DNA of 53,158 nucleotides from a virus (Duplodnaviria; Caudoviricetes): the IMG/VR virus record IMGVR_UViG_3300020183_000104, positions 1 through 53,158 of that record, one strand, 5' to 3'. The position numbers were made by a program, and so were the translations under genes. Under the pieces are notes generated by a model. That model worked only from the letters and a program-made list of their open reading frames with translations, was not told where the DNA came from and did no database searches. The first letter of the stretch is position 1, and each line of letters opens with the position of its first letter. This document shows, in pieces, positions 1 through 53,158 of this stretch.

Positions 1-1
1 C

Positions 2-94
2 CAAGGTGCGCATCCACTTTGGTTGAAACTCAAAGCGCAAGTCGAACCTGAGGTACAAAAGAATGGAAATGGAAGTCAAACAAGCGCAGCTTGA
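2..94 (+). CDS. 3' end of a small phage protein, truncated by the window start
   Basis: Open frame QGAHPLWLKLKAQVEPEVQKNGNGSQTSAA* overlapping the next ORF. Confidence 0.4.
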   Translation, partial: QGAHPLWLKLKAQVEPEVQKNGNGSQTSAA

Positions 95-275
95 GGGCGA
101 CCTGAAGGCTCATGAGCGCGAGTGCGCGATGCGTTATGCGGGAATCGAAAAGTCTTTTGAGTCTGGCAGCAGGCGCATGACGCGCATTGAGTACCTGCTG
201 TACGCGACGATCATTGCCGTCCTCTTCGGCCCAGGCGTGGCCGCAACCTTCGTTAAGAAGTTCTTCGGCCTATAG
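63..275 (+). CDS. small membrane protein of the lysis cassette (coiled coil plus C-terminal TM helix)
   Basis: 70 aa; AHERECAMRY coiled segment then hydrophobic LLYATIIAVLFGPGVAATFV; lies upstream of holin and endolysin. Confidence 0.6.
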   Translation: MEMEVKQAQLEGDLKAHERECAMRYAGIEKSFESGSRRMTRIEYLLYATIIAVLFGPGVAATFVKKFFGL

Positions 276-276
276 T

Positions 277-762
277 ATGTTTGATCTCCTTGGCGGCGGA
301 TTACTTGGCTCAATCTTTGGGGGCTTATTCAGGCTTGCACCGGAAGTCTTGAAGTTCTTGGACAAAAAGAATGAGCGCAAACACGAACTCAGTATGTTTC
401 AGCTACAGACCGACCTGGAGAAAATGCGTGGTGAGTTTAAAATGGAGGAGAAGTATGTTGATTACTCCATTTCGCAGATGGATACGATTAAAGAGGCATT
501 TAAGGAACAGGCTGTCACTGCTAAGGAGGCTGGGTGGCTTGCGTCTTTTATCACTGCTGTTACCCGTCCGGGCCTTACTTGGATTGCTTTTGGCGTTTAC
601 GTGGCTGTTAAAGCAGCCGGTCTAACAATTGCTTTCCAGACCGACGCTAACTGGGCTGAGGTACTGACCAAGAGTTATGACGAGGACGATTTCGCCATGC
701 TTAACATGATGCTCACTTTTTGGTTCGTAGGTCGCAGCATTGAGAAGTACAACAAGTCATGA
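277..762 (+). CDS. putative holin (multi-TM)
   Basis: Likely start ATG 277 (MFDLLGGGLLGSIFGG); hydrophobic segments, VTRPGLTW motif and C-terminal FWFVGRSIEK typical of 3TM holin-like proteins; overlaps the endolysin start. Confidence 0.65.
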   Translation: MFDLLGGGLLGSIFGGLFRLAPEVLKFLDKKNERKHELSMFQLQTDLEKMRGEFKMEEKYVDYSISQMDTIKEAFKEQAVTAKEAGWLASFITAVTRPGLTWIAFGVYVAVKAAGLTIAFQTDANWAEVLTKSYDEDDFAMLNMMLTFWFVGRSIEKYNKS

Positions 763-1226
763 ACGAGGCTAAGAAGCTTTGCAAAGATGTTTTCATCAAG
801 CCGTTTGAGGGGTTAGCAAAGCGTTTGCCTGACGGACGAGTCCAAGCCTACCCAGACCCCGGCACACGAGGACATCCTTGGACAATCGGCTGGGGTGCTA
901 CCGGACCGAGTATCAACCCCGGAACAATCTGGACGATACAGCAGTGCGAAGAGGCGCTGGACCATCACATAGAGTACTTTGTACAGGGCGTAACCAAGCT
1001 CTCACCCAAGATTCAGACTGCGCTACCTCGACGCATTGCCGCAGTGACAAGTTGGGTCTATAATTGTGGTTTAGGAAACTATCGGGTTTCCACGTTTAAG
1101 AAACGCGTTGATGCGGGGGATTGGGATGGTGCCGCTGAAGAGTGCATGAAATGGAACAAAGCTGCGGGAAGGGTTCTTCCCGGGCTTACGCGTAGGAGGG
1201 CAGCAGAAGCTGCATTCATGAGGTGA
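759..1226 (+). CDS. endolysin, GH24 phage lysozyme
   Basis: FEG...AYPDPGT...WTIGWGAT catalytic region, SWVYNCGLG, and C-terminal GRVLPGLTRRRAAEA. Confidence 0.92.
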   Translation: MNEAKKLCKDVFIKPFEGLAKRLPDGRVQAYPDPGTRGHPWTIGWGATGPSINPGTIWTIQQCEEALDHHIEYFVQGVTKLSPKIQTALPRRIAAVTSWVYNCGLGNYRVSTFKKRVDAGDWDGAAEECMKWNKAAGRVLPGLTRRRAAEAAFMR

Positions 1227-1230
1227 AATC

Positions 1231-1860
1231 ATGGCAGTAACGATGACTTACACTAGCCTCGCTGCAGACGTTCAATCCTACTTGGAACGCACAGATACAG
1301 CCACTGTTGATAAAATCCCGACGTTCATCATGCTGGCCGAACAGATCCTGGCGGCAGAGATTAAATTTCTTGGCAACCTTACGGTAGATACCTCAACCCT
1401 CACTGCAAGTGACCCGGTGGTGGCTAAGCCCGCGCGGTGGCGAAAAACGGTTTCGATAAATGTGACTGTTGCAGGTGAACGTAGACCGGTGCTTGAACGT
1501 CGCTACGAGTACATACGGAACTATTGGCCCGACCCCACTGAGACCGGCGTGCCGCTCTATTATGCGGATTATGACTACACGCATTGGTTTCTGGGACCCA
1601 CTCCGGCTGCAGCCTACGCTTTTGAGGTGCTCTATTATGAGCGCCCAGTGCCGCTGGACTCCGCGAATCAAACAAACTGGTTCACCGAGTACGCGCCCCA
1701 GGCTATGCTCTACGGGTCACTCCTGCAAGCGATGCCATTTCTGAAGAATGACCCCCGGATCCCGATTTGGCAGTCGATGTACGATAAATACGTCGCTGAA
1801 CTCAGGACCGAAGACAAGCTTCGCATCGCCGATCGTCAAGCCGTAGCCGTGGACACATGA
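1231..1860 (+). CDS. head-tail adaptor / tail tubular protein
   Basis: 209 aa; MTYTSL...YLER, P.YYA, LGPTP, NWFTEYAPQAMLYGSL pattern of podophage adaptor proteins; structural context. Confidence 0.6.
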   Translation: MAVTMTYTSLAADVQSYLERTDTATVDKIPTFIMLAEQILAAEIKFLGNLTVDTSTLTASDPVVAKPARWRKTVSINVTVAGERRPVLERRYEYIRNYWPDPTETGVPLYYADYDYTHWFLGPTPAAAYAFEVLYYERPVPLDSANQTNWFTEYAPQAMLYGSLLQAMPFLKNDPRIPIWQSMYDKYVAELRTEDKLRIADRQAVAVDT

Positions 1861-1861
1861 T

Positions 1862-3058
1862 ATGCCTACTTATGTCTCTCCTTTTACCGGCGACATCGTC
1901 CAGCCTACTGATGTAAGCTATCGATCGTTCACTCTTTCGGCAAATACCACGCTCGAATGGCCCCTGGCCAATAGTAATACCGGTACTTATGCCTCGAGGA
2001 TTATGGAAGTACTGCCGACCACGGCGGGGCTCACCCTCCGGATGCCTGCCGCCAACGCCACGTCGAACGGCACGGACTCGCTGATACGGAATCTAGGCGC
2101 TAGTGCTTTTACAGTTGCCGATAATGCTGGGAATACGATAGTTTCCATCGCCGCTGGACAGGCGCAGTACATCTACGTCACCACGAATTCTACGGCTGCA
2201 GGTACTTGGGGAGTTATCGCGTTTGGAATCGGATCTTCGGGGGCTGACGCGGCAGCACTGGCAGGTAAAGGGCTCCTAGCGATTACGACCACGTTAAATC
2301 AAAGCCACCCAGTGCTTGCAGCTTCATCGGGTGGTACGTTCGCTACCACCGATCGCGCACAAACGCGACTCTGGTCAGGTGGTGCAGGGAGTTACACGTT
2401 ACCTGCCGCATCGACGTTGGGCGATAACTGGTTCGCGTTGTTTAAAAACAACGGTACTGGCGCGTTCACGGTCTCGACTACTGGTGCTGAATTAATTGAT
2501 GGGACATCCGCCAAGGTCTTCAACCCCGGGGAATCGTCTTTCATCGTCTGTACTGGCAGTGATTATATTACGGTCGGTTATGGGGTGAATGCGAATTTTG
2601 CTTTCACAGCTTTAGTGAAATCCGTCGCTCCTGGTGGCACGACGACGTTGAATTCTAGCGAAGCGACTAACAACATCCAAACCTTCACTGGCGCACTCAC
2701 AAGCAACGCAACAGTGATTTACCCCCCGGTCGTGAATCTTTACGTAGTTAACAATCAGACTTCGGGTTCATTCACGCTGACTCTCAGCACTGGCCTGGGC
2801 GCAACGACTGTGGTGGCGCAAGGTACCAGAGCCACGGTAATTTGCGACGGCACGAATTTTTTCACCGCGAGTTCGGTTTCGGTGACTTCGGCAACGGTGA
2901 CTCTATTGGACGGCACTGTCACCACACCATCGTTGTCCTTCGCTTCCGAAACCGGTACCGGGCTTTGGCGTCCCGCAGCGGGTCAATTAGCATTCGCAGT
3001 GACTGGGGTAAATAAGTTCCTTTTGACGTCCGAGGGCCTAGCCGGGGGTGCGTTTTAA
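1862..3058 (+). CDS. tail structural protein (fibre/spike-like)
   Basis: 398 aa, Thr/Gly/Ala-rich beta-type sequence; ends GLAGGAF. Confidence 0.55.
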   Translation: MPTYVSPFTGDIVQPTDVSYRSFTLSANTTLEWPLANSNTGTYASRIMEVLPTTAGLTLRMPAANATSNGTDSLIRNLGASAFTVADNAGNTIVSIAAGQAQYIYVTTNSTAAGTWGVIAFGIGSSGADAAALAGKGLLAITTTLNQSHPVLAASSGGTFATTDRAQTRLWSGGAGSYTLPAASTLGDNWFALFKNNGTGAFTVSTTGAELIDGTSAKVFNPGESSFIVCTGSDYITVGYGVNANFAFTALVKSVAPGGTTTLNSSEATNNIQTFTGALTSNATVIYPPVVNLYVVNNQTSGSFTLTLSTGLGATTVVAQGTRATVICDGTNFFTASSVSVTSATVTLLDGTVTTPSLSFASETGTGLWRPAAGQLAFAVTGVNKFLLTSEGLAGGAF

Positions 3059-5061
3059 TGACTTCTAAAGTCTTCGCTCTAGACACGAAGCCAGGAATCC
3101 AAAGGGATGGTACGCTTTTTGACAAGCTGTACTACACGGACGGTCGCTGGGTACGGTTCCAACGTGGAAGACCCAGAAAGATCGGCGGGTATTCGAAGAT
3201 CACCAGTTCTATTCGTGGACCAGTGCGAGGAATGTTCGTGAACCCCCAAGGGGTGTTGAACAATGTGTTCACTGGCTACTCGGGTGGTCTCCAGAAGACT
3301 CCTGTAAATAACAGTGGTGTTGGCTCCGGAGTGTCAAACATGACACTTACCGATTTCACGGCCAACGCGAATAATCTTTGGCAATTCGACTCCTTCACGG
3401 ACACACTGGGGTCTGGTCTTACTTACCTTCTTGCACATCCTGGACAGAATCTCGCGGATCTTAACAGCTCAGCTAACACCCCGGTGCTGGCCGGTGACAT
3501 TACGGGGTCCGCACTTGGGAAGATCGGAACGTTTACCGATTCGGTCACTCTTACCACTGGCTCTAACACGGGCACAATAGCAACGGCTAACCCATTAATC
3601 GGCGAAGGTCAAACCGTCTCACCGTCTACGAATTTCGCGGCCGGGACTACAGTAGTTAGCATTGTAAGTACTACGGTGACATTTTCGACCAACGCTTTGA
3701 CCACTGGCGCAGCGACCCTTACGTTCGACAATAACGTCAGCGTCTCGGGTGGCGTGGTGGTCCTGCACCCCTATGTGTTCGTCTACGGTAATAATGGATT
3801 AATACGCAATTGTTCAAGTGCTAATTTCCAGGACTGGGTCACCGCTGACGCAAACGAGGTGAACGTTGCCACTGGTAAAATTGTTCAAGGACTACCGGTT
3901 CGAGGCGGTTCAAATTCACCCTCGGGACTTTTTTGGTCGCTGGATTCTTTGGTTCGTGTCAGTCTTGCTCCGACTACGATTACCGCAGGCGCGACGACGA
4001 TCACTCAATACTGGCGCTCCGATATCATTTCGACCCAGTCTTCGATCATGTCTTCGCAATGCGTCATAGAATACGACGGTATTTACTATTGGTGCGGCGT
4101 CGATCGATTCCTATTATATAATGGAGTCGTAAAGGAAATTCCGAATTCGTTTAATCAGAACTACTTCTTCGATAATCTTAATTACACCTATCGTGAAAAA
4201 GTCTGGGTTACCAAGGTTCCCCGTTTCGGTGAGGTCTGGTGGTTCTTTCCGAATGGATCCTCCGAGTCTGAATGCAATGATGCGGTGATCTACAATATTC
4301 GCGAAAACTGCTGGTACGATGTCGGTACAGCGGTCGGAGCACGTAGATCCACCGGATATTTCTCGCAAGTCTTCGCACGACCGATCGAAGCTGGGAATGA
4401 AATCGCATCTGCGAACGGTATCGAGAGCCTCACAATCACTAATTCTGGCGCTGGATACACTAATGGAACTTACAATAATCGAGCCTTGACGGGCGGCACC
4501 GGAACTGGCGCTACCGCGAACATTATCGTCGCTGGTGGTATTATCACTTCAGCTATCATCTACAACCCGGGACAAGGTTACACGGTCGGGGACGTACTGT
4601 CTGCTTCTATCCCCGCCGGTGCTGGACTCTTGCTTACCGTCGCCACAATCGGAAATTACGTTACCATGTGGCAACACGAATACGGGACCGACGCCGTTGA
4701 TGGCGCTTCGGTGCTTGCGATCGAATCTTATTTCGAGACCAACGACCTTGGGTGGGTCTCAGGTGGACCCTCAGAACCGACAGCCACCGGCCAAAACAAT
4801 TGGTTGCACTTGGAGCGGGTAGAACCCGATTTTATCCTCTCTGGTGAGATGGATATGTACGTTAAAGGCAGGTCTTACGCGCAGGGGACTGACGATACTA
4901 CGGGACCGTACACTTTTGATTCTTCGACCACTAAGATCGATCTTCGTGAGCAACGTCGAGAGTTACGGCTGCAGTTCGTATCAAACGTTGCTGGTGGTAA
5001 TTACCAGCTGGGAAAATTACTGCTAAGCGCGGATCTAGGCGATGTTCGAGGTTATTCATAA
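3058..5061 (+). CDS. tail nozzle / DNA-stabilisation protein (P22 gp10-like)
   Basis: 667 aa; PGIQRDGT..WVRFQRGRPRKIGG N-terminus and beta-propeller-like repeats (YYWCG..FLLYNG, FGEVWWFFP); lies before the ejection proteins. Confidence 0.6.
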   Translation: MTSKVFALDTKPGIQRDGTLFDKLYYTDGRWVRFQRGRPRKIGGYSKITSSIRGPVRGMFVNPQGVLNNVFTGYSGGLQKTPVNNSGVGSGVSNMTLTDFTANANNLWQFDSFTDTLGSGLTYLLAHPGQNLADLNSSANTPVLAGDITGSALGKIGTFTDSVTLTTGSNTGTIATANPLIGEGQTVSPSTNFAAGTTVVSIVSTTVTFSTNALTTGAATLTFDNNVSVSGGVVVLHPYVFVYGNNGLIRNCSSANFQDWVTADANEVNVATGKIVQGLPVRGGSNSPSGLFWSLDSLVRVSLAPTTITAGATTITQYWRSDIISTQSSIMSSQCVIEYDGIYYWCGVDRFLLYNGVVKEIPNSFNQNYFFDNLNYTYREKVWVTKVPRFGEVWWFFPNGSSESECNDAVIYNIRENCWYDVGTAVGARRSTGYFSQVFARPIEAGNEIASANGIESLTITNSGAGYTNGTYNNRALTGGTGTGATANIIVAGGIITSAIIYNPGQGYTVGDVLSASIPAGAGLLLTVATIGNYVTMWQHEYGTDAVDGASVLAIESYFETNDLGWVSGGPSEPTATGQNNWLHLERVEPDFILSGEMDMYVKGRSYAQGTDDTTGPYTFDSSTTKIDLREQRRELRLQFVSNVAGGNYQLGKLLLSADLGDVRGYS

Positions 5062-5303
5062 TGGCGCTAGTCTACGATCCTCGTTACCATACCTGGGATT
5101 CTTGGGCTTCGCTCATGGTCGAGGCTTATGGTGCGCAGCAGCTCGAGATTCCAGAAAGTGAAGACAATTGGAAATCTTGGGCCGCAGGATTCGCTGGGAT
5201 CGATTTGTTCGTCAAAGACGCGGTACCTAGTCCCTATGTGTTTGAGAATTGGGATGACTGGGCTACGGAATTAGTTAACGTTGTAAGCACGGCGGTGAAA
5301 TAA
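5061..5303 (+). CDS. hypothetical Trp-rich virion-associated protein
   Basis: 80 aa ORF translationally coupled (TAATG) to the upstream gene. Confidence 0.6.
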   Translation: MALVYDPRYHTWDSWASLMVEAYGAQQLEIPESEDNWKSWAAGFAGIDLFVKDAVPSPYVFENWDDWATELVNVVSTAVK

Positions 5304-5328
5304 TAGGCGCCATGAACGGAAGGTAAAG

Positions 5329-8300
5329 ATGAGTCCGCTCAAAAAATACGCTGAAGAGGTACGTAAAGCCGGACGCTACGGCGATACCATACTTGCGCAC
5401 ATTACTCCGCGCGAAGCAAGTATTTTGCAGCTTCTTGGCGGTTCAGGAAACGAGAATCCACAGACAGGATTGCCAGAATTTGTAACTGATGTGGATATTA
5501 AAGCGTATATAGACGCAGTGCTGGCAGGGGGTGGTTCGGACGCCGAGAAAGCAGCAACAATTAATGCAGCAGCAGAACAATATGGGGTCAGTAATGCGCG
5601 AATTTCGCAGGCGACGGGGTACAGCCAAGACGTAGTCGATGCATATCTTGCACTTCCACCTCCACCTCCACCTCCACCTCCACCTCCACCTCCACCTCCA
5701 CCTCCACCTCCACCTCCACCTCCACCTCCATCCCCTCTAGCATATACATATGACGATTATTATGGGGCTGTCTATACTCCCCCTTCTCCTTCACCTACTT
5801 ATACAGAAGAACTTAAACAAATCTACAATGATCTTGTAGGGCAAGGTAAAAGTCATGCAGAAATTCAAGAAATAGCAGATCAACACGGCGTAGGCAATAT
5901 TGATGCTTACCGTCCTTCAACACCACCTCCACTTCTATCAACAACAGGAGTATCTCAGACGACTTCTTCAGAAAATCCTTCATCTCCGAATGATCTTTCT
6001 ACTCCGGCTGTAAGTTTAACAGAAATTAAAGACACTTTTACAAGAGCGATAAAAAATCCTACGCAACAATATTCTGAAGGTCCTGAATTGGGTTTAGTTG
6101 GTCAAGATTTTGATATTGGTACGGTAGTTAGAGATTATGGATTAGATTCGGTTTTACAAGCAGTGAAAGGAAATTCAACGCTTGAAACTTTGGCAAAGGC
6201 GGCCTTAGGCGATGAAAAAGTAAACACCCCATTAGGGAATCTTTGGGCAAGAGATGCAAGGGCAATATTTAGTAATTTTGAAAAAGCCGGAATCAGCAAT
6301 ATTGAAAACATTCCTATCAACGAAAGAGTAGAGAATGTTGCAACTTTGCAATCGGGCCGTTCAACGTGGGGCTTTGATCTTGTTCCGCAAGAAAATGGCG
6401 GGCTTTCTGTTGAAAGCAGCGTTATTTACAAGGCGCCTTGGTATTCAGATTATGCGCCTATTTTGGCGATTGCATCAATTTTCCCTTCCCCAGTACAACC
6501 ATTTGCCATAGCAGCAAATGCTGCGATTGCAATAAAAGAAGGTGAACCGCTCCAAGCTATCGCTGCGCTTGCCCCACTGGCAGGGCTAGACACGGTAGCC
6601 ACCGTTGCTCGAGTCGCAGATGCTGTAGAGAAAGGAGATGCGCTTCAAGCTGCTGTGACACTTGCGGGTAGTAAAGTAGGTGCAGACATCGGGAATATAG
6701 AAATTTTTGATGGTGTAAATGTAAAGCAAGTGCTCCAAACGGTAAATACCGTCGATTTATTAAGCGAAGGGAAGACAGGTGCAGCATTAGTATCCGCTGG
6801 TAATGCGATGGGAAATCAAGAAATTGTTGCAGCGGGACAAACAATTCTTTTTGCAGATGCTTTAGAGTCCGGAAACCCTGCAGCTATGGTAAATGCTGCT
6901 GTGAATTTAGGAAATACGGTTCATCGAGCAGCAGGAACAGGTAATGCCCCAATTGATCGCAGTCTTGACACTCCATATACTGGCGACACGTACCAAGATA
7001 TTTTGCGTACGGCAGATGCAGCAAATATAGCCGACATTGATTCTCAACTTGGGTTCCAAATCGGTGACAGCGGTTACTCACGGGTCGCTGCGCTCTCGAC
7101 TGCCGATAAAGAAAGTCTAGACGTCAAGCAGGATTTAGGTGCTTTGGCCTTTGCTGCTGCTAAAGCCGCAGGAGCGGATGACCAGACCGCATTCGATGTG
7201 TCCAAAGCCGCGACTGTGGGTATTGTAGCGCCTAGAACGAGTATAACTTCGCTCGACACGACCTTCGATCCTGATCTCGTGGAGCTCACCGCAAAAGAAG
7301 CGGCGCAAATGGATGCCGGAGAAGCCATAGGTACTGGCGCACTAAATTCTTTAACAGCAAGTAACAATCCAACTGAAGATGAGCAGATTAGTCTTGCGCA
7401 AACGAATCAAGCGGTTGGCAGCTTGCTTAGAGACTTTTCAGCCATTGGCTCTACAATTGAGCCAACCGATCTTGCAGACAGTTTAAGACTACTTAAAGAC
7501 CCTTCTGGAAAACCTTTGCCCGAGTCGGAAGTTACAAGACTTGTTAGTACAGCAACCATGAATCGGACAGGCGTCGATATCATGATGCAGTATTCAAAGG
7601 TTAACCCAGAGTCCGGTATTGCACAGCTAGAGCGCAACACTGCCTTGGCGCAAATGGTGGCGGCGGGATTTTCCTCGGAGCGAGCCAATAACCTGCTTAA
7701 TGGTATTGATGCACAAAAGGCAATCGGATTAGAGAACAATCGCAGCATTCAATCTGCATATAGCAATTTCACATCTGGAAAAGGCACGGAAGAGCAGTTA
7801 CGAAACGCAATGACATCGGCCGGTTACGCAGATGCAGAAATCAATAATGTAGTTATGCAAGGCAGAGCAATCATTGAAGGTGGCAAACTCACTCCTGGCG
7901 AACGGGTTCAAGAACGTGCCGCGAACTTACCTGACATTCGAGCAGAAATCGCAGGTAAATCCACATTTAATGATGCTTATAGACTAGCCCGAGAAAAATT
8001 AGGTGCTGGAGCAACTTTCACTTGGCAGGGCAGGAGTTATAGTACCGCAACGGCGCAAGAACGACCTGACTTAACAGGTAGAACGACAACAGCAGGGCCT
8101 TCTACAACCGTATCTGAAGCAAACACATCACAGCAAGATACAACACCAACTGCTCAATCAGGTACATCACAGCAAGATACAACACCAACTGCTCAATCAG
8201 GGCAGACTGTGAAGGTTGCTGGCCCTGGAGGAAGAACTTTTACGGTAAAGCTCCCGCTTTCTAAGCAGGAAATTGCTGACAGGAACGCGACCGGCATGTT

Positions 8301-11241
8301 TAACACCGGTGTTAGATCGGTGTTAAATGAAATGGGAAGGAATTTATCAACGCTTGCACAAACAAATCACCAAGCCGCCATAAATTATCTGAAAAACAAC
8401 CCAGATAGCCCTTGGACGCAAAGCGTAAGCACAGCTTACGAAGCGGCGGGTAACACGATGCGCGACCTTGTGGGTGGTGGCGTGCTGGCCCTAGGTGATA
8501 AGCCTCTTGCCTTTAACATCATCGAAGGTGGTGAAGACCTTATTAAGCTAGGTCAGTCAATAGGTACCGGGCCGCAAGATACCGCAAATTGGGAAGAAAC
8601 AACACGACTTGTGCAAGCTACAACGAATCCTTTTGCAAAAGCCGGTATTGTCGCAGGGCGCATCTTAGACGGAAACAGCGGTTTAGCGCGTCAAGTAGAA
8701 GTTGAACTGCGTCAGGAATGGCCGGGGATTTTCTTTGGCGGTGGCACCGTAAGGGGTGCGCTCGTAGCAGGCGGGTTGATTGATGTAGGCGAAACTGGAG
8801 GTAGCGGAACAATTGAAGGCTACCAAAAAGCTATCGATGAAGGAAAAACCCATGAGCAAGCTTTGGCCGAAGGTCGTACAAGGGGTTTGGCCCAAGGTGC
8901 AACAGAACTTGTAGTTCAGGCTACGCTTGGAAAAATTACTGATGCTGCGCTCGGGCGAACAACTTCTTTTGGAGGGAGAGCCACCACGCGAGTTGGTAAA
9001 GAAACCGGTGAAGAGGCGCTTCAAGAGGGTTTAGGGTCAGTTGCTGGCGATGTTGCAACCGGACGAGCGGTTGACGCAAACACAGCTTTGACCAACGCGG
9101 TTTTAGGCGGATACACAGGAAAAGGTGGCGCTCTTACAACAACGCCTATATCAACGGCTCAAGATATTTCGGAAAGCTCACGCCCCCCAATTGGCTCAGA
9201 TCCCGAAGCGGTTAGCCGTTCGCTCAACACGATTCAAACGATTTATGGGGATTCAAAAGCTCAACAAGTCGTTAACACACTCACGTCATCTCCTGACTTA
9301 GCGGCTTCTGGGCAGCAAATCGTAACTAGCCTTTCAAATGTACTGGGCAATGACACCGCTTCACAAGTATCAAACAACTTAGTTGCGAATTTTGGACTGA
9401 GCAGCGCTTCAAGTGCTTTGCAGGACCAAGACATTAGCCTTGAAAACTTATCAACTGTCGTTGGAGAAACCAAGTCAGGCGATGACATCACACTTGGTGA
9501 TGCACTTGGCGCTGCGATTACGGGCAATGGCGAGCAAGTTTCTCCCTCAACGGTGGTAGGCACAAACGCCGACGGAACGAACTTCACGCTAGGTGATCTG
9601 ACAACTACCGTAAAGTCTTCAATAACTGCGCGACCAGAAAGAACCCTTGGTGACGACTTAACTGCAACAGATCTTGGCGGTCAAACAGAAAGAACCCTTG
9701 GTGACGACTTAACTGCAACAGATCTTGGCAGTCAAACAGAAAGAACCCTTGGTGACGGTTCAACCGCAACAGTTCTTGGCGGTCGACCAGAAAGAACCTT
9801 TGGTGACGGTTCAACCGCAACAAATATAGGTGTAAATACAGGCGCTACAACAGGGGCAACTGTTGGAGCGACCACAAATGTTAGTGCTGACACCAAGTCT
9901 GGGGTAGTAACTGGTACTGATACCAAGTCTGGGGTAGTAGCAGACACTGGAGTGAAGATCGGGGCCGGTGTTCAAGTAAATCCAGCGACCGGAGTGACAA
10001 CTGACACCAAAATCGACGCGAACACCGGGGCATCGACTACGCTGATTACGAATCCGAATACCGGAACAAAAAACACGGTCGTTCTAAACGACAGCACTGG
10101 AGTGAACAGCAGCACGGTAGTCGAGAGCAAGACTGGGGTGATTACAGACACTACTACAGACACCAATAATGGGACAACCAGCTCAGTGTCCACGGATCTG
10201 AAAACCGGTGCGGTCACAACCACCACTTCAGACAAGAATCTTGGAACTGTAACTCGAGTTACCGAAACTGTTGACGGGACCTCGACTACGACTAAGGACA
10301 CGACATCGAATGTGACGACCAATGTCACTATAAACAATAACACGAACACAACCACCGAAATTCGCGTAAACACCGACACGGGGAAAGTGGTGGTGACCGA
10401 GGTGGTTACAGGGTCGGGCGAAGTAGTAAGGACCGAAACCAAAACGGTGCAAGACCTCACCCCAAAAGAGATCGAGAAGATCGAGGTTAAAGACCCTGAG
10501 CCCGTCACCGCAGAAACCGTGCAGACTGCGCAAAAGTCGACGACCAAGTCCACTTCCTTTCGCGCGGCAGCGCCTACTAGGGGTGGCGGGATGCTTATGA
10601 GCGCTGCACCTGCGGTGACGTCCGAGATTGAGATGCCCGAAGCGGTGTGGCTAGGTGGAAGATTCCGCACCGACCTACCCTCGATCGCGGCGATGTTCCC
10701 GTTTCTTTTCCCTTCCCAAGAGCAGCAGGACACGGCGGCGGTATCCGCGCTGCGCCGCGCTTCAGGTGTCGAACCTCAAGTACCCAAGATGAGAGATATG
10801 GACTATTATGCATACGGTAAAGAACCTCAAGTACCCAAGAAGGGTGATATGGACTATTATGCATACGGTAAAGAACCATCGATCGATAGCATGCTCGGAC
10901 CGTACTTGAACGGGGGATCTGTCCAAAAGTACGCCCAGGGTGGTATAATGATGCCTTCGGCGCTGCAAGCCGCAGTCGGTGGGACACCACACAAGGGTTC
11001 GCACTACGTGCAAGGTGCAGGGGGTGGGCAGGACGACCTGATCCCGGCAAGGCTCGCGGATGGTGAGTACGTGTTCGATGCGGAAATCGTAGCGGCACTG
11101 GGCGATGGGTCGAACAAAGAAGGGGCACGAAGATTAGATGCAATGCGCGAGGCGATTAGGAAACATAAGCGATCAGGGTCGATTAAAAAGATCCCACCCC
11201 CTGCTAAAAGCCCTTTAGCTTATTTTAGAGGATCGAAATAA
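5329..11241 (+). CDS. giant internal virion / ejection protein (1970 aa)
   Basis: Long ORF in the tail-ejection block; N-terminal GRYGDTILAHITPREA..NPQTGLPEF and C-terminal GGGQDDLIPARLADGEYV domains; poly-Pro and Thr-rich repeats. Confidence 0.7.
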   Translation: MSPLKKYAEEVRKAGRYGDTILAHITPREASILQLLGGSGNENPQTGLPEFVTDVDIKAYIDAVLAGGGSDAEKAATINAAAEQYGVSNARISQATGYSQDVVDAYLALPPPPPPPPPPPPPPPPPPPPPPPPPSPLAYTYDDYYGAVYTPPSPSPTYTEELKQIYNDLVGQGKSHAEIQEIADQHGVGNIDAYRPSTPPPLLSTTGVSQTTSSENPSSPNDLSTPAVSLTEIKDTFTRAIKNPTQQYSEGPELGLVGQDFDIGTVVRDYGLDSVLQAVKGNSTLETLAKAALGDEKVNTPLGNLWARDARAIFSNFEKAGISNIENIPINERVENVATLQSGRSTWGFDLVPQENGGLSVESSVIYKAPWYSDYAPILAIASIFPSPVQPFAIAANAAIAIKEGEPLQAIAALAPLAGLDTVATVARVADAVEKGDALQAAVTLAGSKVGADIGNIEIFDGVNVKQVLQTVNTVDLLSEGKTGAALVSAGNAMGNQEIVAAGQTILFADALESGNPAAMVNAAVNLGNTVHRAAGTGNAPIDRSLDTPYTGDTYQDILRTADAANIADIDSQLGFQIGDSGYSRVAALSTADKESLDVKQDLGALAFAAAKAAGADDQTAFDVSKAATVGIVAPRTSITSLDTTFDPDLVELTAKEAAQMDAGEAIGTGALNSLTASNNPTEDEQISLAQTNQAVGSLLRDFSAIGSTIEPTDLADSLRLLKDPSGKPLPESEVTRLVSTATMNRTGVDIMMQYSKVNPESGIAQLERNTALAQMVAAGFSSERANNLLNGIDAQKAIGLENNRSIQSAYSNFTSGKGTEEQLRNAMTSAGYADAEINNVVMQGRAIIEGGKLTPGERVQERAANLPDIRAEIAGKSTFNDAYRLAREKLGAGATFTWQGRSYSTATAQERPDLTGRTTTAGPSTTVSEANTSQQDTTPTAQSGTSQQDTTPTAQSGQTVKVAGPGGRTFTVKLPLSKQEIADRNATGMFNTGVRSVLNEMGRNLSTLAQTNHQAAINYLKNNPDSPWTQSVSTAYEAAGNTMRDLVGGGVLALGDKPLAFNIIEGGEDLIKLGQSIGTGPQDTANWEETTRLVQATTNPFAKAGIVAGRILDGNSGLARQVEVELRQEWPGIFFGGGTVRGALVAGGLIDVGETGGSGTIEGYQKAIDEGKTHEQALAEGRTRGLAQGATELVVQATLGKITDAALGRTTSFGGRATTRVGKETGEEALQEGLGSVAGDVATGRAVDANTALTNAVLGGYTGKGGALTTTPISTAQDISESSRPPIGSDPEAVSRSLNTIQTIYGDSKAQQVVNTLTSSPDLAASGQQIVTSLSNVLGNDTASQVSNNLVANFGLSSASSALQDQDISLENLSTVVGETKSGDDITLGDALGAAITGNGEQVSPSTVVGTNADGTNFTLGDLTTTVKSSITARPERTLGDDLTATDLGGQTERTLGDDLTATDLGSQTERTLGDGSTATVLGGRPERTFGDGSTATNIGVNTGATTGATVGATTNVSADTKSGVVTGTDTKSGVVADTGVKIGAGVQVNPATGVTTDTKIDANTGASTTLITNPNTGTKNTVVLNDSTGVNSSTVVESKTGVITDTTTDTNNGTTSSVSTDLKTGAVTTTTSDKNLGTVTRVTETVDGTSTTTKDTTSNVTTNVTINNNTNTTTEIRVNTDTGKVVVTEVVTGSGEVVRTETKTVQDLTPKEIEKIEVKDPEPVTAETVQTAQKSTTKSTSFRAAAPTRGGGMLMSAAPAVTSEIEMPEAVWLGGRFRTDLPSIAAMFPFLFPSQEQQDTAAVSALRRASGVEPQVPKMRDMDYYAYGKEPQVPKKGDMDYYAYGKEPSIDSMLGPYLNGGSVQKYAQGGIMMPSALQAAVGGTPHKGSHYVQGAGGGQDDLIPARLADGEYVFDAEIVAALGDGSNKEGARRLDAMREAIRKHKRSGSIKKIPPPAKSPLAYFRGSK
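5656..5730 (+). repeat. perfect (CCACCT)12.5 microsatellite encoding 25 consecutive prolines
   Basis: Read directly from the sequence. Confidence 0.97.
8125..8201 (+). repeat. 39-bp tandem duplication (TSQQDTTPTAQSG x2)
   Basis: ACATCACAGCAAGATACAACACCAACTGCTCAATCAGG at 8125 and 8164. Confidence 0.95.
9635..9822 (+). repeat. 51-bp tandem repeat x4 (ERTLGDDLTATDLGGQT-like)
   Basis: CAGAAAGAACC units start at 9635, 9686, 9737 and 9788. Confidence 0.95.
10771..10877 (+). repeat. 51-bp tandem duplication (EPQVPKxxDMDYYAYGK x2)
   Basis: GAACCTCAAGTACCCAAGA...GACTATTATGCATACGGTAAA at 10771 and 10822. Confidence 0.95.
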
Positions 11242-12272
11242 TGAGCCTTACACAAGGGTCGGCATTACCTGATGTTACCACCAAAAAGACTATCGATACG
11301 ACTGGTCCAACGTGGTACACGAATTACCTCGAAAATCTCGCCAAACTCGGAACCAGTGCACTCGGAACGTTTTCCGCAGACGGCAAGACCTTCACACCCG
11401 CGTTAGGTGAGAGTCTAGTCGCAGGTTTTGATCCGCTTCAGACCGAAGCACTTGCTCGGTCAAATGAACTTGAGGGGTACGGCGATTACTTTACCGACGC
11501 CGCTGATCTGGCCGAGAAGGCTGGGCAAGGAATCACCCCGGAACTCATCTCTCAATACCTGAACCCATTTATCTCGGGATACACCCCCGAGGACGGCAGC
11601 GCAAGAATGCCCGGGGTGGTGGATGAGATGGAGCGACTCTCGCAGCAAAACATGCAGCGGAATCTGACCCCAGCGTTGAAAGCCTTCTTCGGTGGTTCGG
11701 GCGGAACCGGGTCGCAACGGATGCTTGGTGCGCTAGGCCAGATGGGTGCGGATATTCAAGCAAATCTAACTGGTGCGCAGACTAAAGCGATGGCGGACGC
11801 TTATAACGAAGCAGTGAAAACCGCTGGAACTCAGGCTGGTCTCTACCGTACCGCAGCAGAAACAACTAAGGGTATCGGACAAGCGGATTTGGACGCGGCA
11901 ATTAAATCGATTACCGGCCAGTTCGATCTAGGTGCGAAGAACCAAGCTTTGGAGCAGTCAAAGCTACTGGCACCGATTGCTACGGCAAAAGCCGCAGGCG
12001 ACATTTTTGCGAACCTGAAAGTGCCGTCCACAGTGACCGAGGATTACAAGGGTCCGATGCCGGGTGCTTACTCTAATTCGCCCCTGTCCCAAATCGCCGG
12101 ACTCGGGTCGCTCTTCGCTGCGGGTTCAAGTGGTAAATCGGCAGTTGAAGGAATTACCGATACCTTTAAGAAACTTTTCGGAACAAGCGGCGACGATGGT
12201 GGTGGAGCGATTGCTGATTGGTGGAAGGGTTACCAAGCTGGGGCCTCCGCCGGGGATACCGAATATACCTAG
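11241..12272 (+). CDS. putative ejection / DNA-transfer protein
   Basis: 343 aa, Ala/Gly/Gln-rich helical; YLNPF, FGGSGG and SPLSQIAGLG pattern of podophage pilot proteins. Confidence 0.55.
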   Translation: MSLTQGSALPDVTTKKTIDTTGPTWYTNYLENLAKLGTSALGTFSADGKTFTPALGESLVAGFDPLQTEALARSNELEGYGDYFTDAADLAEKAGQGITPELISQYLNPFISGYTPEDGSARMPGVVDEMERLSQQNMQRNLTPALKAFFGGSGGTGSQRMLGALGQMGADIQANLTGAQTKAMADAYNEAVKTAGTQAGLYRTAAETTKGIGQADLDAAIKSITGQFDLGAKNQALEQSKLLAPIATAKAAGDIFANLKVPSTVTEDYKGPMPGAYSNSPLSQIAGLGSLFAAGSSGKSAVEGITDTFKKLFGTSGDDGGGAIADWWKGYQAGASAGDTEYT

Positions 12273-12292
12273 CGGTGACTTAGGGACCTAAA

Positions 12293-13909
12293 ATGGATAA
12301 TACCGTAGAAGACGCGAGCGGCTATAGCCCACTCCTGGCGCAAATGCTCAAGGTCGATCCGAACAAGCTCGAAGACGTGTCCTTGTCCGCGCTCGGAAGA
12401 CAAGCGATGGGATCGGAGACCGAAGCCTACAAGGCAGCTATGGCCGAGGTGATGGCGGCGCGGCAAGCGATGAAAGCAGCACTTGAGAATCGCAAGGGGC
12501 GAGTGGATCCCACGATGCTCGCACTCGCTCAGGGGTTCTTAGCACCTACGCGCACCGGCTCTTTTGGCGAATCGCTCGGTGCCGCAGTGGGGTCCTACCA
12601 ACAAGCTCAATCGAAAGAGGATTCACGTGCAGCTGAACTCGCGAAAATGCGCTTGGATCTTGCAAACAGTGCAATCAGAGAGGAGAAGGAGGCTGCAACA
12701 CTGGGCCTCAACATTGCATCGAAGCTCATCCCAAAGCTTACCGCTTTCCAGCAGCAAGTCCAGTCCGAAGGTATCGACCCAAGATCCCCGAAAGGCATCC
12801 AGCGAATTCTAGAGCTTCAGGCCATAAATACGGCCACGCCTGAAATGCGAGAGTTCGCGGCATCACAAGGCATATCGCTGACCGACCCCACGTTTGCCTC
12901 AAGATTCAGGGTGGCCCAGGCGAATAAACCTTTAACCGATGTCGGAGCAAGACTCGGCGTGGACCTTGCAACACCCGAGGGTCGACAATCGGCGCAAGCA
13001 GAGTTACAACGCGAGGCTTTCCGTAGAGAGAATCCTGACGTAGCGAGAGCGCTGGCTTCCTTCGGTGGAGATCCGCTCAAGATCGGCGATCGTCAACGGG
13101 CGGAGCAAATAGTTACACGCGCTCGAAATCTTGAAGAATCCTCGAAGTCCCAGAGCATCGAAACCTCAAGGCTTCAGGCCAGCCGATTGCGTCAGGAGAT
13201 CGAAGAGAATCGCCGCACTGGAAATCCCACCGCAGTCGCCGAGACCGCGAGAGCAGCCGGGGTGCCGCTGGATACAAGAGATCGGTACGCAGGGCTAACG
13301 CCAAAGGAAAGGGCTGATAAGCAGACCCGGGACCGAGAGGCTGCAGACAAATATGTATCCGAGAAGATTAATCCCTTCCTCGCGGGACTGGACGACGACG
13401 TAAATAACCTGCGCCGCGCACTTGAGCTAAATAAACAGATCAACACCGGGATAGTGAAGGGAATGGGGTACGGTATCGGTGAGGCCGCGAAATACTTCTC
13501 CGGTGACCGTGCGAAATTCAACGAGTTCGACTCGCTGGCCGCGCTGTCTGCGAAACAGAACAGGATTCCTGGCGATTCTAACGTGTCGAACATCGACGTG
13601 CAGATGATGCGCCTCGGGACGTTCTCCTCAGACAAAGAGCGAAGCAGCAATGACATGATCATTCAATACCAGCTGGCTCAAAGACTTCGTGACCGCGATT
13701 ACCAAAATTATATGTCCAATTACGCGGCGGTTAATGGTGCTATTACTCCTCATGCTACTGCTGAATGGCGAAGATATTTAGATGCCAATCCTATCATCGC
13801 TCGAGACAAAAACGGTAAACTGATCATGAACCCGAATTGGGTGCCTCACACTGTGTATTTTGCCGCTCCGCGAGTGAAGGTAGACGCTACCGGTAGGGAG
13901 AAACAGTAA
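12293..13909 (+). CDS. putative ejection / internal virion protein
   Basis: 538 aa, helical; LALAQGFLAPTRTGSFGESLG motif; position in the ejection block. Confidence 0.55.
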   Translation: MDNTVEDASGYSPLLAQMLKVDPNKLEDVSLSALGRQAMGSETEAYKAAMAEVMAARQAMKAALENRKGRVDPTMLALAQGFLAPTRTGSFGESLGAAVGSYQQAQSKEDSRAAELAKMRLDLANSAIREEKEAATLGLNIASKLIPKLTAFQQQVQSEGIDPRSPKGIQRILELQAINTATPEMREFAASQGISLTDPTFASRFRVAQANKPLTDVGARLGVDLATPEGRQSAQAELQREAFRRENPDVARALASFGGDPLKIGDRQRAEQIVTRARNLEESSKSQSIETSRLQASRLRQEIEENRRTGNPTAVAETARAAGVPLDTRDRYAGLTPKERADKQTRDREAADKYVSEKINPFLAGLDDDVNNLRRALELNKQINTGIVKGMGYGIGEAAKYFSGDRAKFNEFDSLAALSAKQNRIPGDSNVSNIDVQMMRLGTFSSDKERSSNDMIIQYQLAQRLRDRDYQNYMSNYAAVNGAITPHATAEWRRYLDANPIIARDKNGKLIMNPNWVPHTVYFAAPRVKVDATGREKQ

Positions 13910-15930
13910 TGGCTAAAGAGCGGTTGATCAATGGTGTCATCTACGAATTCCCGGATAATACGTCGGACGAGACTATCGAGCGATTCGTGGCTCGTAAATC
14001 CGGAAATGCTCAAGGTTGGACCCCTAAGACGCCGATCAAGCGCGAAGAACCAAATCTCTCCGGCATGCCTGCTGCATTCGCACAGGGACTTACAATGGGG
14101 TTCGCGGACGAAGCCATGGCTGGTGCTCGGTCGCTCTCTGGAGGTAATTACCCGGACCTCGTTAAAGCCGAACGCGAATCACTCCGCAAATACCAGGAAG
14201 AGCACCCGATTAAAAGTACGATCGCCGAGGTCGCCGGTGCTGCAGTCCCCGCAGTGATAACGGGCGGGGCATCCCTAGCTCCGCAGGTTCCAGCGAGATT
14301 TGCTCCGAAGGTAGCACAGTTCCTTTTTGGCTCCTCCCCCTCAATCCCCCGAGCAATGGGGTACGGCGCGGGGCAGGGTGCGATAACCGCTGCTGGAACC
14401 ACTGAGAAGCCACCAAGTGATCTTCCCGCCGAAATGACCCGAGGAGCTGCTCAGGGGTCGCTCTTCGCGGGTGGGCTCGGGGTGCTCGGCAAGTACGCAG
14501 TGATGCCCTCCTTCCGAGCGTTGAAAGCGAAGATGGGATTTGGCGACGATAATAAAGCGGCAGACATCGTCATTTCTCGAGCATTGCAGCAGGACGGCAA
14601 GACTCCGGATCAGGCACTAGCAACGCTTCAAGCGGTACAACGTGGTGAAATGACCCTGGCCGATATTGGAGAAGCTACCGCGAACCTGCTTCGCCGTGCC
14701 TCCCAGGCACCGGGACAAGCAAGGGACATAACCAAAAGCGCTCTTGTGCAGCGCGAGGTGGGACGAGTCCCTCGGGTGTCTGACGACCTCCGTACCTTGA
14801 TGTCAGGTAGCAAAGACTTCTACACCGACGTCCAGAACCTACTAGATTCCAGGCGAACCTCGGCCAACGCGCTCTACCAAGATGCGTGGTCAAATGCTCC
14901 TATTTTCACCCCGCAGAATTCGCAGGATCTGGCCAGACTCTCGAATCTACCCTCGTTCAAAGAGGCGATGAAAGTCGGCCAGCGCAGGATGGAAGACCAG
15001 GGGATCGATGTTTCGAAGCCCCAAAACGTGCTCCGTGGGCTGCACGAGACGAAGCTCGCATTGGATGACCTAATTGACGCGCAAACAGACTCGATCACCC
15101 GTAAAGTGTCGCACCAAGGCGTGACCTTAATGGGTATGCGAAATCGGTTGGTTCAAGAAATGGAGAAGCTCTCGCCCCAGTACCAACAAGCGCGACTCCA
15201 GTATGCCGGGGACTCCGAGATGCTCGATGCTATGGAGAAGGGTAAACGCGTGTATCAGTCCCCCGAAATGATTATGCGGCGCGAGATCGCAGATTTCTCC
15301 CGGAACCCCTCGGTTTACGACGCTTACCGTGCTGGGATCGCACAATCAATGCTCGAGAGACTCCGCGCAGGGGGCGGTGCAGCAGATCCTCTACGTACGG
15401 TGTTCCCTAAGGATAGCGAAGCCAAAATACGGCAAGCGTTCAGGGACGACCGAGCATTCGACGAGTTCAAGAGCCGACTTCTCGAGGAATCTAAGATGCT
15501 CAACACCGAGAAAGCCGGGTTCCGACGGACTGCGATCGATACCGACCTTGACTCTCAGGAGGCCTCCGGGGTGGGTAGGTCGGTCCAGGCGGCGCTGTCG
15601 GGTAGGTCGGTCCAGGCGGCGCTCGAAGCACTCCGCGCAACGTTCCCCCGGGTCACTGGGATGCCGGAACAGACGGCACAATCCGTGGCGAGTAAGCTCA
15701 CCACTCCTACCACGGGACTAGACTCGGTGATCGAGGGCATTCTGCGAAGCTTGCAAGCGGAAGAGGCGGCGTTAAAATCCCAATCCGCCCTGGTCAACAT
15801 CGGTGGAGCGCTCGCCGGAAGCCAAGCGGCAGCAAGGAAACCTACTCCTCAATATCCGGAGGACACCCAGGGGCGCGAGGATGGGTCTCCGGCTGGCTCC
15901 TTGGGGTCTCCGTTGAGCTTGCAGAGGTAG
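13909..15930 (+). CDS. putative ejection / internal virion protein
   Basis: 673 aa; YEFPDN N-terminus, AQGLTMGFADE and Gly/Ala-rich membrane-insertion-like segments. Confidence 0.55.
   Translation: MAKERLINGVIYEFPDNTSDETIERFVARKSGNAQGWTPKTPIKREEPNLSGMPAAFAQGLTMGFADEAMAGARSLSGGNYPDLVKAERESLRKYQEEHPIKSTIAEVAGAAVPAVITGGASLAPQVPARFAPKVAQFLFGSSPSIPRAMGYGAGQGAITAAGTTEKPPSDLPAEMTRGAAQGSLFAGGLGVLGKYAVMPSFRALKAKMGFGDDNKAADIVISRALQQDGKTPDQALATLQAVQRGEMTLADIGEATANLLRRASQAPGQARDITKSALVQREVGRVPRVSDDLRTLMSGSKDFYTDVQNLLDSRRTSANALYQDAWSNAPIFTPQNSQDLARLSNLPSFKEAMKVGQRRMEDQGIDVSKPQNVLRGLHETKLALDDLIDAQTDSITRKVSHQGVTLMGMRNRLVQEMEKLSPQYQQARLQYAGDSEMLDAMEKGKRVYQSPEMIMRREIADFSRNPSVYDAYRAGIAQSMLERLRAGGGAADPLRTVFPKDSEAKIRQAFRDDRAFDEFKSRLLEESKMLNTEKAGFRRTAIDTDLDSQEASGVGRSVQAALSGRSVQAALEALRATFPRVTGMPEQTAQSVASKLTTPTTGLDSVIEGILRSLQAEEAALKSQSALVNIGGALAGSQAAARKPTPQYPEDTQGREDGSPAGSLGSPLSLQR
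15574..15623 (+). repeat. 27-bp-period tandem duplication (GRSVQAAL x2)
   Basis: GGTAGGTCGGTCCAGGCGGCGCT at 15574 and 15601. Confidence 0.9.
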
Positions 15931-16077
15931 CGAGCTACGTTAATAGCCACTGGGGGTTCGAGCGCCTCCGAGAGGCTCTCCTTGCGGTTCTTGTTTTGCA
16001 CACCCGCATGAACCTTGCCCTGGCGATGACTCATGTGGCCCGTGGAGCAGGGTTGCCGTCTGGAACCCCTCAAGACC

Positions 16078-16343
16078 GTTCCGTTGTTCCACTGTGGTGG
16101 AACAGAGATGGAACAGAGTAGGAACAGCCTACTAGCTCTGAGGCTCCGTCGGACGGGCGTTCTGAGGCAGTGGTATTCATGTTCCTGTTCCACTGTTCCA
16201 TCTGATATATATACATATTCAAGTTCGAAACACGAATAATATACGTATATATGCATGGAACAATGGAACAATTGCCGAGAGGCCTTACGTGACGAGGGTT
16301 CTGGCTGTTCCACCTGTGTTCCATCATAATGGAACGGTGGAAC
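16078..16343. repeat. GTTCCA/TGGAAC box array with AT-rich core, copy A (inverted relative to 37307-37569); candidate replication origin
   Basis: About 14 GTTCC/GGAAC boxes in three dyad clusters; AT-rich core 16205-16252; its reverse complement aligns with copy B. Confidence 0.85.
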
Positions 16344-16365
16344 AAGGTCGGAGCAATGCTAAGAC

Positions 16366-16394
16366 TTGCGCTCCGGGGAGAGATGTATTATAAT
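16366..16394 (+). promoter_or_regulatory. sigma70 promoter for the replication operon
   Basis: TTGCGC-17 bp-TATAAT; ATAGAGGA element at 16431-38 before the primase ATG. Confidence 0.6.
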
Positions 16395-16421
16395 TATACC
16401 AGCCCACCGAGGTGGTGTCAA
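16393..16421 (-). promoter_or_regulatory. consensus sigma70 promoter on the minus strand, firing into repeat copy A
   Basis: Minus strand reads TTGACA-17 bp-TATAAT with extended -10 TG (plus strand ATTATA 16393-98, TGTCAA 16416-21). Confidence 0.8.
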
Positions 16422-16447
16422 TAGTAATAGATAGAGGAACATAAAGG

Positions 16448-18001
16448 ATGGAAGGGTTAGTGAACGACTTCGCCGATTTATTCTCGGGGAACCTGCGCTC
16501 TTACGGGCGGTGGGATCCGGTCTCCGGGAACATGTCGACGGTAAAAGGGGAGGTCTCGAACGACCAGTACCTGGAACACCTGGAGGGTGGAATCGGGTTA
16601 GGGATCGTTCCTGTCTCGGACGGTGGTACCTGCAAGTTCGGGGCGATCGATGTGGACAAGCACGAGTCGCCGGAGGATATTGATTTCAAGGCGTTGCAAG
16701 CCAAGATCAACGAGTACCGGCTTCCGCTGGTGATGTGCCGGACCAAACGCGGGGGTGCACACCTATACCTTTTTGGCGACGAATACCTCCCGGCCAAGCA
16801 GGTGCGACGGGTGCTCGGATCGTGGCGGGATGTACTGGGGATTAAGCACAAGACCGAGATCTTTCCGAAGCAGGACTCGCTCGTAACTTCGAGTGGCGAG
16901 AAGGCGCTTGGTAACTGGATTAACCTTTGCTACTTCGACGCTGAGCAGACGCTCAGGTACGGATTCGACGATGATTGCAACAAGCTCTCGTTTGATCTTT
17001 TCCTTCAATATGCGCAAAGCAAGCGCGTCACCGTCGAGCAACTCGCCGAGCTTACCCTTCGCGAGCACCTGGAGGCACCACCCTGCATCCAAAAGATGAT
17101 TCACTCCGGCGTCGAGTCCGGTGCTCGGAATGAGGCGCTGTACAACGTCACCGTGTACCTGAAGAGGGCGAGGCCCGATAACTTTTTCGACGACGCGGTA
17201 GCGCTTAACGGTACGATGTTCGATAAACCGCTCGGGAACGCGGAAGCGAAAAAGGTCATTCGTTCCGCCTCACGGCGCGACTACCTGTATCGGTGTGCCG
17301 AGGAGCCCTGCAAGTCGCTTTGCGATCGGAAGGTGTGTGTAACCCGCGAGTTCGGAATCTCGATGGATGAGAAAAAAGTACTCGACGCCCACGACGCGCT
17401 ACCCCAGTTCTCGGAGCTGATCGAATACCTGTCGGACCCGCCTCGGTGGGGTATACACGTCAACGGGCAGTTGATCTCGAACATCCCGACCGTGGTGCTG
17501 AGGGACCCGAGCCTGATGGGTACGCTCATCTTCGAGCGACTCAAGATCAACATCCCGAAGATCACCCTCGATAATTGGCGCTCCCGGGTGTTGGATCCGC
17601 TGGTACCGAATATCCGGACGATCGAGGTGCCGAAGGAGGCGTCGGCGTCAGGGATCGTGCAAGCGAAGTTCGCCGAGTTCGTGCAGAAGGCCGATCTGTC
17701 CAAGGACGGGAAGGACACCAGTGATCGTAAAGCGCTGCTGCGTAACATCCCGATCGTGCAGGTCATCGACGGGACGCGTTGCGTAGTGTTCCGGGGGACC
17801 GCCTTCTCTGAGTACTTGAAGCGGAATAAAGCCGAGGTTCAGACCGGCATGGATCTGTGGACCACGCTGCGGCGCGATTGCAACGCCTCACACGATAAAA
17901 TCCGCGTGCCGGGTGGTAAGACCCTGAACGTCTGGTACGCTCCCATCACCGAGGAATATGAGGTCAAGGTCGATGAGCCTGAATTTACAACCGAGTTCTA
18001 A
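16448..18001 (+). CDS. archaeo-eukaryotic-type primase-polymerase (PrimPol) with PriCT-like domain
   Basis: GAIDVD (DxD), RTKRGGAHLY (His motif), GNWINL, PPC and GARNEALY; Cys cluster. Confidence 0.8.
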   Translation: MEGLVNDFADLFSGNLRSYGRWDPVSGNMSTVKGEVSNDQYLEHLEGGIGLGIVPVSDGGTCKFGAIDVDKHESPEDIDFKALQAKINEYRLPLVMCRTKRGGAHLYLFGDEYLPAKQVRRVLGSWRDVLGIKHKTEIFPKQDSLVTSSGEKALGNWINLCYFDAEQTLRYGFDDDCNKLSFDLFLQYAQSKRVTVEQLAELTLREHLEAPPCIQKMIHSGVESGARNEALYNVTVYLKRARPDNFFDDAVALNGTMFDKPLGNAEAKKVIRSASRRDYLYRCAEEPCKSLCDRKVCVTREFGISMDEKKVLDAHDALPQFSELIEYLSDPPRWGIHVNGQLISNIPTVVLRDPSLMGTLIFERLKINIPKITLDNWRSRVLDPLVPNIRTIEVPKEASASGIVQAKFAEFVQKADLSKDGKDTSDRKALLRNIPIVQVIDGTRCVVFRGTAFSEYLKRNKAEVQTGMDLWTTLRRDCNASHDKIRVPGGKTLNVWYAPITEEYEVKVDEPEFTTEF

Positions 18002-19712
18002 AGAGACGAGTATCGATTATGACCCTAAAACCGGACGATTCATCGTCTCTTCCCAGCCTTGGCTTCTGGAAAAAGTGCGACAGATTCCTAATCGTCGCTG
18101 GGATTCTCGTCGAAGAGTGTGGACTGCTCCTGCGTTGCGAGCTAATGCTGAGTATATACTCGGTGCTTTTCAAAGTCGCTGTCTTACTGACCGAGCTTCT
18201 GCTGCAGCTCAAGCGGCTCTCGAGAAATCCCGTCCTGTTCAGGGCTCAATGTTTCCGGCTGGTTACACTTTCCGAACGACTCCTCGGCCGTATCAGAGAC
18301 AAGCTCTTGATCGAGCATTCGACAAGAATGTCTTTGCGTATTATATGGACATGGGTACAGGGAAAACGAAGGTCTCTTTGGACCTGTTAGGTGCGCTGTA
18401 CCTTGACCAAAAGGTAGACCGCCTCCTCGTCGTTACTAAGTTTTCGACCCGCAGGAATTGGGAGCGTGAGGTCGGGATTCACCTGCCCTTCGAGGCGGAC
18501 ATCATGGTGCTTGATACCACGAAGCCCAAAGTGTTCGAGAAGTGGAACACGGCGGGTGATCGGTTCAAAATCCTTATCGTCGGGACCGAATCGCTCGCCG
18601 CAGGATCTGCCGTGAACTACGCGGACGCATTTCTGATGGTTTCGACTCGGGCCGCGATGGTGGTGGATGAGGCACACATGATCAAGAACCATTCGGCGGT
18701 GAGGAGTAAGGCATGCGTCTCGCTCGGCCGCAAAGCCGAGTACCGGTTCATCATGACCGGCACCCCGGTGGCGAATGGTCCGATGGACGTCTTTATGCAG
18801 TTCGAGTTCCTGGACCCGAATATCATCGGGATAGGGGATTTCTATTCTTTCCGTAATCGCTACGCGGTGATGGGCGGCTACGAGGGGAAGGAGATCGTCG
18901 GGTATCAGAATCTGGATGAACTGATCGAACTGATTTCCCCGTTCATCTTCCAGGTGCGTAAGTCCGAGGTGCTCACCGAGTTACCCCCGAAAGTGTTCGC
19001 TGTGCGCGAAGTGCAGATGACTGATGAGCAAAAAAGATTATATCGACAGATTTCTAAAGAAGACAAAGCAGTATCTGGAGATCGAGGCGTCACCGTCAAG
19101 TCAGTGCTTGAGCGAATGCTCAGGCTACAGGAGATCTGTGGCGGGATCATTGCGTACGAGCGAAATCCTGACCTTTACAATCCGGACATGTACGAGCATT
19201 GTCGTATCCCGGGTAAGAATCCGAAGGTCGAAGAGCTAAAGGCGATAATGGAGGAAACCGACGGCTCGGTGATCATTTGGTGTCGATTTCTGGAGGAGAT
19301 CGCGATGGTGAGCGAGGCCTTACGCGAGACTTACGGTCGGCGATCCGTAGTAGAAATCCACGGCGGTATTGGGGAGCTGCAGCGGGATGATAATGTCCAG
19401 GCATTTCAGCGCGGCAAAGCGCGGTTTCTAGTCGGCAATGCAGCAACGGGTGGTGTGGGTCTGAATATGACTCGGGCTGAGACTGTGGTGTATTTTTCGA
19501 ATTCGTTCTCCTTTACCGATCGTGATCAGTCCGAGGATCGTGCGCATCGGATCGGGCAGACGAAGTCGGTTACTTATATTGATCTGGTGTGCGAGGGGTC
19601 GGTGGACGAGGTGGTGCTTGATGCACTGCGAAGTAAAAAGGACGTCTCCGAATACGTGCGCCGGAGCATTAATGATGCAAACGAAGATATCTTACGCCGA
19701 TTACTCTCCTAG
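17958..19712 (+). CDS. SNF2-family (SF2) helicase with N-terminal HARP-like domain
   Basis: DMGTGKT, VVDEAH, MTGTPVAN, GVGLNMT and QSEDRAHRIGQ motifs; exact start uncertain. Confidence 0.9.
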   Translation: MRSRSMSLNLQPSSKETSIDYDPKTGRFIVSSQPWLLEKVRQIPNRRWDSRRRVWTAPALRANAEYILGAFQSRCLTDRASAAAQAALEKSRPVQGSMFPAGYTFRTTPRPYQRQALDRAFDKNVFAYYMDMGTGKTKVSLDLLGALYLDQKVDRLLVVTKFSTRRNWEREVGIHLPFEADIMVLDTTKPKVFEKWNTAGDRFKILIVGTESLAAGSAVNYADAFLMVSTRAAMVVDEAHMIKNHSAVRSKACVSLGRKAEYRFIMTGTPVANGPMDVFMQFEFLDPNIIGIGDFYSFRNRYAVMGGYEGKEIVGYQNLDELIELISPFIFQVRKSEVLTELPPKVFAVREVQMTDEQKRLYRQISKEDKAVSGDRGVTVKSVLERMLRLQEICGGIIAYERNPDLYNPDMYEHCRIPGKNPKVEELKAIMEETDGSVIIWCRFLEEIAMVSEALRETYGRRSVVEIHGGIGELQRDDNVQAFQRGKARFLVGNAATGGVGLNMTRAETVVYFSNSFSFTDRDQSEDRAHRIGQTKSVTYIDLVCEGSVDEVVLDALRSKKDVSEYVRRSINDANEDILRRLLS

Positions 19713-19742
19713 TGGTATAATAGGAGTCTGCTACATAGAGGA
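19713..19742 (+). promoter_or_regulatory. extended -10 promoter and ATAGAGGA RBS
   Basis: TGGTATAAT at 19713-21, weak -35; ATAGAGGA before ATG 19751. Confidence 0.5.
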
Positions 19743-19750
19743 ATAGAGCG

Positions 19751-20098
19751 ATGTCATTCCGAGTATTCGTGACCCAAGAAGTCACTACCGCGAACTACAC
19801 CGACCTTGATCGGTGGGGGGAACCCACATTCTTAACCGCGTCTGAGGTCTCGAATGTACGAACTTCGGTCCATAACCGTAAACTGGTACACGTCATCCGA
19901 TCGAAGCTCGAGACCTTTGACCCGCAGCGTGACTATATCGCACCGTCTGGATCTCCAATTGTCACGGGGATTGTATTCGCTGTACTGGCAGCTCAGGGCG
20001 TCCGAAAGTTCCCAGTACTCAAGTGGAATAACCGAGACCGGATATACACTTTGGTCCTTGTAGAAATTGATTCGACGGAGGTGGAAGATGTCATCTGA
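19751..20098 (+). CDS. hypothetical protein
   Basis: 115 aa ORF with RBS in the replication operon. Confidence 0.7.
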   Translation: MSFRVFVTQEVTTANYTDLDRWGEPTFLTASEVSNVRTSVHNRKLVHVIRSKLETFDPQRDYIAPSGSPIVTGIVFAVLAAQGVRKFPVLKWNNRDRIYTLVLVEIDSTEVEDVI

Positions 20099-20531
20099 AG
20101 ACGCACTCAACGAGGAATTCCGGATCTACGACGGATTAAAGCTCACCGAGCTGATAATTCGCATGCACGAGATTCAGGGCAAGAAGGACCGGCTCGAAGC
20201 TCAGGCGAAAGAACTGAACAAGCATTTTGACTTCTTGCGAATCACCAAGATCCCCGGGCAGATGGAAGAGGAGGGGATCGACCGAATCAACGTCACCGGG
20301 GTGGGACGGGTGTCGCTCACCGCAGATATGCACGTGTCGGTCAAGGCGGACAAGAAGGCTGATTTCTACCAGTGGCTGCGCGATAACGGTCGGTCGGACT
20401 TGATCGCCGAGACTGTGAATCCGTCGACGTTAAAGGCTACGGTAAAGAATATGGTCAAGAGCGGTGAGGCGTATCCGGATGAACTCCTGAACGTTTCTCC
20501 TTTCACGCGTGCCTCGATTACGAAGGCATAA
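20088..20531 (+). CDS. hypothetical replication-module protein
   Basis: Likely start ATG 20088 after GGAGG; WLRDNGRSDLI..TVNPSTLKA motif common in phage genes next to SSBs. Confidence 0.7.
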   Translation: MSSEDALNEEFRIYDGLKLTELIIRMHEIQGKKDRLEAQAKELNKHFDFLRITKIPGQMEEEGIDRINVTGVGRVSLTADMHVSVKADKKADFYQWLRDNGRSDLIAETVNPSTLKATVKNMVKSGEAYPDELLNVSPFTRASITKA

Positions 20532-20600
20532 GGACGAATTCGGCGCAAGCCGGGTACTGGCGGGAGGTCCCGTCTGTTAATTGTAATGGAGTAATCACAA

Positions 20601-21347
20601 ATGGCGAAAGCTAAAGGGTTAGTTGCTACCGCGAAGAGCGATTTCAATATTGTCACTACGGATGCTCCCGAGTGGCTCCCGACCGGCACGACGCGGGGAA
20701 CGGAGAACATCACGACGGACGACATGATCATTCCTCGAATCGAGCTGATTCAGGCGTTATCCCCTGCGCGGAACAAGAAGGACTCCTCCTACATCGAGGG
20801 GGCCGAAGAGGGGATGCTGTTCAATAACGTGACCCGCGAGCTTTACGGCGAGTCGGTCACCGTGATCCCGGTGTTCTACACCAAGCAGTACCTGATCTGG
20901 AAGGACCGCAAGCTCGGTGGCGGCAGCAATGGCTTTCGGGGCGCATTCAACACCCGCGAGGATGCACTGGCCGAGATCTCCAAGCTCGGTGAAGATGGGC
21001 TCGAAGCGACAGATACCGCGCAGCACTTCGTGCTCGTACATCATCTGGGGCAGGTCACCGAAGCTGTGCTTTCGATGAGCAAGTCGAAGATGAAGGTCAG
21101 CAAGCGTTGGAATTCGTTGGTGCGCATGACAAATATGGATTCGTTCGCTCGCGCTTACACGTTGTCTTCGGTTGAAGAGACCAACGCGCGGAACGAGTCT
21201 TATTATAATTTCAACATCGCACCGTTTGGATTCGTGAACAAATCGCTTTACGATCGGGCTCTCCAGCTCTTCACCACGATCAAGTCCGGTGGCGTCAAGG
21301 TCAGCAATGATTACGATGCTGCCGATGCTGGTGAATCTGAGTACTGA
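20601..21347 (+). CDS. putative ssDNA-binding / annealing protein
   Basis: GTENITTDDMIIPRIELIQALSP motif, aromatic-rich core, acidic C-tail ending ESEY. Confidence 0.6.
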   Translation: MAKAKGLVATAKSDFNIVTTDAPEWLPTGTTRGTENITTDDMIIPRIELIQALSPARNKKDSSYIEGAEEGMLFNNVTRELYGESVTVIPVFYTKQYLIWKDRKLGGGSNGFRGAFNTREDALAEISKLGEDGLEATDTAQHFVLVHHLGQVTEAVLSMSKSKMKVSKRWNSLVRMTNMDSFARAYTLSSVEETNARNESYYNFNIAPFGFVNKSLYDRALQLFTTIKSGGVKVSNDYDAADAGESEY

Positions 21348-22768
21348 TGCACGTCCGGGCCATTTACGGTCCTCCTGGCACCGGTAAGACCACGGAGTTA
21401 CTGCGGTTAGTGCAGTACACACGCGAGACCGGTGTCCAGGCCGAGCAGATAGCGTTTCTATCGTTCACCCGTGCGGCGGCGAGTGAAGCGTTATCCAGGC
21501 TCGGTCTGAAGCGGTCCGATAACGTATCGACGATTCACGCGATGGCGTTTCGCTCTCTGAGGTTGAAGCAAGCTCAGGTGGTGGACCATATCAAGCTGCG
21601 TGAGTTCTCTAAAGTCACCGGCATTCCGATCGTCGGCAAGTCCCCCGAGGACGATGAAGAGCGCACCGACGGGGATGCTTACTTGGATCTTCTTAACTAT
21701 GCACGGAACACTTTTAGCCACCCTTCCGAAGTCTACGAGACTTCGGATCGTCCGGGCACTCGTGCGGAATACGAGATGTTCGTCTCTGCGTACGCGAACT
21801 GGAAGAAGACCTACGGTTATTACGACTTCACCGATATGCTCGAACGAGCCAGTTCGGGAGCTGTTCGACAAGGGATTGAGGTCCTTTTTGTCGACGAGGC
21901 GCAAGACCTTTCACCTCTGCAGTGGCGTGTTATTGAGCGGCTCACAAAACGCGCTCATCAAGTTTTTGTCGCGGGGGATGATGACCAAGCAATATATGCT
22001 TGGTCGGGCGCTGATCCACACGGTATGGCAAAATTCTGTTCGAAGCACAAGGGTGATAGCGTTGTGCTCTCGCTCTCGCATCGACTTCCTGTTGCAGTGC
22101 ACCAAAAGTCCCAGTCCCTCATTCGCCGAGTCCTTTTCCGCGTGGATAAGAAGTTCGATTCTTGTGGACGCTCAGGCACAGTACGGAACCATGGGTCAAT
22201 GGCGTCGGTTGATGTTGAACACGGCGAGGATACGCTGGTTTTGGCACGGACGCATTCAATCCTGCGCGAGGCTGAAAACGCGCTCATCGATCGCCGCATC
22301 CCCTATGTTCGCGAATCGGGCCGTCCGGGAATGTTCCAGAATCGGTATGCCGTTGGCCTTCGATCCTACAACAAGATTCGTGACGGAAAACGTTTATCAG
22401 ACTCTGATCGATCGGCTCTCTTTACAGTGGGATCAAGGGAGACAAAGGCAGCGCTTGAAAGAAACGATTACATGGCAGTCGTGGCATTCCCCTTCTACAT
22501 TGCGATCGAAATGCCACACCGCGTTATCGATTACTACCAGGAGGTCGACGTCGATGTGGAGCCGACTATACGACTCTCCACTATTCACGCAGCTAAGGGC
22601 CATGAGGCGAATCGCGTCATCGTACTTACGAATATGACGAACCGCGTGGCGGATAATGCACACACTAAGCCTGATGATGAGATCCGGGTGTGGTACGTGG
22701 CGTTGACACGCAGCAAAGACGTATTGGATATTGTGGAGGGCTACAATGGCTATAACCTAGATAATTGA
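21347..22768 (+). CDS. UvrD/Rep-family SF1 helicase
   Basis: GPPGTGKT, FTRAAA, TIHA, VDEAQD, GDDDQAIY, STIHAAKGHE and YVALTRSK motifs. Confidence 0.92.
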   Translation: MHVRAIYGPPGTGKTTELLRLVQYTRETGVQAEQIAFLSFTRAAASEALSRLGLKRSDNVSTIHAMAFRSLRLKQAQVVDHIKLREFSKVTGIPIVGKSPEDDEERTDGDAYLDLLNYARNTFSHPSEVYETSDRPGTRAEYEMFVSAYANWKKTYGYYDFTDMLERASSGAVRQGIEVLFVDEAQDLSPLQWRVIERLTKRAHQVFVAGDDDQAIYAWSGADPHGMAKFCSKHKGDSVVLSLSHRLPVAVHQKSQSLIRRVLFRVDKKFDSCGRSGTVRNHGSMASVDVEHGEDTLVLARTHSILREAENALIDRRIPYVRESGRPGMFQNRYAVGLRSYNKIRDGKRLSDSDRSALFTVGSRETKAALERNDYMAVVAFPFYIAIEMPHRVIDYYQEVDVDVEPTIRLSTIHAAKGHEANRVIVLTNMTNRVADNAHTKPDDEIRVWYVALTRSKDVLDIVEGYNGYNLDN

Positions 22769-22793
22769 CAGATAACCCCACGAGTGATATAAT
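22765..22793 (+). promoter_or_regulatory. consensus sigma70 promoter driving the SSB-dpoZ-purZ operon
   Basis: TTGACA-17-TATAAT with TG extension; CACGAGTG in spacer; ATAGAGGA RBS at 22809. Confidence 0.85.
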
Positions 22794-22820
22794 AGACCCT
22801 TCACCACTATAGAGGACTTA

Positions 22821-23096
22821 ATGAAACAGTACGACAACACCAATTCCGGTCTGTTGATGCGGAATGAAAATCGGACCACAGACTCGCATCCCGAATTTAC
22901 TGGATCGCTTAACGTTGAAGGTCGCGACTTCTGGGTCTCGGCCTGGGTCAACATTGGCAAGCCCGGATCTAAGATCGAGGGGAAGCGCTACTTCTCGATT
23001 AAGGTCACGCCGAAGGACGCTCCGAACCGCGCGAACACGGGTCGCAAGAACGCGGCGACGAATTACGACGATATAGACGACGATATCCCATTTTGA
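22821..23096 (+). CDS. small ssDNA-binding-like protein
   Basis: 91 aa; HPEFTGSLNVEG..WVSAW and SSB-type C-terminus DDIDDDIPF. Confidence 0.7.
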   Translation: MKQYDNTNSGLLMRNENRTTDSHPEFTGSLNVEGRDFWVSAWVNIGKPGSKIEGKRYFSIKVTPKDAPNRANTGRKNAATNYDDIDDDIPF

Positions 23097-24934
23097 TGAA
23101 CATCCCACGCATTGACGGTCAAATCCCCTACTTGGTGGTGGACACTGAAACCACCGGCCTCAATTGGTTGGAGGATGAGGTATTTGGCGTCTCGATCGCA
23201 CTTCCTGACGGCACCGCCGGGTACTGGGATGTACGGGCGACGCCAAAGATCCTGGATTGGCTAAGCGATCTTATCGCCGAGGATCGGGTTGGGGTGTGGG
23301 TTGGGCATAATTTCAAGTTCGACCTGCACTTCCTGCGTGAAGCTCGGGTGAGCATTCCGACCGACCGGATCGATTGCACGATGATTCGGGCGGCGCTGAT
23401 CAATGAGCATGAACCGACCTACGGGCTGGATTTCTTGGCGCGGAAGTACGTTGGGGCGCAGAAGGACACGGAGATTTACGATGAACTGGCGAAGATATTT
23501 GGTGGCCGTGCTACACGCAACGCGCAGATGCCGAACATTTCACGCGCTCCTCAAGAGATCGTGGCGCGGTATGCAATCCTGGACGCGGTAGTCACGCGGA
23601 AGCTTTACCTGTGGCAGCGCGACGAGATCGAGAAGCAGAACCTGCATCGAGTCCATAGTCTCGAGCGTGAACTAATGCCCGTCATTATCGATATGGAGAC
23701 CGAGGGTGTGCGGGTCGACGTCGATATGGCCGAGAGAGCCTCCCGACACCTCACGAAGCGCATCGACGATATGCAGCGGGACTTGAATACGGAGGCCGGG
23801 TTCGAGATCAACCCGAACCCCTCCGGATCGATCGCGCAGCTATTCAAGCCGACCCTAGGGGAGGACAATGAGTGGTACCTGATCGACGGGACCCGGGCAG
23901 GGAAGACCGATGGCGGGAAGGCATCGATCGACGCTGATTGCTTGCGTCGTATGAAGCATCCGGCGGCGAAGATGATCCTTGATCTCCGCAAAATGCTCAA
24001 GACCCGCGACACTTTCATTCAGGGCCATATCCTTGGTCACCAGCAGGACGGGGTGATACACTGTAACTACAACCAGACCAAGAACGATGCGGAGGCCGGG
24101 ACCGGCACCGGGCGGCTTTCGATCACAAATCCGGCGCTGCAGCAGATTCCGTCGCGGGACGTAGCGATCAAATCGCTCGTGCGCCCGATCTTCAAGGCGG
24201 ACCACGGCGCGAAATGGTTGGGGCTCGATTGGTCGCAGTTCGAATTCCGGGTAGCGAATCACTACGGGCAGGTGCCGTCGATCCTGGAGGCCTACCGGGT
24301 AAATCCGAATCTGGACTTTCACCAGTTGGTGTCCGATATGACCGGCATCCCCCGGAACGCGCAGTACGCCGGGGGTCCATCCTCGAAGGCGATAAATCTC
24401 GGGCTCGCTTTCAATATGGGTTCCGGGCGGCTGGCCCAAGAATGCGGACTTCCCTACACCGAGGAGACGGGGCCGAATGGGAACGCGTACCTTAAGGCGG
24501 GACCCGAGGCAATGGAGCTTTTCGAGCGGTACCATGCCGCGAACCCCGGGATGCGGAACATGGCAAACAAGGCGAGTTCGATCGCCAAAGAGCGCGGGTT
24601 CGTGCATTCGATCTTGGGGCGGCATATTCGATTCCCGGGTGGGCAATTCGTGCACAAGGCGTCGGGGCTGATTTACCAAGCGACGTCGGCCGACTGCATG
24701 AAAATGAAGCTCATTGAGCTTCACCGCTATTTGACCGGCCACGGGGTGGGGCGGCTGCTGCTGTCCGTGCATGATGAGGTCGGAATCTCGCTTGATAAGG
24801 ATTCGCTGAATCACGCCGCGAAGATCGCGCAGATTTACACTACATTTGATGGTATCGATTGCCCGATCAAGCTCCGGGTACCGATTACCTGTGATTGGGG
24901 CTTGGGTGAAGACTGGTACGAGGCAAAAGGATGA
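23093..24934 (+). CDS. dpoZ: family A DNA polymerase, DpoZ-type
   Basis: Exo DTETTG; motifs DWSQFEFR, KAINLGLAFNMG, ASGLIYQATSAD and LSVHDE deviate from PolI in the way described for DpoZ; directly upstream of purZ. Confidence 0.85.
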   Translation: MMNIPRIDGQIPYLVVDTETTGLNWLEDEVFGVSIALPDGTAGYWDVRATPKILDWLSDLIAEDRVGVWVGHNFKFDLHFLREARVSIPTDRIDCTMIRAALINEHEPTYGLDFLARKYVGAQKDTEIYDELAKIFGGRATRNAQMPNISRAPQEIVARYAILDAVVTRKLYLWQRDEIEKQNLHRVHSLERELMPVIIDMETEGVRVDVDMAERASRHLTKRIDDMQRDLNTEAGFEINPNPSGSIAQLFKPTLGEDNEWYLIDGTRAGKTDGGKASIDADCLRRMKHPAAKMILDLRKMLKTRDTFIQGHILGHQQDGVIHCNYNQTKNDAEAGTGTGRLSITNPALQQIPSRDVAIKSLVRPIFKADHGAKWLGLDWSQFEFRVANHYGQVPSILEAYRVNPNLDFHQLVSDMTGIPRNAQYAGGPSSKAINLGLAFNMGSGRLAQECGLPYTEETGPNGNAYLKAGPEAMELFERYHAANPGMRNMANKASSIAKERGFVHSILGRHIRFPGGQFVHKASGLIYQATSADCMKMKLIELHRYLTGHGVGRLLLSVHDEVGISLDKDSLNHAAKIAQIYTTFDGIDCPIKLRVPITCDWGLGEDWYEAKG

Positions 24935-26034
24935 AGAAAATCGATTTGGTTATTGACCTTCAATTCGGCAGCACGGGTAAGGGGTTGATCGTCGGTACTC
25001 TTTCTACCTACGAGGGGTACGACACGGTGATTACCGCATGGGCACCAAACGCGGGGCATACGTTCATTGATGCCCGGGGGCGAAAGTTCGTACATACGCA
25101 TCTGGCCAACGGCATCGTGGCCCCCTACCTTCGTAGGGTACTGTTGGGTCCAGGCTCGGTCATCAATCCGGCGCAGCTCCTGGCCGAGATCGAGCAGTGC
25201 AAGGATATAATTGAAGAGAAGCGAATCAAGATCATGATTCACCCGCATGCAGCGGTGGTGACTGATGAACACTTGGAGGAGGAGGCGCAAAGCATGACGG
25301 CGATCGGCTCGACCAAGAAGGGCGTGGGCGCGGCGATGATCTCTCGAATCCGTCGGCAGCCAAACAAACCGGCCGTCGCGAAGGACTTCTTTGAACTCAT
25401 GGATCTGGTGTGCACCACCGAGCAGTACACGCGAGCGGTACACGATTCGACTCATATTCTAATCGAGGGTGCACAGGGCGTTGGGCTCTCTATGTACCAC
25501 GGTTTTTACCCCTACACGACCTCGCGGGACGTCAGCACCTTTCAAATCCTGGCCGATTGTGGAATTCCGGCGACGATCTTCAATCAGGCTTCCTGTCGTG
25601 TGGTCGGCACCGCGCGGACCTACCCGATCCGGGTAGCAAATCGATTCGATTCGGACGGGCGGCAGGTGGGCTTCAGTGGGCCGGGACACCTGGACCAGAC
25701 CGAGATCTCGTTCGAGCAGATCGGTCAGCCGACCGAACTCACCACGGTGACCAAGCTTCCCAGGCGCATTTTTACATTCAGTCGGCAGCAGATCCTTGGG
25801 GCGATCGACCTTTCTGGCGCGAGCGAGGTGTTTTTGAATTTCGTGAATTACGTGCAGGACGAGCAGTACCTGCTATCGATCGTGAACGCGATCGAGGAGG
25901 CCGGGGCTAGAATTAAATGGTTGGGTCTAGGTCCAGATATCCTCTCGGTGGTGCTGCTGTCCGAGGGTGAGAACTACACGGCGCGGCGCAAAGAGATCGT
26001 GTCCAAGTGGCAGCGTTACCAATTTCGTAATTAA
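24931..26034 (+). CDS. purZ: N6-succino-2-amino-2'-deoxyadenylate synthase PurZ
   Basis: PurA fold with QFGSTGKG (Ser in place of the catalytic Asp of PurA GDEGKG), PNAGHT, EGAQG, YPYTTSR, TTVTKLPRR and FLNFVNY (in place of TKLD). Confidence 0.95.
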   Translation: MKKIDLVIDLQFGSTGKGLIVGTLSTYEGYDTVITAWAPNAGHTFIDARGRKFVHTHLANGIVAPYLRRVLLGPGSVINPAQLLAEIEQCKDIIEEKRIKIMIHPHAAVVTDEHLEEEAQSMTAIGSTKKGVGAAMISRIRRQPNKPAVAKDFFELMDLVCTTEQYTRAVHDSTHILIEGAQGVGLSMYHGFYPYTTSRDVSTFQILADCGIPATIFNQASCRVVGTARTYPIRVANRFDSDGRQVGFSGPGHLDQTEISFEQIGQPTELTTVTKLPRRIFTFSRQQILGAIDLSGASEVFLNFVNYVQDEQYLLSIVNAIEEAGARIKWLGLGPDILSVVLLSEGENYTARRKEIVSKWQRYQFRN

Positions 26035-26049
26035 GTAGGAGCTTAAAAG

Positions 26050-26568
26050 ATGGCGAGTGAATTCATAATGAACTCGTTGCTTCACACCAACGAGAAAAAC
26101 CCCCTTCCTTGGTCTATCCACCCGGATACCGACTTGGTGGTGGTGGATGCGAACGGTGCGGCGGTCGCGAACTTTGAGGTAAGGCACCAACACAAGGGTG
26201 TACTCGCGAATTGCGAGAAGAATGCAGACTTGGCTGTGCGATCCGTTAACGCATTTGCCAAGCGCGGAGGGGCAGATATCCGGCGGCTGCAGCAGGTGGT
26301 CACCACTTGGGCGGACGAAGTGTTCCCGCATAGAAAGACACCCGACATTTTGCTTAAGCTCTACGAGGAGGTGGGTGAGTACGCCCGTGATCCGAAGGCG
26401 GCGGCAGAGTTCGCGGATATAATGATTTTGTTGCTCGATCTAGCGGCGATCAATGGCATCGATATTCAAAGGGCGGTTACCGAAAAAATGGCGTTGAACG
26501 TTGGACGTAAGTGGATCGTGGACTCTCAAACCCGTATTATGAGGCATACATATGATGAAAACCCGTAA
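26050..26568 (+). CDS. mazZ: MazG-like dNTP pyrophosphohydrolase (MazZ/DUF550-type) with N-terminal extension
   Basis: WADEVFP..KLYEEVGE..EFADIMILLLD..KMALN.GRKW; immediately after purZ. Confidence 0.8.
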   Translation: MASEFIMNSLLHTNEKNPLPWSIHPDTDLVVVDANGAAVANFEVRHQHKGVLANCEKNADLAVRSVNAFAKRGGADIRRLQQVVTTWADEVFPHRKTPDILLKLYEEVGEYARDPKAAAEFADIMILLLDLAAINGIDIQRAVTEKMALNVGRKWIVDSQTRIMRHTYDENP

Positions 26569-26767
26569 TCAAGTATTCGAGATCTGGTACACGCGTCGGT
26601 TTGGCGAGTTACTAGGCGAACAGGACTCGCACACCAGAGAGTTCGTGCGGGAGATATGGAATCAGGCGCTCAGTCGTGCCGTGGATCACTTCGAGTTCGA
26701 GAATTTCGAACCTCTTGAAAGTGGACAGATCATCGACCGGCTTGAGCGTCTTAAAGCGATAAGGTAA
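26552..26767 (+). CDS. hypothetical protein within the Z cluster
   Basis: 71 aa ORF overlapping mazZ and ending just before datZ. Confidence 0.6.
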   Translation: MMKTRNQVFEIWYTRRFGELLGEQDSHTREFVREIWNQALSRAVDHFEFENFEPLESGQIIDRLERLKAIR

Positions 26768-26772
26768 TCAGG

Positions 26773-27321
26773 ATGAGTTTTTCTCTAGCTGAACAGCTCC
26801 GTGCTTCGCACGTTAAACGGTGGCAGATCGTCAACGTTTCGCGCACCCAGAATCTCGCGGAGCATCATTTTAACGTCACCCTCATTGTCGGTCAACTCGC
26901 TCGACACTGCAGGGACAAGCGGCTGCTCGACCCCCAGTACGCGTTGAGGCTCATGTACTGGTCGCTCTCGCACGATATGGTCGAGGTTCGTACTGGGGAC
27001 ACCCCGACGCCCTACAAGCGGGTGTTAGAGCAGGTGGGTGGGCCGGACATTATCGACAAGTCCGAGGAGGTCGTGGATCCCGAGTACATTGCCGACAAGC
27101 GTCGGATCGCTGGGACGCCCATCGAAATGTATGTGGAGATCGCGGATTTGATCGAGGCGATTTGGTTCCTGAGTGACCATGGAATTGGCAAGAGCGCAGT
27201 CGCCGTCCGGGCGGGGCTCGAAGCGTCGCTCGACCGATGTGTGCAGAAGTGGCGTGGGGTTTTTAGGGAATTGGATATTGATTTCGCGGTGTGCCGCGTA
27301 AGTGAGGAGATCGGAATATGA
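26773..27321 (+). CDS. datZ: HD-domain dATP triphosphohydrolase DatZ
   Basis: VKRW..QNLAEH..SHD..E..TGDTPTP..IADLIEA HD motifs; purZ neighbourhood. Confidence 0.88.
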   Translation: MSFSLAEQLRASHVKRWQIVNVSRTQNLAEHHFNVTLIVGQLARHCRDKRLLDPQYALRLMYWSLSHDMVEVRTGDTPTPYKRVLEQVGGPDIIDKSEEVVDPEYIADKRRIAGTPIEMYVEIADLIEAIWFLSDHGIGKSAVAVRAGLEASLDRCVQKWRGVFRELDIDFAVCRVSEEIGI

Positions 27322-27518
27322 AATGCGTTAAATGTGGCGGTATCACCCAGGTCACGACCGTGTACCAAAACGCGAATGGTGGAACGCGTCGCCGCAGGGC
27401 ATGCACGGTCTGTCAATTCCGATTCACCACGCGCGAGTATCCGTCGATCACGGATCCGAAGCTCAAAGAGTACTATTTGGAGACAGATGTTGACACAGAT
27501 ACCCCGCCCGTGATATAA
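27318..27518 (+). CDS. NrdR-like N-terminal zinc-ribbon protein
   Basis: MKCVKCG..TRRRRACTVCQFRFTTRE; no ATP-cone domain. Confidence 0.75.
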   Translation: MKCVKCGGITQVTTVYQNANGGTRRRRACTVCQFRFTTREYPSITDPKLKEYYLETDVDTDTPPVI

Positions 27519-27519
27519 T
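27490..27519 (+). promoter_or_regulatory. sigma70 promoter for the HDAC-family gene
   Basis: TTGACA-18-TATAAT with TG extension; ATAGAGGA RBS at 27536. Confidence 0.75.
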
Positions 27520-27548
27520 TCGGGTCTTAACACACATAGAGGAACTTA

Positions 27549-28379
27549 ATGACCCCGATTTTTTACAATCTCCACCAGTCCTGCGACTTCGACTTTCCGT
27601 CTTATCGCAAGATCCCGATGTTCGTGCGACAGGCCGCGCGATCACTGGTTACCGATTTCGAGCCGCTTAAAGACGTCGATTTGATCACCGCGCATTCGGT
27701 TGAGTACGTGGTAAACGTGTTCTTGGGGAAGATTTCTAACGGATTCAGAAACACCGACTCGACGCTCAACGAGACACTCAGGTACACGAACGCGAACTTC
27801 TTGGCTGCAACTCGGCACGTGAGCGAGAAGAAAACGGAGGTCGCATGCTCAGCGACCCAGGGCTTCCACCACGCAGGGTTCGATTTCGGAGGAGGGTACT
27901 GCACGTTCAACGGGTTAATGATCGCGGCGCTCAGCGATGGAGTGATCAAACCGGCGCTTATTCTCGACGGTGACGGCCACTACGGGGATGGGACGGACGA
28001 CATCATCGAGGCGCTGGCTATGCGCGACCGAGTGCGGCACGTGACGAATCTTGATATGCAATCATTCGTCTCGCGCTACAAGCCGAACGCTTGTAACTGG
28101 GAAGTGTGGGCCTCCGGCTTGATTTCGTCGTCGAAGCCTAGTATAATAATGTACCAAGCCGGCGCTGACGCATGGATCGAGGATCCTTATGGTGCGGGGT
28201 ACCTCACTCTTGAGGGTCTGCGGAATCGTGACCTCGGGATCTTTCGCGCAGCCAGGAAGTCCAAGATCCCTCTCGTGTGGAATCTCGCCGGTGGATACTG
28301 CAAAGATGTTCAGCGCACGGTAGACGTGCATATTCAGACACTCAAAGCCAGCGACGAGGTGTACTATGGCGGGACCTAG
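27549..28379 (+). CDS. histone deacetylase family (Zn-dependent amidohydrolase)
   Basis: GFHHAG..GGGYCTFNG, LDGDGHYGDGT, YQAGADAW..DP and LAGGY motifs. Confidence 0.9.
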   Translation: MTPIFYNLHQSCDFDFPSYRKIPMFVRQAARSLVTDFEPLKDVDLITAHSVEYVVNVFLGKISNGFRNTDSTLNETLRYTNANFLAATRHVSEKKTEVACSATQGFHHAGFDFGGGYCTFNGLMIAALSDGVIKPALILDGDGHYGDGTDDIIEALAMRDRVRHVTNLDMQSFVSRYKPNACNWEVWASGLISSSKPSIIMYQAGADAWIEDPYGAGYLTLEGLRNRDLGIFRAARKSKIPLVWNLAGGYCKDVQRTVDVHIQTLKASDEVYYGGT

Positions 28380-30264
28380 GAAAGCACTCACATTCTTGGA
28401 CCTTATGGGTCATGCCGGAGCGGGAACCCGAGAGTTGGCAAATATCCCGGGGGCGAAACGCATCCCGGAATCTTTCGCCAGAGCGCAGAAAGGGATGGTT
28501 CCCGCCGAGGTTATTGAGCAGTACAACAAGGATGAGATGTTCGGGAAGGACAAGAAGACGGGTGTAGCGAGGCAATTGGTCCAGTTGCCAAGCGCTAAAG
28601 CTCCCGCGTTGTTGGTGAGCGACCGGGCGCGCATGACACAAGGAAAACTGCCGCTGCACTCGAGCATAACGCAACAGGTGATAAACCCATTGGACCCCTA
28701 CAACCCGTTGTCTGAATTTTCGGCAACCCCGGGTTTCGTCACACCTCCTGCTGAGGAGCTTTACCGCCGGATGCACGATCGTGCCGAGAATGCACAACGG
28801 GCGAAAATCGTTCCGGATGATGTCGGTGTGTATGATATTGGGTCGTTGAATGCTGGTCGGTTGGGGAAGGAGGGGTTCGGTGCTATGCAGTATGCGGCAC
28901 TCTACGACCAACTTCGTGCCGCAGGAGCTTTTTCAGGTCCGACGGGCCTCACCGATATCAACGAATTACGCAGGCTGGGTAACGTGATGTCCTACGGTCT
29001 TCGGCATGGTGACTACGAGAACATCGCCCCGGTTATAAGCTTTATGAATAGATCGCCCCAATTATTTCACCGCGCGGAATATGCGGACTGGTTGGCTCGC
29101 CCCTTGATGGACATCTTGCAGCAGGGTAAAGGCGATCCGATTTTCGACGCAGCGGTGGCGTTGGAACCCGTGGACTTGGCGAACATGACACCGGACCAGA
29201 TCACCGGGGTGTTGGGTCTAAAAGAAGCGCAGTTGACTCGCGCCGCAGGTCCGGTAAGTGAACCGGGCATGCTCGAGGCGGCGGATCTTGGTCTGCTTCG
29301 CCACTTAGCGGTCCCTGCTCTTAAAAATCCTAGTGCCGGAAAAATAGCGAGGGGTATCGGTCCCAACACCCTGGGCCGTGCGGCAACGGTGGAGCAGTTA
29401 ATTGAGAAGATCCTCGCGGGTCGCACCGGAGAGGAAGCGGCGGAGGAGATTATGGATCAATCAAAGCGTCGCGGGATGAATTTAGAGGAAGGGTTTAAGG
29501 GTAGGTACAAAGGTGGTGGTTCGGTCGCTTCCTTTTCCGGTGGTGGTGGAGTAAAAAAGAATGTGGCTGAAATGGCTGCGGAACTTGCTACTAAAGGTAC
29601 CAAGACTCCGGATATGTCCAGGCGTAAATTTATGTCTCTAGGCAATGTTTTCAATTCTCCGACCTCGACGCTTAATCTACCGGTGACTGCCACCGAAGCG
29701 GCGAAGATGTCGCAAGATCCGGCGTTATCGGCTATCGAGAAAATAGCGGAGGCTCCCGTCTCCAGACGGCAGGTACTCAAGGGTGCTTTGGCGCAGGGTG
29801 CGCAACGAGTGCTACCTGAGATTTCGCCTACTAGTGCTCTATCACGTGCTATTGATGCGGCCACTGGTGCACCACAAACAGCAAGCACCATCCCGGGTCT
29901 TGTGGCTCAGGGTTTAAACATGAAGCTTAAAGGGCAAGAATTGGTCGACTTTGTAACTCGCTCGATGCCACCGAGCGACGTTCATACTCCAAAATCGCTA
30001 AAGTTTACGACGGAACTCCTAGCTTCTAACATCAAAAAGCCTGAACCCTATATCGACATGTACTATGATTATGACCCTTCTTCGATTCGTTTACAAATCC
30101 TCACCGATCAGTTGTTTCCTGAGGCTAAGAGGCCACCAAGCGGAATGGGTTTGCGACCGACGTTGCGCGAGATTCAAGAATATAATCCTAAAGCATACGA
30201 TAAGCTCGTAAAATCAGCGACTACACTCAGGGATCAAATCGCCAAGGATCTCGAAGATGACTAA
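28366..30264 (+). CDS. hypothetical 632-aa protein; C-terminal part paralogous to 39795-41045
   Basis: Long ORF; YKGGGSV and FSGGGGV motifs, KTPDMSRRKFM, PVSRRQVLKGALAQ. Confidence 0.75.
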   Translation: MAGPRKALTFLDLMGHAGAGTRELANIPGAKRIPESFARAQKGMVPAEVIEQYNKDEMFGKDKKTGVARQLVQLPSAKAPALLVSDRARMTQGKLPLHSSITQQVINPLDPYNPLSEFSATPGFVTPPAEELYRRMHDRAENAQRAKIVPDDVGVYDIGSLNAGRLGKEGFGAMQYAALYDQLRAAGAFSGPTGLTDINELRRLGNVMSYGLRHGDYENIAPVISFMNRSPQLFHRAEYADWLARPLMDILQQGKGDPIFDAAVALEPVDLANMTPDQITGVLGLKEAQLTRAAGPVSEPGMLEAADLGLLRHLAVPALKNPSAGKIARGIGPNTLGRAATVEQLIEKILAGRTGEEAAEEIMDQSKRRGMNLEEGFKGRYKGGGSVASFSGGGGVKKNVAEMAAELATKGTKTPDMSRRKFMSLGNVFNSPTSTLNLPVTATEAAKMSQDPALSAIEKIAEAPVSRRQVLKGALAQGAQRVLPEISPTSALSRAIDAATGAPQTASTIPGLVAQGLNMKLKGQELVDFVTRSMPPSDVHTPKSLKFTTELLASNIKKPEPYIDMYYDYDPSSIRLQILTDQLFPEAKRPPSGMGLRPTLREIQEYNPKAYDKLVKSATTLRDQIAKDLEDD

Positions 30265-30283
30265 CCAAGGAGAATGATAGATT

Positions 30284-30568
30284 ATGAATGTTTATCTCAA
30301 TGCAATACTCGAGGAGCGCGGCTCCGAATATGGCGATTTCACCGCACAGGCGCAGATCTCCCAGGCGCTGCAGGACATAGCTAGGGCCGGGTGCAGCTAC
30401 ACCTCGACGGAATCCTACCAGAGGGAGGCACTCGCAATGATTTTACACAAAATCTCTAGGATCGTTAATGGAAACACACGGAACGTTGACTCATGGGCGG
30501 ATATCGCCGGATATGCCACACTCGTTGCAAACCGACTACAAAAGGGAGGGGGGATTGACAGATTGTAG
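30284..30568 (+). CDS. conserved phage hypothetical protein (DUF6378-like)
   Basis: ILEERGSEYGDF..QREALAMILHKISRIVNG..DSWADIAGYATL. Confidence 0.7.
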   Translation: MNVYLNAILEERGSEYGDFTAQAQISQALQDIARAGCSYTSTESYQREALAMILHKISRIVNGNTRNVDSWADIAGYATLVANRLQKGGGIDRL

Positions 30569-30583
30569 CACCCGTGTTATAAT
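30555..30583 (+). promoter_or_regulatory. consensus sigma70 early promoter
   Basis: TTGACA-17-TATAAT; CACCCGTG in spacer; GATAGAGGA RBS. Confidence 0.85.
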
Positions 30584-30618
30584 AGAGTCTCCAGTAAACA
30601 AACCGATAGAGGACGAAA

Positions 30619-30906
30619 ATGGCAAAGAAGACACCAGTAATCACCGAGCAGATGGTCGACGAATTGGCGCGGGTCCGCCAGCAGCTTGCCGAGCTTGTGG
30701 CGCGGGAGAAAGCGTTGAAGGAGAGCTTTCGCGAGGCGGGTGCAGCCGTCTACAGGGGCCGACAGTTCCAGGTCGAGATTACATTCTCATCCCAAAGTCG
30801 GTTAGACTCGCAAGCGGTGAAGGATGCTCTTGGGCCGAAGTGGATTGCCGAGCACCAGAAAGCGGTGGAACTAATGAATATCCGCTCGATGGTCCTGGTG
30901 CGATAA
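30619..30906 (+). CDS. hypothetical early protein
   Basis: 95 aa with promoter and RBS; N-terminal coiled coil. Confidence 0.75.
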   Translation: MAKKTPVITEQMVDELARVRQQLAELVAREKALKESFREAGAAVYRGRQFQVEITFSSQSRLDSQAVKDALGPKWIAEHQKAVELMNIRSMVLVR

Positions 30907-30917
30907 AGCCCCGATAC

Positions 30918-31139
30918 GTGACGACGCGTAAGGGGGTCCGGATCGGGTACACGTATGTACCCCGTCCGGTTTACGATCAAAGCGGTGACATGGACCGGCT
31001 GCAAACCGCGTTGCTGCACCGCCGTACAGACGCCTGGGTTGGGGCGAAGGATCTCCTGGCCTACGCGATCGGGATAGCGGCGCTTCTTTCTTTATTTTGG
31101 GCCAAGGACCTTTATCAATGGGTAGACAGTCTAATTTAG
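30918..31139 (+). CDS. small membrane protein
   Basis: Probable GTG start at 30918 within the longer ORF; C-terminal TM LLAYAIGIAALLSLFW. Confidence 0.5.
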   Translation: MTTRKGVRIGYTYVPRPVYDQSGDMDRLQTALLHRRTDAWVGAKDLLAYAIGIAALLSLFWAKDLYQWVDSLI

Positions 31140-31217
31140 CCGACAATTCGACCTAAGGAGGAAAGTTTAAAGAAAACAACACTTTACTACCGTTCGTCGG
31201 ACGACTGGCCAGATCCA

Positions 31218-31246
31218 TTGACAAGTTGTCCCACTGGTATTATAAT
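31218..31246 (+). promoter_or_regulatory. consensus sigma70 early promoter
   Basis: TTGACA-17-TATAAT; preceded by CCGTTCGTCGGACGAC (31190-31205). Confidence 0.85.
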
Positions 31247-31280
31247 AGAGGTTCATCAACCACAATAGAGGACAGTAAAA

Positions 31281-32255
31281 ATGGCACACGAACTCGATTT
31301 TTCAAATGGTCGCGCGAACATGGCCTACGTCGGTCGTACTCCTTGGCACGGGCTGGGACAAGAGCTTGACGCGAATGCGACGCTCGACACCTGGATCGAG
31401 CAGGCGGGGTTTGACTGGGAAGTCAAGAAAGGCGCGATTCAGTACGAGGTGCGCGACGAGGAAAATCACCCCGTCTGCGTGAACACGGTTCCAAACCGCT
31501 GGGTGCTTTATCGCTCAGACACCGGCAAACCGCTTTCGGTCATGTCCTCGAACTACAACATCACCCAGCCGCGCGACGTGATGGAGTTCTTCCGGAACCT
31601 GATCGATATCGGCGGGTTCAAGATGGAGACCGCCGGAATGCTCCGTGATGGTGCCACCTACTGGGCGCTCGCTCGGATTGACGATTCGTTCGACGTCGGT
31701 GGCGGCGACACGATCCGCCCCTACGTTCAGGTCGCGACCTCGTGCGACGGAACGTTGGCGAACGTCGCCCAGTTCACCTCGGTACGGACCGTATGCCAGA
31801 ACACGCTGAACGACGCGCTTCGCGAGTCCCAGGGCCAAGTCCGCATCCCGCATTCGACCAAGTTCAACGCAGAACGCGTGAAAGCGGACCTTGGGCTAAT
31901 CGGCGGGACTTGGGAGCGGTTCAAGAAAGATGCGGTCGAGCTTTCGAAGCGTACGGTGTCTAAGGCCGAGGCGACCAAGTATTTCCTCGACGTGCTCTAC
32001 CCCGACCAGGAAGAGGTCGACCTCGACGCGCATCGCCCGATGCTGGAACTCGTGACTTCGATTTACTTGAACGGCATCGGCCAGAACACCCGCACCGCGA
32101 AGGGTACGGCCTGGGGACTGGTGAATGCGATCACCCGGTTCACGGATCACGAGCGTAAGGCCACGAGCGCAGATACCCGGCTGCAGTCCGCTTGGTTCGG
32201 TGCAGGTGCCCGGATGAAACGAAATGCATTGACTGCGGCGCTCGCTCTGGTATAA
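31281..32255 (+). CDS. DUF932 / TIGR03299-type phage-plasmid protein
   Basis: MAHE..AYVGRTPWHGLG, ETAGMLRDG..WALAR, TSVRTVCQNTL and GTAWGLVNAIT. Confidence 0.85.
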   Translation: MAHELDFSNGRANMAYVGRTPWHGLGQELDANATLDTWIEQAGFDWEVKKGAIQYEVRDEENHPVCVNTVPNRWVLYRSDTGKPLSVMSSNYNITQPRDVMEFFRNLIDIGGFKMETAGMLRDGATYWALARIDDSFDVGGGDTIRPYVQVATSCDGTLANVAQFTSVRTVCQNTLNDALRESQGQVRIPHSTKFNAERVKADLGLIGGTWERFKKDAVELSKRTVSKAEATKYFLDVLYPDQEEVDLDAHRPMLELVTSIYLNGIGQNTRTAKGTAWGLVNAITRFTDHERKATSADTRLQSAWFGAGARMKRNALTAALALV

Positions 32256-32256
32256 T
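32229..32256 (+). promoter_or_regulatory. sigma70-like promoter overlapping the DUF932 stop codon
   Basis: TTGACT-16-TATAAT with TG extension. Confidence 0.55.
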
Positions 32257-32261
32257 GTCAA

Positions 32262-32347
32262 GTGCGGACCTCTTCTCGGTCCGCTTTTCCTGTTTTAAGG
32301 GTTAAGGACGCTTCGGGGGGATCCGCGCAGGGTTCCCCCGTTTTTTT
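32262..32347 (+). ncRNA. candidate ~85-nt small RNA
   Basis: Promoter upstream; hairpin GCGGACC-TCTTCTC-GGTCCGC, U-rich linker, intrinsic terminator; no ORF. Confidence 0.4.
32314..32347 (+). terminator. rho-independent terminator
   Basis: CGGGGGGATCC-GCGCA-GGGTTCCCCCG followed by T7. Confidence 0.85.
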
Positions 32348-32374
32348 CAGATATTAATAGAGGTCTCTACACCA

Positions 32375-32782
32375 ATGGTCACCAAAAAAGGTAAGCTTAC
32401 CACCCCGCCTATCGACGATCATGAGGCGTTGACGTTCAAAAAGCTTGACGCAAGAAAAGCGTTTGGGCAAGTCGGGCTTCCTCTCCCGCTTGAAGCCTGG
32501 ATCGAGGAGAACACCCCGGAACCCGCGAAACCTGCCCCACCCGTTAAAAAGGTTTACACCCGGGACGAGGCCATCCACGAGATCGCCTCCTTCGAGTGTG
32601 AGGGGCTGACCGCGTCGCAGGTGTACGAGATGCTCGTGGGGTCCACGATGCCGTTGCCTTTCAAGACGAACGCGGTATTGGCCAAAATCCTCGCCGAGTG
32701 GCTCGGGGTGGACGAGGTTCAGGTACACTCGACCAACGACTGCGTGAAACGCTGGTTCGTTTCCGCTGAATCCCGGGTGTGA
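32375..32782 (+). CDS. hypothetical protein
   Basis: 135 aa; ATAGAGG upstream. Confidence 0.6.
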   Translation: MVTKKGKLTTPPIDDHEALTFKKLDARKAFGQVGLPLPLEAWIEENTPEPAKPAPPVKKVYTRDEAIHEIASFECEGLTASQVYEMLVGSTMPLPFKTNAVLAKILAEWLGVDEVQVHSTNDCVKRWFVSAESRV

Positions 32783-32815
32783 AGAGCTACATCGTCGGTT
32801 AAAGGAGAAGAACAC

Positions 32816-33223
32816 ATGAACACATATCCATTTGCAGGAGAAATCAAAATGGAAAAAGTAATCAAAGACGGTAAAGAAGTGATTGAGTGGGAGCCTGTAC
32901 CGCTACAGTCAGATCGTTTTAATGTTGATCCTGTCACGGGTAATGTGGGCATTGGCACACCAAGTCAAGAGTTGATTGCATACACCTTCACGCCCCCTGG
33001 CAAAGAATGGGCGCGTATCGACAAAGACATGAACGTCACTCACCTTGACATGGAACTATGCGCAAAAGGCCCACACAACGCCTACAGCGCATTGGCTGTG
33101 GCAATTTGGAATAAAGCGATTGAAACTGAGCGTGAGGAGTGCGCCCAGATTGCTGATAGGTGGACTGACTACGATGTAGAGGGCTTAGCAGTAGCCATCA
33201 GAGCAAGGGGAGTTGATAGATGA
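32816..33223 (+). CDS. hypothetical protein flanked by a 14-bp direct repeat
   Basis: 135 aa; AAGGAG RBS; C-terminal EREECAQIAD..AIRARG typical of small phage genes. Confidence 0.65.
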   Translation: MNTYPFAGEIKMEKVIKDGKEVIEWEPVPLQSDRFNVDPVTGNVGIGTPSQELIAYTFTPPGKEWARIDKDMNVTHLDMELCAKGPHNAYSALAVAIWNKAIETEREECAQIADRWTDYDVEGLAVAIRARGVDR

Positions 33224-33849
33224 GCTACATCGTCGCCTCGCTTCCTCCACAGAAAGTGTTTGTGCGAAAGGAATTCCTTTATAACTTTGAGAAGGGTCAC
33301 GGACAGCTTGAGCCGGCCATTTGGATTAGCTTGAAGGCGCTACGCGGTCAGGTCTTCAGGATCGAATCCTTGCTGCCCAACTACTGCGCCTTGTATGACA
33401 AACTGCCCCTGCATGCTTATGTCTGGAAAGAGAACCATGGCGACCTGCCGATTGACATGCTGCAACTGTGGGATTGCATGGGGTACCGCTTCACGGTCGT
33501 CGAGAAGATAAGTCTACGCAATTTGAGCGCGAAGTTTTTGGACAAGCACAAGGTCTGGCACTTTGGGCGTTACCTGTTCACCGTTGATTTCTGCGCGGAA
33601 AGTATGGATCTTGACACGGGGTTTACGGAGCAAGCCGAGGAGCATAAAAGTTTTAACTTCCTTGCACTTGACAATGGTCAGTTTGCTGCTCAGCCAAATA
33701 ACCGCTGTCTATGGTACGACCAAAGTCTAACGCCCTCTGAGACAAAGACACCGGACTTTCAAGCCGCAAAAAATTTTTGGTCGGTCGATGGCACACGCAA
33801 GTGGGCCGCAGGAAGTGACTGGTTTTACGATTTCCAGGAGCGAACATGA
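33220..33849 (+). CDS. conserved phage hypothetical protein
   Basis: 209 aa; VRKEFLY, LYDKLP, LQLWDC, YLFTVD, EHKS and NGQFAAQPNNR. Confidence 0.75.
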   Translation: MSYIVASLPPQKVFVRKEFLYNFEKGHGQLEPAIWISLKALRGQVFRIESLLPNYCALYDKLPLHAYVWKENHGDLPIDMLQLWDCMGYRFTVVEKISLRNLSAKFLDKHKVWHFGRYLFTVDFCAESMDLDTGFTEQAEEHKSFNFLALDNGQFAAQPNNRCLWYDQSLTPSETKTPDFQAAKNFWSVDGTRKWAAGSDWFYDFQERT

Positions 33850-34214
33850 GCAGAGAACTTATGCAGCAAGCGTTGGAGGCGTTGGAGTGGAACTACAACA
33901 CAGATTTGGACAACATCTATGCATGTGAGCAATGGGCCAAGATTCTGAAAAAAAACATAGCGGCACTGCGCGAGATGCTGGCGCAGCCGGAGCAAGAGCC
34001 GGTGGCGTGGATCAGCGAAAGCGAAAACCTGCTGTCATGGGACAAGTTCTATGACCATATGAAGCCCCTCTACACTGCCCCGAAGCCAGTACAGCAGCCG
34101 CTGAAGTTGCGAGAGATTGAAAAGTGCATCTATGACGCAAACAACGACCTTATTGTTGCTTGCAGGAATGTCGAAGCCGCCCACGGCATCACAGGAGACG
34201 CCTATGAAAGCTGA
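33846..34214 (+). CDS. hypothetical protein (MQQALEALE / QEPVAW family)
   Basis: 122 aa; QPEQEPVAW..PLYTAP. Confidence 0.7.
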   Translation: MSRELMQQALEALEWNYNTDLDNIYACEQWAKILKKNIAALREMLAQPEQEPVAWISESENLLSWDKFYDHMKPLYTAPKPVQQPLKLREIEKCIYDANNDLIVACRNVEAAHGITGDAYES

Positions 34215-34512
34215 CCGTGAAGTTATGCAGCAAGCGCTGGAGGCGCTGGAGTCCGACAACCCCGACATCCAACTACGGGCAGCAGTCGCCCTTCGCAGAG
34301 CACTGGAAGCAGAACCCGAAAGGCTCTTTAGCTTGCAGGTTGGGGCTAATTTTGTGTTGCGCCGAAACAAGAAGGCGTACACATTGGTTGAGTTGCAGTG
34401 GACCCCTGGGATGGGAACACAGTATATCTGCAAGGATCTAAAAACTGGAAAGATCGAACGACTGCACCATAGTGTCCTGGTAGAGAAAGACAAAGCTGGA
34501 AAAGGAGTATGA
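34204..34512 (+). CDS. hypothetical protein (MQQALEALE N-terminus)
   Basis: Likely start ATG 34204 after AGGAG. Confidence 0.6.
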   Translation: MKADREVMQQALEALESDNPDIQLRAAVALRRALEAEPERLFSLQVGANFVLRRNKKAYTLVELQWTPGMGTQYICKDLKTGKIERLHHSVLVEKDKAGKGV

Positions 34513-34590
34513 GATGGACGAAAGCCACGAGTACCAGAACATACCGTTCATCCGATCCGACGAGCGGTGGGTTCGAAATCCGCCTTTGGC

Positions 34591-34619
34591 TTGACAAAGT
34601 ATTGCACCGGTGTTATAAT
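34591..34619 (+). promoter_or_regulatory. consensus sigma70 early promoter
   Basis: TTGACA-17-TATAAT; CACCGGTG in spacer; GATAGAGGA RBS. Confidence 0.85.
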
Positions 34620-34670
34620 AGAGGTTCGTTAGTAGTAAACATTAAACCCTAACCGATAGAGGAAAACGAA

Positions 34671-35318
34671 ATGAACCAAGCCACTACCACAACCGCTCGT
34701 TTTATTCCCACCGACGAACTCGTGTACGTTCTTGCCAAAAAAGGCGGCTGGTCCACTGTAGTTGATGTCGCTGGGGTAGGGCGACCCGGCCGCGAATTTA
34801 AGGTCCGCAATTCCGCGCTGCATGTGATCGTTGAGACCCCAGTCGAGCCCCCAGTCTCGGCCGAGGACGTTCCCGCACCCCAGACCGTAGTGCGCAGCCA
34901 TGATGCCGATGGCACTGGTCCTGTCGCGAAAATGAAAGCCGAGAAAGCCGCAGCTGCTGCTCGCCAAAAGCACCACGCCGCAGTCGCGAAGATGAAAGCC
35001 GAGAAAGCCGCAGCTCCTGCTCGCCAAAAGCTCCCTCTCGACCAGCGCAAGAACGGCGTGGTGGATTCGCTCTACCTGCAGTTTTACAAGAATTACAGCA
35101 AGACCGTGAACGGCCAAGTTGTCCGCTCGTTGGATAAAGGCGATTTCGTGGCGGTCGAGCTTCGCAAGTGCGAGACACTCGAGCAAGTGTACGATTTCGT
35201 CGCGAGCCAGATGGGACTCTCCCGTGTCGATTTGGTCTCCCGGTACGCTCACCTGAACACCGGCATGCAGCGCATGAACCTCGGCAACATGCTGCGCCGC
35301 TACCTCAAAGGAGCGTGA
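34671..35318 (+). CDS. hypothetical early protein with internal 60-bp duplication
   Basis: 215 aa; VAKMKAEKAAA.ARQK x2 (34923-35031); C-terminal YAHLNTGMQRMNLGNMLRR. Confidence 0.75.
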   Translation: MNQATTTTARFIPTDELVYVLAKKGGWSTVVDVAGVGRPGREFKVRNSALHVIVETPVEPPVSAEDVPAPQTVVRSHDADGTGPVAKMKAEKAAAAARQKHHAAVAKMKAEKAAAPARQKLPLDQRKNGVVDSLYLQFYKNYSKTVNGQVVRSLDKGDFVAVELRKCETLEQVYDFVASQMGLSRVDLVSRYAHLNTGMQRMNLGNMLRRYLKGA

Positions 35319-35530
35319 TGACCACAAAACCCGCAAACGTCCGGATCCGCCTCGCGAAGGGGCGGTTTGCCGGTGAAATGCTGTACCAGGGTCGAGTCTA
35401 CAAGTTCGACTGTTCGATCTCGGGGTCGGACATCGACGCTGAATTCAGGACGGTCGGCGAGGAGCCCTTCGACCGCTGGGAGGCTTTCCGAGCGCTTGAA
35501 GCCTGGATCGAGGAGAACCTCTGTGGTTAG
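35318..35530 (+). CDS. hypothetical protein
   Basis: ATG overlaps the upstream TGA; 70 aa. Confidence 0.55.
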   Translation: MTTKPANVRIRLAKGRFAGEMLYQGRVYKFDCSISGSDIDAEFRTVGEEPFDRWEAFRALEAWIEENLCG

Positions 35531-35843
35531 CTGGCCTTTTCCATTTAGCGATCAACCCGACGGCACCTACCGCTCGATTGGGGAACCCGCTGTCGCTTTG
35601 GAAGAGATAGCCTCTCCGAGCCCTTCGGAGGTACCTCCGTTGCATTCGAAGCCTCGGGTTAAGGCTAACGTACCTGACTGGGCCTCCGATGCGCTCCGTG
35701 AGGCCGGGAAGTGCCCCGACGCCCGTTCGAGGCTCTGCGCCCAGTACGGCATCGACTACGCGACGCTCGTCGAGGGAGCACCGAATGCTGGGGTAGCTAC
35801 GATGCGGATCGTGAACGCGCTCCGCCGTTCGTCGAAAAGCTGA
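35523..35843 (+). CDS. hypothetical protein
   Basis: Probable GTG start after GAGGAG; C-terminal NAGVATMRIVNALRR resembles the end of the 34671 protein. Confidence 0.5.
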   Translation: MVSWPFPFSDQPDGTYRSIGEPAVALEEIASPSPSEVPPLHSKPRVKANVPDWASDALREAGKCPDARSRLCAQYGIDYATLVEGAPNAGVATMRIVNALRRSSKS

Positions 35844-35872
35844 CCGTTCGTCGGACGACAGGGGTTGACAAA

Positions 35873-35901
35873 TAGACAAGCTGTTTCACCGGTGTTATAA
35901 T
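35873..35901 (+). promoter_or_regulatory. sigma70 early promoter
   Basis: TAGACA-17-TATAAT (extra TTGACA at 35865); CACCGGTG in spacer; CCGTTCGTCGGACGAC at 35844. Confidence 0.8.
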
Positions 35902-35947
35902 AGAGGTTCGATAGTATTTAAACATCAACCGATAGAGGACTACAGAT

Positions 35948-36241
35948 ATGAAAGCATTCACACCCAGCAACCCGCGTGGCGAGCGGTACGGATTCGCGGC
36001 CTATGTTTTCTTTTTTCCGGTTTGGATTGCTCAAGACAGCATCCAGGTCCACATCGGCGTGCTTGACGACGATGGCGAATACGTCGTGATTAACCGGTGG
36101 GGGAAGGTCTCAGAGCGTCTTGAGCGCCTCCTTACCCCTGCAGATCGCAGGGAAATCGAGAGCAAGATTTCAGACCTTGTACGCGAGGAGTCGGAATACA
36201 GGCGTTGGGAGCACCTTGCGCCGAACGCGGTCAGGGCCTGA
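35948..36241 (+). CDS. hypothetical early protein (chimeric N-terminus)
   Basis: 97 aa; shares RBS and N-terminal DNA with the 36300 gene. Confidence 0.65.
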   Translation: MKAFTPSNPRGERYGFAAYVFFFPVWIAQDSIQVHIGVLDDDGEYVVINRWGKVSERLERLLTPADRREIESKISDLVREESEYRRWEHLAPNAVRA

Positions 36242-36299
36242 CATCCACCGGGGCTTCGGCTCCACACCATCACCCTTTAACTCATAGAGGACTACAGAC

Positions 36300-36686
36300 A
36301 TGCAAGCATTCACACCCAGCAACACTGCCTTCAGCGTGGTTTCCTCCGTCGTTGTGGTCGGCATCGATCCTGAATACGCGGACTACGACAACCCGCGTGG
36401 CGAGTGGTACGGATTCGCGGCTTATGTTCGTGGCTGCAACGATCGTGGCGACACCTGCGAATTGCACGTGGCAACCGATCGGGACGAGGGAATCGCGTTA
36501 GCAAAGGCTAGCAAAATGGCCGATGCGCTCAACGTCCGCGCGAAAAGCCTGGGCAAGCTCCCAGTCGGGTTCGGCTCCTGGGCCACCGGTCGCCCCGTGT
36601 ATGGGTCGGACGCCTACGTCGAGTGTGGACAGGCTGACGATGTGGCGCTCGAAGCGCGAGAATTGGCCGATGAAGGCTGGCGTTGA
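36300..36686 (+). CDS. hypothetical early protein
   Basis: 128 aa; ATAGAGGA RBS; W..GRPVYGSDAY motif. Confidence 0.7.
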   Translation: MQAFTPSNTAFSVVSSVVVVGIDPEYADYDNPRGEWYGFAAYVRGCNDRGDTCELHVATDRDEGIALAKASKMADALNVRAKSLGKLPVGFGSWATGRPVYGSDAYVECGQADDVALEARELADEGWR

Positions 36687-36751
36687 TTTACCCCGGGGCT
36701 TCGGCACCACAGATTCACGAGGTGCAAGATGGCCAGGATGAGAGCACAGCA

Positions 36752-37213
36752 ATGAGCGCGGAAAAGAACCTCTGGGGCTGGCTCGACCTGCGCCTCGGGG
36801 GTCATTGGTTCGCGCAGAGAGTCGAGAACGAAGTCGGACGCAACACCCCGGACGTGTGGTTCGCGCTGTACAAGCTCCGCGCGGTCTCGGGCTGGATCGA
36901 ACTCAAGGTCCTCACCGACCTGCCCAAGCGCCCCGGCACCCCGCTCCGGCTCCCGAAGTGGACCCACGGGCAGCGCAATTGGGCGGTGTCCGCACAAAGG
37001 CATGGGGCTTGGTGTCTCCTGGGGTTGCAAGTGCTCGAACGCCAGGAATTCTTTTTGATCCCCGGGCATGAAGCAGCACGACTGGTCGAAACGCAGGTGC
37101 CGTACGAGGAGACGCTGCACATACTCCGCGTACGAGGGCTGTGCATAGACCAAAAGACTTCACGTGAAATACAAACGCAACGACTAATTGACACGCTGCA
37201 TCAGCCGTGGTAA
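36752..37213 (+). CDS. PD-(D/E)xK nuclease, Holliday-junction resolvase / VRR-NUC-like
   Basis: MSAEKNLW..RVEN..TPDV..WIELK..Q..W; likely start ATG 36752. Confidence 0.75.
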   Translation: MSAEKNLWGWLDLRLGGHWFAQRVENEVGRNTPDVWFALYKLRAVSGWIELKVLTDLPKRPGTPLRLPKWTHGQRNWAVSAQRHGAWCLLGLQVLERQEFFLIPGHEAARLVETQVPYEETLHILRVRGLCIDQKTSREIQTQRLIDTLHQPW

Positions 37214-37216
37214 GAT
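37188..37216 (+). promoter_or_regulatory. sigma70 promoter firing into repeat copy B
   Basis: TTGACA-17-TAAGAT with TG extension; CAGCCGTG in spacer. Confidence 0.7.
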
Positions 37217-37306
37217 TCGTGGATCTGCCCTCTTCGGGCGATGTGTGGTACCCTTGCCACACTGGCCGAGATAAGTCTCGTGCCGTCTTGGCAGCAGCCG
37301 AGAAGT

Positions 37307-37569
37307 GTTCCATCGTTCCATCATGATGGAACACAAATGGAACGGTCAGAAAGCTCCCTCTCGCCCCGTACGACGCACAAGAGAGCCAAGTGTTCCATTG
37401 TTCCACGCACATATACGTATATATTTTTGGTTCGAAAACCTGAATATGGGGGGGTATGAGATGGAACGCTGGAACAGAAGAGGGTACTTGAAGAGAAGCC
37501 CCGAGAGACGGGGCTCTTGGACCAGTGGAATTGTTCCATCGCCGTTCCATTATGGTGGAACGATGGAAC
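37307..37569. repeat. GTTCCA/TGGAAC box array with AT-rich core, copy B (inverted relative to 16078-16343)
   Basis: 12 GTTCCA/TGGAAC boxes in three dyad clusters around an ATATACGTATATAT..GTTCGAAA core. Confidence 0.85.
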
Positions 37570-37737
37570 GGATATGACCACACCCGTACTACACCCGCAG
37601 ACTTCCAGACGACAAGATATCGTCATCCACCACGCAGGGCTACACCTCGGTATCATACGTGAACGCATGAAAGGCAAGATCGAAACATTTCCTGGAACAG
37701 TTGCGGAACGTGTCGCTTTTGTGGTACACTTTGCGTC

Positions 37738-38433
37738 ATGGCTGGAGTGAAAATCGAACCTTTGCCGGTGGTGGACGTCGACGCGGTGGGTGAAGAAACA
37801 CTGCGGGAATACGGACGCCGCGCGGGGATAACGTACGCGATGCTTTACGAAATGGTGAAGCAGGACCGGGTTCGTTTTAAGGAGCGTGGAGTCGAGGACG
37901 ACCCCGAATCGCTCAACTTTTGCATTCCGGGTGTTGAGGGTGTCGGACGGCTGCGCCGCTACGAGCGTACCAAAGCCTACCGTATGCTGCAGATTCTGGC
38001 CGAATTCAGGGACGGACCCGCGAACGCGAAGTTTTCTTTAAGACACGCGTACACGGCGGCTGAGGTCAGTCGTGGTGCGATGTCGACGTGGAGAGCTGAG
38101 CACCCGACCTTCGATCGTCTGATGGAAGACATCCAGCTCGAAATGGTCGACACGATGAAAGCCGAGGCCTACCGCCGTTCCGTGATTGGACACGACGAGC
38201 CGTTGGTGCACCAAGGTATGAAGACGGGTGAAACGATCAAGAAGTTTTCCGACACTTTGCTGCAGTTCACGCTGATGGGGTACGACGCGAAATTCCGAGC
38301 CAAAGACGTAAACGTCGCGTTGTCGGGCTCACTTAACCAGAATGTCAATATTGAGGGACTCCGTGATCGACTTGCCCAACGATTACAGGCGGTCGCCAAG
38401 TCGAAGGTACAAGGCGAAGAAAGCGCCGATTGA
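37738..38433 (+). CDS. terminase small subunit
   Basis: W....PTF..EAYRR..G..KKFSDTLL.F.L pattern; directly upstream of TerL. Confidence 0.75.
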   Translation: MAGVKIEPLPVVDVDAVGEETLREYGRRAGITYAMLYEMVKQDRVRFKERGVEDDPESLNFCIPGVEGVGRLRRYERTKAYRMLQILAEFRDGPANAKFSLRHAYTAAEVSRGAMSTWRAEHPTFDRLMEDIQLEMVDTMKAEAYRRSVIGHDEPLVHQGMKTGETIKKFSDTLLQFTLMGYDAKFRAKDVNVALSGSLNQNVNIEGLRDRLAQRLQAVAKSKVQGEESAD

Positions 38434-39805
38434 TCCGCACAATTTCTTGGAGTTCGTATCCGAGATGAACGATCAAGAGGTGGTGGAGCTTTACTACGAT
38501 TGGCCGACCTGGGCTCGACCCAATCAGATAGTTCCTCCTGGCGAGGACTGGACGATTTGGCTCATTCTCGCCGGTCGTGGGTGGGGCAAGACCCGGTGTG
38601 GTGGTGAATTCGTTCGGTTTCACGTGGAACGAAAGCTCGCTTCACGCGTCGCGCTTATCGCCGAAGACGCAGGGGACGCCCGGGACGTGATGATCGAGGG
38701 TGAATCCGGGCTGCTGGCCATATCGCACCCCTTTCAACGCCCGAATTGGGTGCCGTCCAAGCGCCGTCTCGAATGGCCCAACGGAGCGATGGCGACCATC
38801 TACTCGGACAACGATCCCGAGACGCTTCGAGGTCCGCAGCACGACCTGTTTTGGGTCGACGAACTTGCGAAGTTTCGTAACGCCAAAGAAATGTGGTCGA
38901 ACTTGATGTTCGGTCTGCGCCTCGGCCAACGTCCGCGCGGTGTCGTCACTACGACGCCTAAGCCCATTCCAATCGTGCGTGAGCTGCTCGAAAGTCCGCG
39001 CGTATTCGTCACTTCAGGGACCACGCATGAGAATTTCGGAAACCTCGCCCCAACCTTTCGTGATGAAATCATCGCCCAGTATGAGGGAACACGACTCGGA
39101 CGCCAAGAGCTTTACGCCGAGGTTATCGACCCGGAAGATTACGGAATCGTCAAGCGCGAGTGGTTCAAGCTTTGGGACTCCGATCGGCCATTTCCCGATT
39201 TCATGTATATTGTGCAGTCCTACGATTGTGCTTACACCGAAAAGACTATCAATGACCCAACCGCATGTTCTGTCTGGGGAGTGTTCAGGCCGAGTGAAGA
39301 TTCACCTATATGCGTAATGCTCATCGACTGCTGGGAAGAGTTTCTCGTTTACCCCGATCTGCGTCCCCGGGTCGTGAACGAGTACAAAGAGTCTGTGTAC
39401 GGCGAACCCGGTAAAAAGACCGATTTGGTGTTGGTCGAGGAGAAAGCCTCGGGCATTTCGATTCTCCAGGACCTGCGCTACGCCGGGGTGCCTTGTCGTG
39501 GCTACAATCCGGGCAGAGCGGACAAAGTGCAACGGCTGCACATCGTGGCGAACATCGTTGCTTGTGGCCGGGTCTACATCCCCGAATCGGTCGTGCACCG
39601 GGGGCAGCCGCGCGACTGGGCGGAGAAGCTTGTCTCCCAGATCTGCTCTTTCCCCGAGGCCGAGCGCGACGATCTGACCGACACCACCACGCAAGTGCTC
39701 CGGCTGTTAAAGGACATGGATTTCTTGCGTATCGACCCGGCCGAGGTCGCGCCGGATTACTACGACGACGAGCGTCCACGCAGGGTGAACCCTTATGCCC
39801 AATGA
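38342..39805 (+). CDS. terL: terminase large subunit
   Basis: AGRGWGKT Walker A, LRGPQH..WVDE, VTTTPKP, QSYDCA, VEEKASG and DDLTD; true start may be downstream (e.g. ATG 38465). Confidence 0.95.
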   Translation: MSILRDSVIDLPNDYRRSPSRRYKAKKAPIDPHNFLEFVSEMNDQEVVELYYDWPTWARPNQIVPPGEDWTIWLILAGRGWGKTRCGGEFVRFHVERKLASRVALIAEDAGDARDVMIEGESGLLAISHPFQRPNWVPSKRRLEWPNGAMATIYSDNDPETLRGPQHDLFWVDELAKFRNAKEMWSNLMFGLRLGQRPRGVVTTTPKPIPIVRELLESPRVFVTSGTTHENFGNLAPTFRDEIIAQYEGTRLGRQELYAEVIDPEDYGIVKREWFKLWDSDRPFPDFMYIVQSYDCAYTEKTINDPTACSVWGVFRPSEDSPICVMLIDCWEEFLVYPDLRPRVVNEYKESVYGEPGKKTDLVLVEEKASGISILQDLRYAGVPCRGYNPGRADKVQRLHIVANIVACGRVYIPESVVHRGQPRDWAEKLVSQICSFPEAERDDLTDTTTQVLRLLKDMDFLRIDPAEVAPDYYDDERPRRVNPYAQ

Positions 39806-41045
39806 TCTCCTTAGAACGGTCGGCGAGTATTTCAACCCCGAGGACCTGCTCACCTTGGCCGGACCGTTGGCCGGGTTAAAGCCCACGGCCGGGATCACCG
39901 CCGCGTTGTACGCGCCGAGCTTGAACGAAAGCGAGGCCGAGGAGTTAGAAAAGCTTCGCGCGATGCGCCCTCCCGTCCCCGTCGCTGCTCCCGTTGCTCC
40001 ACGTGAAACAGCACAGACCCTGGAAATGCGCGATTTCATGAATCGACTCCGGTACGAGCAGTTCGTGGGAGACCTGCGCCAGAAGTACGGACAACATGCC
40101 GATTTAATTCTTCAAGGGCTGATTAAGCAAGGGTTGCAGGACGAAGCGCAACAAGCCCGGATGATCGGTCCACGTGCCAAGCCTCCCGCCCCTCCCGCTG
40201 CACGGCACGAGATGACTGTACCCGTAGGACGGTTCCGGAGGTACGCCGAGGGCGGCATGATCGAGCATATGACGCCGGACATGTCTGATGGTGGTCGGAT
40301 GATCTACACCGATTTGCTCGATTCCTACGCCGGGGGTGGTGGCGTCAAGGGAAAGACCGTACAGCAGATGGCGGACGAATTGCTCACCAAAGGCCTGAAG
40401 ACCCCAGACCTGTCCAGGCGTGGTTTCATGCGACTGCCCGATCTCGATGGTCCCAAGGAGTCAAAGCTTCCGGTACCCGCCAAAGACATGGAGCGTTACC
40501 AGACCGAGAAAACCACGGTAGACCCCCTGTCGGGGTCGGTGGAGAAAGTGGTTGAAAAAGTAGCGCAAACGCCGGTGTCCAGGCGTCAGATGTTGCAGGG
40601 CGCACTCGCCCAAGCCGCGCGAAGGGTAATGCCTTCTGTGGCTATGCAGCCTGTGAGGGATATGGCGTCCGAGGTGGTAAAGACTGTGATGAAGCCCATC
40701 CCCGCGCCCTCGATCGGTGGATTGGTGGCACAAGGGTTAAAGATGGGAATGGACGAGGACGAAATCCTGCGTTTTGTGCAAAGTGCGATGCCTGGGGCTG
40801 ACCCTGAGAAACTGGCCGGGGATTTGTACTACTTACCAGGAATTATGCGCGATCCGTACGATTACTTTGAGGACATGGGTGATGAGCCGCTCATGAAAAT
40901 TTTCGGAAAGTTGGTGTCGCCTTACCAAGAATCGCCGATGGCACTTCGTCGTACGATGCGCGACATTCGAGCGTTAGACCCAGAAAAATACGATGAGTTG
41001 AAATCAGTGGCTCGCGATATTAAAATGTCGAATCTGGAAGACTAA
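39795..41045 (+). CDS. hypothetical virion-associated protein; C-terminal part paralogous to 28366-30264
   Basis: 416 aa between TerL and portal; YAEGGMI, YAGGGGV, KTPDLSRRGFM and PVSRRQMLQGALAQ. Confidence 0.75.
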   Translation: MPNDLLRTVGEYFNPEDLLTLAGPLAGLKPTAGITAALYAPSLNESEAEELEKLRAMRPPVPVAAPVAPRETAQTLEMRDFMNRLRYEQFVGDLRQKYGQHADLILQGLIKQGLQDEAQQARMIGPRAKPPAPPAARHEMTVPVGRFRRYAEGGMIEHMTPDMSDGGRMIYTDLLDSYAGGGGVKGKTVQQMADELLTKGLKTPDLSRRGFMRLPDLDGPKESKLPVPAKDMERYQTEKTTVDPLSGSVEKVVEKVAQTPVSRRQMLQGALAQAARRVMPSVAMQPVRDMASEVVKTVMKPIPAPSIGGLVAQGLKMGMDEDEILRFVQSAMPGADPEKLAGDLYYLPGIMRDPYDYFEDMGDEPLMKIFGKLVSPYQESPMALRRTMRDIRALDPEKYDELKSVARDIKMSNLED

Positions 41046-41054
41046 GGACCCAAT

Positions 41055-43592
41055 ATGGCCACTAGTACTTTCCCTCAACAGCAGCCAGCGATGATTCCGG
41101 GACCGGAGGACACCGAAGGCCTGATGGTCGACTTGGAAGACGAATTCGCGGAGATCGAGGAACAGCCCGATGGTTCGGCGATCGTCCGGATGCGGGAGTT
41201 CGCGGGACCCGAGGAAGACCCGGATTTCTACGAGAATCTGGCGGAGTCGGTACCTTCGTGGGAACTCTCGAAGCTCGCGTTGAAAATGATCGACCTGATC
41301 AAGGCGGACAAGGAAGCGCGGAAGGAACGCGACAAGCAGTACGAAGAGGGGATTCGGCGCACGGGGTTAGGGAAAGACGCCCCGGGTGGTGCGAACTTCG
41401 AGGGTGCGTCCAAGGTCGTGCACCCGGTGATGGCCGAAGCCTGTGTGGATTTCGAATCCAGGGCGATCAAAGAGCTTTTCCCGCCGGACGGTCCTGTGCG
41501 GACGAATGTGGTGGGAGACGTCACCGAGGAGCAAAAGAACCGGGCTGAGCGTAAGCGCGATTTCATGAACTGGCAGCTTACGAACCAGATTGTAGAATTT
41601 CGCGATGAGCAAGAGCAAATGCTCACGCAGCTGCCGCTCGGCGGCTCTCAATTTTTGAAGCTGTGGTACGACCCGCAAAAGAAACGTCCCTGTGCCGAGT
41701 TCGTCCCGATCGACAACCTGATTATCCCTTACGCGGCGGGGAGCTTCTACACCGCAAACCGCTGCGCCGAGATGCAGGACATCACCGAGCAGATGTTTAA
41801 TGATCGAATCGAAGCGGGGCTTTACCGCGACATTTCGGTCACGAGGGTCGCCGAGGAGCCGGAGCTTACCGACCCCGAAAAGGCGAACCAAAAGGTCGAG
41901 GGCAAGACCTGGACCGACGACGAGGATGGGCTCCGGCGTGTGTACCACGTGATGGTGAACATGTCCTGCGAGTGGGACTCGTTTTGCGACGGCGAAATCG
42001 CCCCTTACATTTTGATGATCGACGAGCAGACGACCGACGTGGTCGGCTGGTATCGGAATTGGGAGGAGGGGGACGACACGCGGACGAAGCTCGATTGGAT
42101 CATCGAGTTTAAATTTATCCCCTGGCGTGGGGCGCTGGCAATCGGGTTCCCACATTTGATCGGCGGGATGTCGGCCGCACTCACCGGGTCGCTCCGGGCG
42201 CTGCTCGATACGGCGCACATCAATAATGCGGCGACGATGCTGAAGCTCAAAGGCGCGAAGATTTCGGGCCAGAGCCAAAACGTCGACGTGACCCAGATCA
42301 CCGAGATCGAGGGTGCACCAGGGGTAGACGACATCCGAAAGATCGCGATGCCGATGCCCTTCAACCCGCCCTCCGAGGTACTATTCAAGCTGATGGGGTG
42401 GCTGACCGACGCCGCGAAAGGCGTGGTGACCACGAGCGAGGAAAAGATCGCCGATATCGCCTCTACCGCTCCAGTCGGCACCACCCAGGCGCTAATCGAG
42501 CAAGGCGCGGCGGTGTTCAGCGCGATTCACGCCCGGTTGCACGAGTCCCAAAAGAGGGTACTTATGGTGCTGCAACGCATCAACCGCTGGTACCTTGATG
42601 AAATGTTAATGCACGATGTCCCGCCGGAACTTGAAGTAAAACGCGAGGACTTTAATCGCAATTCGGACGTGATCCCGGTGTCGGATCCGCATATCTTCTC
42701 CGAAACGCAACGTATGGCGCAGAACCAAGCGGTGCTGGCGCTGATGGAGAAAAACCCGGACATTTTTGATCGACGCGCGGTGGTCCACCGGGTGTTGAAG
42801 CAGATGAAGGTGCCAAACATCACCGAAATCATGCCTGCTGTGGCCGAGCCGATGGAGATTAATGCGGCAGAAGAAAACGGGGCAATGTCGATCGGACGGG
42901 CAGCGTTCGCGTACCCGCACCAGAACCACTTGGCGCACATTCAAGCGCATTTGGATTTCGCGAAGAATCCGATGTTTGGCGCAAACCCGTTGATCGCCCC
43001 GGTCTTTTTGCCGATGATGGTCGAGCACATCAAGCAACACGTGATCCTTTGGTACCTGGGTCACATGAATGGATATGTCGAGAAAGCACTGGGCAAGAAG
43101 CCCACCGATTATGATGTCGCCGGAATTACGGGCGAGGTGGATAAGCTTTACGCGTTAGCCTCACAGCACGTGATGATGGACAGCAAGGAGGCCTTCGCAA
43201 AAGTCATGCCTGTTATCCAGCAGATTCAGCAGGTGTTGCAGCAATTGAAACCCAAGCCTCCGATGGATGGTGGCGATCAAGTGATTCTCGAAACTTCAAT
43301 GGCCGAAACTAAGCGTCGCGCCGAGGAGGACAAAGCGCGACTGATGCTCGATGCCGAAACCGAGAAGGGTCGCCTCGCGTTTGATGCCGAGAAGCTCCGT
43401 CTGGATGCTTTGGCCAAGAATCGGCAGCAGCAAATCGACATCGCGCTCAATGCCAGTGATAATCTGACCGAAGAGCGAATCAAGTCTGCAGAACTTACGC
43501 ACGATGCGCAAAGGCTGAAAACCGAGCAGCTCGAAACTGCTCTCACCGCGCAGGAAAGCGCACAACGTGCACTAGGAGGCACAAATGGCTAA
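41055..43592 (+). CDS. portal protein
   Basis: 845 aa; FEGASKVVHPVMAEA, ELFPPDGPVRT, LPLGGS.F.K and APVGTT.ALIEQG; follows the terminase. Confidence 0.88.
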   Translation: MATSTFPQQQPAMIPGPEDTEGLMVDLEDEFAEIEEQPDGSAIVRMREFAGPEEDPDFYENLAESVPSWELSKLALKMIDLIKADKEARKERDKQYEEGIRRTGLGKDAPGGANFEGASKVVHPVMAEACVDFESRAIKELFPPDGPVRTNVVGDVTEEQKNRAERKRDFMNWQLTNQIVEFRDEQEQMLTQLPLGGSQFLKLWYDPQKKRPCAEFVPIDNLIIPYAAGSFYTANRCAEMQDITEQMFNDRIEAGLYRDISVTRVAEEPELTDPEKANQKVEGKTWTDDEDGLRRVYHVMVNMSCEWDSFCDGEIAPYILMIDEQTTDVVGWYRNWEEGDDTRTKLDWIIEFKFIPWRGALAIGFPHLIGGMSAALTGSLRALLDTAHINNAATMLKLKGAKISGQSQNVDVTQITEIEGAPGVDDIRKIAMPMPFNPPSEVLFKLMGWLTDAAKGVVTTSEEKIADIASTAPVGTTQALIEQGAAVFSAIHARLHESQKRVLMVLQRINRWYLDEMLMHDVPPELEVKREDFNRNSDVIPVSDPHIFSETQRMAQNQAVLALMEKNPDIFDRRAVVHRVLKQMKVPNITEIMPAVAEPMEINAAEENGAMSIGRAAFAYPHQNHLAHIQAHLDFAKNPMFGANPLIAPVFLPMMVEHIKQHVILWYLGHMNGYVEKALGKKPTDYDVAGITGEVDKLYALASQHVMMDSKEAFAKVMPVIQQIQQVLQQLKPKPPMDGGDQVILETSMAETKRRAEEDKARLMLDAETEKGRLAFDAEKLRLDALAKNRQQQIDIALNASDNLTEERIKSAELTHDAQRLKTEQLETALTAQESAQRALGGTNG

Positions 43593-43755
43593 TACCTCGT
43601 ACGAAATCAATGCATCAAAAACGAATCTCCCGTACCACAAACGGATTGCAATGGGCGAGAAGCTCGACGGCTCGTCCCTGCAGTCAAAGGGTAGCACCGA
43701 GCCCCCCGTCAAAAAGTCAACAGGCGGTGCGCTGTCTTCTATGAAAAAGAAGTAA
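43585..43755 (+). CDS. small basic hypothetical protein (56 aa; not in the ORF track)
   Basis: AGGAGG RBS; MANTSYEIN..PYHKRIAMGE..KKSTGGALSSMKKK*. Confidence 0.6.
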   Translation: MANTSYEINASKTNLPYHKRIAMGEKLDGSSLQSKGSTEPPVKKSTGGALSSMKKK

Positions 43756-43758
43756 AGC

Positions 43759-43944
43759 ATGCGTTACGTCTCGGACTTCATCGAGGCTCTGAAGTTCGAG
43801 CAGCAACGCTTGCGCGATGCAATGGCCGCAGGAACTCCTGCGACTTTTGAGGCCTACCAACGCCTAGTTGGACAGAACCAAGGGCTTGAAAAAGCTCTAG
43901 ATATTTTAAATAATCTTTTAAAGGAAGAGGATCCCGATGACTGA
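43759..43944 (+). CDS. hypothetical protein
   Basis: 61 aa; YQRLVGQNQGLEKAL motif commonly found upstream of phage GroES genes. Confidence 0.7.
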   Translation: MRYVSDFIEALKFEQQRLRDAMAAGTPATFEAYQRLVGQNQGLEKALDILNNLLKEEDPDD

Positions 43945-44368
43945 TTTACCGGAGGCTTCGAATGAAGCCGCTTTGCGGGAAGCATTTCCTGCTGTTGACC
44001 CCGGTGCTGTACCTGTAGGTGGTCGTATTTTGGTCCAGTGGCGTCAAACCCGCAAGACCGTGACCTCTGCTGGGCTACTTATCGTGGAAGAAACGAAAGA
44101 GACCGAGAAATGGAACAATCAAGTCGCGAAGGTGATAGCGATTGGACCGCTGGCATTTCGGAAGCGCGACACACTCGAACCCTGGCCGGAAGGCAATTGG
44201 GTGGAGGTGGGCGACTTCGTTCGAATGCCTAAATGGGGTGGTGACCGGTGGGAAGTTGTGTACGGCGACCCGAAGCTCGGTGAAACCGCGCTGTTCTCGA
44301 TATTTAACGACCACGAAGTGATCTCGAAAGTCACGGGTGACCCATTGAAAGTGAGGGCCTTCCTATGA
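43937..44368 (+). CDS. groES: GroES-like co-chaperonin
   Basis: PVGGRILV, TSAGLLI mobile loop, AKVIAIGP, VGDFV..KWGG and FNDHEVI. Confidence 0.85.
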   Translation: MTDLPEASNEAALREAFPAVDPGAVPVGGRILVQWRQTRKTVTSAGLLIVEETKETEKWNNQVAKVIAIGPLAFRKRDTLEPWPEGNWVEVGDFVRMPKWGGDRWEVVYGDPKLGETALFSIFNDHEVISKVTGDPLKVRAFL

Positions 44369-45345
44369 ACTCGACTGAAAAAGCAGAAATGCAAGTGTCC
44401 GTTGAACCGGACGGCTCGGCGATAGTCGAGATGGTTGCACCTGAAGAGGTGAATGTAGACCAAAAGCTCGAGGAGATCGGCGAACAGAACGGGTTTGTTA
44501 GAGCCGGTAACGATTCCGACGATGATCCGGAAAGGGAAGCGATTCGGGCGGCTAGGCGCGAGGAGCGGCACCTGAAGAAACGGCTTACCAAGGCCAAGAT
44601 CGAAGAGTCGGGTCACGTTATAAACTCGTTACGCCGTGAAAACGAGCGGATGGCTGAACGGCTAGCGGTCCTCGAACGGAAGACTGTGGGATCGGACCTC
44701 GCGCGACTCGATAAAGCGATCGAGGACTCGCAGGTCCGGTTGACGTACGCCAAGATGAAGATTAAAGAGGCGACCGAGCAGGCGGACGGTACTGGTCTCG
44801 CCGAAGCACAAGAGGCGTGGTACGATGCAAGAAGGCAAACCGAAGCTCTCGAAGCACTTAAACGAAAAGCCGTTCAAACCGGTCCTACTTCGAACGTTCC
44901 TCAAGCTCCGGACCCTTTACTTAAACGGCATGCTTCGGACTGGATGGCTAGGAATGATTGGTATGATCCCAATGGTCGCGACTTGGACTCGCAGATCACC
45001 ACCAAGATTGATGAAGCGTTAACAAAAGAAGGGTGGGATCCAAAGACCCCTGATTACTGGGATGAATTGGACAATAGATTGACAAAATACCTGCCCCACA
45101 GGTACAATTCGTCTAGTGTTGATCGTTCAACGTCAAATCGGAGACCTCGGTCTGTGGTAACTAGCTCTGGTAGAGAGTCCGCCTACGGCAATCGCAATGA
45201 CAGTAGCGCAGGATTTCATTTGTCACCAGAACGTGTCGCGGCTATCAAAGAAGCGGGTAGGTGGGATAATCTCGCCGAGCGCAAGAAAATGATCGCCAAC
45301 TACATGGAATATGACCGCATGCATGATTCGAGGAGAGGTAGATGA
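44365..45345 (+). CDS. capsid scaffolding protein
   Basis: Acidic N-terminus, long coiled coil, W..RN.W and YWDELD.RL; upstream of capsid genes. Confidence 0.7.
   Translation: MNSTEKAEMQVSVEPDGSAIVEMVAPEEVNVDQKLEEIGEQNGFVRAGNDSDDDPEREAIRAARREERHLKKRLTKAKIEESGHVINSLRRENERMAERLAVLERKTVGSDLARLDKAIEDSQVRLTYAKMKIKEATEQADGTGLAEAQEAWYDARRQTEALEALKRKAVQTGPTSNVPQAPDPLLKRHASDWMARNDWYDPNGRDLDSQITTKIDEALTKEGWDPKTPDYWDELDNRLTKYLPHRYNSSSVDRSTSNRRPRSVVTSSGRESAYGNRNDSSAGFHLSPERVAAIKEAGRWDNLAERKKMIANYMEYDRMHDSRRGR
45079..45108 (+). promoter_or_regulatory. possible internal promoter upstream of the capsid genes
   Basis: TTGACA-18-TACAAT inside the scaffold gene. Confidence 0.4.
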
Positions 45346-45878
45346 GAGACGAACGAATCAAAAAGAATCTTTCGGCAGGTGGCCGTGAGTCCCGCGCAAT
45401 GCAGGACGATAGACAGTCAGCTAACGAGAGCTTGGCAAGCAGCCGCGAACGTCGTAGGATGTTCAGAGATGAGTGGATGCAAGAATCCCTCCCCAAACCA
45501 CCCGGAATTCCGGGGTTTCATCTTTGTTGGCTTTCCTCCACCAATGGCTACGATCCCATCCACAAGCGATTGCGGATGGGTTACACGCCGGTAAAGCCCG
45601 AGGAAGTTCCTGGCTTTGAGAATTATCGAGTAAAAGCAGGGGAACACGAAGGCTTTATTGCATGTAACGAAATGCTACTGTACAAGATCCCGGAAGAGAT
45701 TTACCAAGGGATCATGGAAGAATTTCACCACTACGCTCCCCAAGACGAAGCGGATAAGATCCGGGTCCAGGCCGAGCAGCAGTTGGGTCGAGATTCGCGC
45801 GGTAGATCTCTCGGCACTCTCGAAGGTGAGGGCATTGCTTCCATGGATGAAGTACGTCCCGTTCCAGTATTTCACTGA
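45342..45878 (+). CDS. hypothetical head-module protein
   Basis: 178 aa between the scaffold and head genes; PGFHLCWLS and GYTPVK. Confidence 0.7.
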   Translation: MRDERIKKNLSAGGRESRAMQDDRQSANESLASSRERRRMFRDEWMQESLPKPPGIPGFHLCWLSSTNGYDPIHKRLRMGYTPVKPEEVPGFENYRVKAGEHEGFIACNEMLLYKIPEEIYQGIMEEFHHYAPQDEADKIRVQAEQQLGRDSRGRSLGTLEGEGIASMDEVRPVPVFH

Positions 45879-45903
45879 CGGATACTTTATTTAGGAGATA
45901 TCG

Positions 45904-46503
45904 ATGTCTGCAACATCTGCTCCGTTCGGCTTGCGTCCAGCATTTCACCCGTCGGGTCTGGACAGAGCTGCCGCGCTTGCCAACGGTATTCAGGCCGTTT
46001 CCACTTCCGGAAACGTTTCTTTGGGTTATGCCACCACCATTCTCAAGGGTCAGCCCGTGAAAATGAACACCGGTGGTTACATCGTGGTCGCTGCTGCCGG
46101 TGACGCCTTTTTGGGCGCTTTCGCCGGTGTCGAGTGGACTGATTCTACCGGTCGTCGCCGGGTTTCGAATTACTGGCCAGCCAGTGAATCGTTCCAGGTA
46201 GGCTCGGTCGTCGCCTATTATTACCAGGACCCCAACATCGTGTACGAGATCCAGGCTGACGGCACCCTTGCCCAGACCTCGATCGGTGATGAGGCTGACC
46301 TGAGCAATACTACGGCGGGTTCCACCACCACGGGTCTCTCGCAGTGCACACTGTCCACCACGCTCGCCGGTGCTGGTAATAGCGCGCAAATGCGTATTAT
46401 CGACATCGCGCCGTACCCGGACAATGCCTGGGGTGATGCATTTGTCATCGTACGTGCTCAAATTTCTGAGAGCCAGTACGTTGCCACCTCTAACGCTATC
46501 TAA
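45904..46503 (+). CDS. head decoration / minor capsid protein
   Basis: 199 aa; APFGLRP, G.F.GVEWTD and DPNIVYEIQAD; immediately before the MCP. Confidence 0.65.
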   Translation: MSATSAPFGLRPAFHPSGLDRAAALANGIQAVSTSGNVSLGYATTILKGQPVKMNTGGYIVVAAAGDAFLGAFAGVEWTDSTGRRRVSNYWPASESFQVGSVVAYYYQDPNIVYEIQADGTLAQTSIGDEADLSNTTAGSTTTGLSQCTLSTTLAGAGNSAQMRIIDIAPYPDNAWGDAFVIVRAQISESQYVATSNAI

Positions 46504-46516
46504 GGAGGGTTAAGAA

Positions 46517-47431
46517 ATGGCAGCCCCGATGCGCAGTACCGACTTTCGGTCGATAGTCGAGCCTATCCTTAACGAATGCTTCGACGGAATCTACGAGCAA
46601 CGCAAGGACGAGTGGTCGAGAGTCTTCCGCCAGGAACAAGGCATTCCTCGTAATTACCACGAAGAACCAGTCCTGTACGGATTTGGTGCCGCACCCCAAC
46701 TGCCTGATGGCACTCCGGTGACTTATCAGCAGGGTGGCGTGCTCTTCCTGAAGCGCTATGTGTACAACGTTTATGGCTTGGCCTTTGCGTTGACCAAAGT
46801 GCTTGTAGAAGACGGTGACCACATCCGGATTGGTCAGGTTTACGCCAAGCACCTCGCACAGTCTCTAATCGAGACCAAAGAGACGCTTTCGGCGAACGTG
46901 CTTAACCGTGCTTTCAACAGCTCCTACCCGGGTGGTGATGGCGTCCAGTTGAACTCGGCTTCACATCCGATCGTCAACGGCACCTTCAGCAACCTGTTGT
47001 CTACTGCTGCGAACCTTTCGCAGACCTCGCTTGAGCAGATGCTCATTCAGGTCCGTCAGGCCGTGGACAACAACGGCAAGAAGATCCGTCTTGTGCCTCG
47101 CCAATTGGTGGTCGCATCCGGTAATGTCTTCCAGGCCGAAGTGTTGCTTAAGTCTGTGCTCCGTGCAGGTACCGCGAACAACGACATCAACCCGGTCAAG
47201 TCGATTGGCTTGCTCGACGAGGGTGCCGCAGTTCTGTCGCGTCTTACCTCCGCTACGGCTTGGTGGGTGCAGACCGATGCTCCGGAAGGTATGAAACTGT
47301 TGATGCGTCGTGCACTTGAGAAGACGATGGAAGGCGATTTCGAAACTGACTCGATGCGCTACAAGGCGACCGAGCGTTACGACGTCGGCTTCACCGATCC
47401 TCGAGCCATGTACGGCACTCCAGGCGTCTAA
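46517..47431 (+). CDS. major capsid protein
   Basis: 304 aa; LAFALT..LVED, GGDGVQL.S.SHP, L..TSLEQ and YKATERY..GFTDPR..YG.PG. Confidence 0.9.
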   Translation: MAAPMRSTDFRSIVEPILNECFDGIYEQRKDEWSRVFRQEQGIPRNYHEEPVLYGFGAAPQLPDGTPVTYQQGGVLFLKRYVYNVYGLAFALTKVLVEDGDHIRIGQVYAKHLAQSLIETKETLSANVLNRAFNSSYPGGDGVQLNSASHPIVNGTFSNLLSTAANLSQTSLEQMLIQVRQAVDNNGKKIRLVPRQLVVASGNVFQAEVLLKSVLRAGTANNDINPVKSIGLLDEGAAVLSRLTSATAWWVQTDAPEGMKLLMRRALEKTMEGDFETDSMRYKATERYDVGFTDPRAMYGTPGV

Positions 47432-47437
47432 ACCGAA

Positions 47438-47457
47438 GAGGGAGCGAAAGCTCCCTC
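47438..47457 (+). terminator. GAAA-tetraloop hairpin after the MCP (weak terminator or mRNA stabiliser)
   Basis: GAGGGAGC-GAAA-GCTCCCTC; no clear U-tract. Confidence 0.5.
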
Positions 47458-47476
47458 GTCTTCAAGGAGAAAGACG

Positions 47477-47869
47477 ATGGCGTACAACAATTCGGTGACT
47501 AACATCGCGGGAGTACTTTCCGCGATCACGACCACTATTGCTTATACCGATACTTCTGCGGTAACGATTGGAACTCTTCCGAAGAATGCACAGATCGTGG
47601 ATATTAATATCGACGTGACCACGGCATTTAACGCGGGAACCACCAATACCGTTACGGTAGGGAAAACCGGATCTGCTGCGGCTTTTGTCGCCGCGACTTC
47701 GGTAGGTTCAGCGGGTCGTGTTTCAGTGGCTACCACTGGGGTGTACAGCGCTTGGGCGGATGTTGGAAACAGTGACGTGGACTACGCTACTGTGATTTAC
47801 AGCCAAACAGGTACTGCCGCTTCCGCTGGTGTGGCTCGTGTGACGATCGTTTACAAATCCTTCGCGTAA
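47477..47869 (+). CDS. structural protein (capsid accessory)
   Basis: 130 aa; LPKNAQIVDI.IDVTTAFNAGT. Confidence 0.65.
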   Translation: MAYNNSVTNIAGVLSAITTTIAYTDTSAVTIGTLPKNAQIVDINIDVTTAFNAGTTNTVTVGKTGSAAAFVAATSVGSAGRVSVATTGVYSAWADVGNSDVDYATVIYSQTGTAASAGVARVTIVYKSFA

Positions 47870-47878
47870 GGGGACATC

Positions 47879-48724
47879 ATGGGCCAATTCAAACCGATGG
47901 TCAAAATGATGACTACCGAGCCTTCGGTCATTCTGAAGCTGAAGGATGGTGGTTCTGCCTCGCATAAGCGGCTCATGAAAGAGGGCGGCGAAATGGGGCA
48001 TAAACCCATGGGAAAAGCGATCGGTGGCGCGATGGGCGCTTTAGCGGGTTCACCCCCTCCGACCACCCCAATGGGAAACCCTGTAGCAGCTAAGGCTATG
48101 GCGGCTCGTCGTATGGCGAAAATGCCTACCCCTCCTGCGGCTTCGGTACCCCGAGTTGGACCTGCTCCCGTGCCACCAGCAATGCCAATGGGTCGTCCGA
48201 TGATGCGCAAGAATGGCGGCGCATTAGAGGCACTCAAAGCACATGCGGGGAAACCTGCCTCAAAAGCTCACAAGGGGTTGAGGACTGGCGGAGTCGCTAA
48301 GTCGACGAAACCGGGTGAGTATGCTACCGGTGGTGTGGTAGATGGGCAGGGCGGTTTCAAGAATGGTGGTATCATCAAGACGATGGCCAAGAAGACGACG
48401 AAGGTGGTAGAGGCTAGGCCTGACCACAATTCAGCTCCGACCGGTGACGTCAAGATGGGTAATGCTGGTGGCTACAAGAAGGGTGGCATGGCCATGGTCA
48501 AGAAAGATGGCAAAAAAGTGCCAGCATTTCTTGCTAAGGCAAAGGGTATGATGGGTGGTGGTATGGCTTATGAGAAAGGTGGTTCCACAAAAAAGTGCTA
48601 CGCTACGGGGGGTCTTGTTGATTCAGGCAAACCCGTAGCGATGCCGAAAAAGGCACCTTCTGAACCTGTCGCGACCTCCCAGGAAGCTGGGACGTTCAAG
48701 AGGGGCGGTGAGGTAGCCTGTTAA
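47879..48724 (+). CDS. basic, low-complexity protein with 12 xxxGG repeats (putative internal head protein)
   Basis: 281 aa, K/M/G/P/A-rich; LKDGG, MKEGG, YATGG, FKNGG, YKKGG, YEKGG, FKRGG and others. Confidence 0.75.
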   Translation: MGQFKPMVKMMTTEPSVILKLKDGGSASHKRLMKEGGEMGHKPMGKAIGGAMGALAGSPPPTTPMGNPVAAKAMAARRMAKMPTPPAASVPRVGPAPVPPAMPMGRPMMRKNGGALEALKAHAGKPASKAHKGLRTGGVAKSTKPGEYATGGVVDGQGGFKNGGIIKTMAKKTTKVVEARPDHNSAPTGDVKMGNAGGYKKGGMAMVKKDGKKVPAFLAKAKGMMGGGMAYEKGGSTKKCYATGGLVDSGKPVAMPKKAPSEPVATSQEAGTFKRGGEVAC

Positions 48725-48728
48725 TAGT

Positions 48729-48746
48729 TGGGGGCTTCGGCCCCCA
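48729..48746 (+). terminator. UUCG hairpin, putative terminator
   Basis: TGGGGGC-TTCG-GCCCCCA directly after the stop codon. Confidence 0.55.
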
Positions 48747-48764
48747 CTAACTCTGGGGTAAGCG

Positions 48765-49046
48765 ATGAGCACCTTAACAAATGTTTTTTCGGCCCACGCA
48801 GATGCGACCGGAACCGTGTATAGTGGGGCGACTAACCTCGGCGGCTATCAAGTAGGACCCGGAGGTGTGGCTGGCGAGATCGTCCTCCGTGACGGTGGCG
48901 CTGCAGGAACTGTTAGGTTAAGATTCAATTTAACGACGAATACTGCAATTATTTCGACTTTAATTCCTGGTAATGGAATACGTTTCAATTCAAATATTCA
49001 TGCGACTCTGCCTGCTAATGCAGCAATCACCATATTCTGCGGGTAG
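48765..49046 (+). CDS. hypothetical structural protein
   Basis: 93 aa; LRDGGA.G..IPGNGIRF. Confidence 0.65.
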   Translation: MSTLTNVFSAHADATGTVYSGATNLGGYQVGPGGVAGEIVLRDGGAAGTVRLRFNLTTNTAIISTLIPGNGIRFNSNIHATLPANAAITIFCG

Positions 49047-49049
49047 GTT

Positions 49050-49598
49050 ATGCCTGCCAAATCCAAGGCTCAATTTCGACTAATGAAAGCGGCGGAGAGC
49101 AATCCCGCTTTCGCCAGAAAGGTCGGAATTCCGTCTACGGTAGCTGCTGAATACACCGCTAGTAACGTCAAAGGAAAGTCCTACGGTAAGCTTCCTGAAA
49201 AGATGGCTGAAGGTGGTCTTTATGCGAATATTAATGCTAAACGTGCTAGAATCGCTGAAGGCTCTGGCGAGAAAATGCGGAAGCCCGGTTCTGCTGGTGC
49301 TCCGACGGATAAGGCCTTCCGAGATTCTGCGAAAACTGCAAAGTTTGCGCGCGGCGGTGTTGCACTTGCTGTCGGGCGTGGTGAAAAGCTTGCGACATCT
49401 GAGGGCGCGGGACTCACGGCAAAAGGAAGAGCCAAGTACAACCGAGAAACCGGATCGAACCTCAAAGCCCCACAACCTCAAGGGGGTTCACGGAAGGATA
49501 GTTTCTGTGCTAGAATGTCGGGTGTCGTGAAGAACGCATCGGGTGATGCACCACGGGCTAAGGCGAGTCTCCGCAGATGGAAATGCCCCGGATGGTAA
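49050..49598 (+). CDS. basic hypothetical protein, apparently a fusion of small modules
   Basis: MPAKSKAQFRLM | MAEGGLYANINAKR..MRKPG..GAPT | FARGG..GAGLTAKGRAKYNRETGSNLK..SFCARM..SLRRWKC. Confidence 0.75.
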   Translation: MPAKSKAQFRLMKAAESNPAFARKVGIPSTVAAEYTASNVKGKSYGKLPEKMAEGGLYANINAKRARIAEGSGEKMRKPGSAGAPTDKAFRDSAKTAKFARGGVALAVGRGEKLATSEGAGLTAKGRAKYNRETGSNLKAPQPQGGSRKDSFCARMSGVVKNASGDAPRAKASLRRWKCPGW

Positions 49599-49607
49599 AG
49601 GACTTTA

Positions 49608-50684
49608 ATGACGACTTCGGGTACAGTCGGCACCACAATAGTAACAGTTCAAGAGTTCATAGACGAGGGTGCTCGCAAGTGCGGTAAACTTGCGGAAGAG
49701 CTTACCAACGAACAGACTCGATCGGCCAAGCAGAATCTTACTTTCCTGCTTTCGGCGCTGATAAACAAAGGTATCCAGTATTGGGCGATCGACAAGATCG
49801 TGATAGGTCTAAAACCCGACCAGTACCAATACGAATTACCGTTAGGCTCGAATGACGCGCTCAACGTGCTTTACCGCACGATGAATCGGCCCTCGGGTAC
49901 GTACGCGACCTCGGCGGGTGGGACGGCGGCTTTCGCTTTCGATAGTGATACGAGTACTTTCTGCCAGCAAACGTCGACGAATGGTAACATCTCGGTTCAG
50001 TACGGGTCGGGGAACCCCCAGTACATAGGCTCAATCGGACTTCTCCCTTACGTTTCGGGCGGCGGTGATGCGGTTTGGACGTTGATCCTTGAATACTCGA
50101 ACGACCTTGGGGTTACCTGGAATACACTCGAAGACCTGGGGACTGTGACCGTCACCGATGATCAGTGGTTATGGACCGATATAGATCCGGGGCAGAATGT
50201 TACCGGATACCGCGTCCGGGCCTCCGGAGGTACCACGCTTGCACTTAGAGAGTTCTATCTGGGTAATAATAGCCGAGAGATTCAGATGGCCCGTCTGAAC
50301 CGCGACGACTACACGAACTTGCCTAATAAAAACTTTACCGCGAACCAGCCCTACCAGTATTGGTTCGATCGCACAATTCCGAAGCCCACGCTCTACTTGT
50401 GGCCAACGCCGAGCGATGCATTCATCCAGATGACCGTTTGGTACTCGCGGCTCGTTCAGGACGTAGGTAAGCTTTCGAACACGCTCGAGATCCCCGATCG
50501 GTGGTGTTTGGCCATTCAGTACATGCTCGCGCAGCACATGTCGCTTTCGCTCCCTGGAGTCGCCGTAGACCGTGCAAAGTACCTGAAAGAACTCGCTGAT
50601 CAGTATTTTAACGAGGCTGAGCAGGAAGAGCGTGACAAATCCCCGATTTACTGGGCACCAAACATTGCAGTGTACACTCGGTAA
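49608..50684 (+). CDS. head-tail connector / tail tubular protein
   Basis: 358 aa; MTTSGT N-terminus, RDDYTNLPNK, QYWFDR..LYLWPTP and EERDK. Confidence 0.65.
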   Translation: MTTSGTVGTTIVTVQEFIDEGARKCGKLAEELTNEQTRSAKQNLTFLLSALINKGIQYWAIDKIVIGLKPDQYQYELPLGSNDALNVLYRTMNRPSGTYATSAGGTAAFAFDSDTSTFCQQTSTNGNISVQYGSGNPQYIGSIGLLPYVSGGGDAVWTLILEYSNDLGVTWNTLEDLGTVTVTDDQWLWTDIDPGQNVTGYRVRASGGTTLALREFYLGNNSREIQMARLNRDDYTNLPNKNFTANQPYQYWFDRTIPKPTLYLWPTPSDAFIQMTVWYSRLVQDVGKLSNTLEIPDRWCLAIQYMLAQHMSLSLPGVAVDRAKYLKELADQYFNEAEQEERDKSPIYWAPNIAVYTR

Positions 50685-51025
50685 TGCCAATCTTTCTGGA
50701 TAGTACCGGAAATTCTTCGCTCGCGATTGCGATTTGCGATCGTTGCAAGATGAAACGTTATTATTCGGTGATGCGTAAGGACCCTAATTTCCCGGGACTT
50801 CGAGTCTGTGACCAGGGTTGCGCCGACCAGTTCGACCCGTACCGATTGCCAGCTAGAAAAACCGAGCGGATCAACCTCCGATTTCCCCGACCCGACGAGT
50901 CGGTGGCAGATACGAACGAATATTTAGTTACTAGCACAGGGAACAATCTGCAAATCTCTTCTACGCAGAATAACAACACTCCGGGCAATAACGGTAATAT
51001 AAACCCCTTGACTCCGAGCACCTGA
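50684..51025 (+). CDS. Cys-rich hypothetical protein
   Basis: AICDRC..RVCDQGC.D..DP..PRPD. Confidence 0.65.
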
Positions 51026-51026
51026 T

Positions 51027-52727
51027 ATGGCCGCACAAATCCCCATTAATCAGCTCCCGCCAGCTGGTCCAATCACGGGTCAAGAGCTAGTACCGATTGT
51101 CCAAAACGGGCAGACGGTGCAGACGACGACATTCGATATCTCGTCTTCGCCGAGTCAAACGCAATCGTTTTTAACAGTAAATCAGGAACTCTCGCTCGCC
51201 AACAGCCGTTATTTGGCGGTAAATACTGGTCTCGGACTTACTAACGGTGGATCGGGCTCTTTCCTGCGAATTTCGCTCAACGGTGCTTCCGGGTCGCTCG
51301 AGGCAGCGGGTAGCGGCATAATCGTTAAGAATTCGGCCAGTACGGTAGTAGCAAGACAGATCGCGACTTCCGGTGCAGGTCTTTCGGTCGCTGACGCTGA
51401 CGGTACTGGGGCTAACCCCACGCTTTCGCTTTCAGGTCTTGCTGCGGCTTTTGCAAACCTGGGCGGTTCCGGGATTCCTTACGTTAATGCGGGTACTACC
51501 ACCGGATTACGATTAATCGCGGGGACCGCTGGTCAAATCGACGTCGCGAATGGCAACGCAGTAGCAGGCAACCCGACGATAAGTATTACAAGCAATCCAA
51601 CCATTCCAGGAACAGCGGGAATGCTCGTTCCGGCTGGTACAACTGGGCAGCGAACCGGATCACCGTCAAATGGGATTGTCCGGTATAACTCCACAACGCA
51701 GACCTTTGAGGGTTATGCGAACAGTGCCTGGAGGGATTTTGCGCTCACAGGTGGGGTTACGTCTTTCGATGCCGGAACCACGGGCTTAACGCCTGCGGGG
51801 GCTACCACCGGTGCTATTACGCTTGCTGGCGTACTGATTGGCGCTAACGGCGGTACGGGCGTTGCTAATACGGGTAAGGCCATTACTTTAGGCGGTTCGC
51901 TGACGCTTTCTGGTGCGCATGACTTAACGCTCACGCAGACCGGCGCAACCAATGTTACGCTCCCCACCACGGGAACCTTGGCGACGCTGGCGGGTTCTGA
52001 AACGCTGACTAATAAAACGATCAGTGGCTCTAACAATACGTTTAGCAATATTGGCAATTTAAGTCTGACCAATTCCTCGATGACTATTAACGGTTCCTCG
52101 GTAAGTCTCGGGGGGTCAGTTACGGTCACCGCTACTGCATCCAATGCGTTAACAATCAGCACAGGCTTAAGCGGCACGAGTTACAACGGCTCAACGGCGG
52201 TAATAATCGCAATCAGCAACACGGGGGTTGGCGCGGGTTCATATGCCCCGATGGGTCCCTTAGGTGCTGCATATGTACCATCGATTACCATCAATGCTCA
52301 GGGGCAGATCACGGCGGCTACCGATAGCCTTATAGGGATTAATGCTTCGCAGGTAACGGAAGGCACGCTTATTATTGCTCGTGGAGGCACAAACGGCTCC
52401 GCAACACCAATCGCAGGCGCAGTGCCTTACGGAAATGGAACGGCGTATGCGTTTTCGGTTGCAGGTAATGCTTCAGAGGTCTTGCTTTCTGGAGGCACGG
52501 GTTCGCCAACTTGGGCTGCGCAAAGCACGCTTTCCGTAGGAACGGCCACCAATGCAGTGAATATCGGCATCACTGATGACACGACAACCAACGCAACAAT
52601 GTATCCCGTTTGGGTGACTGCAAACACCGGAAACCTTCTGGCCAAAGTTTCTTCAACGAAGTTAAGTTTTAACCCTTCGACGGGTATTCTTACCGCCACT
52701 GGTGGCATTGCTGGCGGCGCTTTCTGA
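51027..52727 (+). CDS. tail fibre protein
   Basis: 566 aa, Gly/Thr/Ala-rich; [20 protein letters not shown] and NGGTG repeats; ends GGIAGGAF. Confidence 0.75.
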
Positions 52728-52736
52728 GGAAAAAAC

Positions 52737-53158
52737 ATGGCACAAGCAGGCTTTACGCCCATTCTTATTTACGGCAGCAGTACAGCTTCAGCAACCCCAA
52801 CGGCAGGCAACCTTACGTCGTCGGCTAATGGTGTTGAACTTGCACTAAACTACGCCGATGGGCGCTTGTTTTACAAGGATAACGCTGGTACTCCAGCCGT
52901 GCAGATCATTGGCGCGAGACTTGGCGCGAATGTAACAGTTGGTGGGACTATAGCCGCTGGGTTTGGAACAGCAACAGGCGTAACCGGAAGTGGGGCATTC
53001 GTGTTCGCCGCTTCACCCACGCTCACGGGAACTGTGTCGGCGGCAGCGGCCACGCTGTCTGGGAACCTGACGCTCAACGGCGGCACCGCCAACGGCGTGT
53101 TGTTCCTGAACGGCAGCAAGGTAGCGACATCTGGTAGTGCGCTGACGTTTGATGGGAC
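52737..53158 (+). CDS. tail fibre protein, truncated by the window end
   Basis: GAGGA RBS; MAQAGFTPILIY..ELALNYADGRLFYKD.. open to the end of the window. Confidence 0.75.
   Translation, partial: MAQAGFTPILIYGSSTASATPTAGNLTSSANGVELALNYADGRLFYKDNAGTPAVQIIGARLGANVTVGGTIAAGFGTATGVTGSGAFVFAASPTLTGTVSAAAATLSGNLTLNGGTANGVLFLNGSKVATSGSALTFDG

Follow-up and report, generated by a model that had tools for sequence, protein, structure and literature searches.

Replication origins of the SaPI type, as described in the available part of one report (bioRxiv 10.64898/2026.10.17.759575), are non-coding regions of ∼ 300 bp beside the primase/initiator gene; their penta- to heptanucleotide iterons, with 2-nt spacers and some of them inverted, stand opposed around an AT-rich region and are read by the winged-helix C-terminal domain of the primase-helicase initiator Rep/PriRep. 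For Bacillus phage SPP1, the accessible portions of two papers (PMC6316719, PMC3485210) describe two similarly organised regions, oriL and oriR, that lie ∼ 13 kb apart on the circle and share one origin-binding protein; one copy is located in a late-gene intergenic region, where it is proposed to stall forks and so bring about the switch from theta to sigma replication. The stretch of DNA analysed here, hereafter the window (53 158 nucleotides, positions 1 to 53 158 of IMG/VR record IMGVR_UViG_3300020183_000104), belongs to a 2-aminoadenine (PurZ) phage and carries two box arrays, 21 kb apart, at both borders of the replication/early module. The arrays, which are previously undescribed, are probably sites of origin type, predicted to be protein-bound iterons. 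Literature searches found no description of this arrangement, as the first-pass annotation had supposed, and SaPI ori and SPP1 oriL/oriR are its close functional analogues.

Array A (16078–16343, or 16079–16343) and array B (37307–37569) are each ∼ 265 bp long and B is an inverted copy of A, with three dyad clusters in each, as first annotated. This was established by direct reading, a repeat finder and box counts, together with an alignment of B to the reverse complement of A; the two 38-mers quoted earlier for the array starts are exact. Each array has 12 box positions with the extended consensus Y-GTTCCA-Y, arranged as three '++--' dyads. All 12 boxes of B are exact GTTCCA/TGGAAC, whereas the earlier account of A had to be corrected to 11 exact boxes and a degenerate twelfth, GTTCCG, at 16078. 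The dyads of A lie at 16078–16114 (with a degenerate AGGAAC nearby at 16120), 16187–16269 and 16307–16343, those of B at 37307–37343, 37392–37475 and 37533–37569. Boxes in the outer dyads are spaced 8/12/11 and 11/12/8 start-to-start, and those in the central dyads 8, then a core of 55–56 nt, then 8. The cores (16201–16255 in A, 37406–37461 in B) each contain an A/T-rich candidate unwinding element, with ATATACGTATAT at 16239–16250 and 37411–37422 and TTCGAA at 16224–16229 and 37431–37436. The AT-rich core had been annotated from the window, where it is present, but it is restricted to the sublineage of the window; in many relatives its place is taken by a TGTCGC..GCGACA palindrome or a GC-containing core. 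With Z:T pairs, the A/T-rich core of a Z genome would melt less readily.

Boxes cluster much more strongly than chance would allow, and they do so in the two arrays only. On both strands of the whole genome GTTCCA occurs 54 times, against 29.1 expected (sd 5.6), a count that was reached in none of 100 shuffles (maximum 47). Inside the arrays there are 23 copies (11 in A, 12 in B), and the 31 outside equal the chance expectation (∼ 29). The repeat finder returned one inverted repeat of 51 nt (I1, 16294–16344 versus 37306–37356, 84% complementary) and one of 36 nt (I2, 16239–16274 versus 37387–37422, 92% complementary), and global alignment of the reverse complement of A with B gave 231 identities over 306 aligned positions, compared with 205 over 296 in direct orientation. 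Since each array is also two-fold symmetric in itself around TTCGAA (repeat I3), the inversion of A relative to B is defined by the asymmetric core and the linkers alone. An assembly artefact, a worry raised in the first-pass annotation, is ruled out for array A, which is bridged by contigs from three other lake runs (X3, 16018–16379; X4, 15631–16671; X5, 15088–19575) and present in many independent IMG/VR contigs.

The pair brackets the whole replication/early module, as had been claimed. Array A separates the last tail gene from the gene of PrimPol (16448–18001, plus strand; AEP domain, PriCT-1), which is directly beside the array; array B lies between the last early gene and that of the terminase small subunit TerS (37738–38433, plus strand; PHROG 4044), the first gene after the array. 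A PD-(D/E)xK-type nuclease-like protein (36683–37213, plus strand; PHROG 2165; motif ERVEN..GTPD..WIELK, found by eye) is encoded by the last gene before B in all six complete family genomes; its gene is not array-adjacent in SH-Ab 15497 and PMBT28. GC skew has no polarity switch at A or B, and with the one-strand gene layout it is dominated by transcription.

The same pair at the same module borders, which the first-pass annotation had proposed to look for in related PurZ phages, is present in 11 genomes, namely six of six complete family genomes, a distant fragment (G006) and four cultured PurZ/DpoZ phages (SH-Ab 15497, PMBT28, VLCpiS6a and Kokobel2). The cultured phages make the arrays readily testable. 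Every complete family genome has exactly two arrays, one upstream of PrimPol and the other upstream of TerS/TerL, and array A ends 50–250 bp upstream of PrimPol in the six family genomes, G006 and the four cultured phages. By the criterion applied, the distant fragments G007 and G008 have no array. Only 12 of the 174 window ORFs have homologues in the four cultured phages, all of them replication or nucleotide-metabolism proteins (PrimPol, SNF2, gp32/33/34-like, UvrD, SSB, DpoZ, PurZ, MazZ-like, DatZ-like and p215), and no homologues of the window's TerS, TerL, portal and MCP were found there; thus, the arrays travel with the replication module and not with the terminase. TerS is not co-inherited with the arrays: that of G003 is unrelated to that of G002, yet the arrays are the same.

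The box sequence drifts by lineage. The array pair of G006 uses a TATCAC box; Salmonella, Klebsiella and Providencia phages have an identical (C/G)GTTCCA box despite PrimPol identity of 42–45%. The two array copies of a genome evolve in concert, and identity between the reverse complement of A and B within a genome (54–77%) is at or above that of A to A or B to B between genomes (42–69%). The box mix is identical in both arrays of any one family genome, which is consistent with one common binder.

The best candidate for a protein that reads the boxes is PrimPol, which has an invariant four-cysteine cluster (C283/C288/C292/C297) followed by a winged-helix-like C-terminal region (about 393–509). 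The model of the C-terminus (pLDDT 80.3) gave a structural match list dominated by winged-helix DNA binders, among them oriT-bound TcpK (Z 7.1, rmsd 3.5, 91 aligned), SaPIbov1 Rep (Z 6.4), Cch (Z 6.3) and the winged helices of MCM8 and ORC2 (Z 5.9), and suggests that this region would contact the boxes. The Z scores are middling (all under 8), and Foldseek with the PrimPol C-terminus returned nothing at E ≤ 0.001. Per-domain identity of PrimPol to the window is equal for same-box and different-box phages (winged-helix region, 37–40% versus 39–43%), and identity matrices of PrimPol, SNF2, gp33/34-like, UvrD, DpoZ, PurZ, p215 and the nuclease gave no grouping by box type. A second candidate is p215 (34671–35318, plus strand), one of the 12 proteins common to the cultured array-bearing phages; it has an SH3/KOW-like N-terminal barrel, a K/A-rich linker and a conserved C-terminal domain with an invariant HLNxGMQRMNLGN.

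We read the arrays as iteron-type nucleoprotein sites of the replication module that mark the start of replication, and judge this reading as a whole to have about an even chance of being correct. The arrays are clusters of short repeated boxes that adjoin an initiator/primase gene, as in iteron origins, and one genome holds two similarly organised, distant regions, as in SPP1. In such a model, multiple copies of one replication-module protein, most likely PrimPol through its winged-helix-like C-terminal region, would bind the twelve opposed Y-GTTCCA-Y boxes around the central core, and the resulting assembly would mark the replication start. Array A, which has the PrimPol gene as its direct neighbour in all genomes studied, would be the likeliest primary origin. 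Array B would be a second copy read by the same protein and may serve as a second origin or, in the way proposed for SPP1 oriR, as a protein-occupied fork barrier; forks stalled just upstream of the packaging genes would help replication to change over to concatemer synthesis. A dedicated promoter without a coding product would, in the window's family, drive transcription through A, and this transcription may help to open Z:T-paired DNA or supply a primer.

The arrays might instead control transcription, either as operators or upstream sites for a phage regulator that coordinates the PrimPol and late (packaging) operons or as early/late roadblocks, which we consider unlikely. They fill the two large gaps between genes where operons meet, with a promoter beside them in every genome inspected, and B of the window is part of the late-operon leader. 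Both arrays of the cultured phages are just upstream of strong rightward promoters that point away from them, a layout that fits this role equally well; the enterobacterial arrays are direct and each is followed by a rightward promoter within roughly 25–240 bp (distances by eye). However, the window arrays, with twelve boxes and a core over ∼ 265 bp, lie 50–90 bp downstream of their promoters, an operator geometry inconsistent with the upstream position in the cultured phages, and in the window's family, SH-Ab 15497 and G006, A and B do not have the same orientation relative to the adjacent promoter. Boxes are absent from seven other plus-strand promoters that score 11–12/12 (22765, 27490, 30555, 31218, 32229, 34591 and 35873), outside boxes being at chance level, and Pfam, PHROG and NCBIfam scans found no known transcription-factor family among the 12 shared proteins. 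The operators OL/OR of phage lambda, which overlap the divergent PL/PR promoters and lie 2.4 kb apart on either side of the repressor gene, resemble the arrays in forming two inverted sets of three dyad-symmetric sites with outward promoters and one bound protein. They differ from the window arrays, which are 21 kb apart and 50–90 bp downstream of their promoters; among the 12 shared proteins, none that is repressor-like was found to be co-inherited with the arrays.

The first-pass annotation had interpreted the arrays as two origins, each specific to one strand and either activated by transcription or primed by RNA, for strand-displacement replication by PrimPol, UvrD and DpoZ. The underlying observation is confirmed and the overall interpretation partly supported, but origins of this particular kind seem improbable to us. 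A TG-extended sigma-70-type promoter (TTGACA-17-TATAAT, 16421–16393, minus strand) does fire leftward into array A with a perfect 12/12 score. It had been taken for the sole minus-strand promoter, which is true of the 12/12 class; four weaker 10/12 matches lie at 2589, 13734, 19066 and 26895. This leftward promoter is kept in 28 of 38 distinct relatives and no conserved ORF was found downstream of it there; a conserved non-coding promoter at A would agree with an origin that is transcribed through. The promoter-like TTGACA-17-TAAGAT (37188–37216, plus strand, 10/12) fires rightward into array B and beyond it to the terminase genes. The promoter-plus-array units of the window's family are inverted copies, and the two window promoters are oriented alike towards their arrays. 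SH-Ab 15497 and G006 likewise have inverted pairs, and a Pfam scan of 30 window proteins found no DnaB-type helicase, in agreement with the first reading. Transcript-activated or transcript-primed origins are known (the T7 primary origin, T4 oriF/oriG and ColE1 RNA II), and RSF1010 ssiA/ssiB are paired opposite-strand initiation signals used by the AEP-like primase RepB'. The likeness is a promoter that leads into an origin region without a gene product, on the A side of the window's family; to our knowledge the T7 and T4 origins have no iteron arrays of this type, and array-directed promoters are not conserved across the wider PurZ/DpoZ group.

Promoters firing into both arrays are indeed not supported as a general feature. 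The promoter into B, counted at a score of at least 9/12, is found in all eight distinct close relatives but in only three of the six complete family genomes, and the orientation claimed for it holds for the window. On the A side, six of the 38 relatives have a PrimPol-directed promoter alone and four have none; the promoter beside A is directed into PrimPol, away from the array, in both the D-box clade and the cultured phages, and the strong promoters of the cultured phages point away from both arrays. In PMBT28, VLCpiS6a and Kokobel2, all enterobacterial, A and B are direct repeats. Relative orientation is therefore not conserved, and a mechanism that needs inversion is not general. Nor does the near two-fold symmetry of each window array suggest strand specificity.

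Structured RNAs, another early alternative, are very unlikely; same-sense transcripts of B and of the reverse complement of A would fold as functional leaders or non-coding RNAs, for example as antiterminators analogous to HK022 put. The window promoters fire into both arrays and would give the same sense, the predicted folds are far stabler than shuffles (z −6.9 and −8.9), and some double box changes occur (GTTACA with TGTAAC). However, this stability follows by construction from identical opposed boxes, and the identity of 23 out of 23 boxes is not needed for pairing. Base pairing is not maintained across relatives: complementarity is lost in 11 of 41 distinct compact dyads (five of the 11 have 3/6 in both nested pairs), and such mixed dyads lose hairpin pairing while box presence and orientation stay. 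SH-Ab 15497 and the enterobacterial phages carry tandem direct boxes with an 8-bp period. Whole-array symmetry is lineage-specific, being at shuffle level in five lineages (SH-Ab 15497, PMBT28, VLCpiS6a, Kokobel2 and G006); promoter orientation is not conserved either, and Rfam gave no match at gathering score over the whole window. Box drift, broken pairing and lineage-specific symmetry thus favour protein-binding iterons over RNA.

Recombination sites, whether for inversion of the 21-kb segment, as also entertained at first, or as conserved 'linker' sequences for module exchange between phages, are extremely improbable. The window's family does have inverted repeats, the concerted evolution of the two copies would fit, and the arrays lie exactly at a mosaic junction, G002 and G003 having nucleotide similarity from just after A to PurZ and none in the tail genes. 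However, inversion junctions were seen in none of 28 arrays with both flanks identified, all genes lie on one strand in six of six family genomes, and three phages have direct arrays but have kept the segment. No strand-changing joints were found in four runs, in a check of contigs only, which hide minor forms, with matched lengths of loose-end contigs not shown. The 30 proteins scanned with Pfam, with smaller ORFs partly outside the scan, included no recombinase family, and any exchange of modules at the arrays may be a side effect of sequence conservation. Packaging signals (pac/cos) read by the small terminase can practically be dismissed: B immediately precedes TerS in SH-Ab 15497 and the family of the window, but the arrays remain in genomes with unrelated TerS and TerL (G003; the four cultured phages versus the window), the second copy sits at PrimPol, and B is about 2 kb from TerS in PMBT28, VLCpiS6a and Kokobel2.

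As iteron-type sites that would mark the start of replication, the arrays resemble several known origins in part. The core origin of SV40/polyomavirus has four short boxes ('++--') in two inverted pairs, and HSV oriL/oriS are palindromic, with opposed initiator boxes around an A/T core and multiple origin copies per genome. The PurZ-phage arrays share the '++--' layout, the opposed boxes around a core and, with HSV, the multiple copies; SV40/polyomavirus and HSV are eukaryotic viruses with SF3 or SF2 initiator helicases, and no homology is implied. In satellite phage P4, ori and crr are two separated clusters of octamer iterons, ∼ 4.5 kb apart, and crr is needed in cis. The P4 alpha primase-helicase has a C-terminal winged-helix domain, according to the accessible part of one paper (PMC2777425). 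The likeness lies in two clusters of short iterons and a primase-containing initiator that binds, or for PrimPol is predicted to bind, via a C-terminal winged helix, the difference in the DnaG-type primase and SF3 helicase of alpha.

By analogy, the anatomy of the arrays matches SaPI-type origins as far as the available text describes them, and the C-terminal part of PrimPol has weak fold similarity to SaPIbov1 Rep (Z 6.4). A SaPI carries a single ori, and its helicase, of SF3 or MCM type, is either fused or encoded nearby, whereas the PurZ phage has two arrays, an AT-rich core that is not conserved, binding that is predicted, and, among the 30 proteins scanned, helicases of the SNF2 and UvrD types only, with none of the SF3, MCM or DnaB types. 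The two distant array copies recall SPP1 oriL/oriR as these are described in the accessible accounts. SPP1 has direct repeats and a DUE, and gp38 is its dedicated origin-binding protein, which works beside a loader and a DnaB-type helicase, with oriL inside gene 38; gp38-, gp39- and gp40-like proteins were not detected in the window. The boxes of the PurZ phage, in contrast, are opposed hexamers, and its two copies stand at both borders of the replication/early module.

Arrays A (16078–16343) and B (37307–37569) lie in the two largest gaps separating the late block of the genome (from 37.7 kb, over the contig ends, to 15.9 kb) from the replication/early block (16.4–37.2 kb). The record is a complete single-contig virus genome of 53,158 bp with all long ORFs on the plus strand. 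Its Z-genome gene set comprises a PurZ-type adenylosuccinate synthetase, a family-A polymerase that has an exonuclease, hydrolases like MazZ and DatZ, an AEP PrimPol (16448–18001, +), which follows array A, and helicases of the SNF2 and UvrD types; the terminase genes, TerL and a TerS-like one (TerS at 37738–38433, +, following array B), lie at 37.7–39.8 kb. GTTCCA occurs 54 times in the window against 29 expected, a count that no shuffle reached; 23 copies lie in arrays A and B, and the remaining 31 equal the expectation. Each array has 12 box positions in three '++−−' groups (consensus Y-GTTCCA-Y), with start-to-start spacings of 8/12/11, then 8 + core + 8, then 11/12/8. The sequences quoted for both arrays in the first-pass annotation are exact on direct reading, and its description of A and B as inverted copies is borne out by a repeat finder (two inverted segments, one of 51 nt at 84% and another of 36 nt at 92%) and by a global alignment of the reverse complement of A with B (231/306 positions in common). 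Around TTCGAA each array has a two-fold symmetry of its own, so only the linkers and ATATACGTATAT, which lies off-centre, define their mutual inversion. We consider origin-type iteron arrays the best explanation, with about an even chance of being correct. GC skew is positive throughout the window and, having no switch, is uninformative on the origin. A DnaA-box resemblance of TGTTCCAC and GTATCC was rejected by eye: the box types match the DnaA consensus in differing registers, and CACA is absent.

Elsewhere in the genome, the early region encodes a histone-deacetylase-family protein (PF00850, E 2.3e-21; 27549–28379). Two small neighbouring genes (35948–36241 and 36300–36686) have 5′ ends that are 91–95% identical, ribosome-binding region included (35927–36007 versus 36279–36428), and look like recent paralogues with diverged C-termini. 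A 1970-aa ORF (5329–11241), with only local similarity to relatives (coverage 4–14%), holds several tandem repeats in frame: a 12-nt CCACCT-type run (5639–5752) and units of 51 nt (9635–9830, 10771–10872), 39 nt (8114–8191) and 30 nt (9884–9943). Upstream of array A, where the last tail gene ends in its stop codon (15930–15950), an AGCTA(N6–8)TAGCT palindrome was read by eye; it is conserved at the corresponding place in loci L009, L018, L031 and L051.

A DNA-level search of the arrays against GenBank phages gave matches at chance level only; searches by protein and by box pattern led to the relatives instead, PrimPol retrieving 52 IMG/VR loci and the box pattern 37 more. At least five exact GTTCCA boxes cluster just upstream of PrimPol in 38/52 of the PrimPol loci. 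Eleven of the remaining 14 have a cluster at the same place built from another box (GTTACA, CGGATAC, TATCAC or TGTTCC), and three (L045, L047, L049) showed no box cluster upstream of PrimPol. The expectation that relatives would carry the pair at the same module borders held: exactly two arrays are present in all six complete genomes of the family (the window and relatives G001–G005), one before PrimPol and the other before TerS/TerL. Both arrays of any one genome share the same box mixture, and in these six genomes the within-genome copies are as similar as, or more similar than, orthologous copies between genomes. The pair is also found in the distant fragment G006, with TATCAC boxes; two other distant fragments (G007 and G008, 64–80% complete) showed no array by the 7-mer criterion. 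Four cultured PurZ/DpoZ phages carry the pair: Acinetobacter SH-Ab 15497 (L126), whose box is GAGCAACC, and Salmonella PMBT28 (L127), Klebsiella VLCpiS6a and Providencia Kokobel2 (L129), which have the (C/G)GTTCCA box of the window although their PrimPols are only 42–45% identical.

In many relatives, including G002, G003, G004, SH-Ab 15497 (20930 and 43154) and PMBT28 (20859 and 43616), the arrays have a TGTCGC-N(3–6)-GCGACA palindrome inside them or at their edge, which a second, dimeric factor may bind; the window and G001 have a GGTTCGAAAACC-type core in its place. Kokobel2 has a third intergenic region (13371–13470) with three copies of ATCTTTTGTACCC, a short way before the same consensus promoter as is found after its array B; the copies look like a separate operator-like repeat.

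The main rival, which we consider unlikely, is that the arrays control transcription. The promoters here are called as consensus matches, and their template would be Z-substituted; among 24 sequencing runs, none was listed as holding RNA. The minus-strand promoter reported beside A (16421–16393) proved to be a 12/12 match with an extended TG, and a leftward promoter of at least 10/12 stands there in 28 of 38 distinct PrimPol-upstream segments (duplicates collapsed, five distant loci omitted); six have a PrimPol-directed promoter only, and four none. No conserved ORF lies downstream of the leftward promoter. Its −10 region is near-palindromic (TATTATAATTATA) and, judged from this sequence, could serve both directions; in some relatives a rightward TTGATG-17-TATAAT overlaps the leftward promoter. 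Between array A and 22703 of the window, the stretch holding the PrimPol–SNF2–UvrD operon, there is no plus-strand promoter of at least 10/12. The clear promoters of the cultured phages are found downstream of the arrays, facing away from them. The plus-strand promoter reported to fire into B (37188–37216) is present, as a 10/12 match; a B-directed promoter occurs in all eight distinct close relatives and reaches at least 9/12 in three of the six complete genomes. The model of the first-pass annotation, two strand-specific origins that are transcription-activated or RNA-primed and served by PrimPol, UvrD and DpoZ, would be a less general sub-case of an origin role, and we think it quite improbable.

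On its plus strand, the early region of the window is unusually rich in perfect TTGACA-17/18-TATAAT promoters (12/12 at 22765–22793, 27490–27519, 30555–30583, 31218–31246 and 34591–34619; 11/12 at 32229–32256 and 35873–35901), several of them in a recurring ∼ 38-nt cassette (repeat family D3) that ends TATAATAGAG. Relatives have the same abundance, G005 for example with nine 12/12 sites; one possible reason is that Z-substituted templates need consensus promoters.

Structured non-coding RNAs had been named as another alternative. Predicted RNA folds of the arrays are strong (z −6.9 and −8.9), as opposed identical boxes make them by construction. Against this alternative, Rfam gave no family match, complementarity is lost in 11 of 41 distinct compact dyads, and whole-array symmetry is lineage-limited, spanning 7/12 arrays of the window's family and falling to shuffle level in five other lineages. 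Five of the 11 non-complementary dyads combine two GTATCC with two TGGAAC boxes, so that 3/6 positions pair while box number and orientation are kept. All 23 boxes in the arrays of the window are identical, which speaks for protein sites, since base pairing would not demand identity. The boxes of relatives drift inside GT-N-N-C (GTTCCA, GTTACA, GTACCA, GTATCC), with types mixed in single arrays, and the cultured phages have tandem direct boxes with an 8-bp period. We conclude that the boxes are predicted protein-binding sites.

The arrays are inverted in all six genomes of the window's family, where the inverted alignment outscores the direct one, in SH-Ab 15497 (score 213 versus 50) and in G006 (147 versus 47); PMBT28, VLCpiS6a and Kokobel2 have them as direct repeats (75–78 versus 32–54). 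A role as inversion sites for the 21-kb segment finds no inversion junction in 28 informative arrays, and no strand-changing joints were reported among contigs of four runs. Loose contig ends at 16239, 16274 and 16344 match the reverse complement of array B plus its flanks; we read them as array-B contigs landing on boxes common to both arrays, and hybrid junctions are possible. That array A is an assembly artefact is contradicted by contigs of three other lake runs, which bridge it.

The four cultured phages have homologues of only 12 of the window's 174 plus-strand ORFs: PrimPol, SNF2, three Pam3 gp32–34-like proteins, UvrD, SSB, DpoZ, PurZ, the MazZ-like and DatZ-like proteins and the C-terminal domain of p215 (34671–35318, +). 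The terminase, portal and capsid proteins have no similarity there. Between G002 and G003, TerS is unrelated, TerL is 40% identical and the arrays are the same; the replication modules (G002 5778–15318, G003 39125–49331) are 68–72% identical in DNA, starting directly after array A, and the tail and packaging genes are unrelated, so that by sequence comparison the arrays mark the module junction in this mosaicism. The arrays thus belong to the replication module, and a terminase or pac role is excluded for practical purposes, as they are kept where TerS/TerL differ. The TerL match of G002 (G002:C1:30267–31715) contains one in-frame TAG, which may come from a sequencing error or recoding, or mark a pseudogene.

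Identity matrices for ten proteins gave no grouping by box type. In a quick tree, box type agrees only loosely with PrimPol: D boxes fall in one PrimPol clade and A boxes have at least three separate origins. The PrimPol domains of the window are as distant from those of same-box phages as from those of different-box phages. The C-terminal 247 residues of PrimPol contain an invariant four-cysteine cluster and give a confident fold (pLDDT 80.3). PrimPol has no PDB sequence homologue, and Foldseek with the C-terminal model returned nothing at E ≤ 0.001; in an exhaustive structural aligner winged-helix DNA binders dominate (Z 5–7.1), among them oriT-bound TcpK, SaPIbov1 Rep, Cch, MCM8 and ORC2. 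This list is no more than suggestive of a winged-helix C-terminus as candidate reader of the boxes. The p215 protein consists of an SH3/KOW-like barrel that a basic helical linker joins to a C-terminal helical domain of very high conservation; residues 1–60 gave SH3/KOW-like matches (Z up to 7.0), the sole ones from Foldseek and VIA, and none of 90 homologues is annotated. Its K/A-rich linker, which varies widely in length among homologues, carries a 60-nt tandem duplication (34923–35034). The gp33/gp34-like proteins have no informative PDB or Atlas match. A nuclease-like gene upstream of B (36683–37213, +) was rejected as binder: it is syntenic in 6/6 family genomes but not array-adjacent in SH-Ab 15497 and PMBT28. 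Its product, with no Pfam, NCBIfam or PDB sequence match, is putatively of PD-(D/E)xK type from a motif seen by eye.

Taking the origin interpretation further, we tentatively propose, as a possible but doubtful reading, that the arrays are the first definable origins of Z-genome phages and of a distinct design: each genome would have two iteron arrays read by PrimPol, bordering the replication module and working without a DnaB-, SF3- or MCM-type helicase or loader, and for at least one large family a dedicated non-coding promoter would do the opening or priming. The second copy would provide opposite-strand initiation or a concatemer switch. In Z genomes three-bond Z:T pairs replace A:T, removing the usual easy-melting A/T element, hence the promoter-driven opening or priming in this proposal.

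The arrangement had been put forward as new, and no description of the arrays was found in the literature searched (including PMC8065100, bioRxiv 2025.10.22.683976 and PMC12944874; supplements and subscription papers were outside its scope). The Z-genome work found there centres on PurZ, DatZ, MazZ and DpoZ and does not address how replication starts. A conserved, readily recognized cis element that moves with the PrimPol–SNF2–UvrD–DpoZ module offers a concrete spot to look. Because the arrays occur in cultured Salmonella, Klebsiella, Providencia and Acinetobacter phages, they are testable at once, and binding, origin-mapping and deletion tests are feasible now. If they are origins, they would define a helicase-loader-free, PrimPol-linked initiation system, pose the testable question of how a duplex opens where Z:T replaces A:T, and supply a minimal ori for building Z-DNA replicons; if regulatory instead, they would define the early/late switch of this phage group.

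The rating of the arrays as origin-type rests on likenesses to known systems. Like SaPI origins, they are ∼ 300-bp non-coding elements beside a primase gene, with a dozen opposed hexamer boxes, 2-nt spacers and a central core; the SaPI boxes are read by the winged-helix C-terminal domain of the primase-helicase (bioRxiv 10.64898/2026.10.17.759575). The pRN1 and P4 initiators likewise contain a primase and C-terminal winged helices (PMC2777425). Like those of SPP1, the arrays come in two similar, distant copies per genome; one protein binds both SPP1 regions, and a role in stalling forks and setting off concatemer synthesis has been proposed for the second (PMC6316719, PMC3485210).

Follow-up and report, generated by a model that had tools for sequence, protein, structure and literature searches.

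The 53-kb stretch of DNA analysed here (53,158 nucleotides, the window) is a whole IMG/VR virus record, about 95% complete. On its plus strand, at 23093–27321, it carries a cluster of five open reading frames (23093–24934, 24931–26034, 26050–26568, 26552–26767 and 26773–27321), which we assign to DpoZ, PurZ, MazZ-1/DUF550, a 71-aa protein (x71) and DatZ. These frames lie where a preliminary description of the same DNA had placed them. The cluster is part of a run of seven tightly packed genes: an SSB-like gene, dpoZ, purZ, mazZ, x71, datZ and the gene of an NrdR-type zinc ribbon, with dN/dS of 0.02–0.2 across all seven. The run follows a perfect sigma-70 consensus promoter at 22765–22793 on the plus strand, consisting of TTGACA, 17 nt and TATAAT with TG preceding the -10 hexamer, and the leader contains AGAGGA 6 nt upstream of the ATG at 22821. 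Perfect consensus matches of this kind occur six times in the 53-kb genome, compared with 0.02 expected from 100 shuffles. On the basis of these consensus matches we infer that the Z transcription unit begins at 22765–22793 and ends at the next perfect promoter (27490–27519, plus strand), which would start a further unit opening with a deacetylase-like gene. With such a promoter ahead of it, the Z unit would be read by the host RNA polymerase. The first gene of the following unit encodes a catalytically intact, phage-specific amidohydrolase of the histone-deacetylase family.

The assignment of PurZ (24931–26034, plus strand, 367 aa) depends on looking beyond Pfam, which alone gives only PF00709, 'Adenylosuccinate synthetase'. 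On the curated model NF038379 the protein scores 328.3 bits (cut-off 300), as opposed to 60–151 bits on the PurA equivalog models with their cut-offs of 368–700. Its matches among solved structures are phiVC8 PurZ (1e-81), S-2L PurZ (8e-74), PDB 7vf6 (3e-25), which we take to be PurZ0, and E. coli PurA (4e-14). The three motifs named earlier as signatures of an ATP-using PurZ are indeed present, GSTGKG at residues 13–18, TKLPRR at 274–279 and NFVN at 303–306 followed by Y307; in a seven-sequence alignment GSTGKG and NFVN(-Y) set PurZ apart from PurZ0 and PurA. A phylogeny against the three groups had been proposed as a check. In a quick IQ-TREE run (LG+G4, 72 rows, rooted on two PurA sequences) the protein falls inside the PurZ clade (SH-aLRT 98) and outside both the separate PurZ0 clade (97) and the PurA outgroup (100). 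As described in bioRxiv 10.1101/2025.10.22.683976, F12, S14 and T262 form the pocket for dGMP's 2-amino group, while F295 and Y298 bind the base of ATP. All five are kept, the last three as T271, F304 and Y307 in this genome, and N306 replaces the guanine-binding Asp of PurA and PurZ0 (D326 in Wayne PurZ0, D302 in Ghobes PurZ0 and D334 in E. coli-type PurA). Judged by its sequence, this PurA-like protein is an ATP-type PurZ, a predicted N6-succino-2-amino-2'-deoxyadenylate synthase distinct from PurZ0 and PurA.

Upstream lies the predicted aminoadenine-selective polymerase DpoZ (23093–24934, plus strand, 613 aa), a family A DNA polymerase with a 3'-5' exonuclease domain. It reaches 795.2 bits on NF038380, the NCBIfam model of phiVC8-like DpoZ (cut-off 500), as against only 33 bits on the Wayne-like model NF038381 (cut-off 350), and its best PDB match is phiVC8 DpoZ (7pbk, 5e-140), with Klenow at 1e-40. 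All three clade-specific insertions defined in PMC8599892 align, the third being a few residues shorter. Four of the five atypical residues given in the same source are kept, namely R440, L455, F459 and G548, the last three corresponding to L436, F440 and G525 in this protein; the fifth, S583, is Glu here and also in SH-Ab 15497. The frame opens at a TTG (23093), but an in-frame ATG at 23096, overlapping the upstream gene's stop codon, is the likelier start.

MazZ (26050–26568, plus strand, 172 aa) sits between purZ and datZ, a position described as the rule in PMC8342488. Its DUF550 domain covers residues ~75–166 (PF04447, 29.4 bits, cut-off 23), and its sole sequence match in the PDB is S-2L MazZ (7ody, 2e-12). 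Of 21 pocket and metal residues, 17 are identical, including I56, D60 and R83. Taken together, the metal ligands E34, E35, E38, E50 and D53 and the guanine determinants I56 and D60, as listed in PMC8342488, are identical along with R83 (8/8), and these eight residues are invariant in a 30-sequence alignment. An AF2 model (pLDDT 85) has helices at 55–150 and strands at 154–157 and 164–167; Foldseek superposes it on 7ody with a TM of 0.80–0.87 by target length and an rmsd of ~1.9 A. The predicted fold is the all-alpha fold of MazG-HisE with two extra C-terminal beta strands, and the protein is a predicted (d)GTP pyrophosphohydrolase of the MazZ-1 type. Its beta-rich N-terminal domain (residues ~1–54) is conserved in 29/30 aligned sequences.

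DatZ (26773–27321, plus strand, 182 aa) is an HD-domain protein and predicted dATP triphosphohydrolase that matches phrog_7076 ('dATP triphosphohydrolase') with 3e-25 and, as its best PDB hit, S-2L DatZ (6zpa, 2e-14). It keeps 12 of 13 published key residues, among them W20, I22, P79 and four metal ligands. The latter (H34, H66, D67 and D119; H31, H67, D68 and D125 here) are present in 49/49 distinct IMG/VR relatives. W20, which excludes the 2'-OH, and I22, which excludes the 2-amino group (PMC8065100), are W17 and I19 here, with W found in 48/49 and I in 45/49 relatives, and the triphosphate contacts R19 and K81 are kept as R16 and K82. The exception is K116, described in PMC8065100 as a gamma-phosphate contact strictly conserved among close homologues of S-2L DatZ. 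It is Lys in 44/49 distinct IMG/VR sequences and Glu (E122) in this genome and four close relatives. Because of this exchange, members of the subclade may remove dATP less strongly or in a different way. Curated models, solved-structure matches and retained active-site residues together bear out the neighbours that had been claimed for PurZ, a DpoZ-like PolA, a MazG-like enzyme and an HD dATPase. The best PDB matches of all four enzymes are characterised proteins of the Z pathway, in line with the assertion that this is the established pathway of S-2L, phiVC8 and SH-Ab 15497.

Three smaller genes complete the unit. The first (22821–23096, plus strand, 91 aa) encodes an SSB-like protein matching the 'single strand DNA binding protein' families phrog_7364 (7e-14) and phrog_18154 (1e-13); it shares 36% identity with the protein annotated as SSB in SH-Ab 15497 and is present in 48/66 related loci. 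x71 (26552–26767, plus strand) has no match in Pfam, PHROG or NCBIfam, and in Atlas it retrieves only unnamed viral clusters. It is nonetheless a real gene, kept in 40/66 related loci with a dN/dS of 0.02–0.03 against close relatives. The last gene (27318–27518, plus strand, 66 aa), whose first 4 nt overlap the end of datZ, encodes an NrdR-type zinc ribbon with no ATP-cone (PF22811, 31.0 bits, cut-off 27.2). Its PDB matches at E <0.01 are NrdR chains only, and it occurs in 49/66 related loci with a dN/dS of ~0.05.

How does this arrangement compare with other genomes? Of the 66 related IMG/VR loci, 55 contain the full set of four Z genes with order and strand unchanged, and gene order is preserved among relatives with PurZ as little as 39% and as much as 97% identical. 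The replication and Z genes of the Acinetobacter phage SH-Ab 15497 (MG674163.1) are syntenic with those of this genome. Its order is nearly the same (gp34-like protein, UvrD/PcrA helicase, DpoZ, SSB, PurZ, MazZ (DUF550) and HD phosphohydrolase (DatZ)), with the positions of SSB and DpoZ swapped. Identities are 47% for DpoZ, 45% for PurZ, 39% for the helicase, 44% for the MazZ domain and 30% for DatZ. Its MazZ has 385 aa, compared with 172 here, and is described as a DUF5664-DUF550 tandem (PMC12884076); that of our genome has an unrelated N-terminal domain of ~54 residues and no C-terminal extension. K116 of DatZ is present in SH-Ab 15497 and is Glu here, and the virion proteins of our genome have no match in the 11-kb stretch of SH-Ab 15497 that was compared.

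The Vibrio podophage phiVC8 (JF712866.1) shares DpoZ (42% identity), PurZ (47%), DatZ (39%) and, near the cluster, a DUF6378 homologue, p22 (37.5%). Its DpoZ has the three insertions and L455, F459 and G548 as well. The differences lie in a 763-aa gene between dpoZ and purZ, in Leu and Val at DatZ positions 22 and 79 (Ile and Pro here), in genome size (39 kb versus 53 kb) and in the gene between purZ and datZ, which is a short MazZ-2 variant in phiVC8 (PMC8342488) and MazZ-1 here. The cyanophage S-2L (MW334946.1), a siphophage, has the same order purZ-mazZ-datZ and likewise a MazZ-1, whose metal ligands, I56 and D60 are identical, although it is devoid of the N-terminal domain. W20, I22 and P79 of DatZ are common to both; of the two, only S-2L has K116; according to PMC8065100, S-2L has no DpoZ and uses PrimPol instead.

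The closest relative by virion genes is a different virus, Caudoviricetes sp. ctpbd312 (MW202545.1). Its terminase, portal, Cpn10-like, major capsid, adaptor and tail genes are 46–89% identical and occur in the same order, the major capsid protein being the 89% case. This relative is without PurZ, and the proteins encoded at 12293–38433 of our genome, which include primase, SNF2 helicase, UvrD helicase, DpoZ and the Z genes, have no homologue in it; in their place, ParB-like and 'lysogenization' annotations are found. The comparison shows that the replication and Z genes move together, as one block, from one virion type to another, unrelated one; the 89%-identical capsid belongs to a relative without PurZ.

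Taking these observations together, we consider it very likely that a lytic, podophage-like virus here encodes a functional module for 2-aminoadenine (Z) DNA; the individual activities are predicted ones. MazZ would hydrolyse dGTP to dGMP, which PurZ would join to aspartate with ATP or dATP, giving N6-succino-2-amino-dAMP. Host PurB and host kinases would convert this product to dZTP, assuming that the host is compatible. No homologue of PurB or of a nucleotide kinase was found among the 54 genome proteins scanned against Pfam, which fits such a dependence. DatZ would meanwhile destroy dATP, and DpoZ with its proofreading exonuclease would copy the genome with Z placed opposite T. A and Z cannot be told apart in the sequence itself; that virion DNA contains Z is what gene content and published work lead us to expect. 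The replacement of A by Z is anticipated because the pathway has been reported to suffice: the datZ-mazZ-purZ triad of S-2L is enough for Z incorporation in E. coli (PMC8342488).

The alternative that deserves most attention is an active module with partial substitution, in which incomplete dATP clearance in this subclade would leave a mixture of A and Z in the virion. It draws on the charge reversal from K116 to Glu at a published triphosphate contact, seen in five distinct sequences of the subclade, and on the published mechanism of DpoZ, described as a preference for Z and not an absolute selectivity (PMC8599892). Yet the remaining 12 of the 13 key residues of DatZ are intact and datZ is under purifying selection (dN/dS 0.10–0.16). 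Moreover, S-2L PurZ can itself consume dATP (PMC8342488), and, according to work cited in PMC12884076, MazZ/DUF550-type proteins hydrolyse it too in SH-Ab 15497, so that we regard partial substitution as distinctly unlikely.

Far less credible are two readings without Z-DNA synthesis. Were the PurA-like gene an auxiliary adenylosuccinate synthetase raising AMP supply, amid generic nucleotide-pool genes of a phage with canonical DNA, the bare PF00709 assignment would be accounted for. However, the catalytic Asp13, conserved in 99% of the PurA clade (PMC12884076), is Ser here and the guanine-binding Asp is Asn; the equivalog scores remain below their cut-offs, the tree splits the protein from PurA with an SH-aLRT of 100, and in those 55 loci the gene occurs together with DpoZ, MazZ and DatZ. 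We therefore hold this reading to be extremely improbable. The same grade applies to the cluster as a non-working, decaying remnant of a Z-phage ancestor, for which the single DatZ substitution, and nothing else, could be adduced: every frame is open, the dN/dS values given above and the intact catalytic residues speak against decay, and so does an order kept across such divergent relatives.

Beyond the functional Z module itself, its extent here may exceed the textbook set. The zinc ribbon, x71, the N-terminal domain of MazZ and the deacetylase-family gene of the next unit are candidates, and at least one of them might be an undescribed part of Z-DNA metabolism or its control, an idea we offer tentatively and think rather unlikely. 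The zinc ribbon, for example, could occupy host NrdR boxes and thereby uncouple ribonucleotide reductase expression from a dATP pool collapsed by DatZ.

What, then, is new? Earlier work has described the system well, and our understanding of the Z pathway is unchanged. The preliminary description suggested that its occurrence in a GroES-encoding, ejection-protein-rich, podophage-like lineage may extend its range. The lineage is new, but the abstract of PMC8599892 already mentions Podoviridae with Z-DNA. The genome does carry a Cpn10/GroES-like gene and adaptor genes of the podophage type; a match to an 'ejection protein' family was obtained for a single protein. No PurZ in the 50,697 phage records is more than 48% identical to this one, and at least 150 metagenomic clusters at 50% identity consist of PurZ-like proteins. 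The novelty is the lineage: an uncultured, podophage-like one of ~53–59 kb, with at least 55 related loci holding all four genes, is added to the known Z-DNA phages. Points of interest within it are the subclade with K116E in DatZ and the jointly conserved genes of the zinc ribbon and the deacetylase-like protein. Finally, this genome and ctpbd312 form a near-matched pair that could be used to probe how capsid and ejection machinery cope with the stiffer Z-DNA.

The five open reading frames that the preliminary description had placed at 23093–27321 lie exactly there, all on the + strand: DpoZ (23093–24934), PurZ (24931–26034), MazZ (26050–26568), the 71-residue x71 (26552–26767) and DatZ (26773–27321). 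The DpoZ frame opens with a TTG at 23093, and an in-frame ATG at 23096, which overlaps the preceding gene's stop, is the likelier start. That PurZ is surrounded by a DpoZ-like PolA, a MazG-like enzyme and an HD dATPase is backed by NCBIfam and PDB matches, and PHROGs give the same functions. DpoZ scores 795 bits on NF038380 (cut-off 500) and PurZ 328 bits on NF038379 (cut-off 300), against only 60–151 bits on the PurA equivalog models, whose cut-offs are 368–700. In comparisons with all PDB sequences the polymerase matches phiVC8 DpoZ (7pbk) at 5e-140 versus Klenow at 1e-40, the 172-residue MazZ finds S-2L MazZ as its sole match (2e-12), and the HD protein is closest to S-2L DatZ (2e-14), followed by YfbR (2e-7). 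PurZ itself matches phiVC8 PurZ (1e-81) and S-2L PurZ (8e-74); weaker matches are 7vf6 (3e-25), a ‘PurA-like adenylosuccinate synthetase’ that we take to be the PurZ0 structure, and E. coli PurA (4e-14).

Is this enzyme an ATP-using PurZ rather than a PurA or PurZ0, as was originally proposed from its GSTGKG, TKLPRR and NFVN motifs? All three motifs are found in the sequence. Among the residues listed in excerpts of bioRxiv 10.1101/2025.10.22.683976 and PMC8342488, the window protein has F12, S14 and T271 (T262 in phiVC8) as well as F304 and Y307 (F295 and Y298). The position of the guanine-binding Asp of E. coli-type PurA is Asp in both aligned PurZ0 proteins and Asn or Gln in all four aligned PurZ, including that of the window. 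This residue pattern agrees with ATP use. A single sentence of PMC12884076 has the preferences the other way round, ATP for PurZ0 and GTP for PurZ. This contradicts the introduction of that paper and the bioRxiv text, which both have PurZ using ATP, and likewise the residues in the alignment.

The proposed phylogeny against PurA, PurZ and PurZ0 places the enzyme with the PurZ proteins. A quick IQ-TREE run (LG+G4, SH-aLRT support only) covered 72 rows: the window, 61 of 66 IMG/VR relatives (five with fewer than 320 aligned residues were left out), the PurZ of phiVC8, SH-Ab 15497, S-2L, ZP6 and OH, the PurZ0-type proteins of Wayne, Ghobes and Hiyaa, and two PurA as outgroup. The window PurZ falls deep within the PurZ clade (support 98), in a group of nine rows with support 100, apart from the PurZ0 clade (97) and from PurA, split off with 100. 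Several long branches occur (OH, S-2L and the row L067), none of them in the window's own group.

The partner enzymes retain most of their specificity residues. MazZ is identical to S-2L at 17 of the 21 pocket and metal positions given in excerpts of PMC8342488 and conservative at one; the remaining three (I16, N20, A92) are described there as unique to S-2L. DpoZ keeps R440, L455, F459 and G548 from the list in PMC8599892 and aligns with all three clade-specific insertions; S583 is Glu in both the window and SH-Ab 15497, and the exonuclease motifs DTE, NFKFD and YAILD can be read in the translation. DatZ keeps 12 of the 13 residues listed in excerpts of PMC8065100, including W20, I22, P79 and four metal ligands. 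The exception is residue 122, Glu in place of S-2L K116, which the same excerpts describe as a gamma-phosphate contact. Across 49 distinct IMG/VR DatZ sequences this position holds Lys in 44, Glu in four and Thr in one. Glu is common only to the window and these four, its closest relatives, so that the change is fixed in a subclade and not an error. Taken together, the observation of the Z cluster and its core interpretation hold, and, as read from the sequence, the window DNA would contain Z.

MazZ carries an additional element. An alignment of 30 sequences gave an AlphaFold2 model (mean pLDDT 85.4) in which residues 55–167 fold into four helices and, at the C-terminal end, two strands; they superimpose on S-2L MazZ with a TM score, normalised by target length, of 0.80–0.87 and an rmsd of about 1.9 Å. 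Residues 1–54 form a small β-rich domain with strong conservation in 29 of 30 aligned sequences. Pfam (E up to 10), an Atlas feature search and Foldseek yielded nothing usable for this domain or for x71. According to excerpts of PMC8342488, MazZ-1 often has N-terminal fusions; the domain here differs from the DUF5664 domain of SH-Ab 15497 MazZ and is new, beyond the preliminary description.

How widespread is this gene arrangement? An IMG/VR scan matched 75 stretches, 69 of which encode a relative, at 66 distinct loci with PurZ 39–97% identical to that of the window. The genes dpoZ, purZ, mazZ and datZ stand in the same order and strand in 55 of these loci, most of the 11 incomplete ones ending at a contig edge beside the missing gene; purZ, mazZ and datZ occur together in 62, and x71 in 40. 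For all seven tested genes, x71 included, dN/dS against two close relatives is 0.02–0.2. Metagenomes commonly contain PurZ-like genes: with E up to 1e-30 as the limit, 1.84 billion cluster representatives yielded 401 proteins, of which the best 150 lie at or below 1.6e-44. The 50,697 phage records include 205 with a PurZ match, all less than 60% identical and none above 48%, and megablast of the 4.2-kb region found no near-identical DNA in them. A prophage or host clue was sought in 185,579 species genomes. Of 94 matched stretches a single one passed, with 30% identity over residues 243–361, and was dropped, its 916-residue frame not being PurA; in the tree this spurious frame was exchanged for the true PurA of its genome.

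The cluster is framed by candidate promoters. Perfect matches to the sigma-70 consensus, TTGACA-N16–18-TATAAT, number six in the window versus 0.02 expected, at 22765, 27490, 30555, 31218 and 34591 (+) and at 16421 (−), and TG precedes the −10 hexamer in five. The promoter at 22765–22793 (+) is directly upstream of the SSB-like gene. Its successor on that strand, at 27490–27519, lies within the end of a zinc-ribbon gene and before a deacetylase-like gene, and both are followed by an identical AGAGGA leader. Because these promoters flank seven genes that overlap or lie at most 15 nt apart, we infer that the SSB-like gene, dpoZ, purZ, mazZ, x71, datZ and the NrdR-type zinc ribbon form one host-transcribed unit. 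Host RNA polymerase appears to transcribe the replication region as short units. The − strand promoter (16421–16393) lies in the stretch 16050–16450, part of a 517-bp gap that precedes the primase gene. The genome has 23 TGGAACA heptamers, and 10 of them occur in this gap, facing both ways, on either side of an AT-rich core at 16207–16252. These features resemble an iteron-type replication origin or a control region.

The last gene of the unit (27318–27518, +), whose start overlaps the datZ stop, encodes 66 residues with CxxC...CxxC and RRRR-x-C-x2-C-x-F-R-F-T-T motifs and without an ATP-cone. In the PDB, NrdR chains alone match it below E 0.01, and tblastn found no match in the 50,697 phage records. 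The protein may disturb the way the host regulates its ribonucleotide reductase. A scan for an NrdR-box consensus gave no match at up to three mismatches, a result that bears on the phage genome alone. The first gene past the unit (27549–28379, +) encodes a 276-residue histone-deacetylase-family protein (PF00850, 2e-21). Its His-His pair, the putative zinc ligands Asp-x-His and Asp, and the GGY tyrosine all align with a solved bacterial homologue. It has no PHROG match and three weak matches only in the phage records, and belongs with at least 120 metagenomic clusters of 45–89% identity on contigs of up to 58 kb. The zinc ribbon recurs in 49 and the deacetylase-like gene in 47 of the 66 loci, all of them with a PurZ of 55% identity or more.

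Farther downstream, a 94-residue DUF6378 protein (30284–30568, +) shares 37.5% identity with p22 of phiVC8, encoded beside the Z cluster of that phage. Might it be a stand-alone DUF5664-like dATP/dGTP hydrolase? When a 41-sequence profile was compared with SH-Ab 15497 MazZ, hhalign gave 2.7% probability and aligned it to the DUF550 part, not to DUF5664, which Pfam did not find in the protein at E up to 10 either. Of the 290 phage records with a member of this family, many belong to groups outside the 205 PurZ-holding ones. On these grounds a Z-specific role was rejected; the protein is probably a general replication-module gene.

The 53,158-base window is an entire IMG/VR virus record; it is linear and about 95% complete (CheckV), carries all convincing genes on the + strand, and no tRNA genes were found in it. 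A Pfam and PHROGs scan of 54 proteins outlined a virion block of small and large terminase, portal, Cpn10/GroES-like protein (26.8 bits, cut-off 21.1), major capsid protein, two SU10-adaptor-family matches (85.6 bits, and 25.1 bits, under the cut-off of 27), tail-fibre-like proteins and endolysin. Families for tail tube, sheath or tape measure gave no match, which fits a podophage-like virion. Of the suggested GroES-encoding, ejection-protein-rich podophage-like lineage, the Cpn10/GroES-like protein and the podophage-like character stand, but the ‘DNA ejection protein’ family is matched by one protein alone (1.4e-6). A 1970-residue frame (5329–11241, +) sits amid putative ejection and internal virion genes; it has no Pfam or PHROG match, and its final ~60 residues alone resemble a protein of MW202545.1.

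This uncultured 57-kb phage, MW202545.1, shares virion genes at 46–89% identity with the window, including the portal (60%) and the major capsid protein (46517–47431, +; 89%), yet it has neither PurZ nor counterparts of the window proteins encoded at 12293–38433, the entire replication module being absent. The portal of Caulobacter phage RW is 48% identical; for RW, a single search gave no PurZ match, and an empty answer from it proves little. That search did detect PurZ in the record of the window itself. With the siphophage SH-Ab 15497, it is the replication and Z genes that show synteny, at 30–47% identity. Such a mosaic fits the connections between Z-phage groups and canonical-DNA phages described in PMC12884076. 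The Z pathway is textbook by now, and excerpts of PMC8599892 already report Z-DNA podophages; of the suggested extension of range, a podophage-like lineage with a Z cluster remains. What goes beyond the preliminary description is the promoter-bounded seven-gene unit, the MazZ N-terminal domain, the DatZ K116E subclade, the conserved zinc-ribbon and deacetylase-like neighbours, and a capsid common to a PurZ-less relative. The window and MW202545.1 would form a natural pair for comparing the packaging of Z-DNA and A-DNA.
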